Source: Macrostomum hystrix
Lineage: Eukaryota > Animalia > Platyhelminthes
Direction of reading: 5' to 3'
DNA length: 64,000 nucleotides
NCBI GenBank assembly: GCA_950097015.1
Contig: CATNEN010000038.1
Location: 30,256,001 to 30,320,000 of the forward strand
Part shown: positions 1-64,000 of the stretch, one piece after another
How the letters are laid out: the number at the start of each line of letters is the position of its first letter
How positions within the stretch are numbered: position 1 is the stretch's first letter
Notes under the pieces: generated by a model
What the model was told of the DNA's origin: nothing
Seen by the model: the letters and a program-made list of their open reading frames with translations, nothing else
Database searches by the model: none
Translations under genes and position numbers: made by a program

Positions 1-126
1 GGACACAAATTATATCATTAGAGTCAGGAATCGAAGCCCAACCTTTAGGCTACAACCGCTCCTACAGTTAAAAATAAGCAAGCTACTCTACTGACAGTAA
101 AGCAAAAGGAAACGGTTCTGTCTCAC

Positions 127-288
127 CCTGTGGCTCGGCAAAGTCGTAGTCGCTAATGTAGAAAACACCTTTCCTGTAGATTATTTCCTGGGCGATGATG
201 GCGAAACTGTAAACGTCTCCTTCGCGAGTGCCTTCGGCTGGACCATTGGGCATACTTCTGAGAAGCTCTGGTGCAGTCCAAAGTTTGT
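127..288 (-). CDS. Receptor guanylyl cyclase constant exon C5 (kinase-homology domain); gene continues beyond the left edge, cyclase domain not in window
   Basis: Acceptor cacgcag|AC at 288, donor G|gtgaga at 127; 162 nt, phase 1 to phase 1; translates (N)[43 protein letters not shown], the typical NPR-A/B KHD subdomain VIII-IX. Confidence 0.93.
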
Positions 289-382
289 CTGCGTGTACAC
301 AGGTTGTTTTTATATTATGTAGGATTCTCGATTGATGAAGAGATATTGTGAAGGCAGTAATTCACATTATAAAATACACACA

Positions 383-675
383 GAGGGCAAGTGGCAGAGC
401 GGTAAACACGTTTGCCTCTCGCACCAAGGTCCCTGAGCTCGATTCCGCGGCGAGGCCACATTCAATTTTGGGCGCTGCCGCGGAGAGAAGGCTTGGGGAC
501 TTGTCGTGCATTATAAATCTACGACAATAATAAAACCCCGAAGTCAAAATGAGGGTGTACACTGCCAGACAATGAGAAAGTCAGAGCAGATGTAAACTTA
601 AATGTGAGGATGTGCTTGAGTCCGATATCTGTGCATGTGTGCTCAGGAGTCAGTGGAGTGGGCAGAATTGCTCCA
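383..675 (+). mobile_element. SINE family B copy
   Basis: gtggcagagcggtaaac..gagctcgattccgcggcgaggccac..gcagaattgc. Confidence 0.78.
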
Positions 676-1950
676 CCCTCCTAGAAATTATATAAAGCCA
701 AATTATTATAGGAATGCACAATTATAATAGATAATATTAGTAATATAGTATGTTTATGTGCTTGCTTTTTGTTAGATACGAAGATCACAACATGATGATC
801 GATGCAAAATAGTTCAATCAAATTAAGAGGCTTGGTCAGAAAATTAAAATTATTTTGAAACATAATAGGTGAAATAACATGTTTATAAGTTCAAAGTTGA
901 TCGGAAATCGAACCCCCGTCCCGTAAGTCATGTGTACGACGCTATAACAACTAGATAAATTGACCCTAATTTTCTAGGTGAATTTTCTTTGCGTTGCTAA
1001 ATTTCTTTTTATTATCAGATGTCTCCCATAAATATTTATTAAGGCTTTGTTTTACTAGTTAATCAAAATAACAAAAATTTAAGTTAATTATTCTGCCATT
1101 ATAAAAAGAACTACACGCAAGGAACAGATAAGTAAAGGTTGTTAGATAAAATATAGTTGAATTTTTCGAATTTTTTATTAAACAAGAAGTATATTATTAA
1201 GGACCACTAGAATTTAGAATTTCTATGACTAGTGGCCCTCGCTAATCATATTAACTGCTTCGAAATTTACGATCAGTAGGGATGTGAAGATTAGGAGAAA
1301 AAATATGAACAGAAAGCTTCAGATTTAGACTGACCAAGCAAAGCGCAGTTAAACAAATTTCGTTACTTAATTCAACGCCGCGATCATACTCAAACGGTTG
1401 AGTAGTCACCCTCTGATTTTCACTGACAATACATTTTTTCATAGTAATCCAAGGACTTCTATATATAGCACGCATAACAGGTGCTTTATTCAGAAGTCCT
1501 TGGTCCGCGCTGCGTCCAATTACCTTATCTTGTTTTTCTGACTAGCTGAACCGATTATAACCGTTTGATTATAAGCGGAGCAATAATTTTAAATACAATG
1601 TTTTGTACTTGAAAAAGCTGTCTGGGCGCATTGGCAGTTGGCACACGACCAGAAAAAATTTGCCTGTTTACCGTAGAATTGTCCTGAAATTTTAAACAGT
1701 GACGATGGGAATTTCATGCAGGCTTCAGTGCATATATACTTGTAATATTTATTACTAAGAAATATAGAAATCAAAACGAATTCATCAACAATTTTTGCTA
1801 AACACAGAAAGCTTCGATATATCAATCACAGCTGCATAATGGATTAAATGGCATTAGTCTGATAACAAGAGCTTTCTAACATCTAGTTGTAATCTTGTTT
1901 TGTTTAACCGAATTAGAAAAAATGCATTTTGCATGCAGTTATCCTACAGG

Positions 1951-2951
1951 CAAAGCTGCTTCAATTCTAGTTCTAAACCTTGCTGCGATTCTAGTTCTAA
2001 ACCTTGCTGCGATTCTAGTTCTAAACCTTGCTGCGATTCCAGTTATGAACCTTGCTGCGATTCTAGTTCTAAACCTTGCTGCGATTCTAGTTCTAAACCT
2101 TGCTGCGATTCTAGTTCTAAACCTTGCTGCGATTCCAGTTATGAACCTTGCTGCGATTCTAGTTCTAAACCTTGCTGCGATTCTAGTTCTAAACCTTGCT
2201 GCAATTCTAGCTCTGAACCTTGCTGCGATTCCAGTTATGAACCTTGCTTCGATTCTAGTTCTGAACCTTGCTGCGATTCCAGTTATGAACCTTGCTGCGA
2301 TTCTAGTTCTAAACCTTGCTGCGATTCTAGTTCTAAACCTTGCTGCGATTCCAGTTCTAAACCTTGCTGCGATTCTAGTTCTAAACCTTGCTGCGATTCT
2401 AGTTCTAAACCTTGCTGCGATTCCAGTTATGAACCTTGCTGCGATTCTAGTTATGAACCTTGCTGCGATTCTAGTTCTAAAGCTTGCTGCAATTCTAGCT
2501 CTGAACCTTGCTGCGATTCTAGTTATGAACCTTGCTTCGATTCTAGTTCTGAACCTTGCTGCGATTCCAGTTATGAACCTTGCTGCGATTCTAGCTCTGA
2601 ACCTTGCTGCGATTCCAGTTATGAACCTTGCTGCGATTCTAGTTCTAAACCTTGCTGCGATTCTAGTTCTAAACCTTGCTGCGATTCTAGTTCTAAACCT
2701 TGCTGCGATTCCAGTTATGAACCTTGCTGCGATTCTAGTTCTAAACCTTGCTGCGATTCTAGTTCTAAACCTTGCTGCGATTCCAGTTATGAACCTTGCT
2801 GCGATTCTAGTTCTAAACCTTGCTGCGATTCTAGCTCTAAACCTTGCTGCGATTCTAGTTCTAAACCTTGCTGCGATTCTAGTTCTAAACCTTGCTGCGA
2901 TTCTAGCTCTGAACCTTGCTGCGATTCTAGCTCTGAACCTTGCTGCGATTC
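1951..2951. repeat. 24-bp minisatellite (TTCTAGTTCTAAACCTTGCTGCGA)n
   Basis: Direct tandem repeat. Confidence 0.95.
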
Positions 2952-3514
2952 TATCTTCGACTTCTCTACGATTCTTTTTCGACTCCTGAGGCGATTCTAT
3001 GTTAGAATTTTTTCTTCGATTTCATGGTTTAACTCCTGCTTTGGTTCTGGGCAGATGTATCTTAGATTTGACATTTACTGAAATTATCATAGCATATGTT
3101 GCTGATAGCGTATGTTCCATCATCAATAGTTCTTTGCGTGAATGCACAATATTATATTGCTAGCTCAAAAGTGCAAATCACGAATCTCCGATAGTACTAG
3201 CGCGTACCAGATGTCAAGCGTTAAGGAGGATCTTATCATCACGATATGGGCATCGATTTCCATACAGGCCCATGATCTGAGTCCCTCGGGTATCTTGCAC
3301 TGTCCACTTGATCTCCACATCCCTGTGAAATTCATCGCTTCAACAGAAACTGTAAAAGCGTATTGCAATTGCAGCATACTAGAGGTTAGAGACGAAATTG
3401 GAAAATTATCCTCCAGAGGCTTGCTAAGGAATGAAATTTTGCATGCTGATTACTGACCCGCACATTTCTAGATGCTCTTTGTGGTAGGCTGGACATTGTA
3501 CACGGTATCAGAAC

Positions 3515-4200
3515 TGTCCTATCCCGTCCTATCCCGTCCTATCCCGTCCTATCCCGTCCTATCCCGTCCTATCCCGTCCTATCCCGTCCTATCCCGTCCT
3601 ATCCCGTCCTATCCCGTCCTATCTTGTCCTATCCTATCCTATCTTGTCCTATCCTATCCTATCCTATCCCATCCTATTCTATCCTATCCTATCCTATCCT
3701 GTCCTATCTTGTCCTATCCTATCCTATCCTATCCTGTCCTATCCTGTCCTATCCTGTCCTATCCTATCCTGTCCTATCCTATCCTATCCTATCCTATCCT
3801 ATCCCGTCCTATCCCGTCCTATCCTGTCCTATCTTGTCCTATCCTATCCTCTCCTATCCTATCCTATCCCATCCTATTCTATCCTATCCTATCCTATCCT
3901 ATCCTATCCTATCTTATCCTATCCTATCCTATCCTATCCTATCCTATCTTATCCTATCCTATCCTATCCTATCCTATCCTATCCTATCCTATCCTATCCT
4001 ATCCTATCCTATCCTATCCTATCCTAGATCCTATCCTATCCTATCCTATCCTATCCTATCCTATTCTTTCTATCCTATCCTATTCTATCATATCCTATCC
4101 TTTTGCATCCTATCCTATCCTATCCTATCCTATCCTTTTGCATCCTATCCTATCCTATCCTATCCTATCCTATCCTATCCTATCCTATCCTATCCTATCC
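3515..4200. repeat. (ATCCCGTCCT)n grading into (ATCCT)n microsatellite
   Basis: Direct tandem repeat. Confidence 0.95.
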
Positions 4201-4564
4201 TGATCAAATCCCGATCTTAAAAACAAAAATCTATATTGAATAAAAAAAATGCAGTGGGCCCACTATCGCCCATATTTATTATTAGAAATTATGGTCGATA
4301 TACAAATTCGCTATTACAAACAGTTCAGTGCAGTCACCTTTGACTCGTGCACTTTTAGAACATCGATTCGCCATGATCACACGTAACTTTTATAATGTAG
4401 CTTATCAATAACTGCAGTCCAAAGTATGTGATCTAGTAAATGCGTACATTTGTATCTCTGCTTTATCTACACATCAACGACTAGCAAAGCAGGCAAATTT
4501 AACCGAAATTTACGACGTAGGAAATTAAAGATTAAAATGTCAACATTCGCAGATAATTACTCAC

Positions 4565-4733
4565 TTCGATAAGATGAATAGTCTGAGTCGTCTCTATCCT
4601 TGAACTCCTTGCTTCCGCGAAGCGAGTGCAACCCGAAGTCCGCTATCTTCAAGCTGAATCTGGAGTCAACCAGACAGTTTGAGGATTTCAAATTGCCATG
4701 GGATCCGAAGCTGTGGTGCAGATAGATCATGCC
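4565..4733 (-). CDS. Receptor guanylyl cyclase constant exon C4 (kinase-homology domain)
   Basis: tgtacag|GGC acceptor and A|gtgagt donor; 169 nt; [39 protein letters not shown] (HGNLKSSNC pseudokinase signature of receptor GCs). Confidence 0.95.
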
Positions 4734-4802
4734 CTGTACACGACAGAGGGGGACTTTTATTAACTACTTGGCTCGAGCATAAATTAATGATAATATTTGC
4801 AA

Positions 4803-5105
4803 GAGGGCTGCGGGCAATGGCACATCATTTGGTGACACTAGACCTGCAGCCAGCGAGGAGGCAATTCTGCCAATTTCGCTGACTCCTGAGCACACATGCA
4901 CACAGATACTGTACGCAGGCATACGCTCACTCAGGTGTGTACATCTGCCCTGACTTTCTCATCGTCAGGCAGTTTACACTCCCACTGCGCCTTGGAGGTT
5001 GGCCCTCAAGGGCGTAAATTGCACGACAAGCCCCCAAGCCTTCTCTTCGCGGCTGCGCCCCAAATGCGAGAGGCAAACGCGTTAGCTGCTCCGCTGCTCA
5101 ACCCC
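4803..5105 (-). mobile_element. SINE family B copy (head partly deleted)
   Basis: Matches the body of 33814-34123. Confidence 0.78.
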
Positions 5106-5168
5106 GGCTTGAGCATGATTTACAATGCACTGGTGCACTGCTCAGGTTATGCGTATTCAATGTCTCAC

Positions 5169-5911
5169 CCGACAGATGTCCAGCATCAAGGAGAACTTGA
5201 ACATCCAATCCAGATTGAGGTTGTCATTTTCCAGGATGTCCTGCAGAGATCCCTTCGGGCAGTACTCGGTCACAAGGCACTCGTTTGGCGAGTCTAGGCA
5301 GGCTCCAATAAACCTGACTATATTATCGGATGCCAAATCTTTTACTCGTTTAATCTCCATCAGAACCTTGTTGTTGACTTCCAGGCGCTTATTCCTCAGG
5401 CAGATCTGCTTCAGGGCCACCAGGTTGCCCTTGTAGTAGGCTGTCTTGGCAAACAACTGCGCCACTGGGATCTGGCTTAACGGTACACCAGCAATAGTCT
5501 CCACGGAATCCTGACTGCTTACAGCGTCGCTAGGCTTTCGTTCGACGATATGGTCGTGTTCTTCATCATCACGCTGCTCCTGCTGCTGCTGCTGCTGCAG
5601 TTGCTGCTGCTCAGTCAAAGCCGGATTCAACGGCTGAGCCTCCTCACCGCAGTGATTGCCGAACGTTAGAACTTTAACGCCGCTCAGCTCTGAGCGTCTT
5701 TCGCGCGCCCTGGAGCTCTGGCTGGCCATGCTGCGTCTGCGCGCGGCCAGCCGCTCGGTGGGCTCCAGCTCGTTCCAGGCTATGCGCCAATTCATTGCGT
5801 GCAGCTCGCTTTCTAGCCGCAGCTTCCTGTAGATGATCACTATCAGCACCGTCAGGACACATATTAGAACTAGTAGGACGATCACGGCGTAGATAGCGAT
5901 CTCGGAGAGGT
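5169..5911 (-). CDS. Receptor guanylyl cyclase constant exon C3 (TM helix, juxtamembrane insert, KHD N-lobe)
   Basis: aattcag|AC acceptor, CGG|gtgaga donor; 743 nt; TM IAIYAVIVLLVLICVLTVLIVIIY, then RKLRLESEL..WRIAWNEL, AYYKGNLVALK, NIVRFIGAC, TEYCPKGSLQDILEN. Confidence 0.95.
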
Positions 5912-6297
5912 CTGAATTGGTTGTATGCATTTTAATTAGCTATCGAGAACAGTCGAAAGCCGATTGGCTGGTCCTTGCGTTTACATTCGAGAATTAATTT
6001 CTCTCTCTGTCCCCTTCAGCCAATCAGCTCTTCGCAGCTTTGCTCTTCCTCCAATGACTGACGTGCTTGTGTATCGCCAAACTCTAGAACGTTTGGGCTT
6101 AAAGGGGTTTACTGAATGCAATACCTCTTATGTTAATATTGGAACCTCAGCCAGAATCGTTAAATATCTCGAAAATAAATTACGGCTGGAATTATCATTG
6201 TTTGGAAATAATTATTTCTCATATGGATATCTTGGTACTTTTACGGACAGGCCATGGACAGAAAAGATGAAATCTAAGCTAACAAAACTTCTCAAAC

Positions 6298-6860
6298 CTT
6301 TCTTGCAGCGCGAATTGTCGAAGCCGCATTTGGGCACATCGGGTGGAGGCAGATTGTCTTTGCTAAACCAGTCGATCACTTTGCCCTTCACTGGTTCGTA
6401 GTCGCCGCTATTGCCATAGTAGTGAGCCACCACGGTGAAGTTCTTGGAGTGCTTATCCATGTCTAGCAGAGAATAGTCTGCATTTCTATCACCGTTGGCG
6501 TTGATACTGACGGTGCCTGTGATGCCCTCGAAAGTGCGACTCTTCATCCTGGAGGTGATGAGCGAGCCGTTCGAGATGCCAGCGAGGCCGTGAGTGGTCA
6601 GGGTGTCGTTGATGGCCAGAGCGTACAGTAGGACGGCGTCGTGAAAGGCCCCGACGAAGCTATTGACCTCCTCTTCGGGATAGTCGAAGCTGTAGTTCTG
6701 CTTGGCGGCCGCTTTAACTTTGTTGCTAAAGTCGCGATATTCGGCACTGTCAGGCTTGCGCAGCGTGATGGTCATCAGGGCGCGGTAGGCCACCGAGGCG
6801 GCTTCGTTTCTAGCGGGCGAATCAGTCTTGCGATACCACGGGCGAGACGTCAGGCGTTCA
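6298..6860 (-). CDS. Receptor guanylyl cyclase constant exon C2 (C-terminal ANF-receptor ectodomain, juxtamembrane Cys pair)
   Basis: ttcgcag|T acceptor (phase 2), AAA G|gtttga donor (phase 1); 563 nt; RPW..AYRALMTITL, GAFHDAVLLYALA, FEGITGTVSINANGDRNADYSLLDM, PPPDVPKCGFDNSRC. Confidence 0.95.
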
Positions 6861-7656
6861 CTGCGAATTCAAGGTTGACGTGCAATCGCGACTTAATCTA
6901 TGGAGTGTCAAACAGGCTAGTTTTGAACTTTAGACGTCTCTGTAAAAAGTGCAGCCTTACCTTAGCTAATCAAAAGGTTTTATCAACTACTATTAGTAGC
7001 TTGATTTACGTTGCTTATCATGAGCCAACTAATATTGCTAATGTCTCGAAACATAGTCTACACTGTTCCTACAGCTTATATCAGTAATGCGTAAACTAAT
7101 ATAGCTCTATTTAGTCCATCGAAAGATTATTTCGCTGTAATTCATCATCAACTGATATAGCACAAAGTCAGCCGCGAACCGTCTGACTGTCATCGGTCAA
7201 TGAAATTATCGCAGATTATCACACAACTCTATCCCAGACCCAACCAGTGCAGGACCTGAACACAGTCCTAGGCCTAGTCATAAACAGTTATATCTATAAC
7301 TAGGTTTGTATCTGCATTCATATTTTTATTACTGTTATTTTTACAGTCATCGATTTCTTTATTCAGCTTCCTCTCTCCTTTTCTTTAGAGCATCGGCTGC
7401 AGCCCTCAAAAAAGTGTACAATAGCCCCCTATTGCCCTTGCTATTGCGAAGAAGCATATTAGCTTCCGTTTGTAGAAGGCATAGGCAGAGAAGGGACCTC
7501 AATAGGACCATTAATCAGGGACAGCTAAAACTGTTCTTTTTCACTGTACTATATACCTCCTTTCCTATGCATCTCTATATAACTATGCACGAAGATTTAT
7601 AAAATAAATGAGACTTTGAGTCTACTATAGTCTATGATTTCTAATAAAAGGGCCAG

Positions 7657-7900
7657 GTGTGCAGTCGACAGCACAGCCGCAGCTATTGCGCGGCGCATCT
7701 GAAAGCTGCGTACGGCTGTTCAGTCCATGGACTGGGGGGACGCCACACCCACCTTCAATTATCCCAGCTGATGCTGGCACCCATTTAACAGCTGGGTGAA
7801 CTGAAGCACTGCATATTTCAGTGTCTTTCTAACGGACACAAATTGTTCCAGTGGAGTCGAGAATCGAACCCCCGACCTTCAAATCGTTAGTCCGACGATC
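7657..7900 (-). mobile_element. SINE family A copy
   Basis: Aligns by eye with 39200-39473 (gctgttcagtccatggact..gaatcgaacccccgaccttcaa). Confidence 0.8.
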
Positions 7901-8769
7901 TAAAATCGTTGACTTTTTTGTTCCATTTGAAAGGCTATTTTTAGCGCGAGCACTTGAATTCGGAGTGTTGTGTTTGAATTTTTAGTTTACTTCATGCCAC
8001 TGCTTCAGTTATTGACTTAGAGTACAGAGAGTGGACCAGGGAGTGAAATATTAATACTGTCGCAGTACTGAGCTAAACAAGCATACTCACTATAGTTATT
8101 TTTAGTGTGCAATTAGAGCTGGAAATTAACTAAAATTCTCCCAGCAATTTTCTCATTTTAGACTGTTTGCTTCAGCCGAACGCATCTGAAGGCTGTTCAG
8201 TCCATGGACTCGGAGAGACGCCACACGCAACCATAACAGCAGGATGAATTGAGGCCATGTGGAGTTCAGTGTCTTGCTCAAATAGTTCTCTAACTTTGGG
8301 TGGTTCCTTCAAAAGTTTCACCTCGCGAAAAATCGGCTAATAAGTTTGGTCACGCGTGTAATTGAGAAGTAGTCAAAGCATTATAATCCGAATTAAGCCT
8401 ATTCTAATATCAAATTGCATCGCGTCAGGGCATCATGGGTAATTGATGTTTTATGTAACCATTTTTGTGAGTCATTCAATACAAAAAATTTGCCTTTTGG
8501 GCAAAAAAAGGAATGTTCTGTAGGCAATATTCAGTCGAATGGCAATTATAGTAATGAAAGTGCAGCAAATTGGGGCGCTTAAAGCTTTTTAATGGTTGCT
8601 TTTAAGACGTCAAGATGCAATCGAAGACGAAATGGTCAACGACGTGATTGACGACCCTCTATATATATTTAGCAAATGAGCGTTATAAGCGTTGTCTAAC
8701 ATTTAGGCAAAAAATACTGCTTTATCTAAAGCTGCTTCTTAAGTACCCTGTTAGACTTGGTGATATCTC

Positions 8770-9780
8770 ACAGGTAGATCCCAATATCTAGCAGTTAGAT
8801 CCTAATATCTAACACCCAGATCCCAGTGTCTAACAGGTAGATCCTAATGTCTAAAACCTAGATCCCAATATCTAACAGGTAGATCCCAATGTCTAACACG
8901 TACAACCCAATGTCTAACACCCAGATCCCAATATCTAACAGGTAGATCCCAGTGTCTAACACCCAGATCCCAATGTCTAACACCCAGATCCCAATGTCTA
9001 ACACGTAGATCCCAATGCCTAACACCCAGATCCCAATATCTAACAGGTAGATCCCAGTGTCTAACAGGTAGATCCCAACATCTAACAGCTGTAGATCCTA
9101 ATATCTAGCAGTTGAATCCTAATATCAAAACCCAGATCCCAATGTCTAACAGGTAGATCCCAATGTCTAACAGGCAGATCCCAATATCTAACAGGTAGAT
9201 CCCAGTGTCTAACACCCAGATCCTAATGTCTAACACGTAGATCCCAATGCCTAACACCCAGATCCCAATATCTAACAGGTAGATCCCAATGTCTAACAGG
9301 CAGATCCCAATATCTAACAGGTAGATCCCAGTGTCTAACACCCAGATCCTAATGTCTAACACGTAGATCCCAATGCCTAACACCCAGATCCCAATATCTA
9401 ACAGGTAGATCCCAGTGTCTAACAGGTAGATCCCAACATCTAACAGCTGTAGATCCTAATATCTAGCAGTTGAATCCTAATATCAAAACCCAGATCCCAA
9501 TGTCTAACAGGTAGATCCCAATGTCTAACAGGCAGATCCCAATATCTAACAGGTAGATCCCAGTGTCTAACACCCAGATCCTAATGTCTAACACGTAGAT
9601 CCCAATGCCTAACACCCAGATCCCAATATCTAACAGGTAGATCCCAATGTCTAACAGGCAGATCCCAATATCTAACAGGTAGATCCCAGTGTCTAACACC
9701 CAGATCCTAATGTCTAACACGTAGATCCCAATGCCTAACACCCAGATCCCAATATCTAACAGGTAGATCCCAGTGTCCAA
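8770..9780. repeat. 21-bp minisatellite (AGATCCCAATATCTAACAGGT) with 358-bp higher-order duplication
   Basis: Tandem units; variant pattern recurs at offset 358 (9063 vs 9421). Confidence 0.9.
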
Positions 9781-9793
9781 CAGGCCATCTCAC

Positions 9794-9905
9794 CTGCTGA
9801 ACAGATCGATATTGAAGAACACGTATTCGCCGTTGATGAAGCCGAGTTCGTGAGCCTTGATCATGATCTCCCGTACAGTGTCAGGGTCGGCGCATAGGAC
9901 GACAA
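9794..9905 (-). CDS. Receptor guanylyl cyclase constant exon C1 (first shared exon; not in ORF track)
   Basis: cctattcag|TT acceptor (phase 1), AGCAG|gtgaga donor (phase 2); 112 nt; xVVLCADPDTVREIMIKAHELGFINGEYVFFNIDLFS, homologous to NPR 'VIYIC...DYVFF.LD.F'. Confidence 0.93.
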
Positions 9906-10229
9906 CTGAATAGGAAGAAAATTAGGAATTTTGAGATTTTGTTGGGGATTTTTTCGTGACAAGAGAAAAAATTCAGACGAAATTCAGGAACAGCTGTTTG
10001 TGAATGCTGTTCTTTTAATTAGTGATTCATCCAGGATATTGAATGAATAATTTTAGTTTTTAGAATCATTAAAATCTGAAGAAAAACAGAAGACACGAAT
10101 GTATAAATCATTCATAATAAAAAAATTGACTTTATTTCCACGAGTTGATTAAAAACTAAGACAAAGACTAAAATCTCTTTCAAGCCATGACCATGCTCCT
10201 TCTTACCCGTCCTCCATTATATCCTTAAC

Positions 10230-11398
10230 TCTTTCCCTGCCCTTCTCTTCCTGTCCTTCTCTTCCTGTCCTTCTCTCCCTGTCCTTCTCTCCCTGTCCTT
10301 CTCTCCCTGCCCTTCTCTCTTTGTCCTTCTCTCCCTGCCCTTCTCTTCCTGTCCTTCTCTCCCTGCCCTTCTCTCCCTGCCCTTCTCCATCTGTCCTTCT
10401 CTCCCTGTCCTTCTCTTCCTGTCCTTCTCTTCCTGTCCTTCTCTCCCTGTCCTTCTCTTCCTGTCCTTCTCTCCCTGCCCTTCTCTCTCTGCTCTTCTCT
10501 CTCTGTCCTTCTCTCCCTGCCCTTCTCCATCTGTCCTTCTCTCCCTGTCCTTCTCTCCCTGTCCTTCTCTTCCTGTCCTTCTCTTCCTGTCCTTCTCTCC
10601 CTGTCCTTCTCTTCCTGTCCATCTCTCTCTGTCCTTCTCTCTCTGCTCTTCTCTCTCTGTCCTTCTCTCCCTGCCCTTCTCTCTTTGTCCTTCTCTCCCT
10701 GCCCTTCTCTCCCTGTCCTTCTCTCCCTGTCCTTCTCCCCTGTCCTTCTCTCCCTGTCCTTCTCTCCCTGTCCATCTCTCTCTGTCCTTCTCTCTCTGCT
10801 CTTCTCTCCCTGTCCTTCTCTCCCTGCCCTTCTCTCTTTGTCCTTCTCTCCCTGCCCTTCTCTTCCTGTCCTTCTCTCCCTGCCCTTCTCTCTCTGTTCT
10901 TCTCTCCCTGCCCTTCTCTTCCTGTCCTTCTCTTCCTGTCCTTCTCTCCCTGCCCTTCTCTCTCTGTTCTTCTCTCCCTGCCCTTCTCTCCCTGTCCTTC
11001 TCTCCCTGTCCTTCTCTCCCTGTCCTTCTCCCCTGTCCTTCTCTCCCTGTCCTTCTCTCCCTGTCCATCTCTCTCTGTCCTTCTCTCTCTGCTCTTCTCT
11101 CTCTGTCCTTCTCTCCCTGCCCTTCTCTCTTTGTCTCTCTCTCTTCTCTCTGACCTTCTCTCCCTGTCCTTCTCTCCCTGTCCTTCTCTCCCTGTCCTTC
11201 TCTCCCTGCCCTTCTCTCTTTGTCCTTCTCTCCCTGCCCTTCTCTTCCTGTCCTTCTCTCCCTGTCCTTCTCTTCCTGTCCTTCTCTTCCTGTCCTTCTC
11301 TCCCTGCCCTTCTCTCTTTGTCCTTCTCTCCCTGCCCTTCTCTCCCTGTCCTTCTCTCCCTGCCCTTCTCTCCCTGTCCTTCTCTTCCTGTCCTTCTC
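10230..11398. repeat. 15-bp pyrimidine-rich minisatellite (CCTGTCCTTCTCTCC-like)
   Basis: Direct tandem repeat. Confidence 0.95.
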
Positions 11399-12122
11399 AT
11401 TATAACCTTTCGCACTTGACTTCAATTCCGCGCCAGCAAGCGGACGAAGCACATTTCCTAAATGGAAAGAAAAGTACAAATCAGAGGCACAGCCTTTGAC
11501 ATTCTGTTTGGGCCTGTCCGACAAAATTGAAATCAGGCACTACAGCCCCAAGGCATGTTGCCATGCAGCCAAAATGGGAAAAGAAAAAAGATGTTATATA
11601 ATGGAATTTGATTGGACGAGGTGAGAAATGAGAAAATTGAAAAGGCAGCTCAGAATGGAATGCAAACTCTTATTCCAAATGTACCCCGCTGTGTGTCATC
11701 CATGAATATGACATTGAAGAGTGTCTATGTACTCACATGTACTCGTATTAGAGTAGTATAGAGTCTCATCCTAACTAGCTTTTCTTTCACACTAAGGCGT
11801 CACTGAGCCTATAGGAAGCTGCTAAGATTATGCTACTTAAATCCGATAGTACGAGAATATAATGGGCTTATGTCTGATGCAGCAGTTCTTAAAGAAAGTA
11901 AGGCTTTATTGGACACATACACAGCTTAGCAATAACCGCAAAGTCGGGAGGGCTGAAGGCTGTATTAAAGATGGGATGAAAAAGTAAAAGATTTTGAAAA
12001 TATTGATGTGAACATATTGTGAAGGCTACAAGTACAAATATTAACAGAATGAGAAGGAATTGAAATACCGCAGACTGCGTACGGCTGTTCAGTCCATGGA
12101 CTGGGGGGACGCTACACACGAT

Positions 12123-14080
12123 TGTTAGTGTGGCTGGGCCCTCGACATCAGCCAAAGCAAGTGCGATATATATTTATAAGAGAACAGGGTGGGTGGCAAC
12201 ATGTGCCATAGAGATAAAAGGACAAAGTTCGTCCGCATATACTCGTATATATATAAAGCAATGCCTGCAGTCACATCATCACCTCCCCTTTTTAGTTTGG
12301 TTAGGTGCGCTGCTGATCTGGTTCTCCAAGTTTCGAATAGCCCAGCCGTTGAGGTGGAATACCGCGGTTTGCTCTTGTACTGCGTCTCAGTGGCGCCGCC
12401 TCCTATGGTGTGCTTGACTCCGATTGGCGAACTGGACAGGCGAAATCAGTTTCCGTCAGTGGCTGTAGCTTCCTCAAATATAGCCGGTTTCGCCGCAGTG
12501 TTCTGCCACTGGACAGCATGATGAGGTAGTCCCTGTGCTTGCCTACCTCTACCACTTTTCCCGGAAGCTCCCACCTTTTGTTGACTGGGTTCTGGACAAC
12601 GACTGTCGATCCACTTTGAATATTTGGCAGGGGTCGCTTGTTGCGGTCACTTGTGGCGCGCCGCCACAGTGTGTTGCATTTTTAGCGCCTTTGTCTCCAT
12701 TTCTGATACCGTCTTTTGCCATTCTAGGGAAAAGCTTTTTCGGTGTGCCGGTAGAGAATCCCGAGCTGGGTGGCCAAAGAGAAGAACCGATGGGATTCTG
12801 CCATCATACATACATACATCATACATTTTGGCGTGAAGCGTCTGTGTGTAATGCCGTTGGCTTACTTTATGGTAATATGCCAGTGATGGTACTTGTGAAA
12901 GACGACGTCGAGCTTCTTGGTGGTCTTTGTCCCATGAGAATATGTTCTTGCTGCTTAGAAGAGGTCTTAAGGGGCCAGTTATTTCTGCCATTTTGTCTGT
13001 AAATGGTCCCACCTAGTCCCATGAATGAACGAAGATCGGTAATGTTGGTTGGCTGAGGGAATTTGGATATAGTCTTTGTCAAGTTCGGGTCGATTTCGTA
13101 GCCATTCTTAGATAGCTTGATGAAGCCAGCAAAGTTGACACTTTTCTTTGCGAAGGCATTAAAGCACGTTTTGTCTTTCGCCGGACAGGTGGACCTGGGA
13201 TGATTGGACTTCCCACAGAATCCGCAAGTTATATTTGGACATAGGCGTGGCGAGGCGTGGCGTGTCGTAGAGGCGCCACTCGTGCTCCTGTACTGAACTC
13301 CGGGCTTTGCCTTCCACGTGACTCTAGCCGGTGACTTGTTCGACGAATCTTTGATGCTGTTCAAGCTTGTGCAGCTAATCTCGTCTCTCTGCTTCACTGA
13401 CGCTTCTTCAGCCCTGCATATCTGAAGTGCTTCCGCCAAGGTTAAATGTGGCTCTGCCAGTAGTTTTCTTCACTGCTTCAGGGCTGTTGACTCCCAGGAC
13501 GATCTTGTCGCGCAACAGGTCATCAGAGTGCTCACAAAATCTACAGGTTCTCATGAGGTCTCTCAATGCCAAGACATATTCGTTGAAAGGCTCACCATCC
13601 TTCTGATGTCTCTTCCAGAATCGATTGCGCTCCACAATGATGTTCACGTGTCCTAATAGATGCTCTCTGAGCGAGGCAATCACGACCTCCGGGTCTTTAA
13701 ATTCCACTTCCGTCAGTGGCAGATTCTTGTACTTGCTGAAGCTAGCTGAGGAGAAGGCATTTAGCATGCAAGCGCGTCGACTGACTTTCTTCTGCGCTGC
13801 TGTTGCGGCAGAGTCGCCCGCGAGGTTGTGGATGTTCAGCGCCTTGAAGTAGGCCTCCAGGGTAGCTTGCCACGCGTCAAAGTCATCTAGCGTGTCAGTC
13901 GCAAGATCCAGCCGAGGAATTTGGAGTCCGGGTAGGCTGACTTTGGCCGTTCCCGTATCCGCGGCGCTCCTTGTCGGTGGTGCCATTGAAGGAGACCTTG
14001 CTGGCGAAGTGGACATCCCGCTGAGATTTCCGCAGGGTCAAAAATTGCGTTGCGATGCCATGTTAGTGTGGCTGGGCCCT
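12123..14080 (-). mobile_element. Internally deleted Ty3/Gypsy LTR retrotransposon
   Basis: 3' LTR 12123-12281 (TG...CA) preceded by PPT AAAAAGGGGAGG; only the last 20 bp of the 5' LTR remain (14061-14080, identical to 12123-12142), followed by TGG-starting PBS; gag 13408-14016 frameshifted into CCHC knuckle CGFCGKSNHPRSTC; RT/RNaseH fragments (FPQPTNITDLRSFMGL, PLRPLLSSKNIFSW). Confidence 0.88.
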
Positions 14081-14397
14081 GGAGAACTGAAGCAATGCAG
14101 AGATAAGTGTCTCGCGTCGGTAATCGAACCTCAGACCTTCAAGTCTCGAGTGCGAAGCTTAAATTTAATTAAATAAATTAAATTTTATTGTCAGGGGACA
14201 AAAACGGATACAATGTCCCCAACTTTTTCCCCCAGAACCGAGCATCCGTTAAATTAAAAGCAAGCACAATTACTACTTTACTACTTGAATAGTGAGAAAA
14301 AAACCCTCTGCCATCTAAAGCCGCATTTCTTAGATCAAAGAGATTTAGCGGCTCAATGCTGAACTCTCAGATTTCAAAGTCTTCTGGATGGTCTTAC

Positions 14398-14820
14398 GCC
14401 TAACTTCCTCTCGCATGCAGCGAAACACTTCGCTCTGAAAGTGCTCATTAGTGGAACTATACGGCCTAGTTCGGACAATGTAACGCAGATCGTGGCCAAA
14501 TCGTTTCTCTATTGATGTGCCCAATAGCCGGCTGAAAGTCACTCTAGTCTCGTCTTTCTGATTTGAGAACGTCTTGTCGTCATCCGGCACGTGCACAACC
14601 AGCAGATTCTGATGCGGTCTGGGTGGCCATTTGTAGTACTTAAATATGGCCACTAACATGCCTTCTAGGTCTGCGTTAATGGGGCCTAGGCGGATCATGT
14701 TGAAGTATTCGTCTTTGTCTTCGAGGCTAGCCGTGCCGCCGGAGGTGATAATTGGTTTGCGGTACAGGTAGTATCGATTGTAGCGAGCCACAGCCGCGAG
14801 GCAGAATGTACAGAACGGAC
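14398..14820 (-). CDS. Receptor GC variable cassette V1, exon 2 (ANF-receptor N-terminal ligand-binding region)
   Basis: cgcgcag|GT acceptor (phase 1) gives GPFCTFCLAAVARY..KPIITSGG..IRLGP; donor AGG C|gtaaga (phase 1); 423 nt. Confidence 0.88.
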
Positions 14821-15129
14821 CTGCGCGTGGGTCGTACATACTTTTTTGTATTTAATTTAGCATATGTTTTCTTTATCAGTTGGTGCTTTGTGACTTCATG
14901 AACTACTGGATTTAAAACAAAAAGTATGAGGATATATTTACGTACTATTGTAACCGTCTGGATTGCTTAGTTTAGCTCAAGGACATCAGTGTAAAAACGT
15001 ATGAATAGTTTCTTAAAATCTTCTACTATCCGTTTTTTGAAAGGTCTTTGCGACTATTTTCTTAGAAAATTCAGTGGCAAATTTTCTAGAAACGTACGAG
15101 CGTAAATATTTAAGATACGAAAATAGTTT

Positions 15130-15700
15130 CTATGACTGGTTTATAAAAATTTCTCAGATAAGCTTCTTGGAAAATTCTCTGACAGTTTCCTAGAAACTTG
15201 CATTGCTTGACCAGTTTCCATGAAAGTTATTTGACAGTTTCCTAAAAAATTCGATGACATGACCAGTTTCGTGGAAACCTGTCTGAAAAGTTTCCTGGAA
15301 ACTTCTGTGACAGGTTTTCTTGACACTTCAATGACTATTTTTCAGAAAATTATCTGACAGGTTTCCCGGAAACTTCAATGACAAGTTGCCTGGAAACTTT
15401 AATGACAAGTTTCATTTAAACTTTTCTGACAGGTTTCCTGGAAACTTTTCTAACTGGTTTCCTGTAAACTTCAATGAACAGTTTCCTGGAAACTTTTCTG
15501 ACACGTTTTTTCAAGAAACTTAAATGACCAGTTCCATGGAAACTCTTTTGACAGTTCCTGGAAACTTCTCTCACCAGTTTCCTGGAAACTTCTCTCACCA
15601 GTTTCCTGGAAACTTCTCACACCAGTTTCTTGGAAACTTCTCTCACCAGTTTCCTGGAAACTTCTCTCACCAGTTTCCTGGAAACTTTTCTCACCAGCTT
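15130..15700. repeat. 24-bp degenerate minisatellite (CAGTTTCCTGGAAACTTCTCTCAC)
   Basis: Direct tandem repeat with internal palindrome. Confidence 0.88.
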
Positions 15701-15816
15701 CCCGAAAAAAATTCTTAGACCATATAATATATTTTTGTTGGTTTTCAAAATCCTCTATGTTTCCGAACGGTACAAACAGTTATTTGAGGCTCAAACAATT
15801 AACACCATACACTCAC

Positions 15817-16120
15817 CAAGCATCAAGTCGACATCCTTCAGCAGCAGCAGAGCAATGACTGGCGCGTATTTGTAATCGCATTGGCTGTCATTGGCTATGA
15901 TGCGGATTCGAACCCCGGGCAGCATTTTGTCAAGACCGGCTGATCTCAGTGCGACATCGACAACAGGTTGAACTGCTTCCAAACTGACGCCGGGAACTCC
16001 GTGAAGCTTCGCCGGCAAGAATATTGCGATGGTTAAGCTGTCCTTGGAGCTGACTAATTGTGGCGGCAGCAACAGCAACAACAGCAGCAGCAGCAGCAAG
16101 CAGCCAAGTCTATTCGACAT
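15817..16120 (-). CDS. Receptor GC variable cassette V1, exon 1 (signal peptide + start of ectodomain)
   Basis: ATG at 16120, poly-Leu signal peptide, LTIAIFLP..ANDSQC..VDLML, donor G|gtgagt (phase 1); 304 nt. Confidence 0.9.
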
Positions 16121-16253
16121 CCTAGCCCCAAAGACGATTCCTTACATAGGTACTGAGTGAAATAGTGTCTCGATGTTTGTTCTGTCGAAATGCTGTCGTT
16201 TTTATCAGAAAGACTTGGCTGCGTACAATAAACTAATTCTTATCGCGTCGAGG

Positions 16254-16310
16254 ATTGGGAGAGAAAATAGAAATTGGGATCTATTCGGAGCGATTTGATT
16301 GGTCCATTGG
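16254..16310 (-). promoter_or_regulatory. Putative V1 promoter (cluster of four CCAAT boxes)
   Basis: ATTGG at 16254, 16273, 16298, 16306, about 135-190 nt upstream of the V1 ATG. Confidence 0.5.
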
Positions 16311-16649
16311 TCTCCAGCTGTTTTAGAATATTTGTGCAAGTACTTTCTTTGGTCAGTGGAAATCTCAGATCCGTACAAAATGCTTAGTTTTTTATAGTGT
16401 AAGAGAAGCGTGCCAACTATTGAGTCTAAGACTTCTCGATATGGACAAGTAAATATCTAATAAATCAATAGGTGTGCATGGGAAAATAGCCTTGCTAGTA
16501 GAATAAGACCTTGATCAAATTAAGCCTGCCACAATGTCTTAATTTACTTCTATATATTATTTTTCAATATCTAGTCTTGATATAAGTCATTCTTTACTTT
16601 ACTGGAAGCTGTTTAATTATTGTCTCTTTCTAACAGGTGAGATATTCGA

Positions 16650-17310
16650 TCTCATCTTAGATATCTATGTCTAACATCTTAGATATCGATAGTGTCTAAC
16701 ATCTTAGATATCGACAGTGTCTAACATCTTAGATATCGACAGTGTCTAACATGTTAGATATCGATTGTGTCTAACATCTTAGATATCTATGTCTAACATC
16801 TTAGATATCGACAGTGTCTAACATCTTAGATATCGACAGTGTCTAACATGTAAGATATCGATTGTGTCTAACATCTTAGATATCGATTGTGTCTAACATC
16901 TTAGATATTGATTGTGTCTAACATGTTAGGTATCGATTGTGTCTAACATGTTAGATATTGATTGTGTCTAACATGTTAGATATCGATTGCGTCTAACATG
17001 TTAGATATTGATTGTGTCTAAAATGTTAGATATTGATTGTGTCTAAAATGTTAGATATCGATTGTGTCTAACATGTTAGATATCGATTGTGTCTAACATC
17101 TTAGATATCGATTGTGTCTAGCATGTTAGATATCGATTGTGTGTAACATGTTAGATATCGATTGTGTCTAACATCTTAGATATCGATTGTGTCTAACATC
17201 TTAGATATCGATTGTGTCTAACATCTTAGATATCGATTGTGTCTAACATCTTAGATATCGATTGTGTCTAACATGTTAGATATCGATTGTGTCTAATATC
17301 TAAGATAATA
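16650..17310. repeat. 24-bp minisatellite (GTCTAACATGTTAGATATCGATTGT-like)
   Basis: Direct tandem repeat containing palindrome TCTAACATGTTAGA. Confidence 0.92.
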
Positions 17311-17899
17311 ATTCTGTCCAACGGGTTAGATCTAGATTCTTTTGTAAAAAGTAAGGATTTAATTTTTGTTTAAATTTCGAAGCGCTATAAATTTTTCGGT
17401 CCAAAAAAACATATTTTTGACGTTTCAACATTGCAATAAGTCTTAGAATTGTGAGAGGTACTTTTTGGACTGTAAACAAACAGATATTTTTCTTTGTTTT
17501 TAAGAAGTTTCAAAACGGTTCAAGATTTTAATCTCGGTCTGATGTTTAGACAAACGGAGACACTTTCATCAGTCAGATTTTATGCAGTTTGCAGTCTTCC
17601 GCCAGTTTCTGCAAAAGCCAAATATATACAGTAAAACAAAGTATTGACAATATTTTGCTATTGATTAATCGTAATCTTATATAACAAAAGTTTATATAAA
17701 AAGTCGAGTCCCACTGGAGAGTTCTTAGAAAAGCCGCTCAACTTGTTGAGTCCTAGCCTTGAGTAGCTCAGACTTAAAGCACGATTGAATCGATGACATA
17801 TTTTTGTTGACAAGCAACAATTTTTTACTTGGCTGCGAATTAAAGAATTAAAAAATATTACTTTAAAAAACTATAGCTGAAAATCATAATTCCTGGAAA

Positions 17900-18920
17900 T
17901 TTCTTAATCTACGAAACTCCCGAATTTCTGAAATTCCCAAATCTATGAAATTCCCGAATCTATGAAATTGCCAAATCTATGAAATTCCCGAATCTATGAA
18001 ACTCCCTAATCTATGAAATTCCCGAATCTATGAAATTCCCGAAACTATAAAATTCCCAAATCTATGAAATTCTGAATCGATGAAATTTCCAAATCTATGA
18101 AATTCCCAAATCTACGAAATTCCCGAATTTCTGAAATTCCCGAATTTCTGAAATTCCCGAATCTATGAAATTCCCGAATTTCTAAAATTCCCGAATCTAT
18201 GAAATTCCCGAATCTATGAAATTTCCGAATCTATGAAATTCCCAAATCTATGAAATTCCCAAATCGATGAAATTCCAGAATCTATGAAATACCCAAATCT
18301 ATGAAATTCCCGAATCTATGAAATTCCCGAAACTATGAAATTCCCGAATCTATGAAATTCCCAAATCGATAAAATTCCCGAATCTATGAAATACCCAAAT
18401 CTATGAAATTCCCGAATCTATGAAATTCCCGAAACTATGAAATTCCCGAATCTATGAAATTCCCAAATCGATAAAATTCCCGAATCTATGAAATTCCCAA
18501 ATCTATGAAATTCCCAAATCTATGAAATTCCCGAATCTATGAAATTCCCGAATCTATGAAATTCCCAAATCTATGAAATTCCCGAATCTATGAAATTCCC
18601 GAATCTATGAAATTTCCGAATCTATGAAATTCCCAAATCTATGAAATTCCCGAATCTATGAAATTCCCGAATCTATGAAATTTCCGAATCTATGAAATTC
18701 CCGAATCTATGAAATTCCCGAATCTATGAAATTTCCGAATCGATGAAATTCCCGAATCACCGAAATTATCAAATCAAGGAAATTCCTGAATCAATGAAAT
18801 TCCCAAATCAATAAAATTCCTGATTCAACGAAATTTCCGAATCGATGAAATTCCCGAATTTCTGAAAATTCTCGAATGGAATAAATTCCCGAATCTATGA
18901 AATTCCTAAATCAATGAAAT
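17900..18920. repeat. 17-bp minisatellite (GAAATTCCCGAATCTAT)n
   Basis: Direct tandem repeat. Confidence 0.95.
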
Positions 18921-20174
18921 TTAAGAATAGCCTAAATTCTTGGCGATTCTAGCAAATTTAGCAAAAACTTTCTTCAGAAACGAATCGAGTTGAGTCTTTG
19001 TTGTTGAAGGAGTATTTAGGGATCTTGGAGTATTTAGAATTTGTTCAAAGATAAATATAGCTTCGCTGTAAACAAAACAACGGCTGTGTAGATAAATACT
19101 GATTTATTAAAGAGAAAGGAAAGGACACAAAATTCTAAGAAATGACTTTAATAAATCGGATTATAAGCCCTTAAGCTTTATAGTGTTTGCCTAATCTGAA
19201 TCCTATACCTAATTTAGCTATGAATCTAAATAAAGATAATATTATTCACAGGTTTTTTAAATAATTAAATTGGCAGGACAGGTGTAAATAATATCTCAAA
19301 CAAACCAATATATATTAAAAGAACATTCTACTAGTAGGCAGCTATTTTTGAAACAAGAAACTGAACCTGCAGCCACTCGATTGTAAAGACACCGTGTTAT
19401 CTCTAAGACGGCCTTTTTGAGTTTTCCCTCCCTGCCTACGAGGAGGCGAGTTCGCGGATAAGTGGACTCTGGCAGCTGAACTCGAGTTGGCAAATGCACT
19501 CCATCCTGTCCTCCATCGCCTCATTAGGCAAATTAGGATCCCCCCTTCAGTGAGCCATGGAGTTGTGCTCACTGCTCATCTACATCTTTTCTTATCCTCT
19601 GTGTCAGCAATTGCTTTAACTGTAGCATCCCAATCGTCCACTAACTTTACGCGAAAAGTAAAGTGATCGTTCTATTTTTTGTACAAGCAAAGTACAAAGT
19701 ACTCGTGTTGGTTAGATCGAGTCAAATTTCTTTGTCAACAAAACAACTTGTAGACTCGTCCTGCCAAATTAAAGTCTAAATTATTCAAAAGAAAATTATT
19801 AAAATTTCAATTCGGAGTTACCTAAAAATATGAAGAACGGGTAGTTTTAATTCTTACGTCGAGTCAAACAATGAAAATATTTTCTTGTTATCTTACTTAT
19901 AAGGGAAAATAGCAGTGTAGTTAAAATATTTATTCCGAAATTTTCTATCTTTAAAATGGAGTCTAGCAATATTTTCGATTATTTACTTGTTTACTAGACT
20001 TCTGGTATGTTTTTAACTTTTTTGGTATTCATTGAACTGCGAAATCTATTCAATCTTAGAAGTCCCTGCTGATTTTCTAATAATTGAGACAATAAAATCC
20101 TTAGAACTTTCATGGCACTAAGGAAACATGAAATTCTTGGGATATTGAAATCTTAGGTAATCATCGGGTATTAG

Positions 20175-22905
20175 GGGATATTGGAATATTTGGGGATCTT
20201 GGAGTATTTGGGGATCTTGGAATATTTAGGGATCTTGGAGTATTTAGGGATCTTAGAGTATTTGGGGATCTTGGAGTATTTGGGGATCTTAGAGTATTTG
20301 GGGATCTTGGAGTATTTTGGGATCTTGGAGTATTTGGGGATATTGGAATATTTGGGGATCTTGGAGTATTTGGGGATCTTGGAATATTTAGGGATCTTGG
20401 AGTATTTAGGGATCTTAGAGTATTTGGGGATCTTGGAGTATTTGGGGATCTTAGAGTATTTGGGGATCTTGGAGTATTTTGGGATCTTGGAGTATTTGGG
20501 GATCTTGGAGTATTTGGGGATCTTGGAGTATTTGGGGATCTTGGAATATTTAGGGATCTTGGAGTATTTAGGGATCTTAGAGTATTTGGGGATCTTGGAG
20601 TATTTGGGGATCTTAGAGTATTTGGGGATCTTGGAGTATTTTGGGATCTTGGAGTATTTAGAGATCTTGGAGTATTTGGGGATCTTGGAGTATTTGGGGA
20701 TCTTAGAGTATTTGGGGATCTTGGAGTATTTTGGGATCTTGGAGTATTTAGGGATCTTGGAGTATTTGGGGATCTTGGAGTATTTGGGGATCTTGGAGTA
20801 TTTGGGGATCTTGGAGTATTTGGGGATCTTGGAGTATTTAGGGATCTTGGAGTATTTAGGGATCTTAGAGTATTTGGGGATCTTGGAGTATTTGGGGATC
20901 TTAGAGTATTTGGGGATCTTGGAGTATTTAGGGATCTTGGAGTATTTAGGGATCTTGGAGTATTTGGGGATCTTGGAGTATTTGGGGATCTTGGAGTATT
21001 TGGGGATCTTGGAGTATTTGGGGATCTTGGAGTATTTGGGGATCTTGGAGTATTTGGGGATCTTGGAGTATTGAGGATCTTAGAGTATTTGGGGATCTTG
21101 GAGTATTTGGGGATCTTGGAGTATTTGGGGATCTTAGAGTATTTGGGGATCTTTGAGTATTTAGGGATCTTGGAGTATTTAGGGATCTTAGAGTATTTGG
21201 GGATCTTGGAGTATTTGGGGATCTTGGAGTATTTGGGGATCTTAGAGTATTTGGGGATCTTGGAGTATTTGGGGATCTTGGAGTATTTGGGGATCTTAGA
21301 GTATTTGGGGATCTTTGAGTATTTAGGGATCTTGGAGTATTTAGGGATCTTAGAGTATTTGGGGATCTTGGAGTATTTGGGGATCTTGGAGTATTTGGGG
21401 ATCTTAGAGTATTTGGGGATCTTGGAGTGTTTGGGGATCTTGGAGTATTTAGGGATCTTGGAGTATTTGGGGATCTTGGAGTATTTGGGGATCTTGGAGT
21501 AGTTGGGATCTTAGTACATTTGGGTATCTTGGAGTATTTGGGGATCTTGGAGTATTTAGGGATCTTGGAGTATTTGGGGATCTTGGAGTATTTGGGGATC
21601 TTGGAGTATTTAGGGATCTTGGAGTATTTGGGGATCTTGGAGTATTTGGGGATCTTAGAGTATTTGGGGATCTTGGAGTATTTAGGGATCTTAGAGTATT
21701 TGGGGATCTTGGAGTATTTGGGGATCTTGGAGTATTTAGGGATCTTGGAGTATTTGGGGATCTTGGAGTATTTGGGGATCTTGGAGTATTTGGGGATCTT
21801 GGAGTATTTGGGGATCTTGGAGTATTTAGGGATCTTAGAGTATTTGGGGATCTTGGAGTATTTGGGGATCTTGGAGTATTTGGGGATCTTGGAGTATTTG
21901 GGGATCTTGGAGTATTTGGGGATCTTGGAGTATTTGGGGATCTTAGAGTATTTGGGGATCTTGGAGTATTTGGGGATCTTGTAGTATTTAGGGATCTTGG
22001 AGTATTTGGGGATCTTGGAGTATTTGGGGATCTTGGAGTATTTGGGGATCTTGGAGTATTTGGGGATCTTGGAGTATTTGGGGATCTTGGAGTATTTGGG
22101 GATCTTAGAGTATTTGGGGATCTTGGAGTATTTAGGGATCTTGGAGTATTTAGGGATCTTAGAGTATTTGGGGATCTTGGAGTATTTGGGGATCTTGGAG
22201 TATTGGGGATCTTAGAGTATTTGGGGATCTTGGAGTATTTGGGGATCTTGGAGTATTTGGGGATCTTAGAGTATTTGGGGATCTTGGAGTATTTAGGGAT
22301 CTTGGAGTATTTAGGGATCTTAGAGTATTTGGGGATCTTGGAGTATTTGGGGATCTTGGAGTATTTGGGGATCTTAGAGTATTTGGGGATCTTGGAGTAT
22401 TTGGGGATCTTGGAGTATTTGGGGATCTTGGAGTATTTGGGGATCTTGGAGTATTTGGGGATCTTGGAGTAGTTGGGATCTTAGTACATTTGGGTATCTT
22501 GGAGTATTTGGGGATCTTGGAGTATTTAGGGATCTTGGAGTATTTGGGGATCTTGGAGTATTTGGGGATCTTGGAGTATTTAGGGATCTTGGAGTATTTG
22601 GGGATCTTGGAGTAGTTGGGATCTTAGTACATTTGGGTATCTTGGAGTATTTGGGGATCTTGGAGTATTTAGGGATCTTGGAGTATTTGGGGATCTTGGA
22701 GTAGTTGGGATCTTAGTACATTTGGGTATCTTGGAGTATTTGGGGATCTTGGAGTATTTAGGGATCTTGGAGTATTTGGGGATCTTGGAGTAGTTGGGAT
22801 CTTATTACATTTGGGCATCTTGGAGTATTTGGGGATCCTGGAATATTTTGGGATGTTGGAACATTTGGGATATTATAATATTTGGGGATCTTAAAGTATT
22901 TTGGG
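20175..22905. repeat. 18-bp minisatellite (GGGATCTTGGAGTATTTG)n
   Basis: Direct tandem repeat, about 2.7 kb. Confidence 0.97.
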
Positions 22906-22977
22906 ATCATGGAATTTTGGGGTTGTCGAAATCTTGTGATCTTTGAATTCGAGTGGATCCTTTTGCCGCCCTCTCAC

Positions 22978-23330
22978 CGGAGTACTGGGCGGCAATCTTT
23001 CTCCGAAAAGCGATCTCAAACTCTTCAGGCCGGCCAGAATCGCTGAGACTCATAAACTCAGCTTCAATACCGAATTTTTTTCTAACTCCGTTTAGATCGA
23101 CCATGTGCAGATTGCAGCCCCGGTTGGCGTAGCCGTGGGTTGCGCTGTACAGGCCAAAGAATTTTCGCCAACGATTTTTTAGAAATATCGTTCTCAGAAT
23201 CGAGGCCATCAACTCGGCGCAGTTGAAACTGACTCGGACAAAGATGTTGTTGATGTACTGCACCTTGCTAGAGTCTCTGAAGTCAGCTTCAACAGATCCA
23301 ATGCTCACGACTGGCTTGTTCCATTTGGCT
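22978..23330 (-). CDS. Receptor GC variable cassette V2, exon 2
   Basis: aatttcag|A acceptor (phase 2) gives GAKWNKPVVSIGSVEADF..FVRV..NRWRK; donor TCC G|gtgaga (phase 1); 353 nt. Confidence 0.87.
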
Positions 23331-23918
23331 CTGAAATTTAGTTGATTTTTTCATAAGAAATCTGTGTCTACTAACAGTAGAGTAGTAAGCAGTTGCAAAA
23401 AGTTCTTTGATATTTAATAAAATGAGAGTAGCTTTCTAGGAAACCCTAGCAGTTTACTTGAAAGAAAAAAACTGAGATTTTATTCTGAGTGCATCTATTC
23501 TAGATGCTTTTAAAATATGTCCTGGCCCCGCCACCGCATTGACGCACATACGAGCTTTAGCAACGTGCTTAGAACGATTGCAGTTCGATTTTTTTCATAG
23601 ATAAAAATTTTCTCCTTTGTTTGCTACTCAAATCTGCTACTCAATAATAGTCACGTGACTTTCCTAGAAATGTGAAGTAGTCGCCCAAAGCTCCCATCTC
23701 TCCATGAAGACTACAATAGATTCGGCACTTATAATTAAGTTACTGACAGTTCCGTCAACATCACTGCCAGAATCTGGTACAAAATCCCTGCCAATTTAAT
23801 TTTCAATCCTCACTCCTTGTTTGACTGCTTTGACTGTCATCTGATGGACTGAATATTTTGGCTGAACAATGCCTCAAAATATTGTGTCGTTAAGCAAAAA
23901 GCTTAATTTCACCCCAGC

Positions 23919-24110
23919 GAGGGTTTAGCCACGATATCAAGGTCCGGGGTTCGATTCCCGACTCCACAAGAGCAATTAGTGACATATAGCAAGACACTGA
24001 ACTCTGCATTAGTTCAGTTCACACAGTTCTTAAATGAGTACCAGCATTAGCTGGGATAATTGAGGATGAGTGTGGCGTCTCCCCAGTCCATGGACTGAAC
24101 AGCCGTACAG
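23919..24110 (+). mobile_element. SINE family A copy (in V2 intron, opposite orientation)
   Basis: ggttcgattcccgactcca..agcaagacactgaactctg..ccagtccatggactgaacagccgtac. Confidence 0.78.
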
Positions 24111-24217
24111 TCTTACAATGCCTTGTGGGTTGGCCCTCAACTCACGGGCGTAAATTGCGTCTCAAATGAATGCCAGAGCAATGAATCATAATTAAAGGTG
24201 ACAACCTTTCAACTCAC

Positions 24218-24615
24218 CCCGAGTACTGGACAATCTGACTCGAGCTCTCAGGACAAGCCAGGCCGACAAATCCATCGACGGCTCCCTTGTAGAAACTTTC
24301 CATAGCCGGCAGGGCCGCCAGATTTGAGCAGGTTGAGTTCACGAAGCTGATCTGCAGCTGAAACTGCTCAGTGAGGTTCAGGTGTCGCAGAGTATCCTGA
24401 ACATACGACTGACTGGGCTGGATGAGTTTGGCGCTGAATTGGTGCGTCGTGTTGAATGGCAACAGCGCCAGCAGGCGGTACTTCAACGCAGCGGACGGAA
24501 TGTACAAGCTAGTACTGCTAGCCAACCCTAACAGCAGCCTGGTAACCATTATCCAGCTAAAGTACATTCTTATTCTATATAGATTGAGAGTGTAAAGACA
24601 ACTAAGGCTGTTCAT
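24218..24615 (-). CDS. Receptor GC variable cassette V2, exon 1 (start may instead be Met at 24567 or 24549)
   Basis: Hydrophobic leader, LLALLPFNTTHQFS..FVNSTCS..VDGFVGLACPES; donor TCG GG|gtgagt (phase 2) matches the exon-2 acceptor phase. Confidence 0.85.
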
Positions 24616-25589
24616 AGCGCGCTGAAATATAGCGAAGACCTTATTGGACCTTAAAACGATTTCGACATTGTTAGAGAGCTAATAGATTTTGCCTTGCGAG
24701 CCAAATGGATTAGATTGAAAATTAGTTCTTAGTCGATTCTGATTGGCTGGGAGAGCCCCGGCCAAATAGCAGAACACCAGCAGACCCTAGCGGATTCAAG
24801 AGCTACATTCAGTCTAGTTTATACTCATAAATTCTGCAACGTTTAGAAATTTATTACATAATTGCACGGACGACCAAGGAATTGGGAGCTTGTGACATCC
24901 GGGGTTCGATTCTTTAAGCAAGATTTGGATCTTTGTGCAGGACACAAAGATGCCAACCTTTGCTATATTGGATCTGTCCAAGATCTGTACAGTCCATGGA
25001 CAGAACAGCTGTACACATTTATCTGCGGCTGTGCTGTAAATTTTTGCCTAAAGAGAATAGCTTCAAAGGATCGCGGCAAAAAATTGAAAAGCTCTGTATA
25101 AGGTTTCGAATTTCTCAATTCCTAGTTCTAATCTATGAAAGGCCTAAATTTGTTCCATTTCTTGGCTTGGTATAGATAACTATTCGAAAAGATAAGACAG
25201 ACTTCAGTTTAGTAGGGAATTATTATTTCAATCGATTTATTGATAGTCGAAAGATTCTAAGAATTCAGTTCATGCGTCATGAATTTGTGTCAAACTTGCG
25301 CTCGAGTAACTTGGCCTCTTGTGGATTTCTGGCAGGATTTATCTACTGGAGATTTGACAGGTTGATATCAGATAAGAAATTCAGCGAGCCAGATTGCTAC
25401 TAAGCACCCAGGATTATTATTTCTGTCGAGAAGTAAAAATGTATCAATATTTAATCAGGGCACTAGTCAAATCTTTTACTATGAGTAGTAAGCTTTGGCG
25501 TAGTTTCATAATTAGCCAAATAATGTCAAAAAATATTCTCTGTTTCATCTCTATTGACAAATTAAAACTGACTGCTTTCCACTAACTGC

Positions 25590-26070
25590 AAACCTGTTAG
25601 ACAGAAAACCTGTTAGACAGAATGAAAACCTGTTAGACAGAATCGAATATTTTAGACAGAATGAAAACCTGTTAGACAGAATGAAAACCTGTTAGACAGA
25701 ATCGAATATTTTAGACAGAATGAAAACCTGTTAGACAGAATGAAAACCTGTTAGACAGAATGAAAACCTGTTAGACAGAATTAAATATTTTAGACAGAAT
25801 GAAAACCTGTTAGACAGAATGAAAACCGGTTAGACAGAATGAAAACCTGTTAGACAGAATGAAAACCTGTTAGACAGAATGAAAACCTGTTAGACAGAAT
25901 GAAATATTTTAGACAGAATGAAAACCTGTTAGACAGAATGAAAACCTGTTAGACAGAATGAAAACCTGTTAGACAGAATGAAAACCTGTTAGACAGAATA
26001 AAAAATTGTTAGACAGAATGAAAAACTCTTTGATAGAGTGACAACTGTCCTTAAAATGAGAACCTGTTAG
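25590..26070. repeat. 20-bp minisatellite (GAAAACCTGTTAGACAGAAT)n
   Basis: Direct tandem repeat. Confidence 0.93.
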
Positions 26071-26959
26071 ACAGTTTTAGACAGCCAAAAAATTGTAGAC
26101 CTGAAAACTAGATAGAAACTTTTTTTGACAGAAAAAAACTTGCTAGATAAAAACCCGTTTGACAATTTGAACATTTTTCCATCACCTGCTGTGTACGTTG
26201 GTTTCCAAAGGTTTCTCGTAGCTCCCCATCATAATTTTCTGATAATTATACCTTTGTGTAAGCATGATGACGTGTGCAGCAAATTGTAAGTCCAAGAATA
26301 GTCTTGTTAAGTGCGAGTATTAGCATGACACGAGTCAGGCATATGATGGTGTGCGAGGATCTCCTATAGCTGTCATTTCGCATTTATAGACTGCCTTTAT
26401 TTTCTGCTATACACAAAGAGAGGCGACAGATGGCAAATTAGGGATCAGGGAGTGAGGATAAGATTATAGGCTCTGAGACCGCCCCACCCTGAGTCCCTTC
26501 TCGAACACGTGACACGTGACAAGTAGCGCCAAGAGGCAAAGAAGGAAAGAGGATAAGAGAAAGTTTGCACAGATTGTTGCAGCATCTGCTTTTGCTCCGC
26601 TTTCTAAGAAAAACAAGGAGCTAGCTCGTACTTCCTTCTTAACCTAAGGTTAGTTGTGCGTCATATGAGGATTGAGAATGCATGTAGGACTGCAGCGACT
26701 ATGAGGTGATGAACGGAATGAAAGCAAGACCTTTGATCTTTTTTATCAGAGTCAAGTTGATATGGATTGTAATTTCCGGAAAAATGCTTGCCAGTTCCAT
26801 TTTTTACTACTTGTTAAGTAGCAGCCGAAGTGTTGCGTGTTCCTAAATTAAAAATCCTAATCAATTTTCGAGATTATTTATTCTTGTAAAATGATAAAGG
26901 TAAATTAATCATTTACTTATTAGATTTTAGAGAATGGTTCTACTCAAAAAACCAGCAAA

Positions 26960-28520
26960 GGAGAGAGAGAGGAGGAGTGGGAGAGTGGAGGAGAGGGAGA
27001 GTGGAGGAGAGGGAGAGTGGAGGAGAGGGAGAGTGGATGAGAGAGAGTGTAGGAGAGGGAGAGTGGATGAGAGGGAGAGTGGAGGAGAGGGAGAGTGGAT
27101 GAGAGGGAGAGTGGAGGAGAGGGAGAGTGGATGAGAGGGAGAGTGGATGAGAGTGAGAGTGGAGGAGAGGGAGAGTGGCGGAGAGGGAGAGTGGATGAGA
27201 GGGAGAGTGGATGAGAGTGAGAGTGGAGGAGAGGGAGAGTGTAGGAGAGGGAGAGTGGATGAGAGGGGAGAGTGGAGGAGAGGGAGAGTGTAGGAGAGGG
27301 AGAGTGGATGAGAGGGAGAGTGGATGAGAGTGAGAGTGGAGGAGAGGGAGAGTGGCGGAGAGGGAGAGTGGATGAGAGGGGAGAGTGGAGGAGAGGGAGA
27401 GTGGAGGAGAGGGAGAGTGGAGGAAAGGGAGAGTGGATGAGAGGGAGAGTGGAGGAAAGGGAGAGTGGCGGAGAGGGAGAGTGTAGGAGAGGGAGAGTGG
27501 ATGAGAGGGAGAGTGGATGAGAGGGAGAGTGGATGAGAGTGAGAGTGGAGGAGAGGGAGAGTGGCGGAGAGGGAGAGTGGATGAGAGGGGAGAGTGGAGG
27601 AGAGGGAGAGTGGAGGAGAGGGAGAGTGGAGGAAAGGGAGAGTGGCGGAGAGGGAGAGTGTAGGAGAGGGAGAATGGAGGAGAGGGAGAGTGAATGAGAG
27701 GGAGAGTGGATGAGAGGGAGAGTGGATGAGAGGGAGAGTGGATGAGAGGGAGAGTGGAGGAGAGGGAGAGTGTAGGAGAGGGAGAGTGGATGAGAGGGAG
27801 AGTGGATGAGAGGGAGAGTGGATGAGAGGGAGAGTGGAGGAGAGGGAGAGTGGATGAGAGGGAGAGTGGATGAGAGGGAGAGTGGAGGAGAGGGAGAGTG
27901 TAGGAGAGGGAGAGTGGATGAGAGGGAGAGTGTAGGAGAGGGAGAGTGGAGGAGAGGGAGAGTGTAGGAGAGGGAGAGTGTAGGAGAGGGAGAGAGAGGA
28001 GAGAGGGAGGGAGAGAGAGAGCGGGAGAGAGGAGAGAGGACACTGCCCATTGAATTTCAAAAATCTAATGTTTGAATCGATTCCGATATGTATCGAAAAA
28101 AATGAAATCAGGATTCGATTCAGGAGAGGGAGAGAGGAGGAGAGGGAGAGTGGAGGAGAGGGAGAGAGGAGGAGAGGGAGAGTGGATGAGAGAGAGTGTT
28201 GGAGAGGGAGAGTGGAGGAGAGGGAGAGTGTAGGAGAGGGAGAGTGGATGAGAGGGAGAGTGGATGAGAGGGAGAGTGGAGGAGAGGGAGAGTGTAGGAG
28301 AGGGAGAGTGTAGGAGAGGGAGAAAGAGGAGAGAGGGAGGGAGAGAGAGAGCGGGAGAGAGGAGAGAGGACACTGCCCATTGAATTTCAAAATCTAATGT
28401 TTGAATCGATTCCGATATGTATCGAAAAAAATGAAATCAGGATTCGATTCAGGAGAGGGAGAGAGGAGGAGAGGGAGAGTGGAGGAGAGGGAGAGATGAG
28501 GAGAGGAGAAGAGGAGAAGA
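26960..28520. repeat. GA-rich 17-bp minisatellite (GAGAGGGAGAGTGGAT/G) with about 330-bp duplication of a unique spacer
   Basis: Tandem repeat; segment 28020-28130 repeated at 28350-28460. Confidence 0.92.
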
Positions 28521-28924
28521 GGTTGGGAGTTCAGGGGTTTAAGAAATGATTGCACTAAGAGCTACTGCTCAGAAACAGCTCAGAAACACAATAGGTTTTA
28601 ATTGCTCAAACTAACAGATTTTCAGACTATAGTTCTATCAGTCAAAGTACACCAATTTTCTAAAAAGATTCATGCTTGAGTTAGTTCGTGCATGAAATGA
28701 AAAAAAAATGCGAAAATTTTGCAAAACTGAAGCTTAGGATAAAACCAACAGCTAAAAATTTCGTCTAGAAAAAATATATTGTTCAAAAAACAATTGTATT
28801 GGGAATACTGTAAAAGAATGCGGATGAGAACAGATTGGATAAAATGGCAAACAATTGTGAGACTAGCAACTATTCATAGAATGGAAGAGATATTACTCTG
28901 GATCATTCCACATTTTAGGGAACA

Positions 28925-29720
28925 CGAGAGGTAGAGAGAGAGGGAGAGGCAGGTAGATAGAGAGTGGGACAGTGGGGTAGAGAGAGAGGGAGAGGCAGGT
29001 AGATAGAGAGTGGGACAGTGGGGTAGAGAGAGAGAGGGAGAGGCAGGTAGATAGAGAGTGGGACAGTGGGGTAGAGAGAGAGAGGGAGAGGCAGGTAGAT
29101 AGAGAGTGGGACAGTGGGGTAGAGAGAGAGGGAGAGGCAGGTAGATAGAGAGTGGGACAGTGGGGTAGAGAGAGAGAGGGAGAGGCAGGTAGATAGAGAG
29201 TGGGACAGTGGGGTAGAGAGAGAGAGGGAGAGGCAGGTAGATAGAGAGTGGGACAGTGGGGTAGAGAGAGAGAGGGAGAGGCAGGTAGATAGAGAGTGGG
29301 ACAGTGGGGTAGAGAGAGAGAGGGAGAGGCAGGTAGATAGAGTGGGACAGTGGGGTAGAGAGAGAGAGGGAGAGGCAGGTAGATAGAGAGTGGGACAGTG
29401 GGGTAGATAGAGAGAGGGAGAGGCAGGTAGATAGAGAGTGGGACAGTGGGGTAGAGAGAGAGAGGGAGAGGCAGGTAGATAGATAGAGAGAGGGAGAGGC
29501 AGGTAGATAGAGAGTGGGACAGTGGGGTAGAGAGAGAGAGGGAGAGGCAGGTAGATAGATAGAGAGAGGGAGAGGCAGGTAGATAGAGAGTGGGACAGTG
29601 GGGTAGAGAGAGAGAGGGAGAGGCAGGTAGATAGAAAGTGGGACAGGTGGGTTAGATAGAGAGAGGGAGAGGCAGGTAGATAGAAAGTGGGACAGGTGGG
29701 TTAGATAGAGAGAGTGGACA
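28925..29720. repeat. About 48-bp purine-rich minisatellite (GGGAGAGGCAGGTAGATAGAGAGTGGGACAGTGGGGTA(GA)n)
   Basis: Direct tandem repeat. Confidence 0.92.
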
Positions 29721-30429
29721 GTTGAGAGTTGAAAATCGTCAATTTAGGCTACATCAGTGACTGCGGCAGACAAATGGCATCCTTCCGGCAAACTCTAACA
29801 AATCTTCAACAGTAAGCTTGTTGAAGTCGTACGAATTTTTACTGAAAATCTCTCGTTTGTTTTAATTTGTTTTTAACAAAAAAACACCTGACTGAAAGTG
29901 ACTTTGTCAGGCTTCCAATGGGCAGTGGAGGGTGAGTGGCAGATCGGTCTGACGCGTCTGCCTCTCGCGCCGAGGTACCTGAGCTCGAATCCGCGGCAAG
30001 GCGACATTCATTATGGGCGAAATTCACCGTCTATAATAAATTCTACAAAGCTTGTTTAAGTGCATTAATTAATTAAAATCAATAAATATTCTACGGCACT
30101 GTGGCGCATATTTTTAAGAAACAAAAGCAGTATTAAAAAATATATTGTCGGAAAACTATTTTGTCTCTTTTGCCAAAATCAACAAAATACAGCAGCAAGT
30201 CCTATTTCTGTCAATCAAAAAATGGTCGCTTCGTGACAACTTGTAGACAAAAGAAAAAACTGGAAGTTTTGTAAGCTAAAGGTACTGATTTTCTTTGGCA
30301 GTAAAATAGAGACTCACTGCCATTATTACGTGCTTTGGCTAAATTAGAAAAAGAATTACATTTTTTGGAAAAAAGCAAACAAGAAAGAAATCATATATAT
30401 TATTTATGGTTTCTGTCTTAATTCGGCTT

Positions 30430-31870
30430 TGAATCTCCACAAATTTAGGGTTCCTGCTTCGATTCTCCACAAATTTAGGGTTCCTGCTTCGATTCTCCAC
30501 AAATTTAGGGTTCCTGCTTCGATTCTCCACAAATTTAGGGGTTTTTGCTTCGATTCTACACAAATTTAGGGTTCCTGCTCCGATTCTCCACAAATTTAGG
30601 GTTCCTGCTTCGATTCTTCACAAATTTAGGGTTCCTGCTTCGATTCTACACAAACCAAGGGTTCCTGCTTCGATTCTACACAAACCTAGGGTTCCTGCTT
30701 CGATTCTACACAAACCTAGGGTTCCTGCTTCGATTCTACACAAACCTAGGGTTCCTGCTTCGATTCTACACAAACCTAGGGTTCCTGCTTCGATTCTGAA
30801 CTAACTTGGGGTTCCTGCTTCGATTCTACACAAACCTAGGGTTCCTGCTTCGATTCTACACAAACCTAGGGTTCCTGCTTCGATTCTACACAAATTTAGG
30901 GTTCCTAATTCGATTCTACACAAACCTAGGGTTCCTGCTTCGATTCTGAACTAACTTGGGGTTCCTGCTTCGATTCTACACAAACCTAGGGTTCCTGCTT
31001 CGATTCTACACAAACCTAGGGTTCCTGCTTCGATTCTACACAAAGTTGGGGTTCCTGCTTCGATTCTACACAAATTTAGGGTTCCTACTTCGATTCTACA
31101 CAAATTTAGAGTTCCTGCTTCGATTCTGAACTAACTTGGGGTTCCTGCTTCGATTCTACACAAACCAAGGGTTCCTGCTTCGATTCTACACAAACCTAGG
31201 GTTCCTGCTTCGATTCTACACAAACCTAGGGTTCCTGCTTCGATTCTACACAAACCTAGGGTTCCTGCTTCGATTCTGAACTAACTTGGGGTTCCTGCTT
31301 CGATTCTACACAAACCTAGGGTTCCTGCTTCGATTCTACACAAAGTTGGGGTTCCTGCTTCGATTCTACACAAATTTAGGGTTCCTACTTCGATTCTACA
31401 CAAATTTAGGGTTCCTGCTTCGATTCTGCGCTAACTTGGGGTTCCTGCTTCGATTCTACACAAACCTAGGGTTCCTGCTTCGATTCTACACAAACCTAGG
31501 GTTCCTGCTTTGATTCTGCACTAACTTGGGGTTCCTGCTTCGATTCTACACAAACCTAGGGTTCCTGCTTCGATTCTACACAAAGTTAGGGTTCCTGCTT
31601 CGATTCTACACAAATTTAGGGTTCCTACTTCGATTCTACACAAACCTAGGGTTCCTGCTTCGATTCTACACAAAATGTAGGGTTCCTGCTTCGATTCTGC
31701 ACTAACTTGGGGTTCCTGCTTCGATTCTACACAAATTTAGGGTTCCTAATTCGATTCTACACAAACCTAGGGTTCCTGCTTCGATTCTACACAAATTTAG
31801 GGTTCCTGCTTCGATTCTGCACTAACTTGGGGTTCCTGCTTCGATTCTCCACCAAGCCAGGGTTTCTGCT
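30430..31870. repeat. 30-bp minisatellite (GGTTCCTGCTTCGATTCTACACAAACCTAG)n
   Basis: Direct tandem repeat. Confidence 0.96.
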
Positions 31871-32332
31871 TTGAATTTGGTGTTTCTGGTTAGCAACTAA
31901 ATATGTGTGAGCTCAAGACTTGACATTCTTAGAGCCTTAATCCCACAGCACAACTGCCTGCTCACGTTTCTTAATCACAATATCCCAAGCTAAAAGACTA
32001 CACATCACCACTCGAGCTCCCGATGCAACGGACCACCCGAAAGGTAAAACCTTAGATTTGTGTTTACCAAACTGCCACCTTACCAGTCTCTCCTTGCGTG
32101 CCGGCCAACCAGTGTAACCTATACTCACCTTTGTGAATTACTAGTAAAATTTACCCAAAAAGAGCATGATAATTTCTGTTATTTATACAGTGGAGCCTGG
32201 CGGTATATGCGGATTGGCTATTGTTTGCCTAAGTGACGCATGAAATTCTGCAGTGCATGAGGTGCGTTGCACTGGCCAAAGTAAAATGGTTCAGAATTAA
32301 AGAAAAGCGGGGCGAAGGATAGTTTAGGAGTC

Positions 32333-33300
32333 CATTCGATTCCAGTTTCATTCGATTCCAGTTTCATTCGATTCCAGTTTCATTCGATTCCAGTTTCATT
32401 CGATTCCAGTTTCATTCGATTCCAGTTTCATTCGATTCCAGTTTCATTCGATTCCAGTTTCATTCGATTCCAGTTTCATTCGATTCCAGTTTCATTCGAT
32501 TCCAGCTTCATTCGATTCCAGTTTCATTCGATTCCAGTTTCATTCGATTCTAGCTTCATTCGATTCCAGTTTCATTCGATTCCAGGAATTCCAGTTTCAT
32601 TCGATTCCAGTTTCATTCGATTCCAGTTTCATTCGATTCCAGTTTCATTCGATTCCAGTTTCATTCGATTCCAGTTTCATTCGATTCCAGTTTCATTCGA
32701 TTCCAGCTTCATTCGATTCCAGTTTCATTCGATTCCAGTTTCATTCGATTCTAGCTTCATTCGATTCCAGTTTCATTCGATTCCAGGAATTCCAGTTTCA
32801 TTCGATTCCAGTTTCATTCGATTCCAGTTTCATTCGATTCCAGTTTCATTCGATTCCAGTTTCAATTGATTCCAGTTTCATTCGATTCCAGTTTCATTCG
32901 ATTCCAGTTTCATTCGATTCCAGTTTCATTCGATTCCAGTTTCATTCGATTCCAGTTTCATTCGATTTCAGTTTCATTCGATTCTAGCTTCATTCGATTC
33001 CAGTTTCATTCGATTCCAGTTTCATTCGATTCCAGTTTCATTCGATTCCAGTTTCATTCGATTCCAGTTTCATTCGATTCCAGTTTCATTCGATTCCAGT
33101 TTCATTCGATTCCAGTTTCATTCGATTCCAGTTTCATTCGATTCCAGTTTCATTCGATTCCAGTTTCATTCGATTCCAGTTTCATTCGATTCCAGTTTCA
33201 TTCGATTCCAGTTTCATTCGATTCCAGTTTCATTCGATTCCAGTTTCATTCGATTCCAGGAATTCCAGTTTCATTCGATTCCAGTTTCATTCGATTCCAG
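32333..33300. repeat. 16-bp minisatellite (CATTCGATTCCAGTTT)n
   Basis: Direct tandem repeat. Confidence 0.96.
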
Positions 33301-33813
33301 TTAATCCGTCTAGTCCTTTTACTAAAAATCTTTCAGGAATAAGCCCCACAAAAAGATGAAACATAGGTTTTCCTGCACTAGAAAGAAGTTAAAGAAATTG
33401 GATAACTTAAAAAGCAGACATTGTACGCAGGTTGAACCCAGGCACAGGCAGTATAAATAGCCAACCTAAAACAGAATGTGGAGCACTAAGCCTTTGAGCT
33501 CAAGTTAACGGCGCAGCCTAATTTTTTTCAGATCAGGTAGACAATTCGCGCTGGAAAAATTTATCCCCATGGATGGGACAATCCCCCTTATCTTCCAGGA
33601 ATTCCAGATAGCCAACCCTGCTGGCAGAGGTCGGGTTTCGTCACATTATCTCGTCTAGTCCAAAATTCCCATCTGCTAACTGGCTGATAATAGAAATCAC
33701 TAAGCTGGGAGAGGCTGTCTCAGCCAGTTAGGGAGCTATCAGTTTTACCTGTCATAAGTTCGTCAAAACTAACGCGCCTCTGTTTCACTTAGCAACTATT
33801 TCTAGTCATCATT

Positions 33814-34123
33814 TGGTGACACTGGACCTGCAGCCAGCGAGGAGGCAATTCTGCTCATTAGTGTTGACTCCTGAGCACACACGCACACAGATACTGTACA
33901 CGCTCACACAGGTGTGTACATCTGCCCTGACTTTCTCATCGTCAGGCAGTGTACACTCTCACTGTGCCTTGGAGGTTGGCCCTCAAGGGCGTGAATTGCA
34001 CGACAAGCCCCCAAGCCTTCTCTCCGCTGCTGCGCCCAAAATGAATGTGGCCTCGCCGCGGAATCGAACTCAGGCACCTTGGTGCGAGAGGCAAACGCGT
34101 TAACCGCTGTTTCACTCACCTCC
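33814..34123 (-). mobile_element. tRNA-headed SINE family B, near full-length copy
   Basis: Head GGTGAGTG..GCGGTTAACGCGTTTGCC..GAGTTCGATTCC (A/B boxes) and hairpin-rich body; copies at 383-675, 4803-5105, 29926-30020, 45050-45253, 48300-48598. Confidence 0.82.
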
Positions 34124-34771
34124 CCAGAACCAATATCGCACCGACTGTACCAGTGTCACATCGACAGCCACCAAATCATGCTGAAACCATTTCAACAGCT
34201 GGACACAATGAGTCATCGGTGCAGGTATCTAAGCAACACAATTTGAAAGTACAGGCAAAGTAAAATAAAATATAACATAGATATAGCAAATCGATACATC
34301 ACCCAACCCTCTTGACTCCTGCCAAAGACACTGCAAGTCCGTGGATTTTATTTTAAGGCGGAGAGCTTAACAATTAATTTTTTTACTTTATTCCCCATCA
34401 CTCAATTTATTCTCGTTTCGATCATTTGCACTTTTAATAGATAACATCCAACTGTGGGGTTACATCGCGCACGCCTGCGTTTCTGAAGGAAATGAGAATT
34501 TAAGACCGAACTAGGCTATTATCTAATCCGTCTGACATGAATTAATTAGATTTGCCAATCAAAAATTCCTCAAAACGTGTTAAATTCATGCTTTAGCTGA
34601 CATGCGTGCCTTGTCTTTAGTTGGACTGATAAGTTCTCAGGTAAAAGTAACGTCATGAACTAAGACAATCACAGACTTCTGCTTGTGTTTCCTTAAAAAC
34701 ATTTGCCTCATTGCTCGAACCAAAGAATAAAATGACAACTATTTATAATAAGTTCTACTCGGATTATAGCC

Positions 34772-36605
34772 ATAGCTTCGATTCTGATCTAGGTCTCAGC
34801 TTCGATTCTGATCTAGGTCTCAGCTTCGATTCTGATCTAGGTCTCAGCTTCGATTCTGATCTAGGTCTCAGCTTCGATTCTGATCTAGGTCTCTAGCTTC
34901 GATTCTGATCTAGGTCTCAGCTTCGATTCTGATCTAGGTCTTTAGCTTCGATTCTGATCTAGGTTTCTAGCTTCGATTCTGATCTAGGTCTCTAGCTTCG
35001 ATTCTGGTCTAGGTCTCAGCTTCGATTCTGGTCTAGGTCTCAGCTTCGATTCTGATCTAGGTCTCTAGCTTCGATTCTGATCTAGGTCTCTAGCTTCGAT
35101 TCTGATCTAGGTATCTAGCTTCGATTTTGATCTAGGTATCTAGCTTCGATTCTGATCTAGGTCTCAGCTTCGATTCTGATCTAGGTCTCTAGCTTCGATT
35201 CTGATCTAGGTCTCTAGCTTCGATTCTGATCTAGGTATCTAGCTTTGATTCTGATCTAGGTCTCTAGCTTGGATTCTGATCTAGGTCTCTAGCTTCGATT
35301 CTGGTCTAGGTCTCTAGCTTCGATTCTGATCTAGGTCTCTAGCTTCGATTCTAATCTAGGTCTCTAGCTTCGATTATGATCAAGGACTCTCCCTTCGATT
35401 CTGATCTAGGTCTCTAGCTTCGATTCTGATCTAGGTATCTAGCTTCGATTCTGATCTAGGTCTCCTGCTTCGATTCTGATCTAGGTCTCTAGCATCGATT
35501 CTGACCTAGGTCTCTAGCTTCGATTCTGATCTAGGTCTCAGCTTCGATTCTGATCTAGGTCTCAGCTTCGATTCTGATCTAGGTCTCTAGCTTCGATTCT
35601 GATCTAGGTCTCTAGCTTCGATTCTGATCTAGGTCTCTAGCTTCGATTCTGATCTAGGTATCTAGCTTCGATTCTGATATAGGTCTCAGCTTCGATTCTG
35701 ATCTAGGTCTCTAGCTTCGATTCTGATCAAGGTCTCTCCCTTCGATTCTGATCTAGGTCTCTAGCTTCGATTCTGATCTAGGTCTCTAGCTTCGATTCTG
35801 ATCTAGGTCTCTAGCTTCGATTATGATCAAGGACTCTCCCTTCGATTCTGATCTAGGTCTCTAGCTTCGATTCTGATCTAGGTCTCTAGCTTCGATTCTG
35901 ATCTAGGTCTCTAGCTTCGATTCTGATCTAGGTCTCCAGCTTCGATTCTGATCTAGGTCTCTAGCATCGATTCTGATCTAGGTCTCTAGCTTCGATTCTG
36001 ATCTAGGTCTCAGCTTCGATTCTGATCTAGGTCTCTAGCTTCGATTCTGATCTAGGTCTCTAGCTTCGATTCTGATCTTGGTCTCTAGCTTCGATTCTGA
36101 TCTAGGTATCTAGCTTCGATTCTGATATAGGTCTCAGCTTCGATTCTGATCTAGGTCTCTAGCTTCGATTCTGATCAAGGTCTCAGCTTCGATTCTGATC
36201 TAGATCTCAGCTTCGATTCTGATCAAGGTCTCTCCCTTCGATTCTGATCTAGGTCTCTAGCTTCGATTCTGATCTAGGTCTCTAGCTTCGATTCTGATCT
36301 AGGTCTCTAGCTTCGATTCTGATCTAGGTCTCTAGCTTCGATTCTGATCTAGGTCTCAGCTTCGATTCTGATCTAGGTCTCTAGCTTCGATTCTGATCTA
36401 GGTCTCAGCTTCGATTCTGATCCAGGTATCTAGCTTCGATTCTGATCTAGGTCTCTAGCTTCGATTCTGATCCAGGTCTCTAGCTTCGATTCTGATCTTG
36501 GTCTCTAGCTTCGATTCTGATCTAGGTCTCAGCTTCGATTCTGATCTAGGTCTCTAGCTTCGATTCTGATCTAGGTCTCTAGCTTCGATTCTGATCTAGG
36601 TATCT
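34772..36605. repeat. 24/25-bp minisatellite (AGCTTCGATTCTGATCTAGGTCTC[T])n
   Basis: Direct tandem repeat. Confidence 0.96.
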
Positions 36606-37751
36606 CCCTTCACATTTACTTCTTCTATAACATAAGCCTGTGGTTAATGTAATAAAGAAGTAGTAAAATAATAATCATCAGGGCTGAGTATAAATTGACA
36701 CCTCAAATTGAGTTCGGACTCTGAGTGACTGCATGCGGCTCAGAGTCCCACTCTGACGGGTTTGAGAATGCAATCAAAGCGCGACAAACAAATCGATGAA
36801 ATTTTCCTACTATCCTACTCTATCCTATCTTAGTTTCAAGTTTTTCCTATTTTAGGACTAGCGTGCCTGTGTAAAAAGGCATGGCGATAAGTACTATCTT
36901 GTTTATTTTGGCGTGCAAAAATGGCGTCGAAATTGAAAAGTTTATTAGTTTCTATGGGGATATAACAGTCGAGCTGTCGATTTAGAATCCCAAATATTAA
37001 ATCAAGTTGATTTCGTCGAAGGAGATTGCTCCAAGATCGGGACATTGGACACAGGAGGGTTGTCTGACATATACTCACTAGCATGAGGTGCAGTAAAATG
37101 AGTAGTGGATAGAAATTTAATTCATTAGCGGTGAGCACTTCTGTGAAGTTCTACTTAGTCCCACATCGTTGCTGGCAATGGCATTACTGGCTACTCAAAT
37201 TATTTGAATACAGATTTTTTCTGCACAAGACAATAACTTATCTTTTAATTTTCAGAATGTCAGAATCAGCCAGACAATATATGGAGCTGTCCGGACCGGA
37301 TGGCGTTATCAAACTTAAATGATTATTGTATTAGAAGCCTAGCTGGTTGTGACATAGACGTTTCGCGAGCACAGTTTCTAATAATTCAAATGGGCCGGCA
37401 GCTGGCCAGAAGGCGATGGAGGCATTCCATATTGTGCTTATAATAAGCCGTTTGTTTGCCAATCCGGCCAGAGTATTGTCTGCATTAACTGCAGCTTCTC
37501 TCTGCCACCCACCCCTTTCAATCTCCTGTGCATTCACACATGCCCCAGTGCTGTAGTGTTTAGGAGGCCATGCAGGCCGCTAGGGAGAGGGCCGCAGGAA
37601 ATTAAGAAATCAATGTCACTAACCAGCTGTCCCCAATATCGGTCCTTCGCATCTGCAGCGTCTGGCTTCCCCTGCAGTCCATTCCTTTCCTCCCACCTCT
37701 TATTTCTCTGTGTATAGCCGCGCCAGCTATTAAGCATGAATTCAGTCTCAC

Positions 37752-38559
37752 CTGAGAATTTAGTGGACACTCTTTCGTGCAGAATGCGCTGATAGAGCGA
37801 GGCTGTGCTCGAGTCGTTCTGCCGGCCCTCTTCAATCAGCGAGTCAACGTAGACGTATTCGTAGCGGAAGCTTGGCTCCAGCTTTAGCTGATGATCTAGA
37901 GCTTGCTGAATGAGCTTGCACTGCACAAAATCCAGATAATAGTGCGGCGGGCGCTTTGTCATCACATTGTTCATTGTCACATAGAACACACCGCTCCAGT
38001 GACCAAGTCGGCGAATAAAAGTTCTGAGCGCTTTAATGATTTCATCAGCCGTAGTGCCGATGCGTATCGTCTGCTTCATGTTGACCAGGTTGCTTGATAT
38101 GGCTCCAGTGGACACTACTGCGTCCGTTGGCTTCAGCATGTACTGCTGGACATTGTTCATTGGGTAGGAGCAGGGCACCCCGACGATGAATCTCGGCTCG
38201 AATCTCTCCAGACCGGTGCTGCGCTGGGCGCAGGTCAGATTGATGATCTGCTTCAGCGAGACATTGTGCTCGCAGCCGAAATCAACGTAGACCTCGTGCA
38301 AGTTTACTCTATTAGCTAGAGCCTGGCGTACTAAGCGGTGCTGCTTGGCCAGGTGAAAAACTGGCCTTAGCAACTGTATGGGACTCATCACCTCTAGCTG
38401 TGTGTCATAGTCGGATGCCAACACTAGAGCTGTGACATTGGCTGGCTCTTTGGTCAGACCCGGCGCTCCAGCTGCTGCGGGCCTCACTAAATTGTCAATA
38501 GAAGCAAGAGCAAGCAAAACAGCCGGAAGCAGCAACTGCCAGCTGTATCTCGGTGACAT
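37752..38559 (-). CDS. Receptor GC variable cassette V3 (single exon)
   Basis: ATG + signal peptide MSPRYSWQLLLPAVLLALAS; VTALVLA..YVDFGC..FIVGVPCSY..VVSTGA..IRIG..W; donor TCA G|gtgaga (phase 1); 808 nt = 269 codons + 1. Confidence 0.87.
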
Positions 38560-39199
38560 TAAGTTAAGATTTGTATTTGAAATATTGAATACTGAGTCTT
38601 TTTTGATAAATTAAAATAAATTCTAGAAAAATTAGTCTTTTTTAGGATTGCGTGCACCAAAGATACAGCTAGATTTATAGCGTTATAGTCCTCAACCGAT
38701 CTCAACTTTGTGAGCGGGGGGCTGCTCACACATACGCTCTCTTTCACTCTTTCCCTCTCCTTTCTTCTGGATGACTTCTGGGGTACATGAAGCCCTCCCC
38801 AGCAAGGCTGAGAGCCAATGGGAGTGACCGGTCTACACACAAGACCACGCCAGCGCAGTTCAGTATACTCGCAAAGCAAGAGTGACGTGAAATCGGATTA
38901 GACTAGTGAACTCGGTTACTAAGGCGGTGATCGTTACATCAGTGACACAAAAAATCATCGTCCGGTTTTCGGTGTGGCTCCGATAGGCCCATAGCAATTG
39001 ACATTCGCACACATTGAAGATTCTACGCTATTAAAACACGCTCAAACACTCGTAGACAAAAAGAACTCAAATTATGCTTAGTTGATCAATATTGGAAGAA
39101 AATTTTGATCTTCGCCGATGCATTTGACGGATTACTAGATGCATTTGAATTATTTTATTAATAATAATAATTAATAATTGATTACACCTGCCCAATTGG

Positions 39200-39473
39200 G
39201 TCAGATGTGCAGCCGACAGCACAGCCCCGCAGCTAATGCGTGGCGCACCTGATGGCTGTGTACGGCTGTTCAGTCCATGGACGGGGGGGGACGCCACACC
39301 CACCTTCAATTACCCCAGCTAATGCTGGTACCCACTTCAGCTGGGTGAACTGAAGCACTACAGAGTTAAGTGTCTTGCTAAAGGACACAAATTATTTCAG
39401 TGGAGTCGGGAATCGAACCCCCGACCTTCAAGTTGCGAGTCCGACGCTCTAACCACCAGGCTACAACCCCTCC
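39200..39473 (-). mobile_element. tRNA-headed SINE family A (CORE-like central domain), near full-length copy
   Basis: A box TAGCCTGGTGG, B box GGTTCGATTCC, then GTGTCCTTTAGCAAGACACTTAAC..CACCCAGCTG..GGGTACC; related copies at 1-60, 7657-7900, 8175-8280, 12073-12122/14083-14157, 23919-24110. Confidence 0.82.
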
Positions 39474-40409
39474 CTAAGCTAAAACCTCTCCTTGTAATTA
39501 AAAATACGCTCAAATAGACAAAAAAGACCTCAAATTATGCATTAGTTGATCAATATTGAAAGATAATTTTGATCTTCGCCGATGCATTTGACGGATTAGT
39601 AGAGAATTAATAAAAATCTGATGTATTAGCTGAATTATTGTATTGCAGCATCGGATTTGGGAGACACACCCCAATTTTCATGCAAGCAGAGCAGCAATTT
39701 TCTGTGCATCTTTTCTGCTATGCTTTTGTGCTGAAAGAACGCAAGAACTTGAATTTGCATGGAGTGAGGCTGTGTGTCCTGTAATTTAGGCGGCATCTGT
39801 CAGGCCTCACTAATTTGAGCACACCCTTTCTAGTCTGCGGCCCTGTTGACTTAGACCCTGCAGATGATGTGACTAATATTTTCTAGGCTTTCTGGCCCGA
39901 AGCGCAGGACTCTGAAAAATGTAAAAAGACAGACCTTATCCTTATTTGAGTAGGATCCTAGCTTACTCGGACATTGAGTAGTATGACACAGAAATTCATA
40001 CTGCTTCTAATGGTTCCTCTCGTTTTACCTGGCGCGTGCTCGCGCCAGAGCCATTTGCAGCCAAAACTATGGGTTCTAGTGTCAGAGATCGAAAAATGTA
40101 AAATGAAAAATTAGCAAGGTTCTAAATATTCTACAGTTGTAAATCATGATCCCGTTTTATGCCCACGTTTGAGCTGAATCAAATTCCTCAAACAGTTGAC
40201 AAATTGTCAAGAGACGTCGTTTTCTGTTTCGCATTTGTGAAGAATCAACAAGAGTTGATTTACGAAAATCGCTGCAATTTACGAGCTTAAAACTAAAACT
40301 TTATAAAGTTAACTGTGCTACTAAGTCTTCCAGAGAGACAATCTAATAGTTTAATCTAAACATGCGAAAAAAATTGGATTTGACTTGGTTAAAAATTTTC
40401 ACTCTAAGC

Positions 40410-40972
40410 CAGGGATAGGCAAACTTATTTGCTGGCGGGCCAAAGAGAGTACCTAAAAGACGACAGCGGGCCGCATTGACTGTATAAATATGAAATAGGG
40501 GAGAGATGAGACACGGGAGAGATTAGACACGGGAGAGATTAGATACGGGAGAGATGAGACACAGAAGAGATGAGACACGGGAGAGATTAGACACGGGAGA
40601 GATAAGACACGGGAGAGATGAGACACGGGAGAGATTAGACACGGGAGAGATGAGACACAGGAGAGATTAGACACGGGAGAGATAAGACACAGGAGAGATT
40701 AGACACGGGAGAGATGAGACACAGGAGAGATTAGACACGGGAGAGATAAGACACAGGAGAGATTAGACACGGGAGAGATGAGACACGGGAGAGATGAGAC
40801 ACGGGAGAGATGAGACACGGGAGAGATGAGACACGGGAGAGATGAGACACGGGAGAGATTAGACACGGGAGAGATGAAACAGGACACTGTAGATGTCAGA
40901 AGGGGCAACGGGCCGGATTTGGGAGCTTCGAGGGCCGCATCTGGCCCGCGGGCCGTGGTTTGCCGACCCCTG
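40410..40972. mobile_element. hAT-Charlie-type non-autonomous DNA transposon with internal 16-bp minisatellite, copy 1
   Basis: TIRs CAGGGATAGGCAAA ... TTTGCCGACCCCTG; exact 8-bp TSD CTCTAAGC (40402-40409 and 40973-40980). Confidence 0.9.
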
Positions 40973-43900
40973 CTCTAAGCAGACGGTGGTGGCAGCGGTG
41001 GGATCGAATCTATGTGAATTTGATTGATAGCTTACAACTTGATAGTTAGCTTCCGTCATACTTTTGTGAGTAAAACGGCTAGTTATTGGATGGGAATTTA
41101 CCACTATACTTATTTTACCTAAAAAGGCTTCTTTACTGAAAGCAGAATTTTAGTGTTGATTTGTAAAGAGGCAGTAAAATAGCGATACATCCAAACTAGC
41201 CTTAACTGTGGGGTTTAGCTGTGGCCTACTACAATAGTACAACCTTTCACATAACGAAGCAAATATCACATCACATTTTATGGTTCCTTCAGCTGCAGAA
41301 AATGGAATATTTCTTATGAATAATAACAAGAAACGACAAATGCCTTCTAAGCAAATACTCTAGAACAGCTTATAATGGAGTATTGTGTGAAGTTGCGATT
41401 GAAGAGAATGCATAGAAAATACGAAAAGATAGCTAAGCCTTCTGATTATCTGAAAGGCCTGAGAAGATAATCAGCGCATATAACTCGCACAGTTGTTGCT
41501 TTCCCACAATTGAGAAAACCTGCAGTTGGGTCACTGCATGGCCACGCATTTTGCTTGTCCAGCTTTGCAGCACGAAAAAGAAATACAGAATGGCTTTCTG
41601 AATACAAGAGCTTAGCTGAATAATTAGAGGAAGTTTAGTGGGGCGAAACTAGAGGGAGACTTGCAAACCTCTAATTGAGGAAAAGGCTCAATTAAAATTT
41701 TGCCACATCATGTTGGAGTCTGTAGTTAAACAACGGAGCAGTCAACACGACTGCTCTTTGCTATACTATATTCTCACCTGCGATGGCGTCACAAAGCTGC
41801 TAAGTAATGCGATGTTTGAGGTCACTAAGTATCTAAATATTCCCTCGAACAATCGCAGAATAAAGAATCTGCGATCCTCCATAAACATTACTGAAAGTAG
41901 TAATAAAGGCTTTAATGAAAACGTTTGATGAAAAGTTAATCTAGGCATTTTGAAAGTACGCTATAATTTAAGACTGTCTTAATGCATAGCAGTTTGCATT
42001 TGATTAAGTATAGAATAATACCCCCCTGATTTCGTTTCTTTGGCCTAGGAAAGGCTGAGGACGCGTTTCTTGGCCGAGGCGAAGCCGAGGCCCAGAAGCG
42101 CAATCCGAAGCCGTTCCAATGCCATAGACAACGAGTTCAGGGGGTATTATAGTATTTAATCCTAAAGCTTAGCCCGGCTCACGAGATTGCACTACTAAAA
42201 CTGTTTACAGCAACTGTGACCATAGACTATATGTTTAATGGGCCTAGGCCGTTAAATGACTGGCTTAGGCCAGTTAAATAATAAATACATAGAATTAATA
42301 GCCAAGCTGTGGATTAAATTTGGATAATTTGGATTCAATTCCAGAAGGAAAATTAAGGGACTGGTTGACATTCAGAGACTGTCTATGGTAAAAAATGAAT
42401 TACGAAATCAAACATTTGCTTTTTCGGAACCTAGATCACTTATCAAAAGACAATAGACCACTAGAACAGTAGTTAGGCAGTTAGGAATTCAAACCATTTG
42501 CCAATTATGAGCACGATATTCATCTAGACGAAGATGCAGTACCTTCAACAGATGACACCAGCCTACTATGGTGATCAAGCCTCAACATTGGACGAAGCTC
42601 AACTACTAGACTCCTTAATATGTCAACCAACCAGTCAACCCGGCATCAAAAATTGACGTCAAGCTGAATTTTTATGAACAAAAATTGTCAGGACGAATTT
42701 CCACCCTTCATCATTCTCATTATGTTGTTAAATTGTTAATCAAATGGTTTCTTGAGAGGCAGTTCCGTTAGTGCAGCAGGCGGTGTCAGTAAATTCATCA
42801 AAAAATACTTGTATCTAACGAGGAGCTTGCAGAATTGGACGCATATTTTCTTAAATAGAACGAAGGAGATACAGTAGGCAGCTCAGATGGATTACAGAAT
42901 GACGAATGTTTCTGTCAGTAACATGTCTAAGATTGATTGCCCAGCTAGGATAGAAAAAAGACATACGTTTAGGTACTTTTGTTCAAATATTTATTACTTG
43001 TCTATTAGTGGTTCTTAGAGCTGTCTAGTTGACGATTATTTCTGCATACATTTTTCTCTGAAATGCTTGGTTTCGACTAGAGGTAAGACAGAGGTAAGAG
43101 AAATTAAGGCCCACTTTCCAACTAAGTCAGGCTACATGCGGGTCAACAACAGTTGCTACCTGTTCCCACGAAAAAAACTTATCAAACCAGCGCCCTCAAA
43201 ACAGAAACAGAATTGAGGGCGACCTCACTAAGCTACGCTCATACGTAGCAGTAGTATGCTGCGAGTTTTATGCACCGGGCTGGCACTCGGCTATAGGTCA
43301 AGCTTTGAAATTTGTTATATATATATATAAATCAAGTAGGGAGGGGTTAAGTGGAACTCATATCAAATCATTCTTAGTAATGAACGATTAGATATTGATA
43401 CTAGAGGTCCTATTCTCTCAAGCGAAGCGGATGAGATCAAGATAGAGAGAGAGAGAGAGAGAGGAATAGAGCGCAGTGCCGATCGATAGAAAAACGTTCC
43501 CCATCCAGAGCTACTGATCACTGATTCCACCCATTCAAGGGGAAGCCGAGCTGAGCATTGATGAAAGGAGGCCGGGTCCGGCCTCAAGCGGTGAGTGTAT
43601 GCGACAGAGGACAAAATCCCCAAGGGAGTGGAAGTGACGCGGGCCACTTTTTTTCAGCTAGATATTCGGAGGTCGGTGGAGATGGAAGAGGGAACAACTG
43701 GTCCGGTAGTGAAGGCCAGTCTCTGACTGTTCTCTAGTGAAAACGGATTTCTGGTTGGCCAATTTTTTATGCAGCTTTCTAGAGTAGAACCAGCTGAGGC
43801 CTATCAAAGGAGAGGAACCTGAGTCTCCGCTGATCAAGGTTAAAGCCACGCTTTAAAATCCACGCTAATGTTAAATTTAAGATACAGACGAAAAAATATC

Positions 43901-44000
43901 TACTGAATCGAGTGAAGCCTATTCTACAGTGTGTCAGAGAAATCTGCTGTTTTCAAAGCTGGCTAATTCTGCTCGCCAACGGCACAGGCATCCACAGGCG

Positions 44001-44879
44001 ATGCGGCCCCTCATCACCACATCGACATACAGTGGCAGCTCAGGCGGCAGCGGGAATGGAAGCGAAGTCACCACCAGGGACATTTTGCTACACTTCTGCC
44101 ATGGCACCAGCCTTCGGGGTATTCCACGAATAGTTTCTAGTAGCGCTAATCGTCAGCTGCAGACACTGTGGATTGTCTTCGTGAGCTTGCTCATGTCGGC
44201 CTGTCTGGTCAACCTGTACTACATAATTCGCTTGTACTTTAACTACGACGTTGTCCAGCTGCCCATCCACACGATTCGCCCCGACGCGGCGTTTCCCTCG
44301 GTGACCATCTGCAACCAGAACCCGATTAGTCTGAGCGGGCATCGGCTGGTTCGCCAGAGGGGCTGGCCCGAGCCGCGCAGCTTCTTCCGTGCGGCCTGGC
44401 TTCACCAGAAACTCCTTCTAGAGCCAAATCAGGCTAATCTCACCAGCTACGAAACGACTCGCCTACGCATGTACATCAGCGGGCTGCTGTCATTCAATGC
44501 CTACTTCGCCAACCTGCCAGAGGGAGTCGATCCGCACGAGCTGGGTCAGTCGCGGCGCGATCTGATCCGCAGTTGCTACCTGCTGGTGCAGTCGGCCGCT
44601 GGACGGGAGCCGCCAGTCAAGAGTCCGAGCTGCGACCACCTGGGCTGGTGGCGACGCGTCTACGACCAGAACCGGCTCAACTGCTACACCTACACAGCGG
44701 ACAGGCAGCACGATACGGACGCCGTGGTTGAAATGGAGCTTCGAATATTTCTAGGCCACGAGTTGAACTTTGGCTGCTCAGACTGCGTGCTCATGGATGT
44801 CAACAGCCAGACCAGGGGCGCCACAGTTGTTCTGCATCCCAATGGCACTTATCCCGATGTGCAGCGCGATGGATTCACG
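44001..44879 (+). CDS. DEG/ENaC (amiloride-sensitive Na channel family, possibly FaNaC-like) exon 1
   Basis: ATG at 44001; pre-TM1 FCHGTSLRGIPRI, TM1 LWIVFVSLLMSACLVNLYYII, FPSVTICNQNP, NCYTY, GATVVLHPNGTYP; donor ACG|gtagga (phase 0); 293 codons. Confidence 0.92.
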
Positions 44880-45049
44880 GTAGGAGGCATCTAGACTCGA
44901 GCTAAGTTTAATGTTAGTGTTTATTCTCTCGCGGGCGAGTTCATGAGAGGTTAACGCGTTTGCTCCTCAGACCAATGTCCCCGAGTTCTTGCTAAACTGC
45001 ATAATATTCTTGCAACTACAGGCCTATGTGGCACATCAGTTTGAGACAC

Positions 45050-45253
45050 TGATGACCTGATTTTCTCATCGTCAGGAAGTGTACATTTCACTGTGCCTTG
45101 GAGGTTGGCCCACAAGGGCGTAAATTGTACGACGAGCCCCCAAGCCTTCTCTCCGCCGCTGCGCGCCAAATGAATGTGGCCTCGCCGCGGAATCGAGCTC
45201 AGGGACCTCAGTGCCGGAGACAAACGCGTTAACCGCTCTGCTACTCACCCTCC
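45050..45253 (-). mobile_element. SINE family B copy (5' half, in ENaC intron)
   Basis: Matches the head and hairpins of 33814-34123. Confidence 0.78.
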
Positions 45254-45974
45254 TGTCAGAGCGAAGTTTAATAAACTCTCGCTATAGAAAGATGCGATCT
45301 AGACACAACAATGTACCTGTTTTTGAGAGATCGACCGGCTAACTTTTATATCGACCAAATGCTCATTAAAAAGGTTAGAGTAACTTTAGACTCGAGACGT
45401 TCTGCAAAGAAGCAGAGAGGTTCTCAAAAAAGAGGCCATTGAAATCGATAGCTAGAAACTAAGCCAATGAAGCACTCGAAGGTAAGAAGCAGTATGAGTA
45501 GCTCAGATTTAAACTGCATGTCAAATATTTTATCGACATTTTTTCTGAATTTGACCTGTGTAAATCAACCGTTCCACGAATATATAGATAATTCAGCAAT
45601 TAAGATTGATTCAAAATTACACTCGGGTTCCACTTGAATAAACAGGACAAGCGAGTATCATATATATCGAACTCCCCATACATTTCCGCTTTCCGCAGAG
45701 TAAGCACAGGAAGCACAGAGAAAATTATCTTTTAGCGTCTTGGAGTTGTATAGCGGAAAATTGCACATTTCCGGACACAAAATTAATGATAATGTGCAAC
45801 CCAGACTTCTTAAAAAAGTTCCTACAGTAAACAAGTGAAAATAATTGAAATATACCGCCGACACCTTTTTACATTTAAGTACAATTACGAAATAAGTACG
45901 AAGTACAAAGAACACGTTAGTTCCAAAAGTATGTCAAACTAAATTAGAACCATAAGACGATTGTCCTTGCCACA

Positions 45975-46910
45975 TAAATCATAAAACCGTTTGTCCTTCT
46001 CTCAAAAGAACCATAAAACCGTTTGTCCTTCCCTCAAGAACCATAAAACCGTTTGTCCTTCTCTCAAAAGAACCATAAAACCGTTTGTCCTTCTCTCAAA
46101 AGAACCATAAAACCGTTTGTCCTTCTCTCAAAAGAACCATAAAACCGTTTGTCCTTCCCTCAAGAACCATAAAACCGTTTGTCCTTCTCTCAAAAGAACC
46201 ATAAAACCGTTTGTCCTTCTCTCAAAAGAACCATAAAACCGTTTGTCCTTCTCTCAAAAGAACCATAAAACCGTTTGTCCTTCTCTCAAAAGAACCATAA
46301 AACCGTTTGTCCTTCCCTCAAGAACCATAAAACCGTTTGTACTTCCCTCAAGAACCATAAAACCGTTTGTACTTCCCTCAAGAACCATAAAACCGTTTGT
46401 CCTTCCCTCAAGAACCATAAAACCGTTTGTACTTCCCTCAAGAACCATAAAACCGTTTGTACTTCCCTCAAGAACCATAAAACCGTTTGTACTTCCCTCA
46501 AGAACCATAAAACCGTTTGCACTTCCCTCAAGAACCATAAAACCGTTTGTACTTCCCTCAAGAACCATAAAACCGTTTGTACTTCCCTCATGAATCATAA
46601 AACGGTTTGTCCTTCCCTCAAGAACCATAAAACCGTTTGTCCTTCCCTCAAGAACCATAAAACCGTTTGTACTTCCCTCAAGAACCATAAAACCGTTTGT
46701 CCTTCCCTCAAGAACCATAAAACCGTTTGTACTTCCCTCAAGAACCATAAAACCGTTTGTACTTCCCTCAAGAACCATAAAACCGTTTGTACTTCCCTCA
46801 AGAACCATAAAACCGTTTGTACTTCCCTCATGAATCATAAAACCGTTTGTACTTCCCTCATGAATCATAAAACGGTTTGTACTTCCCTCATGAATCATAA
46901 AACCGTTTCC
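45975..46910. repeat. 30/32-bp minisatellite (AGAACCATAAAACCGTTTGTACTTCCCTCA)n in ENaC intron
   Basis: Direct tandem repeat. Confidence 0.95.
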
Positions 46911-46924
46911 TAATTGTCACCCAG

Positions 46925-47890
46925 GTGTACCCTGGCACCCTGACGGAGGTGACCTTCGCCACACTGAACTGGACTAGACTTGGACCTCCATACGGCGAGT
47001 GCGACCCGAAGCCGCCAGCATATCTCAGCATCGCTAGCAGTGACCTCGGTCCATCGCCGCAGCGGCAGCCTCCGCGCAATCATCACAGGCAGCAGCTGTT
47101 CGGTTATACACGAAGAGCTTGCCACCGGCTTCACCAGCTGCGTCGAATTCAGGCCGCCTGCAACTGCAGCTTCGCCTTCCTACTGCCGCACGCTCCGTCT
47201 TCGACGTTGAAGCCAAACGTCTGCGAGAGCCTCGGCCCAGGCGGCATAATCGACTTCACAAGCGAAGGCTTGATGCGAGCGATCGGCAGAACCCGATGCG
47301 GCCTATTAGGAGCTTTCGCCAACTTTGACAGCAAATGTCGAGAGCCTTGCAATCACTACTCCTACCAGATTGCCACCACTCAGTCGCAATGGCCCAGAGA
47401 GTCTATGCTGATGCACATCTTCAACCAAGAGCTGGCCAGGGATGAGAAATTAAATTTGTTTAATCGGTCAGCCAATCTTAGCAGTCAAGAGATTGAGCTA
47501 GCCAAGCTTTACGATCAGGTGAAGCGAATTGCCAAGCTGAGTGAGGCAAATGCGAGTTCGCTACTTAAGAAACTGGGCCTCATCAGCGACAGCTTCATCA
47601 CTTTGAAAGTAACTAGAAAAGATTTCTCCGTAACTCAAATTGTTGAGAAGCCGGTACAGACTTTGGCATCGACTTTAAGTCAAGTTGGCGGACTGCTGTC
47701 AATGTGGATCGGGTTGACATTTCTCTGGATTGTGGAACTGCTAGACCTCGCCCTCCAGCTGCTGCAGCTGCTTTGCCGACGATTCAGTGGCAGCAAAGCC
47801 GATGATCGTTCGGCGGTAATCCTGCCAAGAATGCCGCGCCAAGTGCAGGAATTAACAGACGATGCAGCTGACCATGGCACACCGGTCTGA
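46925..47890 (+). CDS. DEG/ENaC exon 2 (Cys-rich thumb, TM2, C-terminus); full protein about 614 aa
   Basis: cccag|GTG acceptor (phase 0); PGT..RLGPPYGEC, YTRRAC..CNC, CREPC..Y, SQWP, LSQVGGLLSMWIGLTFLWIVELL; stop at 47890. Confidence 0.92.
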   Translation: MYPGTLTEVTFATLNWTRLGPPYGECDPKPPAYLSIASSDLGPSPQRQPPRNHHRQQLFGYTRRACHRLHQLRRIQAACNCSFAFLLPHAPSSTLKPNVCESLGPGGIIDFTSEGLMRAIGRTRCGLLGAFANFDSKCREPCNHYSYQIATTQSQWPRESMLMHIFNQELARDEKLNLFNRSANLSSQEIELAKLYDQVKRIAKLSEANASSLLKKLGLISDSFITLKVTRKDFSVTQIVEKPVQTLASTLSQVGGLLSMWIGLTFLWIVELLDLALQLLQLLCRRFSGSKADDRSAVILPRMPRQVQELTDDAADHGTPV

Positions 47891-48299
47891 TTGATGCATG
47901 TGACTCGCTTTGAGAACGAATAGTTGGCATTCCAGGAAACGTGCCTTTCGCAAAAATGTGCAAGTTTTGGATCAATCTAACCAGCCATTAATCAGATTGG
48001 CTATACCTTGGGCTGAGGCCCAAAAAGGCTCCATTCTGACTGTCAGATTAGTCCAAAAGTTTTTCTTTGAAAGTCAAATAATGGAAATCTGATATTTGAG
48101 ATAAGCAAATAAAATTACATGATATATAAAAACTATATGTTAAATGTTTCGTTTTGTGCAGCCTAGGTAACTATTGTTCTTAACATACACGCTATTGCAT
48201 GCCAGTTAAAAAATGAAAATTATAATTTCGATATTTAAATAAATGTCATGTGCTACTACTTATTTGAGAAGTAGTCTCCGCAAACTGAATAAATGCTGA

Positions 48300-48598
48300 G
48301 ATGTGTGGCATAACATTCTAACGCGTTTGCTTCTCGTATCAGGGCCCCTGAGTTCGATTCCGCAGCAAGGCCACAGCCACGGAGACAAGGCTTGGGGGGC
48401 TTGTCGTGCAATTTACGCCCTGGAGGGCCAACCTCCAAGGCACAGTGAGAGTGTACACTGCCTGACGATGAGAAAGTCAGGGCAGATGTACACACCTGTG
48501 TGAGTGTGTGCTCAGGAGTCAGCGAAATGGGCAGAATTGCATCATCGCTGGCTGCAGGTCTAGTGTCACTGGTTGATTTGCCATTGCCCCCAGCCCTC
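48300..48598 (+). mobile_element. SINE family B copy
   Basis: aacgcgtttgc..gagttcgattccgc..gcagaattgc..gctggctgcaggtctagtgtcac. Confidence 0.78.
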
Positions 48599-48699
48599 CT
48601 AAAATTATTATTTTTTTGTTAATATTGGGCCTAACTGGGCAAGGTGTAATTTTTTACGAGTACGAGTATATACAGAAAATTTAGAAACAATTTACTCAC

Positions 48700-49115
48700 A
48701 GCTCTTTCCACTGCCAACTTTGGTGAGCAGCACCTGCTCGGCTGTCATGGAGCCGACTAGCTCGAAGACGCAGTCAACATTGGCCATCTTAGACTGTCTG
48801 GTGCACCAGTCCATGATGCTGGTGCAGATGGACCTGGACTCTGGAATGTCCCCCTCAGGTCTGTGGTTCGGCCATTTAAAGATCACAGCCACCCGGCGCC
48901 ACTCATTGTGCAGCATGAAACGCTCAATCATCTGGCCAGAGTCCTGGGCGGCGAACGGCGTCACCCGAATCAAAGTTGTCTCCGTCTTGTTGCTGAACGA
49001 ATGATGCACGGCGCCGGAGGTCAGGATGGGTATGGCGCTGTGGTAGGCAAACGGAATAAACTGCGTCATGGCGTAGTCTGTCAGCGGCCCGAAGAAGGCG
49101 TGAGCGCAGAGCCGG
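48700..49115 (-). CDS. Receptor GC variable cassette V4, exon 2
   Basis: ctgctcag|C acceptor (phase 2) gives GRLCAHAFFGPLTDYA..IPILTSGA..FSNK..TLIRV..EWRRVAVIF; donor AGC T|gtgagt (phase 1); 416 nt. Confidence 0.87.
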
Positions 49116-49234
49116 CTGAGCAGAGGTGAATGGTTTGGCGTGAGTTATCTCACTACTCAAATCGAGTAGTAAACAAGCAGTACAAACCTATTATTTGCTA
49201 TTAAAAACATTTCTGTTAATAATTTTTAACTGAC

Positions 49235-50298
49235 CCTCCATATCTGACTCTCCGTATCTGACTCTCCGTATCTGACTCTCAATATTTGACTCTCCGTATC
49301 TGACTCTCCGTATCTGACTCTCCATATCTGACTCTTCGTATCTGACTCTCCGTATCTGACTCTCAATATTTGACTCTCCGTATCTGACTCTCCGTATCTG
49401 ACTCTCCGTATCTGACTCTCCGTATCTGACTCTCCGTATCTGACTCTCAATATTTGACTCTCCGTATCTGACTCTCCGTATCTGACTCTCAATATTTGAC
49501 TCTCCGTATCTGACTCTCCGTATCTGACTCTCCGTATCTGACTCTCAATATTTGACTCTCCGTATCTGACTCTCCGTATCTGACTCTCCGTATCTGACTC
49601 TCAATATTTGACTCTCCGTATCTGACTCTCCGTATCTGACTCTCCGTATCTGACTCTCCGTATCTGACTCTCAATATTTGACTCTCCGTATCTGACTCTC
49701 CGTATCTGACTCTCCGTATCTGACTCTCCGTATCTAAATCTTCGTATCTGACTCTCCGTATCTAAATCTTCGTATCTGACTCTCCGTATCTAAATCTTCG
49801 TATCTGACTCTCCGTATCTGACTCTCAATATCTGACTCTCCGCATCTGACTCTCCATATCTGACTCTCCGCATCTGACTCTCCATATCTGACTCTCCGCA
49901 TCTGACTCTCCTTATCTGACTCTCCGTATCTAAATCTTCGTATCCGACTCTCCGTATCTGACTCTCCGTATCTGACTCTCCGTAACTCACTATCTATATC
50001 TGACTCTCCGTATCTGACTCTCCGTATCTGACTCTCCGTATCTGACTCTCCGTATCTGACTCTCCGTATCTGACTCTCCTTATCTGACTCTCCGTATCTA
50101 AATCTTCGTATCCGACTCTCCGTATCTGACTCTCCGTATCTGACTCTCCGTAACTCACTATCTATATCTGACTCTCCGTATCTGACTCTCCGTATCTGAC
50201 TCTCCGTATCTGACTCTCCGTATCTGACTCTCCTTATCTGACTCTCCATATCTGACTCTCAATATCTGACTCTCCATATCTGACTCTCCGTATCTGAC
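49235..50298. repeat. 15-bp minisatellite (GTATCTGACTCTCC-like)
   Basis: Direct tandem repeat. Confidence 0.95.
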
Positions 50299-50709
50299 TA
50301 ACCAAGGATATTAGTAAATTGTCATGGGAAATTTTTGAGTTCTTAAGAAACGCTCGCCTTTTTCATTTTCTAATTGTGGAACAGACTTAGACCAGAAGAA
50401 TTTAAATTAATTAGCATAGATTTCGCTACTGCTTGAGCCTGTATATCACAGCATGTGTCTCCAAGGATAGCTGATCAAGCAAATTACGAACCAATCAATT
50501 TTATTAACGTGTGCGTCCCATATTTCACGACTTGCCTCAGGGGACGCCTGTACCCAAATTTGAAGATGAAATAATTGGAGAAGTTGTCATTTTGCATTTA
50601 TTGTGCGAGAAGGAAGATATGGGCACTGGCGCATTGTGACAGAACACAGTTGTGTAAACCTGTCTTTTAGACCGCTATCTGATAATAAGTGTTTTATGAA
50701 AGTCTAGAT

Positions 50710-52254
50710 CAGGGGTAGGCAAGCTTATTTGCTGGCGGGCCAAAGAGAGAACCTAAAAGACGACAGCGGGCCGCATTGACTGTATAAATATGAGATAGGG
50801 GAGAGATGAGACACGGGAGAGATGAGACTGGGGAGAGATTAGACACGGGAGAGATGAGACACGGGAGAGATTAGACACGGGAGAGATGAGACACGGGAGA
50901 GATCAGACACGGGAGAGATTAGACACGGGAGAGATTAGACACGGGGTAGATTAGACACGGGAGAGATGAGACAGGAGAGATTAGACACGGGAGAGATGAG
51001 ACACGGGAGAGATGAGACACGGGAGAGATTAGACACGGGAGAGATTAGACACGGGAGAGATTAGACACGGGAGAGATTAGACACGGGAGAGATGAGACAG
51101 GAGAGATTAGACACGGGAGAGATGAGACACGGGAGAGATGAGACACAGGAGAGATGAGACACGGGAGAGATGAGACACGGGAGAGATGAGACACAGGAGA
51201 GTTTGACAAGGGAGAGATTAGACACGGGAGAGATGAGACTGGGGAGAGATGAGACACGGGAGAGATGAGACACAGGAGAGATGAGACACAGGAGAGATGA
51301 GACACGGGAGAGATGAGACACGGGAGAGATTAGACACGGGAGAGACAAGACACGGGAGAGATGAGACACGGGAGAGATGAGACACGGGAGAGATGAGACA
51401 CGGGAGAGATAAGACACGGGAGAGATGAGACACGGGAGAGATAAGACACGGGAGAGATGAGACACGGGAGAGATTAGACACGGGAGAGATGAGACACGGG
51501 AGAGATCAGACACGGGAGAGATTAGACACGGGAGAGATTAGACACGGGGTAGATTAGACACGGGAGAGATGAGACAGGAGAGATTAGACACGGGAGAGAT
51601 GAGACACGGGAGAGATGAGACACGGGAGAGATTAGACACGGGAGAGATTAGACACGGGAGAGATTAGACACGGGAGAGATTAGACACGGGAGAGATGAGA
51701 CAGGAGAGATTAGACACGGGAGAGATGAGACACGGGAGAGATGAGACACAGGAGAGATGAGACACGGGAGAGATGAGACACGGGAGAGATGAGACACAGG
51801 AGAGTTTGACAAGGGAGAGATTAGACACGGGAGAGATGAGACTGGGGAGAGATGAGACACGGGAGAGATGAGACACAGGAGAGATGAGACACAGGAGAGA
51901 TGAGACACGGGAGAGATAAGACACGGGAGAGATTAGACACGGGAGAGACAAGACACGGGAGAGATGAGACACGGGAGAGATGAGACACGGGAGAGATGAG
52001 ACACGGGAGAGATAAGACACGGGAGAGATGAGACACGGGAGAGATTAGACACGGGAGAGATGAGACACGGGAGAGATTAGACACGGGAGAGATGAGACAC
52101 AGGAGAGATTAGACACGGGAGAGATTAGACACGGGAGAGATTAGACACGAGAGAGATGAAACAGGATACTGTAGATGTCAAAAGGGGCAACGGGCCGTAT
52201 TTGGGAGCTTCGAGGGCCGCATCTGGCCCGGGGGCCGGAGTTTGCCGACCCCTG
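50710..52254. mobile_element. hAT-Charlie-type non-autonomous DNA transposon with expanded 16-bp minisatellite, copy 2 (in V4 intron)
   Basis: TIRs CAGGGGTAGGCAA ... TTTGCCGACCCCTG; exact 8-bp TSD GTCTAGAT (50702-50709 and 52255-52262). Confidence 0.92.
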
Positions 52255-52639
52255 GTCTAGATCTAGATGTCCTTGTCCTTGGACAGTTTTCTGTTTCCTC
52301 TAGCCCGAGATATCGTTAATTGTTATTCACATGATCAACTATTGGACATTGCCGGCTTGACATTGCTGGCTCGGGATGAGAATATTAATATTTTATACAG
52401 GCCACTTAATACCCCGACACTTCTCAATCAACAGGCCAATGTCAAGATGACACTCTTATAACTTGGCTTTAATCAGGAGAATGTTATTATCTTAACTAAT
52501 GATTAAGACATAATAGCATAGAGAATATTATGAAATAAGCATGAATATTATGGCAGTCATAAGATGATGTTCTGATAATATAGCTTCATACTTCTTTCGT
52601 AAACATTGCGGTTGATAAGACCTGATAATGGATTCGATA

Positions 52640-53050
52640 ATGGAACTGATAAATGGAACTGGGAATGGAACTGGGAATGGAACTGGGAATGGAACTGGGA
52701 ATGAAACTGGAAATGAAACTGAGAATGGACCTGGAAATGAAACTGGGAATGGAACTGGGAATGGAACTGAGAATTGAATTAGGAATGTAACTGAAAATGG
52801 AACTGGGAATGGAACTGAGTATGGAACTGAGAAGGGACCTGGGAATGGAACTGAGTATGGAAATGAGAATGGAACTGAGAATAAAACTGGGAATGGAACT
52901 TAGAATGGAACTAGTAATGGAACTGAGAATGGAACTGAGAATGAAACTGAGAATGAATCTGGGAATGGAACTGAGAATGAATCTGGGAATGGAACTGACA
53001 ACGGAACTGGGAATGGAACTGATAAATGGAATTAGGAATGGAACTGGGAA
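52640..53050. repeat. 12-bp minisatellite (GGAACTGGGAAT)n
   Basis: Direct tandem repeat. Confidence 0.9.
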
Positions 53051-53057
53051 CACTCAC

Positions 53058-53419
53058 CCTACAGATATATTATAGAAGTAAGGATTCATCCAGTAGTTGA
53101 GGTAGTACGGGTTGACAGTCTCTAGCCCAGGCTGGCCGTTTCTCTGCTCGGCAGGTACCTCCCTGTACCATTTGATGTCCTCGTAGATGATATTGGTGCG
53201 GGGCCATAGAAGCAGCGGATGAATCGCATCTTGCTGTCGAATTCTATTCCAAGCCAGTTGATAAGCCGGTTCTATCAAGGCCGCGTTCACATAGTAGGAG
53301 GTGGATCTGGGCGCTATGAGGTACAGGTCCAAGCGGTTAGCACATCGGTTATCAGGCGTGTTCTTGCCATCACAGCTCGATGCCAGCAATGTTAGCAATA
53401 GCGTAATTATTAATAGCAT
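53058..53419 (-). CDS. Receptor GC variable cassette V4, exon 1 (signal peptide)
   Basis: aaaATG, MLLIITLLLTLLASSCDG signal peptide, LYLIAP..YYVNAALIEPAYQLAW; donor GTA GG|gtgagt (phase 2); 362 nt. Confidence 0.85.
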
Positions 53420-53531
53420 TTTGTTTTCAGCAGTTGCTAGGGGTGTTCAAAATAAAATAAATGCGCAGTTAACAATCATATCCAGAATAAATCGATCAAC
53501 TTATTGACAGGTCCAGATCGACCACTCTGAG

Positions 53532-53576
53532 CCAATCAGGTGAGGCGGCCAATGACAGTCATTGCGTTTGCCCAAT
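53532..53576 (-). promoter_or_regulatory. Putative V4 promoter (three CCAAT boxes)
   Basis: CCAAT at 53532, 53549, 53572, about 110-160 nt upstream of the V4 ATG. Confidence 0.5.
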
Positions 53577-53659
53577 ACAGAAAGACATTAAATTCGAGTC
53601 TGTCAATATAATAGACAGAAATGACTAGCTTTGGGCCGAATGCACAGCCAGTTGTTCCA

Positions 53660-54260
53660 CCGTAGTTATCTACCTTATCTACCATAGTTGTCTACCTTAT
53701 CTACCATAATTATCTACCTTATCTACCATAGTTGTCTACCTTATCTACCATAGTTATCTACCCTTTCTACCATAATAATCTACTTTACCCACCATAATTA
53801 ACTACCTTATCTGCCATAATTATCAACATATCATATAAATACTATCTACCATAATTGTCTATGTTATCTACCATAGTTATCTACCTTATCCACCACAGTT
53901 ATCTACCTTATCTACCATAATTATCTACCTTATCCACCATAGTTATCAACCTTATCCACCATAGTTATCTACCTTATCTACCATAATTATCTACCTTATC
54001 CACCATAGTTATCTACCTTATCCACCACAGTTATCTACCTTATCTACCATAATTATCTACCTTATCCACCATAGTTATCAACCTTATCCACCATAGTTAT
54101 CAACCTTATCCACCATAGTTATCTAACTTATCCACCATAGTTATCTACCTTATCTACCATAGTTATCTACCTTATCTACCATAATTATCTATCTATCATA
54201 AAAATTATCTACCATAATTGTCTATGTTATCTACTATAATTGTCATCCATATTTGTCTAC
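53660..54260. repeat. About 23-bp minisatellite (CCATAGTTATCTACCTTATCTA-like)
   Basis: Direct tandem repeat. Confidence 0.9.
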
Positions 54261-55284
54261 CTTACCTAGCCTCATTGTCTACTTATATCTACCACAAGAA
54301 TGGACATTAAGGTAGAAGGTAGGGCAGGTAACAGTAGTGGCAAGGTGTAAGTCTTGGCATAAAAGGCAAATGAATTAGCAAATATGTCAAAATAGTTTTT
54401 CGACGGAATAAGATGCTTTTGAGGTTTCAATTCGGAAAGCGAAACACAGTTGCAGACAATCTGCACGCGACAGGAGAAATGTATTTTGGTTTTTTATATT
54501 TCATTATAATTACGACTCGTACGAAACGCAAAAAATACTACCAGCATAGTACACACAAAATTGAAAAAATGGACCAAAGTAGGTATAACATCCCTCTGAT
54601 ACAAATCTAGCCTTTATCTATCTCTAGACTAAAATAACAATTTGTTGAGTGACTTTCGAAAGTCATCTAGTTAAAGATGTGAAGTAGATTTACACGATTC
54701 AAATAGCCGAAAATCCTAGATAAACGATTAGCTAATAAATAGGTAGCACATAATTTTACATACTTTACTACTCAAGACAATGATTAAGTAGTATAAAATT
54801 ATCTTGATTGACATTTTTTATATCGTTAAACTACAAACTAAGCAAAATGATTAAATTTCACAGGGGAAAGTTGCCATAGCAACGGAAACGTTTTTTTCTG
54901 AATAAGAAAGCGGAAAATAATATTATTTTTGCTGATGACATTGCGAGGTCACTGATGCGAGCCGAGATGAAAGAAAACACAAAAAATAAACAAAAATATT
55001 AGTTCGCTACGAAACCGGAAAGATGTTGATAAATGTTATAACAAAAATAAAAACAAAGATTTGCGTATTACAAATACAGAGAACCAATGCACGCGGGTTT
55101 ATAAAAAATTTATGACCGTAAAAGTTTTTCATTTTGGCATAAAAAAAACACAAAAATTTAATCGCATGCATGAATACATGCCCATTTAGCTATGTATATA
55201 ACACAAATCGATACAGTATCGATTCACAAAATACAAATTATCACCGTTAAAATCTTAAAAATGTATTTTTTTTGCGATTTTGCT

Positions 55285-56170
55285 TATAGTTCTAGCTGCG
55301 ATTCCAGCTACAATTCTAGCTGCGATTCCAGCCACATATCTAGCCACGATTCCAGCTACATATCTAGCCACGATTCCAGCTACATATCTAGCCACGATTC
55401 CAGCTACATATCTAGCCACGATTCCAGCTACATATCTAGCCGCGATTCCAGCTACATATCTAGCCACGATTCCAGCTACATATCTAGCCACGATTCCAGC
55501 TACATATCTAGCCACGATTCCAGCTACATATCTAGCCACGATTCCAGATACATATCTAGCTGCGATTCCAGCTACTCTTGTACCTTCGATTCCAGCTACT
55601 ATTATATATGCTATTCTAGCTACAATTTTAGCTTCGATTCCAGCTACTATCCTAGCCACGATTCCGGCTACTCTTCTAGCTGCGATTCCAGCTACGATTT
55701 CAGCTACAATTTTAGCTTCTCTAGCTACGATTCCAGCTACGACTCTAGCTGCGATTCCAGCTACAATTTTAGCTTCGACTTCAGCTGCGATTCTAGCTGC
55801 GATTCCAGCTACAATTCTAGCTGCGGTTACAGCTGCAATTTTAGCTTCTCTAACTACGATTCCAGCTACGATTCCAGCTACAATTTTAGCTTCGACTTCA
55901 GCTGCGATTCTAGCTGCGATTCCAGCTACAATTCTAGCTGCGGTTACAGCTGCAATTTTAGCTTCTCTAACTACGATTCTAGCTGCGATTCCAGCTACAA
56001 TTTTAGCTTCGAGTTCAGCTACGACTCTAGCTGCGATTCCAGCTACAATTCTAGCTGCGGTTACAGCTGCAATTTTATCTTCTCTAGCTATGATTCCAGC
56101 TACGATTCTAGCTACGATTCCAGCTACAATTTTAGCTTCTCTAGCTACGATTCCCTTTACGATACTAACC
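55285..56170. repeat. 12/24-bp degenerate minisatellite (CGATTCCAGCTACATATCTAGCCA) in the convergent intergenic/3' region
   Basis: Tandem repeat, source of overlapping ORFs on both strands. Confidence 0.88.
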
Positions 56171-57314
56171 GCGATTACTTCCACGATTCAATTTGCTCTG
56201 CAATCAATGCACTGCACTCAAACTGATCTTTGAGTTCACTAAAGTGTCCAGAAGTACCCGCCAGAAAAAAATTCTCGAGACAAGCAAAAATATTAATTAA
56301 TATTGAATAAAAAATATTCGAATCCATATAAATAACACAGTGGGGTTAGGTCATCAGGCCATAAAACCGGAAATAACAGTTTCTAAGAAATATCGTTTTT
56401 ATACAACATAAGCACGAAAAAAACAACCTTATAGTTATAAACCCTCATTAACAAACAGGATATAAAATAAGATCACAAAGCTGTGATTTGTGCAAATTTG
56501 TTCAATGCTGTCTTGCAACACTCGAAAAATCAAACAATATGCAGCAAATATTAACATTTCTATGAAAGCATAAACGTAATTACTCGTATGAGCGAATTTA
56601 TGAAATTTTTTGGGTTTTGGGGTTTCTGCAAGATATTTATTGACCGTTGCGGCGGTCGCGACAGAAAACGATTTATAGCACAAGCAATTGATGAATTGAA
56701 GTTAAAAAAACTGAAATTCCGATGGAACGCAATTATCTATCTAAAAATGACATTTCTCATAGGCTATTTATAGTCAAATACTTATCATACAACTTAAGGG
56801 ATTCCCTCAGGCTATTTATAGAAACAATGAATCAGCCACTAAAGGGGTTGCCTCAAGCTATTTAAAGATGAACAATAAATACACCACTTAATGGATTCCC
56901 GGAGGCTACCTATGGATGAAAGCCAATACACCCTAAGGGATTCTCGTAAGCTATTTATAGACAAAACGATACAAGCGAAGCAAAAAAACATACTACTTAA
57001 TATATACCAGTAGTAGATTATCTATAGATGAGAAACGAAAAAACACGGAATTTGCAGAAGCAATATTTTATCGTTATGGAAGGCAACATGAATTTACAAA
57101 TTGGTGCGCAAGATAAACATCTATAAACACGCCCTTCTCCCACTCACTGCGATTGTGAGGATCAGCTGTGTGACACCGGATTTCCAGCGCTGAATAAGCA
57201 TAATAAACAAGATTGTCTAGTTGATCTTATTCTTTCTGAAGTTAAATAGAAATGCAAATGATACACAACAATAAATAAGACAAATTAATTTCACGATTCA
57301 AACACATTGGTCGT

Positions 57315-58307
57315 CTAACGACCTGCTTCGGCCAGCAAGCGTTTCTTCTGCTTTTTCAGTCGCTTCTTTTCGGCCTGACGAGCTAGCAGGGCCGCTTCGT
57401 AGTCGGCATCCAGGCTCACGATGCGCTTACCGCTGGCGTCGTACTCTCCGGCCAGGAAGAATTCTTCGCCGCCAGACGATCGCCGACTAGAGGCTCGACT
57501 GTCGGCGTATGAGACCAAAGGCAGCTTTCTAAGAATGGTGCGCGCCTCGTTCCGGTCCCGGTGGCCGCTGATGAACAGGGCGCGGCCCTGCTCGCGACGA
57601 AACCGCCGAGCCAGCTGGTCGGGCATCTCCCTGGGCTGGTAGAACCAGGCCGCTTCGACCCACATTCGACGCTTCTTGCTGCTGGCGGCCACGGTAGCTT
57701 TGTTGTCATCCTCGTCATCGGAGCCGGCGCCCGCAGCCGGTTGATCTTCTTCCCACATGTCGACAACTCTGCCGAAGAATGGCCGATCGGCCGAGCTGCT
57801 CTTAAACATCACCGCGTCGCCAACGCTGATTGGCTCGCCGTTGCGTAGCAACGCTCGATGACGCTGACGACGACCGCGGCGTCGGCCAGCGTCGGCCCAT
57901 TCAAATATTGCTGAAGCGCTGACTGCAGCTGTTGCTGACTCAGTAGACACGGCCGAAGCGGCAGAAGATTGTCGCCGACGCCTGGCCTGCGGGGAGCCGG
58001 ACATGGCAACTCGCTGCACTGGCAGGCCTGGTGGCAGCATGCGAACCCGGTCTAGCGGAATCCAACGACTGTCATTGTCGTCGAATTCTATGTAGACCAT
58101 CGCCTGGCTGGCGTCCTCTTCCTCGTCGTCAATGTCTTCAATCTGTTGATCTTGTCCGGCCTCTGTTGAAGTGGAACAGACACGTTTCCCATCATTGGAC
58201 CTAACAGTGCCCGGATACAGAGCCGTCAGACTGCCAGACCAATAGGCGCACACACGACTGCCGGCTGGGAGCTCGGCTCGACTGCTCGGACGAATCTCCA
58301 GAACTGC
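57315..58307 (-). CDS. BAHCC1/TNRC18/Winged-eye-like protein, last exon (second Tudor-like domain + BAH domain)
   Basis: tcaacag|GCA acceptor; AVLEIRP..GSRVCAYWS..LYPGTV..IEFDDNDSRWIPLDRVRMLP; BAH: ISVGDAVMF..PFFGRVVDMWE..WFYQPRE..ALFISGHRDRN; basic C-terminal tail (possible NLS). Confidence 0.9.
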   Translation of the reverse strand, partial: AVLEIRPSSRAELPAGSRVCAYWSGSLTALYPGTVRSNDGKRVCSTSTEAGQDQQIEDIDDEEEDASQAMVYIEFDDNDSRWIPLDRVRMLPPGLPVQRVAMSGSPQARRRRQSSAASAVSTESATAAVSASAIFEWADAGRRRGRRQRHRALLRNGEPISVGDAVMFKSSSADRPFFGRVVDMWEEDQPAAGAGSDDEDDNKATVAASSKKRRMWVEAAWFYQPREMPDQLARRFRREQGRALFISGHRDRNEARTILRKLPLVSYADSRASSRRSSGGEEFFLAGEYDASGKRIVSLDADYEAALLARQAEKKRLKKQKKRLLAEAGR

Positions 58308-58374
58308 CTGTTGACAAGGGAATCAGATTTGAAGATGCAGCACCGAATATTTCTTCTTTTGAATCTTAACACTA

Positions 58375-58575
58375 TCTAACCACTATAATTCATTATCCAA
58401 CAACTATCCATCATTATCCAACCACTATCATTCATTATCCAACCACTATCCATCATTATCCAACCACTATCATTCTTTATCCAACCACTATCTATCATTA
58501 TCCAACCACTATCCATCATTATCCAACCACTATCCATCATTATCCAACCACTATCCATCATTATCCAACCACTAT
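58375..58575. repeat. 21-bp minisatellite (ATCCAACCACTATCCATCATT)n in BAH-gene intron
   Basis: Direct tandem repeat. Confidence 0.9.
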
Positions 58576-58605
58576 CCTCCCAAAACGCAAAGCCGCATTT
58601 CTCAC

Positions 58606-59099
58606 CTGACACAGCAGCTCCTCCCTGGTAAAATATTGATGCCGACTTCTTGGCGAACCATTCAACGACACCCGATAGACGTCTGGCGGTCGGACTTCCC
58701 TGAGCACGCCGGAGTACCAGACACCTCCACCGTCACCGGTGGCACCGTCAGCCAAATCAGCTTCGGCCACAAGAACTCGTTGACCGTCCCGCAGATCGTT
58801 CTCGGCCAGTTGGCAGCTGCGAAGCTCCGGCGTAGGCGGGCCATTGTCGGCCAATCCCAGGCCGCTCTGATCTTCGCCGCTGACGCTGGGATGACGCCGC
58901 TTTCTAATACTGCTGCCGCTGCTGTGAATGTTAGCACTACTAACAGTAGTTTCAACCGCAGTGTTATCGGCGGCCGAGGAAAATGAAGAATAGGTCGCGG
59001 GTTCGCATGCCACTCGACGATAGGATTCGGCATCGGCTGTGCATGATGCCAATTTTGTGGACTTGAAAGCAGGTGATGTTGCGGCGACAGGAATTCGAT
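58606..59099 (-). CDS. BAHCC1/TNRC18-like exon 3 (first Tudor-like domain)
   Basis: gttctcag|AT acceptor (phase 1, frame-compatible), CAG|gtgaga donor; [37 protein letters not shown]. Confidence 0.8.
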
Positions 59100-59399
59100 C
59101 TGAGAACGTTATGAGGATTGTAACGCTTGGCTGGATAATAAAAGTTCTTAGAAACAGATAAAAGATTAAACACAGAGTGCAAATACCAATACGAGCAAAG
59201 CCATAGAGATAAATTCAGAGACAATAGATGAAATACGCTCAGACCATAGACAAACTTTAAAACAGACCAATAGATACAGCACATTTAGCATACACAAAAC
59301 AAACAAATACCATAGACAAAACACATATACCATAGACAAAACACACAGGCAAAATCAAAACCAGACTATAGACCTAACACAAATACAGAACCGGCTCAC

Positions 59400-60704
59400 C
59401 AATAGTAGGACAGCCTGACTGACTGACAGTAGACCGCTGTCGCTGCTCCGCGGCACAGAAGGCCAGCATGTGCACAGACGAAGCGTAGGGACTGAATGCG
59501 TCGCCTCCGTCGCTGTTGGCTGCTGAAGTCGAAGCCGACAATCTGACCGGAGCGTCGCTTCGATGTCGATGTCGAGGAGCTGTTGTTCTTGCCGGGTGGG
59601 TGACTCCGCCGCCGCCGCTTCTGTATCGTTGCTGCTTTAATCGGCTCTGTTGAATGCGTCGCCAAAGAGCTTCAATCCTGGCTACTAGCTGTTCGCAATC
59701 CTTCGAATCGGGAATCAGATTTGTGCCCGGACTAAGATCGACCCGATTAACCGGTCTGGTGTCGTACCGACAGCCGAGATTATCAACTGAATTGACTACA
59801 TCCGAGTCGGATTTATCAGACTTATCGCTGACGGACTCGTCTGGATGTTCGCTGCCTTCGTTATCCAATTGCAACAGATCGACCTGCTGCAATAGGGCAG
59901 CCACAGCGCACAGGATATCCCATTGACGCTGACCCCTGGAGACAGATTTGGCTTCAACCATTGTTAAACTGGTCGCTTCCGCCGATGCCAATTCAATTGG
60001 TTGACTACTATCGCTAGATGTTGATGGACCGATTGTTGAAGACTGCTGCGGCCGACCGCGCACAATGCCTATCTGTCGTCGATGCTGCGACTGCTGCTGC
60101 TGATGCTGATGTCGAGACACTTGATTGTGATCAAACATAAGCCCATTATCTAATTTGGACCTGTCATTAACTAAACTATTAGTGGAATCTGGCATTAGTG
60201 GTGTCGTAGGCGATGCCGATATGTCCAGATAATCTTTACTATCAACAACTTCTATATCTTCGTCCTCGTTGGATACATCGTCCAAATCTTCGTCTCGATC
60301 TTGTTTGCGAGAATCTTCCCAAGCTACAGTATTCTCATCTTCGTCCTGCGATTCAACAAGGTCTACAGCAGACTGACTAATGCCCAACTGGCATTGGCAT
60401 TGATGAACTGACAGAGGTTCTGTTTGAGTACCAGCTTCAACTACATCTGGCGACAATACAGGCGATGCCGATGCATTGTAGGAGCATTGAACTTCAGCAT
60501 CGACAGATTGCAAGCGGCTAAAACTACAGTGTTGCCGTTGCTGCTGCTGCTGCAGTCTGGGTAACTGACGACCGCTGGCTAAGCCAGTCGACATAAATGA
60601 GAACGAAGGCGGCAGAGGCGAACCCGGTGAGGCTATGTAAGTCGGGGCGCCATGAAGGCTTGGTGTCGCCGGCCAACCAATGGGTGAGGCCATCGAGGCC
60701 ATGC
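59400..60704 (-). CDS. BAHCC1/TNRC18-like exon 2 (low-complexity/disordered region)
   Basis: ctcaccag|GC acceptor and ATT G|gtgagc donor, both phase 1; 1305 nt open. Confidence 0.8.
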
Positions 60705-60869
60705 CTGGTGAGGGGGGGCGGGCGGGCGGCCATGTTGAAATAAATTAAATTGTTCTGAGACTATAGTAATAAAGTGTTGAGTCGTTACACAACTACGAGT
60801 ACTTTAAAGAGATTCTTTAAAAGTCATTTAAAAGTCATCATTACTAAAAGTCATTAAAGAGAATAGTTT

Positions 60870-61508
60870 GAGTCGATAGAGAAGCGTTTGAGTCACTAGA
60901 GAAGCTTTTCAGTCGCTACAAAGGCGTTTGAGCCGCTACAAAAGCGTTTGAGTCGCTAGAGAAGTGTTTGAGTCGCTAGAGAAGCGTTTGAGTCGCTAGA
61001 GAAGCGTTTGAGTCGCAAGAGAAGCGTTTGAGTCGCTAGAGAAGAGTTTGAGTCGCTAGAGAAGCTTTTCAGTTGCTACAAAAGCGTTTGAGTCGCTAGA
61101 GAAGCTTTTCAGTTGCTACAAAAGCGTTTGAGTCGCTAGAGAAGCTCCTAAGTCATTAGAGAAGCGTTTGAGTCGCTAGAGAAGCGTTTGAGTCGCTAGA
61201 GAAGCGTTTGAGTCGTTAGAGAAGCGTTCGAGTCGCTAGAGAAGCGTTTGAGTCACTAGAGAAGCGTTTGAGTCGCTAGAGAAGCGTTTGAGTCGCTAGA
61301 GAAGCGTTTGAGTCGCTAGAGAAGCTCCTAAGTCATTAGAGAAGCGTTTGAGTCGCTAGAGAAGCGTTTGAGTCGCTAGAGAAGCGTTTGAGTCGTTAGA
61401 GAAGCGTTCGAGTCGCTAGAGAAGCGTTTGAGTCACTAGAGAAGCGTTTGAGTCGCTAGAGAAGCGTTTGAGTCGCTAGAGAAGCGTTTGAGTCGCTAGA
61501 GAAGCGTC
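60870..61508. repeat. 20-bp minisatellite (GAGAAGCGTTTGAGTCGCTA)n in BAH-gene intron
   Basis: Direct tandem repeat. Confidence 0.93.
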
Positions 61509-61538
61509 TGGAAACTATTTTTAAGATGACAGACTCAC

Positions 61539-61719
61539 CTGGACTAGGGCAGGCAGCCACAACAGCGGGATGCTGATGATACTGCTTATAGAACTCTTCC
61601 ATGTAAAAGGCCCAACTACCGCCGCCGCTGCCGCCGCTGGTGACAATACCAGTTGGTGAGCCATACAACATTGGGCTAACAGGCAAAGCGCCAGTCAATA
61701 GTCTTTCATTTGAATCCAT
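61539..61719 (-). CDS. BAHCC1/TNRC18-like exon 1 (first coding exon seen); spliced product about 990 aa
   Basis: ATG at 61719, donor CCA G|gtgagt (phase 1) joins exon 2 in frame. Confidence 0.72.
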
Positions 61720-63129
61720 ATAATTATGTTTATTATTGTTGTTACTGATTGTCTTTCTAATGCTAAATGAAGCGCATACCGAACTGTAATTTCCTATATA
61801 TTGTGTCTGGCTTCTGCGGGTTTTCGGCTCAGTCCAAATTCTAACAAGCTGGAAATAAAATTGAAGAAAGAAGAAATATATAAATAGGCGTCACATAATG
61901 GTTCGCGTGCATTTTTAAGTACACTTATAGTGCACACAAAAGAAAAAAAGAGATGAAAAGTAGAAATGGTTATGCTTGTAATTTCACTTATGGACATGGG
62001 TACATTGTAACTTATAGCAATCCGAAACTATAGAAAGTTTTAAAAGTTATTTCAAGAATCTTATTATAAACTTACATTTGGGTCTATTGAGTGACTCTCA
62101 ATTTTTTATAATTGTTTTTGTCTTGAAAATTTGTTTAAATATATCTGCCAGTCTCAAACACTTGACTCATAGCAGTTTCTGGTCAATTTAATATCCCATT
62201 TTATCCCTAAAATCCCTACTTACACCTACCGCCCAAATAAGTCATTCCTGTCAACCTCCCACACGCAGTATACTATAAAAGGCTAAGCCCAACCAAAACA
62301 GATCTTCCTCACCGATCATTGGACGGTGCCGGAGAAGCCACCTCACCCTCCCTATCTCCCTCAACCCTGATCCCCAAGTAGCCCTTAGTAACACAGCACC
62401 TCCTAGACCAACTAAAAACGCCCAAATTCTATTTCTTCCGAAACACTCCCTTTCCTAAACACCTCAGAGATAGAGAGAAGAGGTGGGAGGAGAGGAGAGA
62501 CGAAGTGTACAGTAGGACTACGCCCTTGCTAAAGTCCATAAATCAGCATACACACGAGTTAAGCGTACAACAGCGACAGAACCTAATACCCTATCTAGCA
62601 CTGCTTGATTGGTTGTTGCTATGGCAACACAAAGGACAGACAAATAGATGGACAGAGAGAAGAGGAGAGAAAGGACAGAATAAGTCTGGGATAGGCAATA
62701 GCTGAGGGTGAAAATAGTATAGCATTATGGATTCCTACACTGAGCCATTTAAAGTCATCGAATATTTATTTATGCGCACTTATGACTTACACGCCATAGC
62801 TTAGACAGGAAACTATTGCGGATTAACTTGCAAGAAGTTGATATTGAAAAGATAAAGAGAAAACGGACGACTTTCAGGGCCAGATCTTATGGCCGACTAA
62901 AATTGAAGCCAAAACCAAAGCAAAAACATTCAAAACACTGGTCCCTCCAAAACTAAACTTAAACGGATTAAAAATCTGCAGCCTCTATACATCCTATTGG
63001 TAATGCGTGGGTGTGATTCGTTGAAACAAAACTGTGCACTGGGGTGCTGAAATCTTATATAGATCATGGTCTAATGGACAAACGTGGCTTAAAAATAAGA
63101 TATCTAACTTTTAACATATCTCCATGTCT

Positions 63130-63930
63130 ATCTGTCTCCCATTCTCCCTAACAGTCACCCCTTCTCATTAACAGTCTCCCATTCTCACTAACAGTCTCCC
63201 ATTCTCCCTAACAGTCTCCCATTCTCCCTAACAGTCTCCCATTCTCCCTAACAGTCTCCCATTCTCCCTAACAGTCTCCCATTCTCATTAACAGTCTCCC
63301 ATTCTCACTAACAGTCTCCCATTCTCCCTAACAGTCTCCCATTCTCCCTAACAGTCTCCCATTCTCCCTAACAGTCTCCCATTCTCCCTAACAGTCTCCC
63401 ATTCTCCCTAACAGTCTCCCATTCTCAATAACAGTCTCCCATTCTTCCTAACAGTCTCCCATTCTCATTAACAGTCTCCCATTCTCACTAACAGTCTCCC
63501 ATTCTCCCTAACAGTCTCCCATTCTCCCTAACAGTCTCCCATTCTCCCTAACAGTCTCCCATTCTCATTAACAGTCTCCCATTCTCACTAACAGTCTCCC
63601 ATTCTCCCTAACAGTCTCCCATTCTCCCTAACAGTCTCCCATTCTCCCTAACAGTCTCCCATTCTCCCTAACAGTCTCCCATTCTCCCTTACAGTCTCCC
63701 ATTCTCCCTAACAGTCTCCCATTCTCCCTAACAGTCTCCCATTCTCCATGACAGTCTTCCATTCTCTCCGACTGTCTCCCATTCTCTCCCTAACAGCCTC
63801 CCATTCTCTCCGACTGTCTCCCATTCTCTCCGACTGTCTCCCATTCTCTCCCTAACAGCCTCCCATTCTCTCCAACTGTCTCCCATTCTCTCCAACTGTC
63901 TCCCATTCTCTCCAACTGTCTCCCATTCTC
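63130..63930. repeat. 20-bp minisatellite (CAGTCTCCCATTCTCCCTAA)n
   Basis: Direct tandem repeat. Confidence 0.95.
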
Positions 63931-64000
63931 TTCAACCCTAACTGCATCCATCAATTTTTTGACATACGAGATCTCGTACAAGAGATCTAGGAAAAAAAAT

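What the first reader, a model, noticed from the sequence alone, without database searches (positions are those of the whole stretch)
9794..53419. Variable/constant receptor guanylyl cyclase: four alternative ligand-binding N-termini spliced to one shared TM-KHD body
Seen in sequence: four separate minus-strand cassettes (V1 16120-15817 + 14820-14398; V2 24615-24218 + 23330-22978; V3 38559-37752; V4 53419-53058 + 49115-48700). Each encodes a signal peptide plus about 240-270 aa of ANF-receptor-like ectodomain. All four stop at the same homologous position with a GT donor in phase 1, and each joins the single phase-1 acceptor at 9905 in frame: ..EEVR-L-VVLCADPD, ..AQYS-V-VVLCADPD, ..TKFS-V-VVLCADPD, ..SGKS-F-VVLCADPD. 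I found no second copy of the constant exons between the cassettes. Established knowledge: clustered protocadherins and UGT1A use this alternative-promoter variable-exon/constant-exon design, and in NPR-A/NPR-C most hormone contacts and the dimer interface lie in the N-terminal part of the ectodomain. Inference: one locus yields at least 4 receptors with different ligand specificities but identical cGMP output. I am not aware of this architecture being described for receptor GCs, but I cannot search the literature.
Basis: partly seen in the sequence, partly recalled or inferred. Interest (0 to 1): 0.95.

Follow-up and report, generated by a model that had tools for sequence, protein, structure and literature searches.

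The report
Receptor cyclase gene with four swappable fronts
This flatworm gene for a hormone-receptor-type guanylyl cyclase carries four very different alternative front halves of its ligand-binding domain ahead of one shared signalling body, so one gene probably makes four receptors; the layout is real, old and at least partly expressed.

Summary
All four minus-strand cassettes are open and start with ATG plus a signal-peptide-like stretch. Each ends at a GT donor in phase 1. They lie upstream of a single phase-1 acceptor at 9905. The window and its flanks hold only one constant set (rest of the ectodomain, TM, kinase-homology and cyclase domains).

- **Paralogues:** the genome fits Macrostomum hystrix by size and contig count. 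The order V4-V3-V2-V1-C, with the same donor positions and phases, recurs at two paralogous loci, and as V4-V1-C at a third. Cassettes group by type, not by locus, so the array predates the gene duplications and every cassette has stayed coding.
- **RNA here:** RNA-like contigs from four runs of one study cover V3 as a clean exon. In two runs the alignment stops exactly at donor 37752. One contig carries 1005 more letters that do not lie on the stretch laid.
- **RNA in a relative:** an intronless 1677-nt transcript contig from a close relative encodes V3-type, then C1, then C2.
- **Not shown:** the V2 and V4 junctions, the V3 acceptor at this locus, and whether cassettes start at their own promoters or at spliced-leader sites.
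- **Other phyla:** oyster and ascarid gene models show the same sharp identity break at the C1 boundary. C. elegans gcy-28 has known promoter-specific isoforms.

This scan found the same layout earlier at other loci of this genome. I rate it a new variant of a known kind.

The parts
53058..53419 (-). V4 exon 1: ATG, signal-peptide-like start, donor gtgagt in phase 2
   Evidence: Orthologous exons with the same donor position and phase lie at C1, C8 and C12.
48700..49115 (-). V4 exon 2: ANF_receptor positions 52-126, donor gtgagt in phase 1
   Evidence: (27.3 bits, over the cut-off). Paralogues are 45-49% identical.
37752..38559 (-). V3: a single-exon cassette of 269 codons with donor gtgaga in phase 1. 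It is transcribed from at least 38582.
   Evidence: RNA-like contigs cover only 37752-38582, and alignments end exactly at 37752 in runs X1 and X2. V3-type copies occur only at C38, C1 and C8.
24218..24615 (-). V2 exon 1: ATG and signal-like start (a second Met lies at codon 17), donor gtgagt in phase 2
   Evidence: Paralogues at C1 and C8 are 49-55% identical with the same donor.
22978..23330 (-). V2 exon 2: donor gtgaga in phase 1
   Evidence: Genome-wide it occurs only at C38, C8 and C1.
15817..16120 (-). V1 exon 1: ATG, poly-Leu signal peptide, donor gtgagt in phase 1
   Evidence: It is conserved at all four loci with the ending ...DLML|g gtgag.
14398..14820 (-). V1 exon 2: acceptor in phase 1, donor gtaaga in phase 1
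   Evidence: All four loci end ...R(E/D)EVR. The M. lignano model P0002 joins V1-type to C1.
9794..9905 (-). C1: the first constant exon (VVLCADPDTV...NIDLFS), the only copy, acceptor in phase 1
   Evidence: It is 92-97% identical among the four loci.
6293..6865 (-). C2: second half of the ANF_receptor domain (positions 213-352). The 3' end is approximate.
5165..5915 (-). C3: transmembrane helix, juxtamembrane part and start of the kinase-homology domain. Ends are approximate.
   Evidence: (PK_Tyr_Ser-Thr, 44.5 bits)
4548..4748 (-). C4: kinase-homology domain exon. Ends are approximate.
128..289 (-). C5: kinase-homology domain exon. The remaining exons, cyclase domain included, lie left of the window at C38:30253862-30255893.

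Best explanation
This is one receptor guanylyl cyclase gene of the natriuretic-peptide-receptor type, in the group that databases name gcy-28-like, Gyc32E or 'ANP receptor 1-like'. It is laid out as a variable/constant locus.

Four alternative 5' cassettes (V4, V3, V2, V1, in that order along the gene) each encode their own start codon and signal peptide. Each also encodes roughly the first 60% (240-270 residues) of the hormone-binding ectodomain.

A transcript that begins at one cassette is spliced from that cassette's phase-1 donor to the single phase-1 acceptor of C1 at 9905. C1 and the exons after it supply the rest of the ectodomain, the membrane helix, the kinase-homology domain and the cyclase. 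The gene therefore makes up to four receptors with different ligand-binding (and probably dimerising) fronts and the same cGMP output.

**Shown:** the anatomy; its conservation at paralogous loci; V3 as a clean exon in RNA-like contigs with use of its predicted donor; and a V3-type>C1 mRNA in a close relative.

**Inferred:** the V2 and V4 junctions; one cassette per transcript; how transcripts start (own promoter or spliced-leader site); and different ligands.
For: **Anatomy and frames:**

**Single constant set:**

**Conservation:**
- The order V4-V3-V2-V1-C1-C2, each cassette's own ATG and signal peptide, and identical donor positions and phases recur at C1:21.72-21.78 Mb and C8:0.69-0.76 Mb. 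The locus at C12:3.46-3.52 Mb keeps V4, V1 and C.
- Cassettes cluster by type, not by locus, with inter-type branches of about 2 changes per site.
- V2- and V3-type cassettes occur nowhere else in the genome.

**RNA:**
- Four runs give exon-only cover at 37752-38582.
- A 1532-nt contig (X1) and a 217-nt contig (X2) stop aligning exactly at donor 37752, with 1005 and 16 further letters that do not lie on the stretch.
- P0001 is a 489-aa protein on an intronless 1677-nt Logan contig. It has a V3-type part (72% identical to the C1-locus V3), then ...GNKLS-V-VVLCADPD, then C1 and C2.
- Its AlphaFold model (pLDDT 88.8) matches the NPR-A and NPR-C hormone-binding domains at TM 0.85-0.89.

**Other phyla:** identity jumps from about 35% to about 96% exactly at the C1 start, both between two oyster models and between two ascarid models. 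Many NCBI isoforms begin at or just before C1.
Against: - No read or contig was seen that joins V2 or V4 to C1.
- The letters beyond 37752 in the V3 contigs were not printed, so the acceptor at this locus is inferred.
- The V1e2 acceptor is also phase 1, so V3>V1e2 or V4>V1e2 would be in frame. One M. lignano gene model (P0003) chains V4 and V1.
- No shared upstream motif marks the cassettes.
- The C12 paralogue has lost V2 and V3 and has a shortened V4e2, so cassettes can be dispensable.
- Nothing tested bears on ligands.
Confidence: 0.82

Rival explanations
1. Same products, different start mechanism. One long primary transcript from upstream of V4 is cut down by spliced-leader trans-splicing at the 5' end of one cassette or another, rather than by four promoters.
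For: 10-20% of M. hystrix genes are SL trans-spliced, and up to about 1% have several SL sites. No shared promoter motif lies upstream of the cassettes. A cag lies 10 nt upstream of the furthest V3 contig end.
Against: No SL letters were seen on the V3 5' contig, which lies wholly on the genome (record 2). A TATAAAT lies about 90 nt upstream of that contig end. An opposite-strand channel gene sits between V4 and V3. None of these points is decisive.
Confidence: 0.25
2. Only V1 is used. V2-V4 are decaying relics of old duplications, or exons of no consequence.
For: V1 lies closest to C1. The M. lignano models P0002 and P0004 use V1. The C12 locus lacks V2 and V3.
Against: Frames of 250-269 codons remain open at two or three further loci, at only 27-55% identity, with start codon, signal peptide, donor position and phase all kept. 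V3 is covered in RNA-like contigs as a clean exon whose donor is used. A V3-type>C1 mRNA exists in a relative.
Confidence: 0.03
3. V2-V4 are separate small genes that encode secreted half-ectodomains and do not join the constant body.
For: Each has its own start codon and signal peptide. No V2 or V4 junction has been seen.
Against: All end at a conserved GT donor in the phase that C1 needs, not at a stop codon. Half of a two-lobed binding fold is unlikely to be stable on its own. The V3 contig runs on past the donor for 1005 letters, and P0001 joins V3-type to C1 and C2.
Confidence: 0.03
4. Cassettes are chained rather than exclusive, for example V4 or V3 spliced into V1 exon 2 and then to C1.
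For: The V1e2 acceptor is phase 1, like the V3 and V4 donors. M. lignano model P0003 reads V4e1+V4e2, then the last 21 residues of V1e1, then V1e2 and C1. The length of the X1 contig cannot exclude V3>V1e2.
Against: A chained product would duplicate the same part of the fold. P0003 is a genome-derived gene model, and such chaining is a typical prediction artefact. The transcript-derived P0001 goes straight from V3-type to C1.
Confidence: 0.06
5. Assembly artefact: several full-length paralogues were collapsed onto one constant region.
For: None was found.
Against: The same one-constant, several-cassette layout is assembled independently at three other loci on other contigs. The published assembly that fits by size and contig count is long-read based with low duplication. 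The cassettes are less than about 30% identical to one another, so they would not collapse.
Confidence: 0.01

Closest known systems
C. elegans gcy-28 receptor guanylyl cyclase isoforms (gcy-28.c, gcy-28.d)
   Same: It is a receptor guanylyl cyclase, and NCBI names mollusc relatives of this gene 'gcy-28-like'. Its 'splice isoforms' have their own promoters and different expression.c is broad.d is in AIA and a few other neurons (PMC9249223). It is listed among the few worm kinases with a functional role shown for a splice variant (PMC5290486). Ascarid relatives show the cassette break at the same boundary.
   Different: I could not read the primary papers (not held) or fetch the worm sequences. 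That the worm isoforms differ in the ectodomain front rests on my memory only. No paper in the library describes four full half-domain cassettes, their conservation across paralogues, or a variable/constant reading.
Clustered protocadherins and UGT1A (variable first exons, shared constant exons)
   Same: A tandem array of alternative 5' coding units, each with its own start codon and signal peptide, sits ahead of one set of constant exons. The variable part is the recognition part and the constant part is the signalling or catalytic part.
   Different: Three of the four cassettes have two exons, so internal acceptors lie in the path of upstream donors. No conserved promoter element was found. 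There are four cassettes rather than a dozen or more. The splice point lies inside a single folded domain, not between domains. Promoter choice is unproven, and spliced-leader trans-splicing is possible.
Vertebrate natriuretic peptide receptors NPR-A and NPR-C
   Same: The model of a V3-type ectodomain matches their hormone-binding domains best (TM 0.85-0.89, 26-29% identity). The domain order ANF_receptor, TM, KHD, cyclase is the same.
   Different: In vertebrates, as far as I know, different ligand specificities come from separate genes, not from alternative fronts of one gene.

Membership tests
Receptor (membrane) guanylyl cyclase, natriuretic-peptide-receptor type | Extracellular ANF_receptor (periplasmic-binding-protein type I) domain | tested here: met
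   Pfam PF01094 matches C2 (81 bits), C1 and V4e2, with weak collinear hits on the other cassettes. The model of a relative's V3-type+C1+C2 matches NPR-A and NPR-C.
Receptor (membrane) guanylyl cyclase, natriuretic-peptide-receptor type | Single transmembrane helix followed by a kinase-homology domain | tested here: met
   The ORF at 5157-5930 has a hydrophobic stretch (IAIYAVIVLLVLICVLTVLIVIIY), then PK_Tyr_Ser-Thr at 44.5 bits.
Receptor (membrane) guanylyl cyclase, natriuretic-peptide-receptor type | C-terminal class III cyclase domain | tested here: met
   PF00211 matches C38:30254635-30254910 and 30254113-30254310, just left of the window on the same strand. These are collinear with M. lignano P0002. 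Catalytic residues were not inspected.
gcy-28 / Gyc32E / 'ANP receptor 1-like' orthogroup | Closest relatives are members of that group | tested here: inconclusive
   The constant ectodomain part of P0001, the transcript-derived protein of a close relative, is 60-65% identical to mollusc 'ANP receptor 1-like' and 'gcy-28-like' proteins, and 51% identical to Pediculus 'Gyc32E'. No tree with C. elegans or Drosophila sequences was built.
Variable/constant gene cluster (protocadherin / UGT1A design) | Tandem alternative 5' coding units, each with its own start codon, ahead of one constant exon set | tested here: met
Variable/constant gene cluster (protocadherin / UGT1A design) | Each variable unit is spliced directly to the first constant exon | tested here: inconclusive
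   V3: its donor is used and the contig continues, but the acceptor was not seen. A V3-type>C1 mRNA exists in a relative. For V1 there are gene models only. For V2 and V4 there is no RNA evidence.
Variable/constant gene cluster (protocadherin / UGT1A design) | Each variable unit has its own promoter | not testable with these tools
   The V3 contigs reach 23 nt upstream of the ATG with no upstream exon. No TSS data are at hand, and SL trans-splicing is common in this genus.
Variable/constant gene cluster (protocadherin / UGT1A design) | Variable units are single exons without internal acceptors; protocadherins also share a conserved promoter element | tested here: not met
   V1, V2 and V4 have two exons each. 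No k-mer is shared upstream of the 14 cassettes beyond the level of control sequences.

The most novel reading that the evidence does not exclude
The variable/constant design is an old protostome, perhaps bilaterian, feature of this receptor guanylyl cyclase group, shared by flatworms, molluscs and nematodes (gcy-28). Cassette choice would give different cell types receptors with different ligands, and possibly different dimer partners, on one cGMP output. M. hystrix alone could then make up to 14 such receptors from four genes.
Probability: 0.4. Interest if true: 0.85.

Novelty: new variant of a known kind. Interest (0 to 1): 0.7.

Why it matters
Receptor guanylyl cyclases are usually thought of as one gene, one ligand-binding domain. 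Here the front 60% of that domain is exchangeable. It holds the region that in NPR-A, from memory, carries the dimer contact and the chloride site.

If the four fronts bind different ligands, one locus encodes a small receptor repertoire with a common output. The splice point also lies inside a folded domain, which constrains how the two halves co-evolve.

The same break in oyster and ascarid models hints that the poorly explained gcy-28 isoforms of C. elegans belong to a general, unrecognised design. That can be tested directly in a genetic model.

It also matters for annotation. Gene predictors chain or drop these cassettes, as M. lignano P0003 and the many NCBI isoforms that begin at C1 show.

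Tried and rejected
**Searches that came back empty**
- Two homologous-protein searches with V3 found nothing. One used V3 alone. The other used the 358-codon open frame, scoring residues 18-286, which widened the length range to 197-626 aa. No V3-containing protein of this species is in that collection in those sizes.
- Cassette HMMs against 262 fetched proteins did not sort mollusc, arthropod or nematode fronts into the flatworm V1-V4 types. The V4e2 profile simply scores best on nearly all of them. I therefore claim no cross-phylum orthology of cassette types.
- A k-mer search found no shared element upstream of the 14 cassettes above control level.
- Four paper searches for a variable/constant or alternative-first-exon receptor guanylyl cyclase found nothing relevant (one search gave only a database paper).

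**Tools and sources that were unavailable or limited**
- Tsunozaki 2008 and Shinkai 2011 are not held.

**Leads dropped**
- The mammalian NPR3 isoform pairs with unrelated fronts come from different species. I did not follow them up.

Exons were searched one by one, by reference.

Full report
**What is there**

The window is G000:C38:30256001-30320000. The genome has 220,453,370 bases in 42 contigs. That fits the published Macrostomum hystrix assembly, described as about 220 Mb in 42 contigs (PMC10468722). The closest named proteins are from Macrostomum lignano.

By length arithmetic:
- V1 is 304+423 nt.
- V2 is 398+353 nt.
- V3 is 808 nt.
- V4 is 362+416 nt.

All four end in phase 1 at gtgag or gtaag donors. 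C1 (9905-9794) follows the acceptor ttcctattcag in phase 1. Each cassette begins with ATG and a hydrophobic, signal-peptide-like stretch.

Pfam places the cassettes at ANF_receptor positions 2-131, weakly, with only V4e2 over the cut-off. C1 falls at positions 181-213 and C2 at 213-352. A TM-plus-kinase-homology exon follows. The cyclase domain lies just left of the window. Comparison with M. lignano P0002 gives this map of the constant exons:

| Exon | Window coordinates |
|---|---|
| C1 | 9905-9794 |
| C2 | 6865 to about 6293 |
| C3 | about 5915-5165 |
| C4 | about 4748-4548 |
| C5 | about 289-128 |
| four more | left of the window |

**One constant set, four cassettes**

tblastn with C1 and C2 finds one copy each in the window plus 10 kb on either side. 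Cassette HMMs find no fifth cassette in that span.

Upstream of V4 on the same strand lies another gene with BAH, Tudor and TNRC18-like SH3 domains (57318-60702). V4 is therefore most likely the first cassette.

**The strongest evidence: paralogous loci**

The genome holds three further genes with the same constant exon structure. I fetched 60-70 kb around each.

- The loci on contigs C1 (minus strand) and C8 (plus strand) carry V4e1, V4e2, V3, V2e1, V2e2, V1e1, V1e2, C1 and C2 in the same order.
- The C12 locus carries V4e1, a shortened V4e2, V1e1, V1e2, C1 and C2.

Identity to the window copy:

| Part | Amino-acid identity (%) |
|---|---|
| C1 | 92-97 |
| C2 | 62-77 |
| V1 | 39-59 |
| V2 | 49-55 |
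| V3 | 27-33 |
| V4 | 34-56 |

All cassettes at these loci, apart from the shortened V4e2 at C12, keep an open frame. All keep their own ATG with a signal-like start and a GT donor at the homologous residue in the same phase. For example, V1 ends ...REEVR|c gtaaga, V2 ends ...YS|g gt, V3 ends ...FS|g gtgag, and V4e1 ends ...SV|gg gt.

In a tree of the cassette sequences, V1, V2 and V3 form type-specific clades, split by branches of about two changes per site, and no cassette groups by locus. The V4 copies stay unresolved next to the V2 clade. V2- and V3-type sequences occur nowhere else in the genome.

The array therefore predates the duplication of the whole locus. Each cassette has since been kept as coding sequence with a phase-1 exit. 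This rules out chance, assembly collapse and simple decay.

**RNA evidence**

Four runs of one 2020 study hold V3 words at shares of 0.96, 0.85, 0.43 and 0.21. All are of the same coded organism and hold about 45-50 Mb of contigs each.

Laid on 36000-41999, their contigs cover 37752-38582 and nothing in the intron below or the 400 nt above, apart from repeats further up. The runs are not on record as RNA, but this exon-only cover is what RNA gives.

- In X1, a 1532-nt contig lies with 527 letters on 37752-38278.
- In X2, a 217-nt contig lies with 201 letters on 37752-37952.
- Both alignments stop exactly at the predicted donor, with no mismatches.
- The remaining 1005 and 16 letters lie elsewhere. 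The coherent reading is that they run on past the donor, because neighbouring contigs continue the exon upstream.

The loose letters at 37752 were not printed, so the acceptor is not seen. By length the contig could run through C1, C2 and into C3. It could also pass through V1e2, whose acceptor is phase 1 as well.

The 5' contig reaches 23 nt upstream of the ATG and lies wholly on the genome. No upstream exon or spliced leader was seen.

**A spliced V3-type mRNA in a relative**

A profile of C2 searched against 1.84 billion representatives returned P0001. This is a 489-aa protein known only from one Logan contig of 1677 nt, which is too short to hold an intron.

Its parts are:
- a start Met and signal peptide;
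- residues 15-262, V3-type, 72% identical to the C1-locus V3 and 32% to the window V3;
- the junction ...GNKLS-V-VVLCADPDTV...;
- C1, 100% identical to the C1-locus copy;
- C2, 96% identical to the C1-locus copy.

With a 54-row alignment, AlphaFold gives pLDDT 88.8 and pTM 0.87. The V/C joint falls at the start of strand 263-267. The best structural matches are the NPR-A and NPR-C hormone-binding domains, at TM 0.85-0.89 and 26-29% identity. A V3-type front plus the constant half therefore makes one complete natriuretic-peptide-receptor-type domain.

M. lignano P0002 is a V1-type model joined to C1. P0003 chains V4, a piece of V1e1, V1e2 and C. I take P0003 for a prediction artefact, but I cannot exclude that it is real.

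**Beyond flatworms**

The constant ectodomain part of P0001 is 60-65% identical to mollusc proteins named 'ANP receptor 1-like' or 'gcy-28-like'. It is about 51-57% identical to chelicerate, insect ('Gyc32E', Pediculus) and hemichordate proteins.

- Many NCBI isoforms start at a Met inside C1 or a few residues before it. Examples are Patella X3, Mya X4, C. virginica X8 and Liolophura X3. This suggests that the C1 start is an exon boundary there too, with alternative 5' exons spliced to it.
- Crassostrea virginica isoform X1 and a Magallana gigas protein are about 35% identical before the boundary and about 96% after it, switching exactly at VVLCASADS.
- Anisakis and Parascaris proteins do the same at VIILCASPDTV.

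The simplest reading is that different cassettes sit on orthologous constant bodies. Cassette HMMs did not sort foreign fronts into the flatworm types.

**Literature**

C. elegans gcy-28.c and gcy-28.d are called splice isoforms with their own promoters. The .c form is broadly expressed, and the .d form is in AIA and a few other neurons (PMC9249223). gcy-28 is one of five worm kinases with a functional role shown for a splice variant (PMC5290486). That these isoforms differ in the ectodomain front is from my memory only, because the primary papers are not held. Four searches found no paper describing a variable/constant receptor guanylyl cyclase.

**Mechanism and open points**

Most likely a transcript starts at one cassette and its phase-1 donor joins C1.

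How transcripts start is open. There is a TATAAAT about 90 nt above the V3 contig end. However, 10-20% of M. hystrix genes are SL trans-spliced, and no shared upstream motif exists.

It is also unexplained how the donors of V4, V3 and V2 pass over the internal acceptors of V2e2 (phase 2) and V1e2 (phase 1). P0001 shows that a V3-type donor does so in a relative.

From the sequences alone, the motif around the conserved Cys near the first exon junction differs by cassette: GPFC in V1, GLAC in V2, GVPC in V3 and GPLT in V4. From memory, this is the region that in NPR-A carries a disulphide and the chloride site. Different ligand or dimer properties are therefore plausible but untested.

**Standing and limits**

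This scan found the same layout earlier at other loci of this genome (notes s1-306090, s1-849053 and s1-849033). I re-derived the paralogue layout and part of the mollusc claim myself.

**Verdict**

The feature is real, conserved and at least partly expressed. It is a new variant of a known kind: alternative first coding units on a constant body, with a likely counterpart in gcy-28. Confidence is 0.82 for the architecture producing alternative receptors, and about 0.5 that the fronts differ in ligand.

Noticed in passing
window 43929-44891 and 46925-47887 (+): Two long open frames match the amiloride-sensitive sodium channel family (PF00858, positions 1-249 and 284-454). This is an opposite-strand DEG/ENaC-type channel gene nested between V4e2 and V3, that is, inside the intron of a V4-initiated transcript.
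   Followed up: partly
window 57318-60702 (-): This is the upstream neighbour on the same strand, with BAHCC1-like Tudor, BAH and TNRC18-like SH3 domains. It probably marks the 5' limit of the cyclase locus.
   Followed up: partly
window 40499-40881: A 16-nt tandem repeat (GGGAGAGATGAGACAC, about 24 copies) attracts hundreds of short RNA-run contigs, with summed depth in the tens of thousands. A second high-depth patch lies at 39200-39600. It is probably a dispersed, transcribed repeat rather than local expression.
   Followed up: partly
window 12647-14016 (-): Overlapping ORFs of 121-202 aa look like retroelement Gag (my impression from the sequence; no Pfam hit) and lie in the V1-C1 intron.
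   Followed up: partly
window 8858-9780, 10203-11524, 1895-4220: Long minisatellite arrays fill the introns of the constant part: a repeat of roughly 20 nt (gttagacattgggatctacct-like), a GA-rich array that reads as (R/E/G/K)-rich ORFs, and two others. They produce long spurious ORFs on both strands.
   Followed up: no
G000:C12:3490034-3492298 (L021): The C12 paralogue has no V2 or V3. Its V4e2 matches only residues 1-80 before the frame closes, so this locus seems to be losing cassettes.
   Followed up: partly
P0003 (M. lignano A0A1I8JKT3): This public gene model strings V4e1+V4e2, the last 21 residues of V1e1, V1e2 and the constant part into one protein. It is either an annotation artefact typical of such loci or a real chained splice form.
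   Followed up: partly
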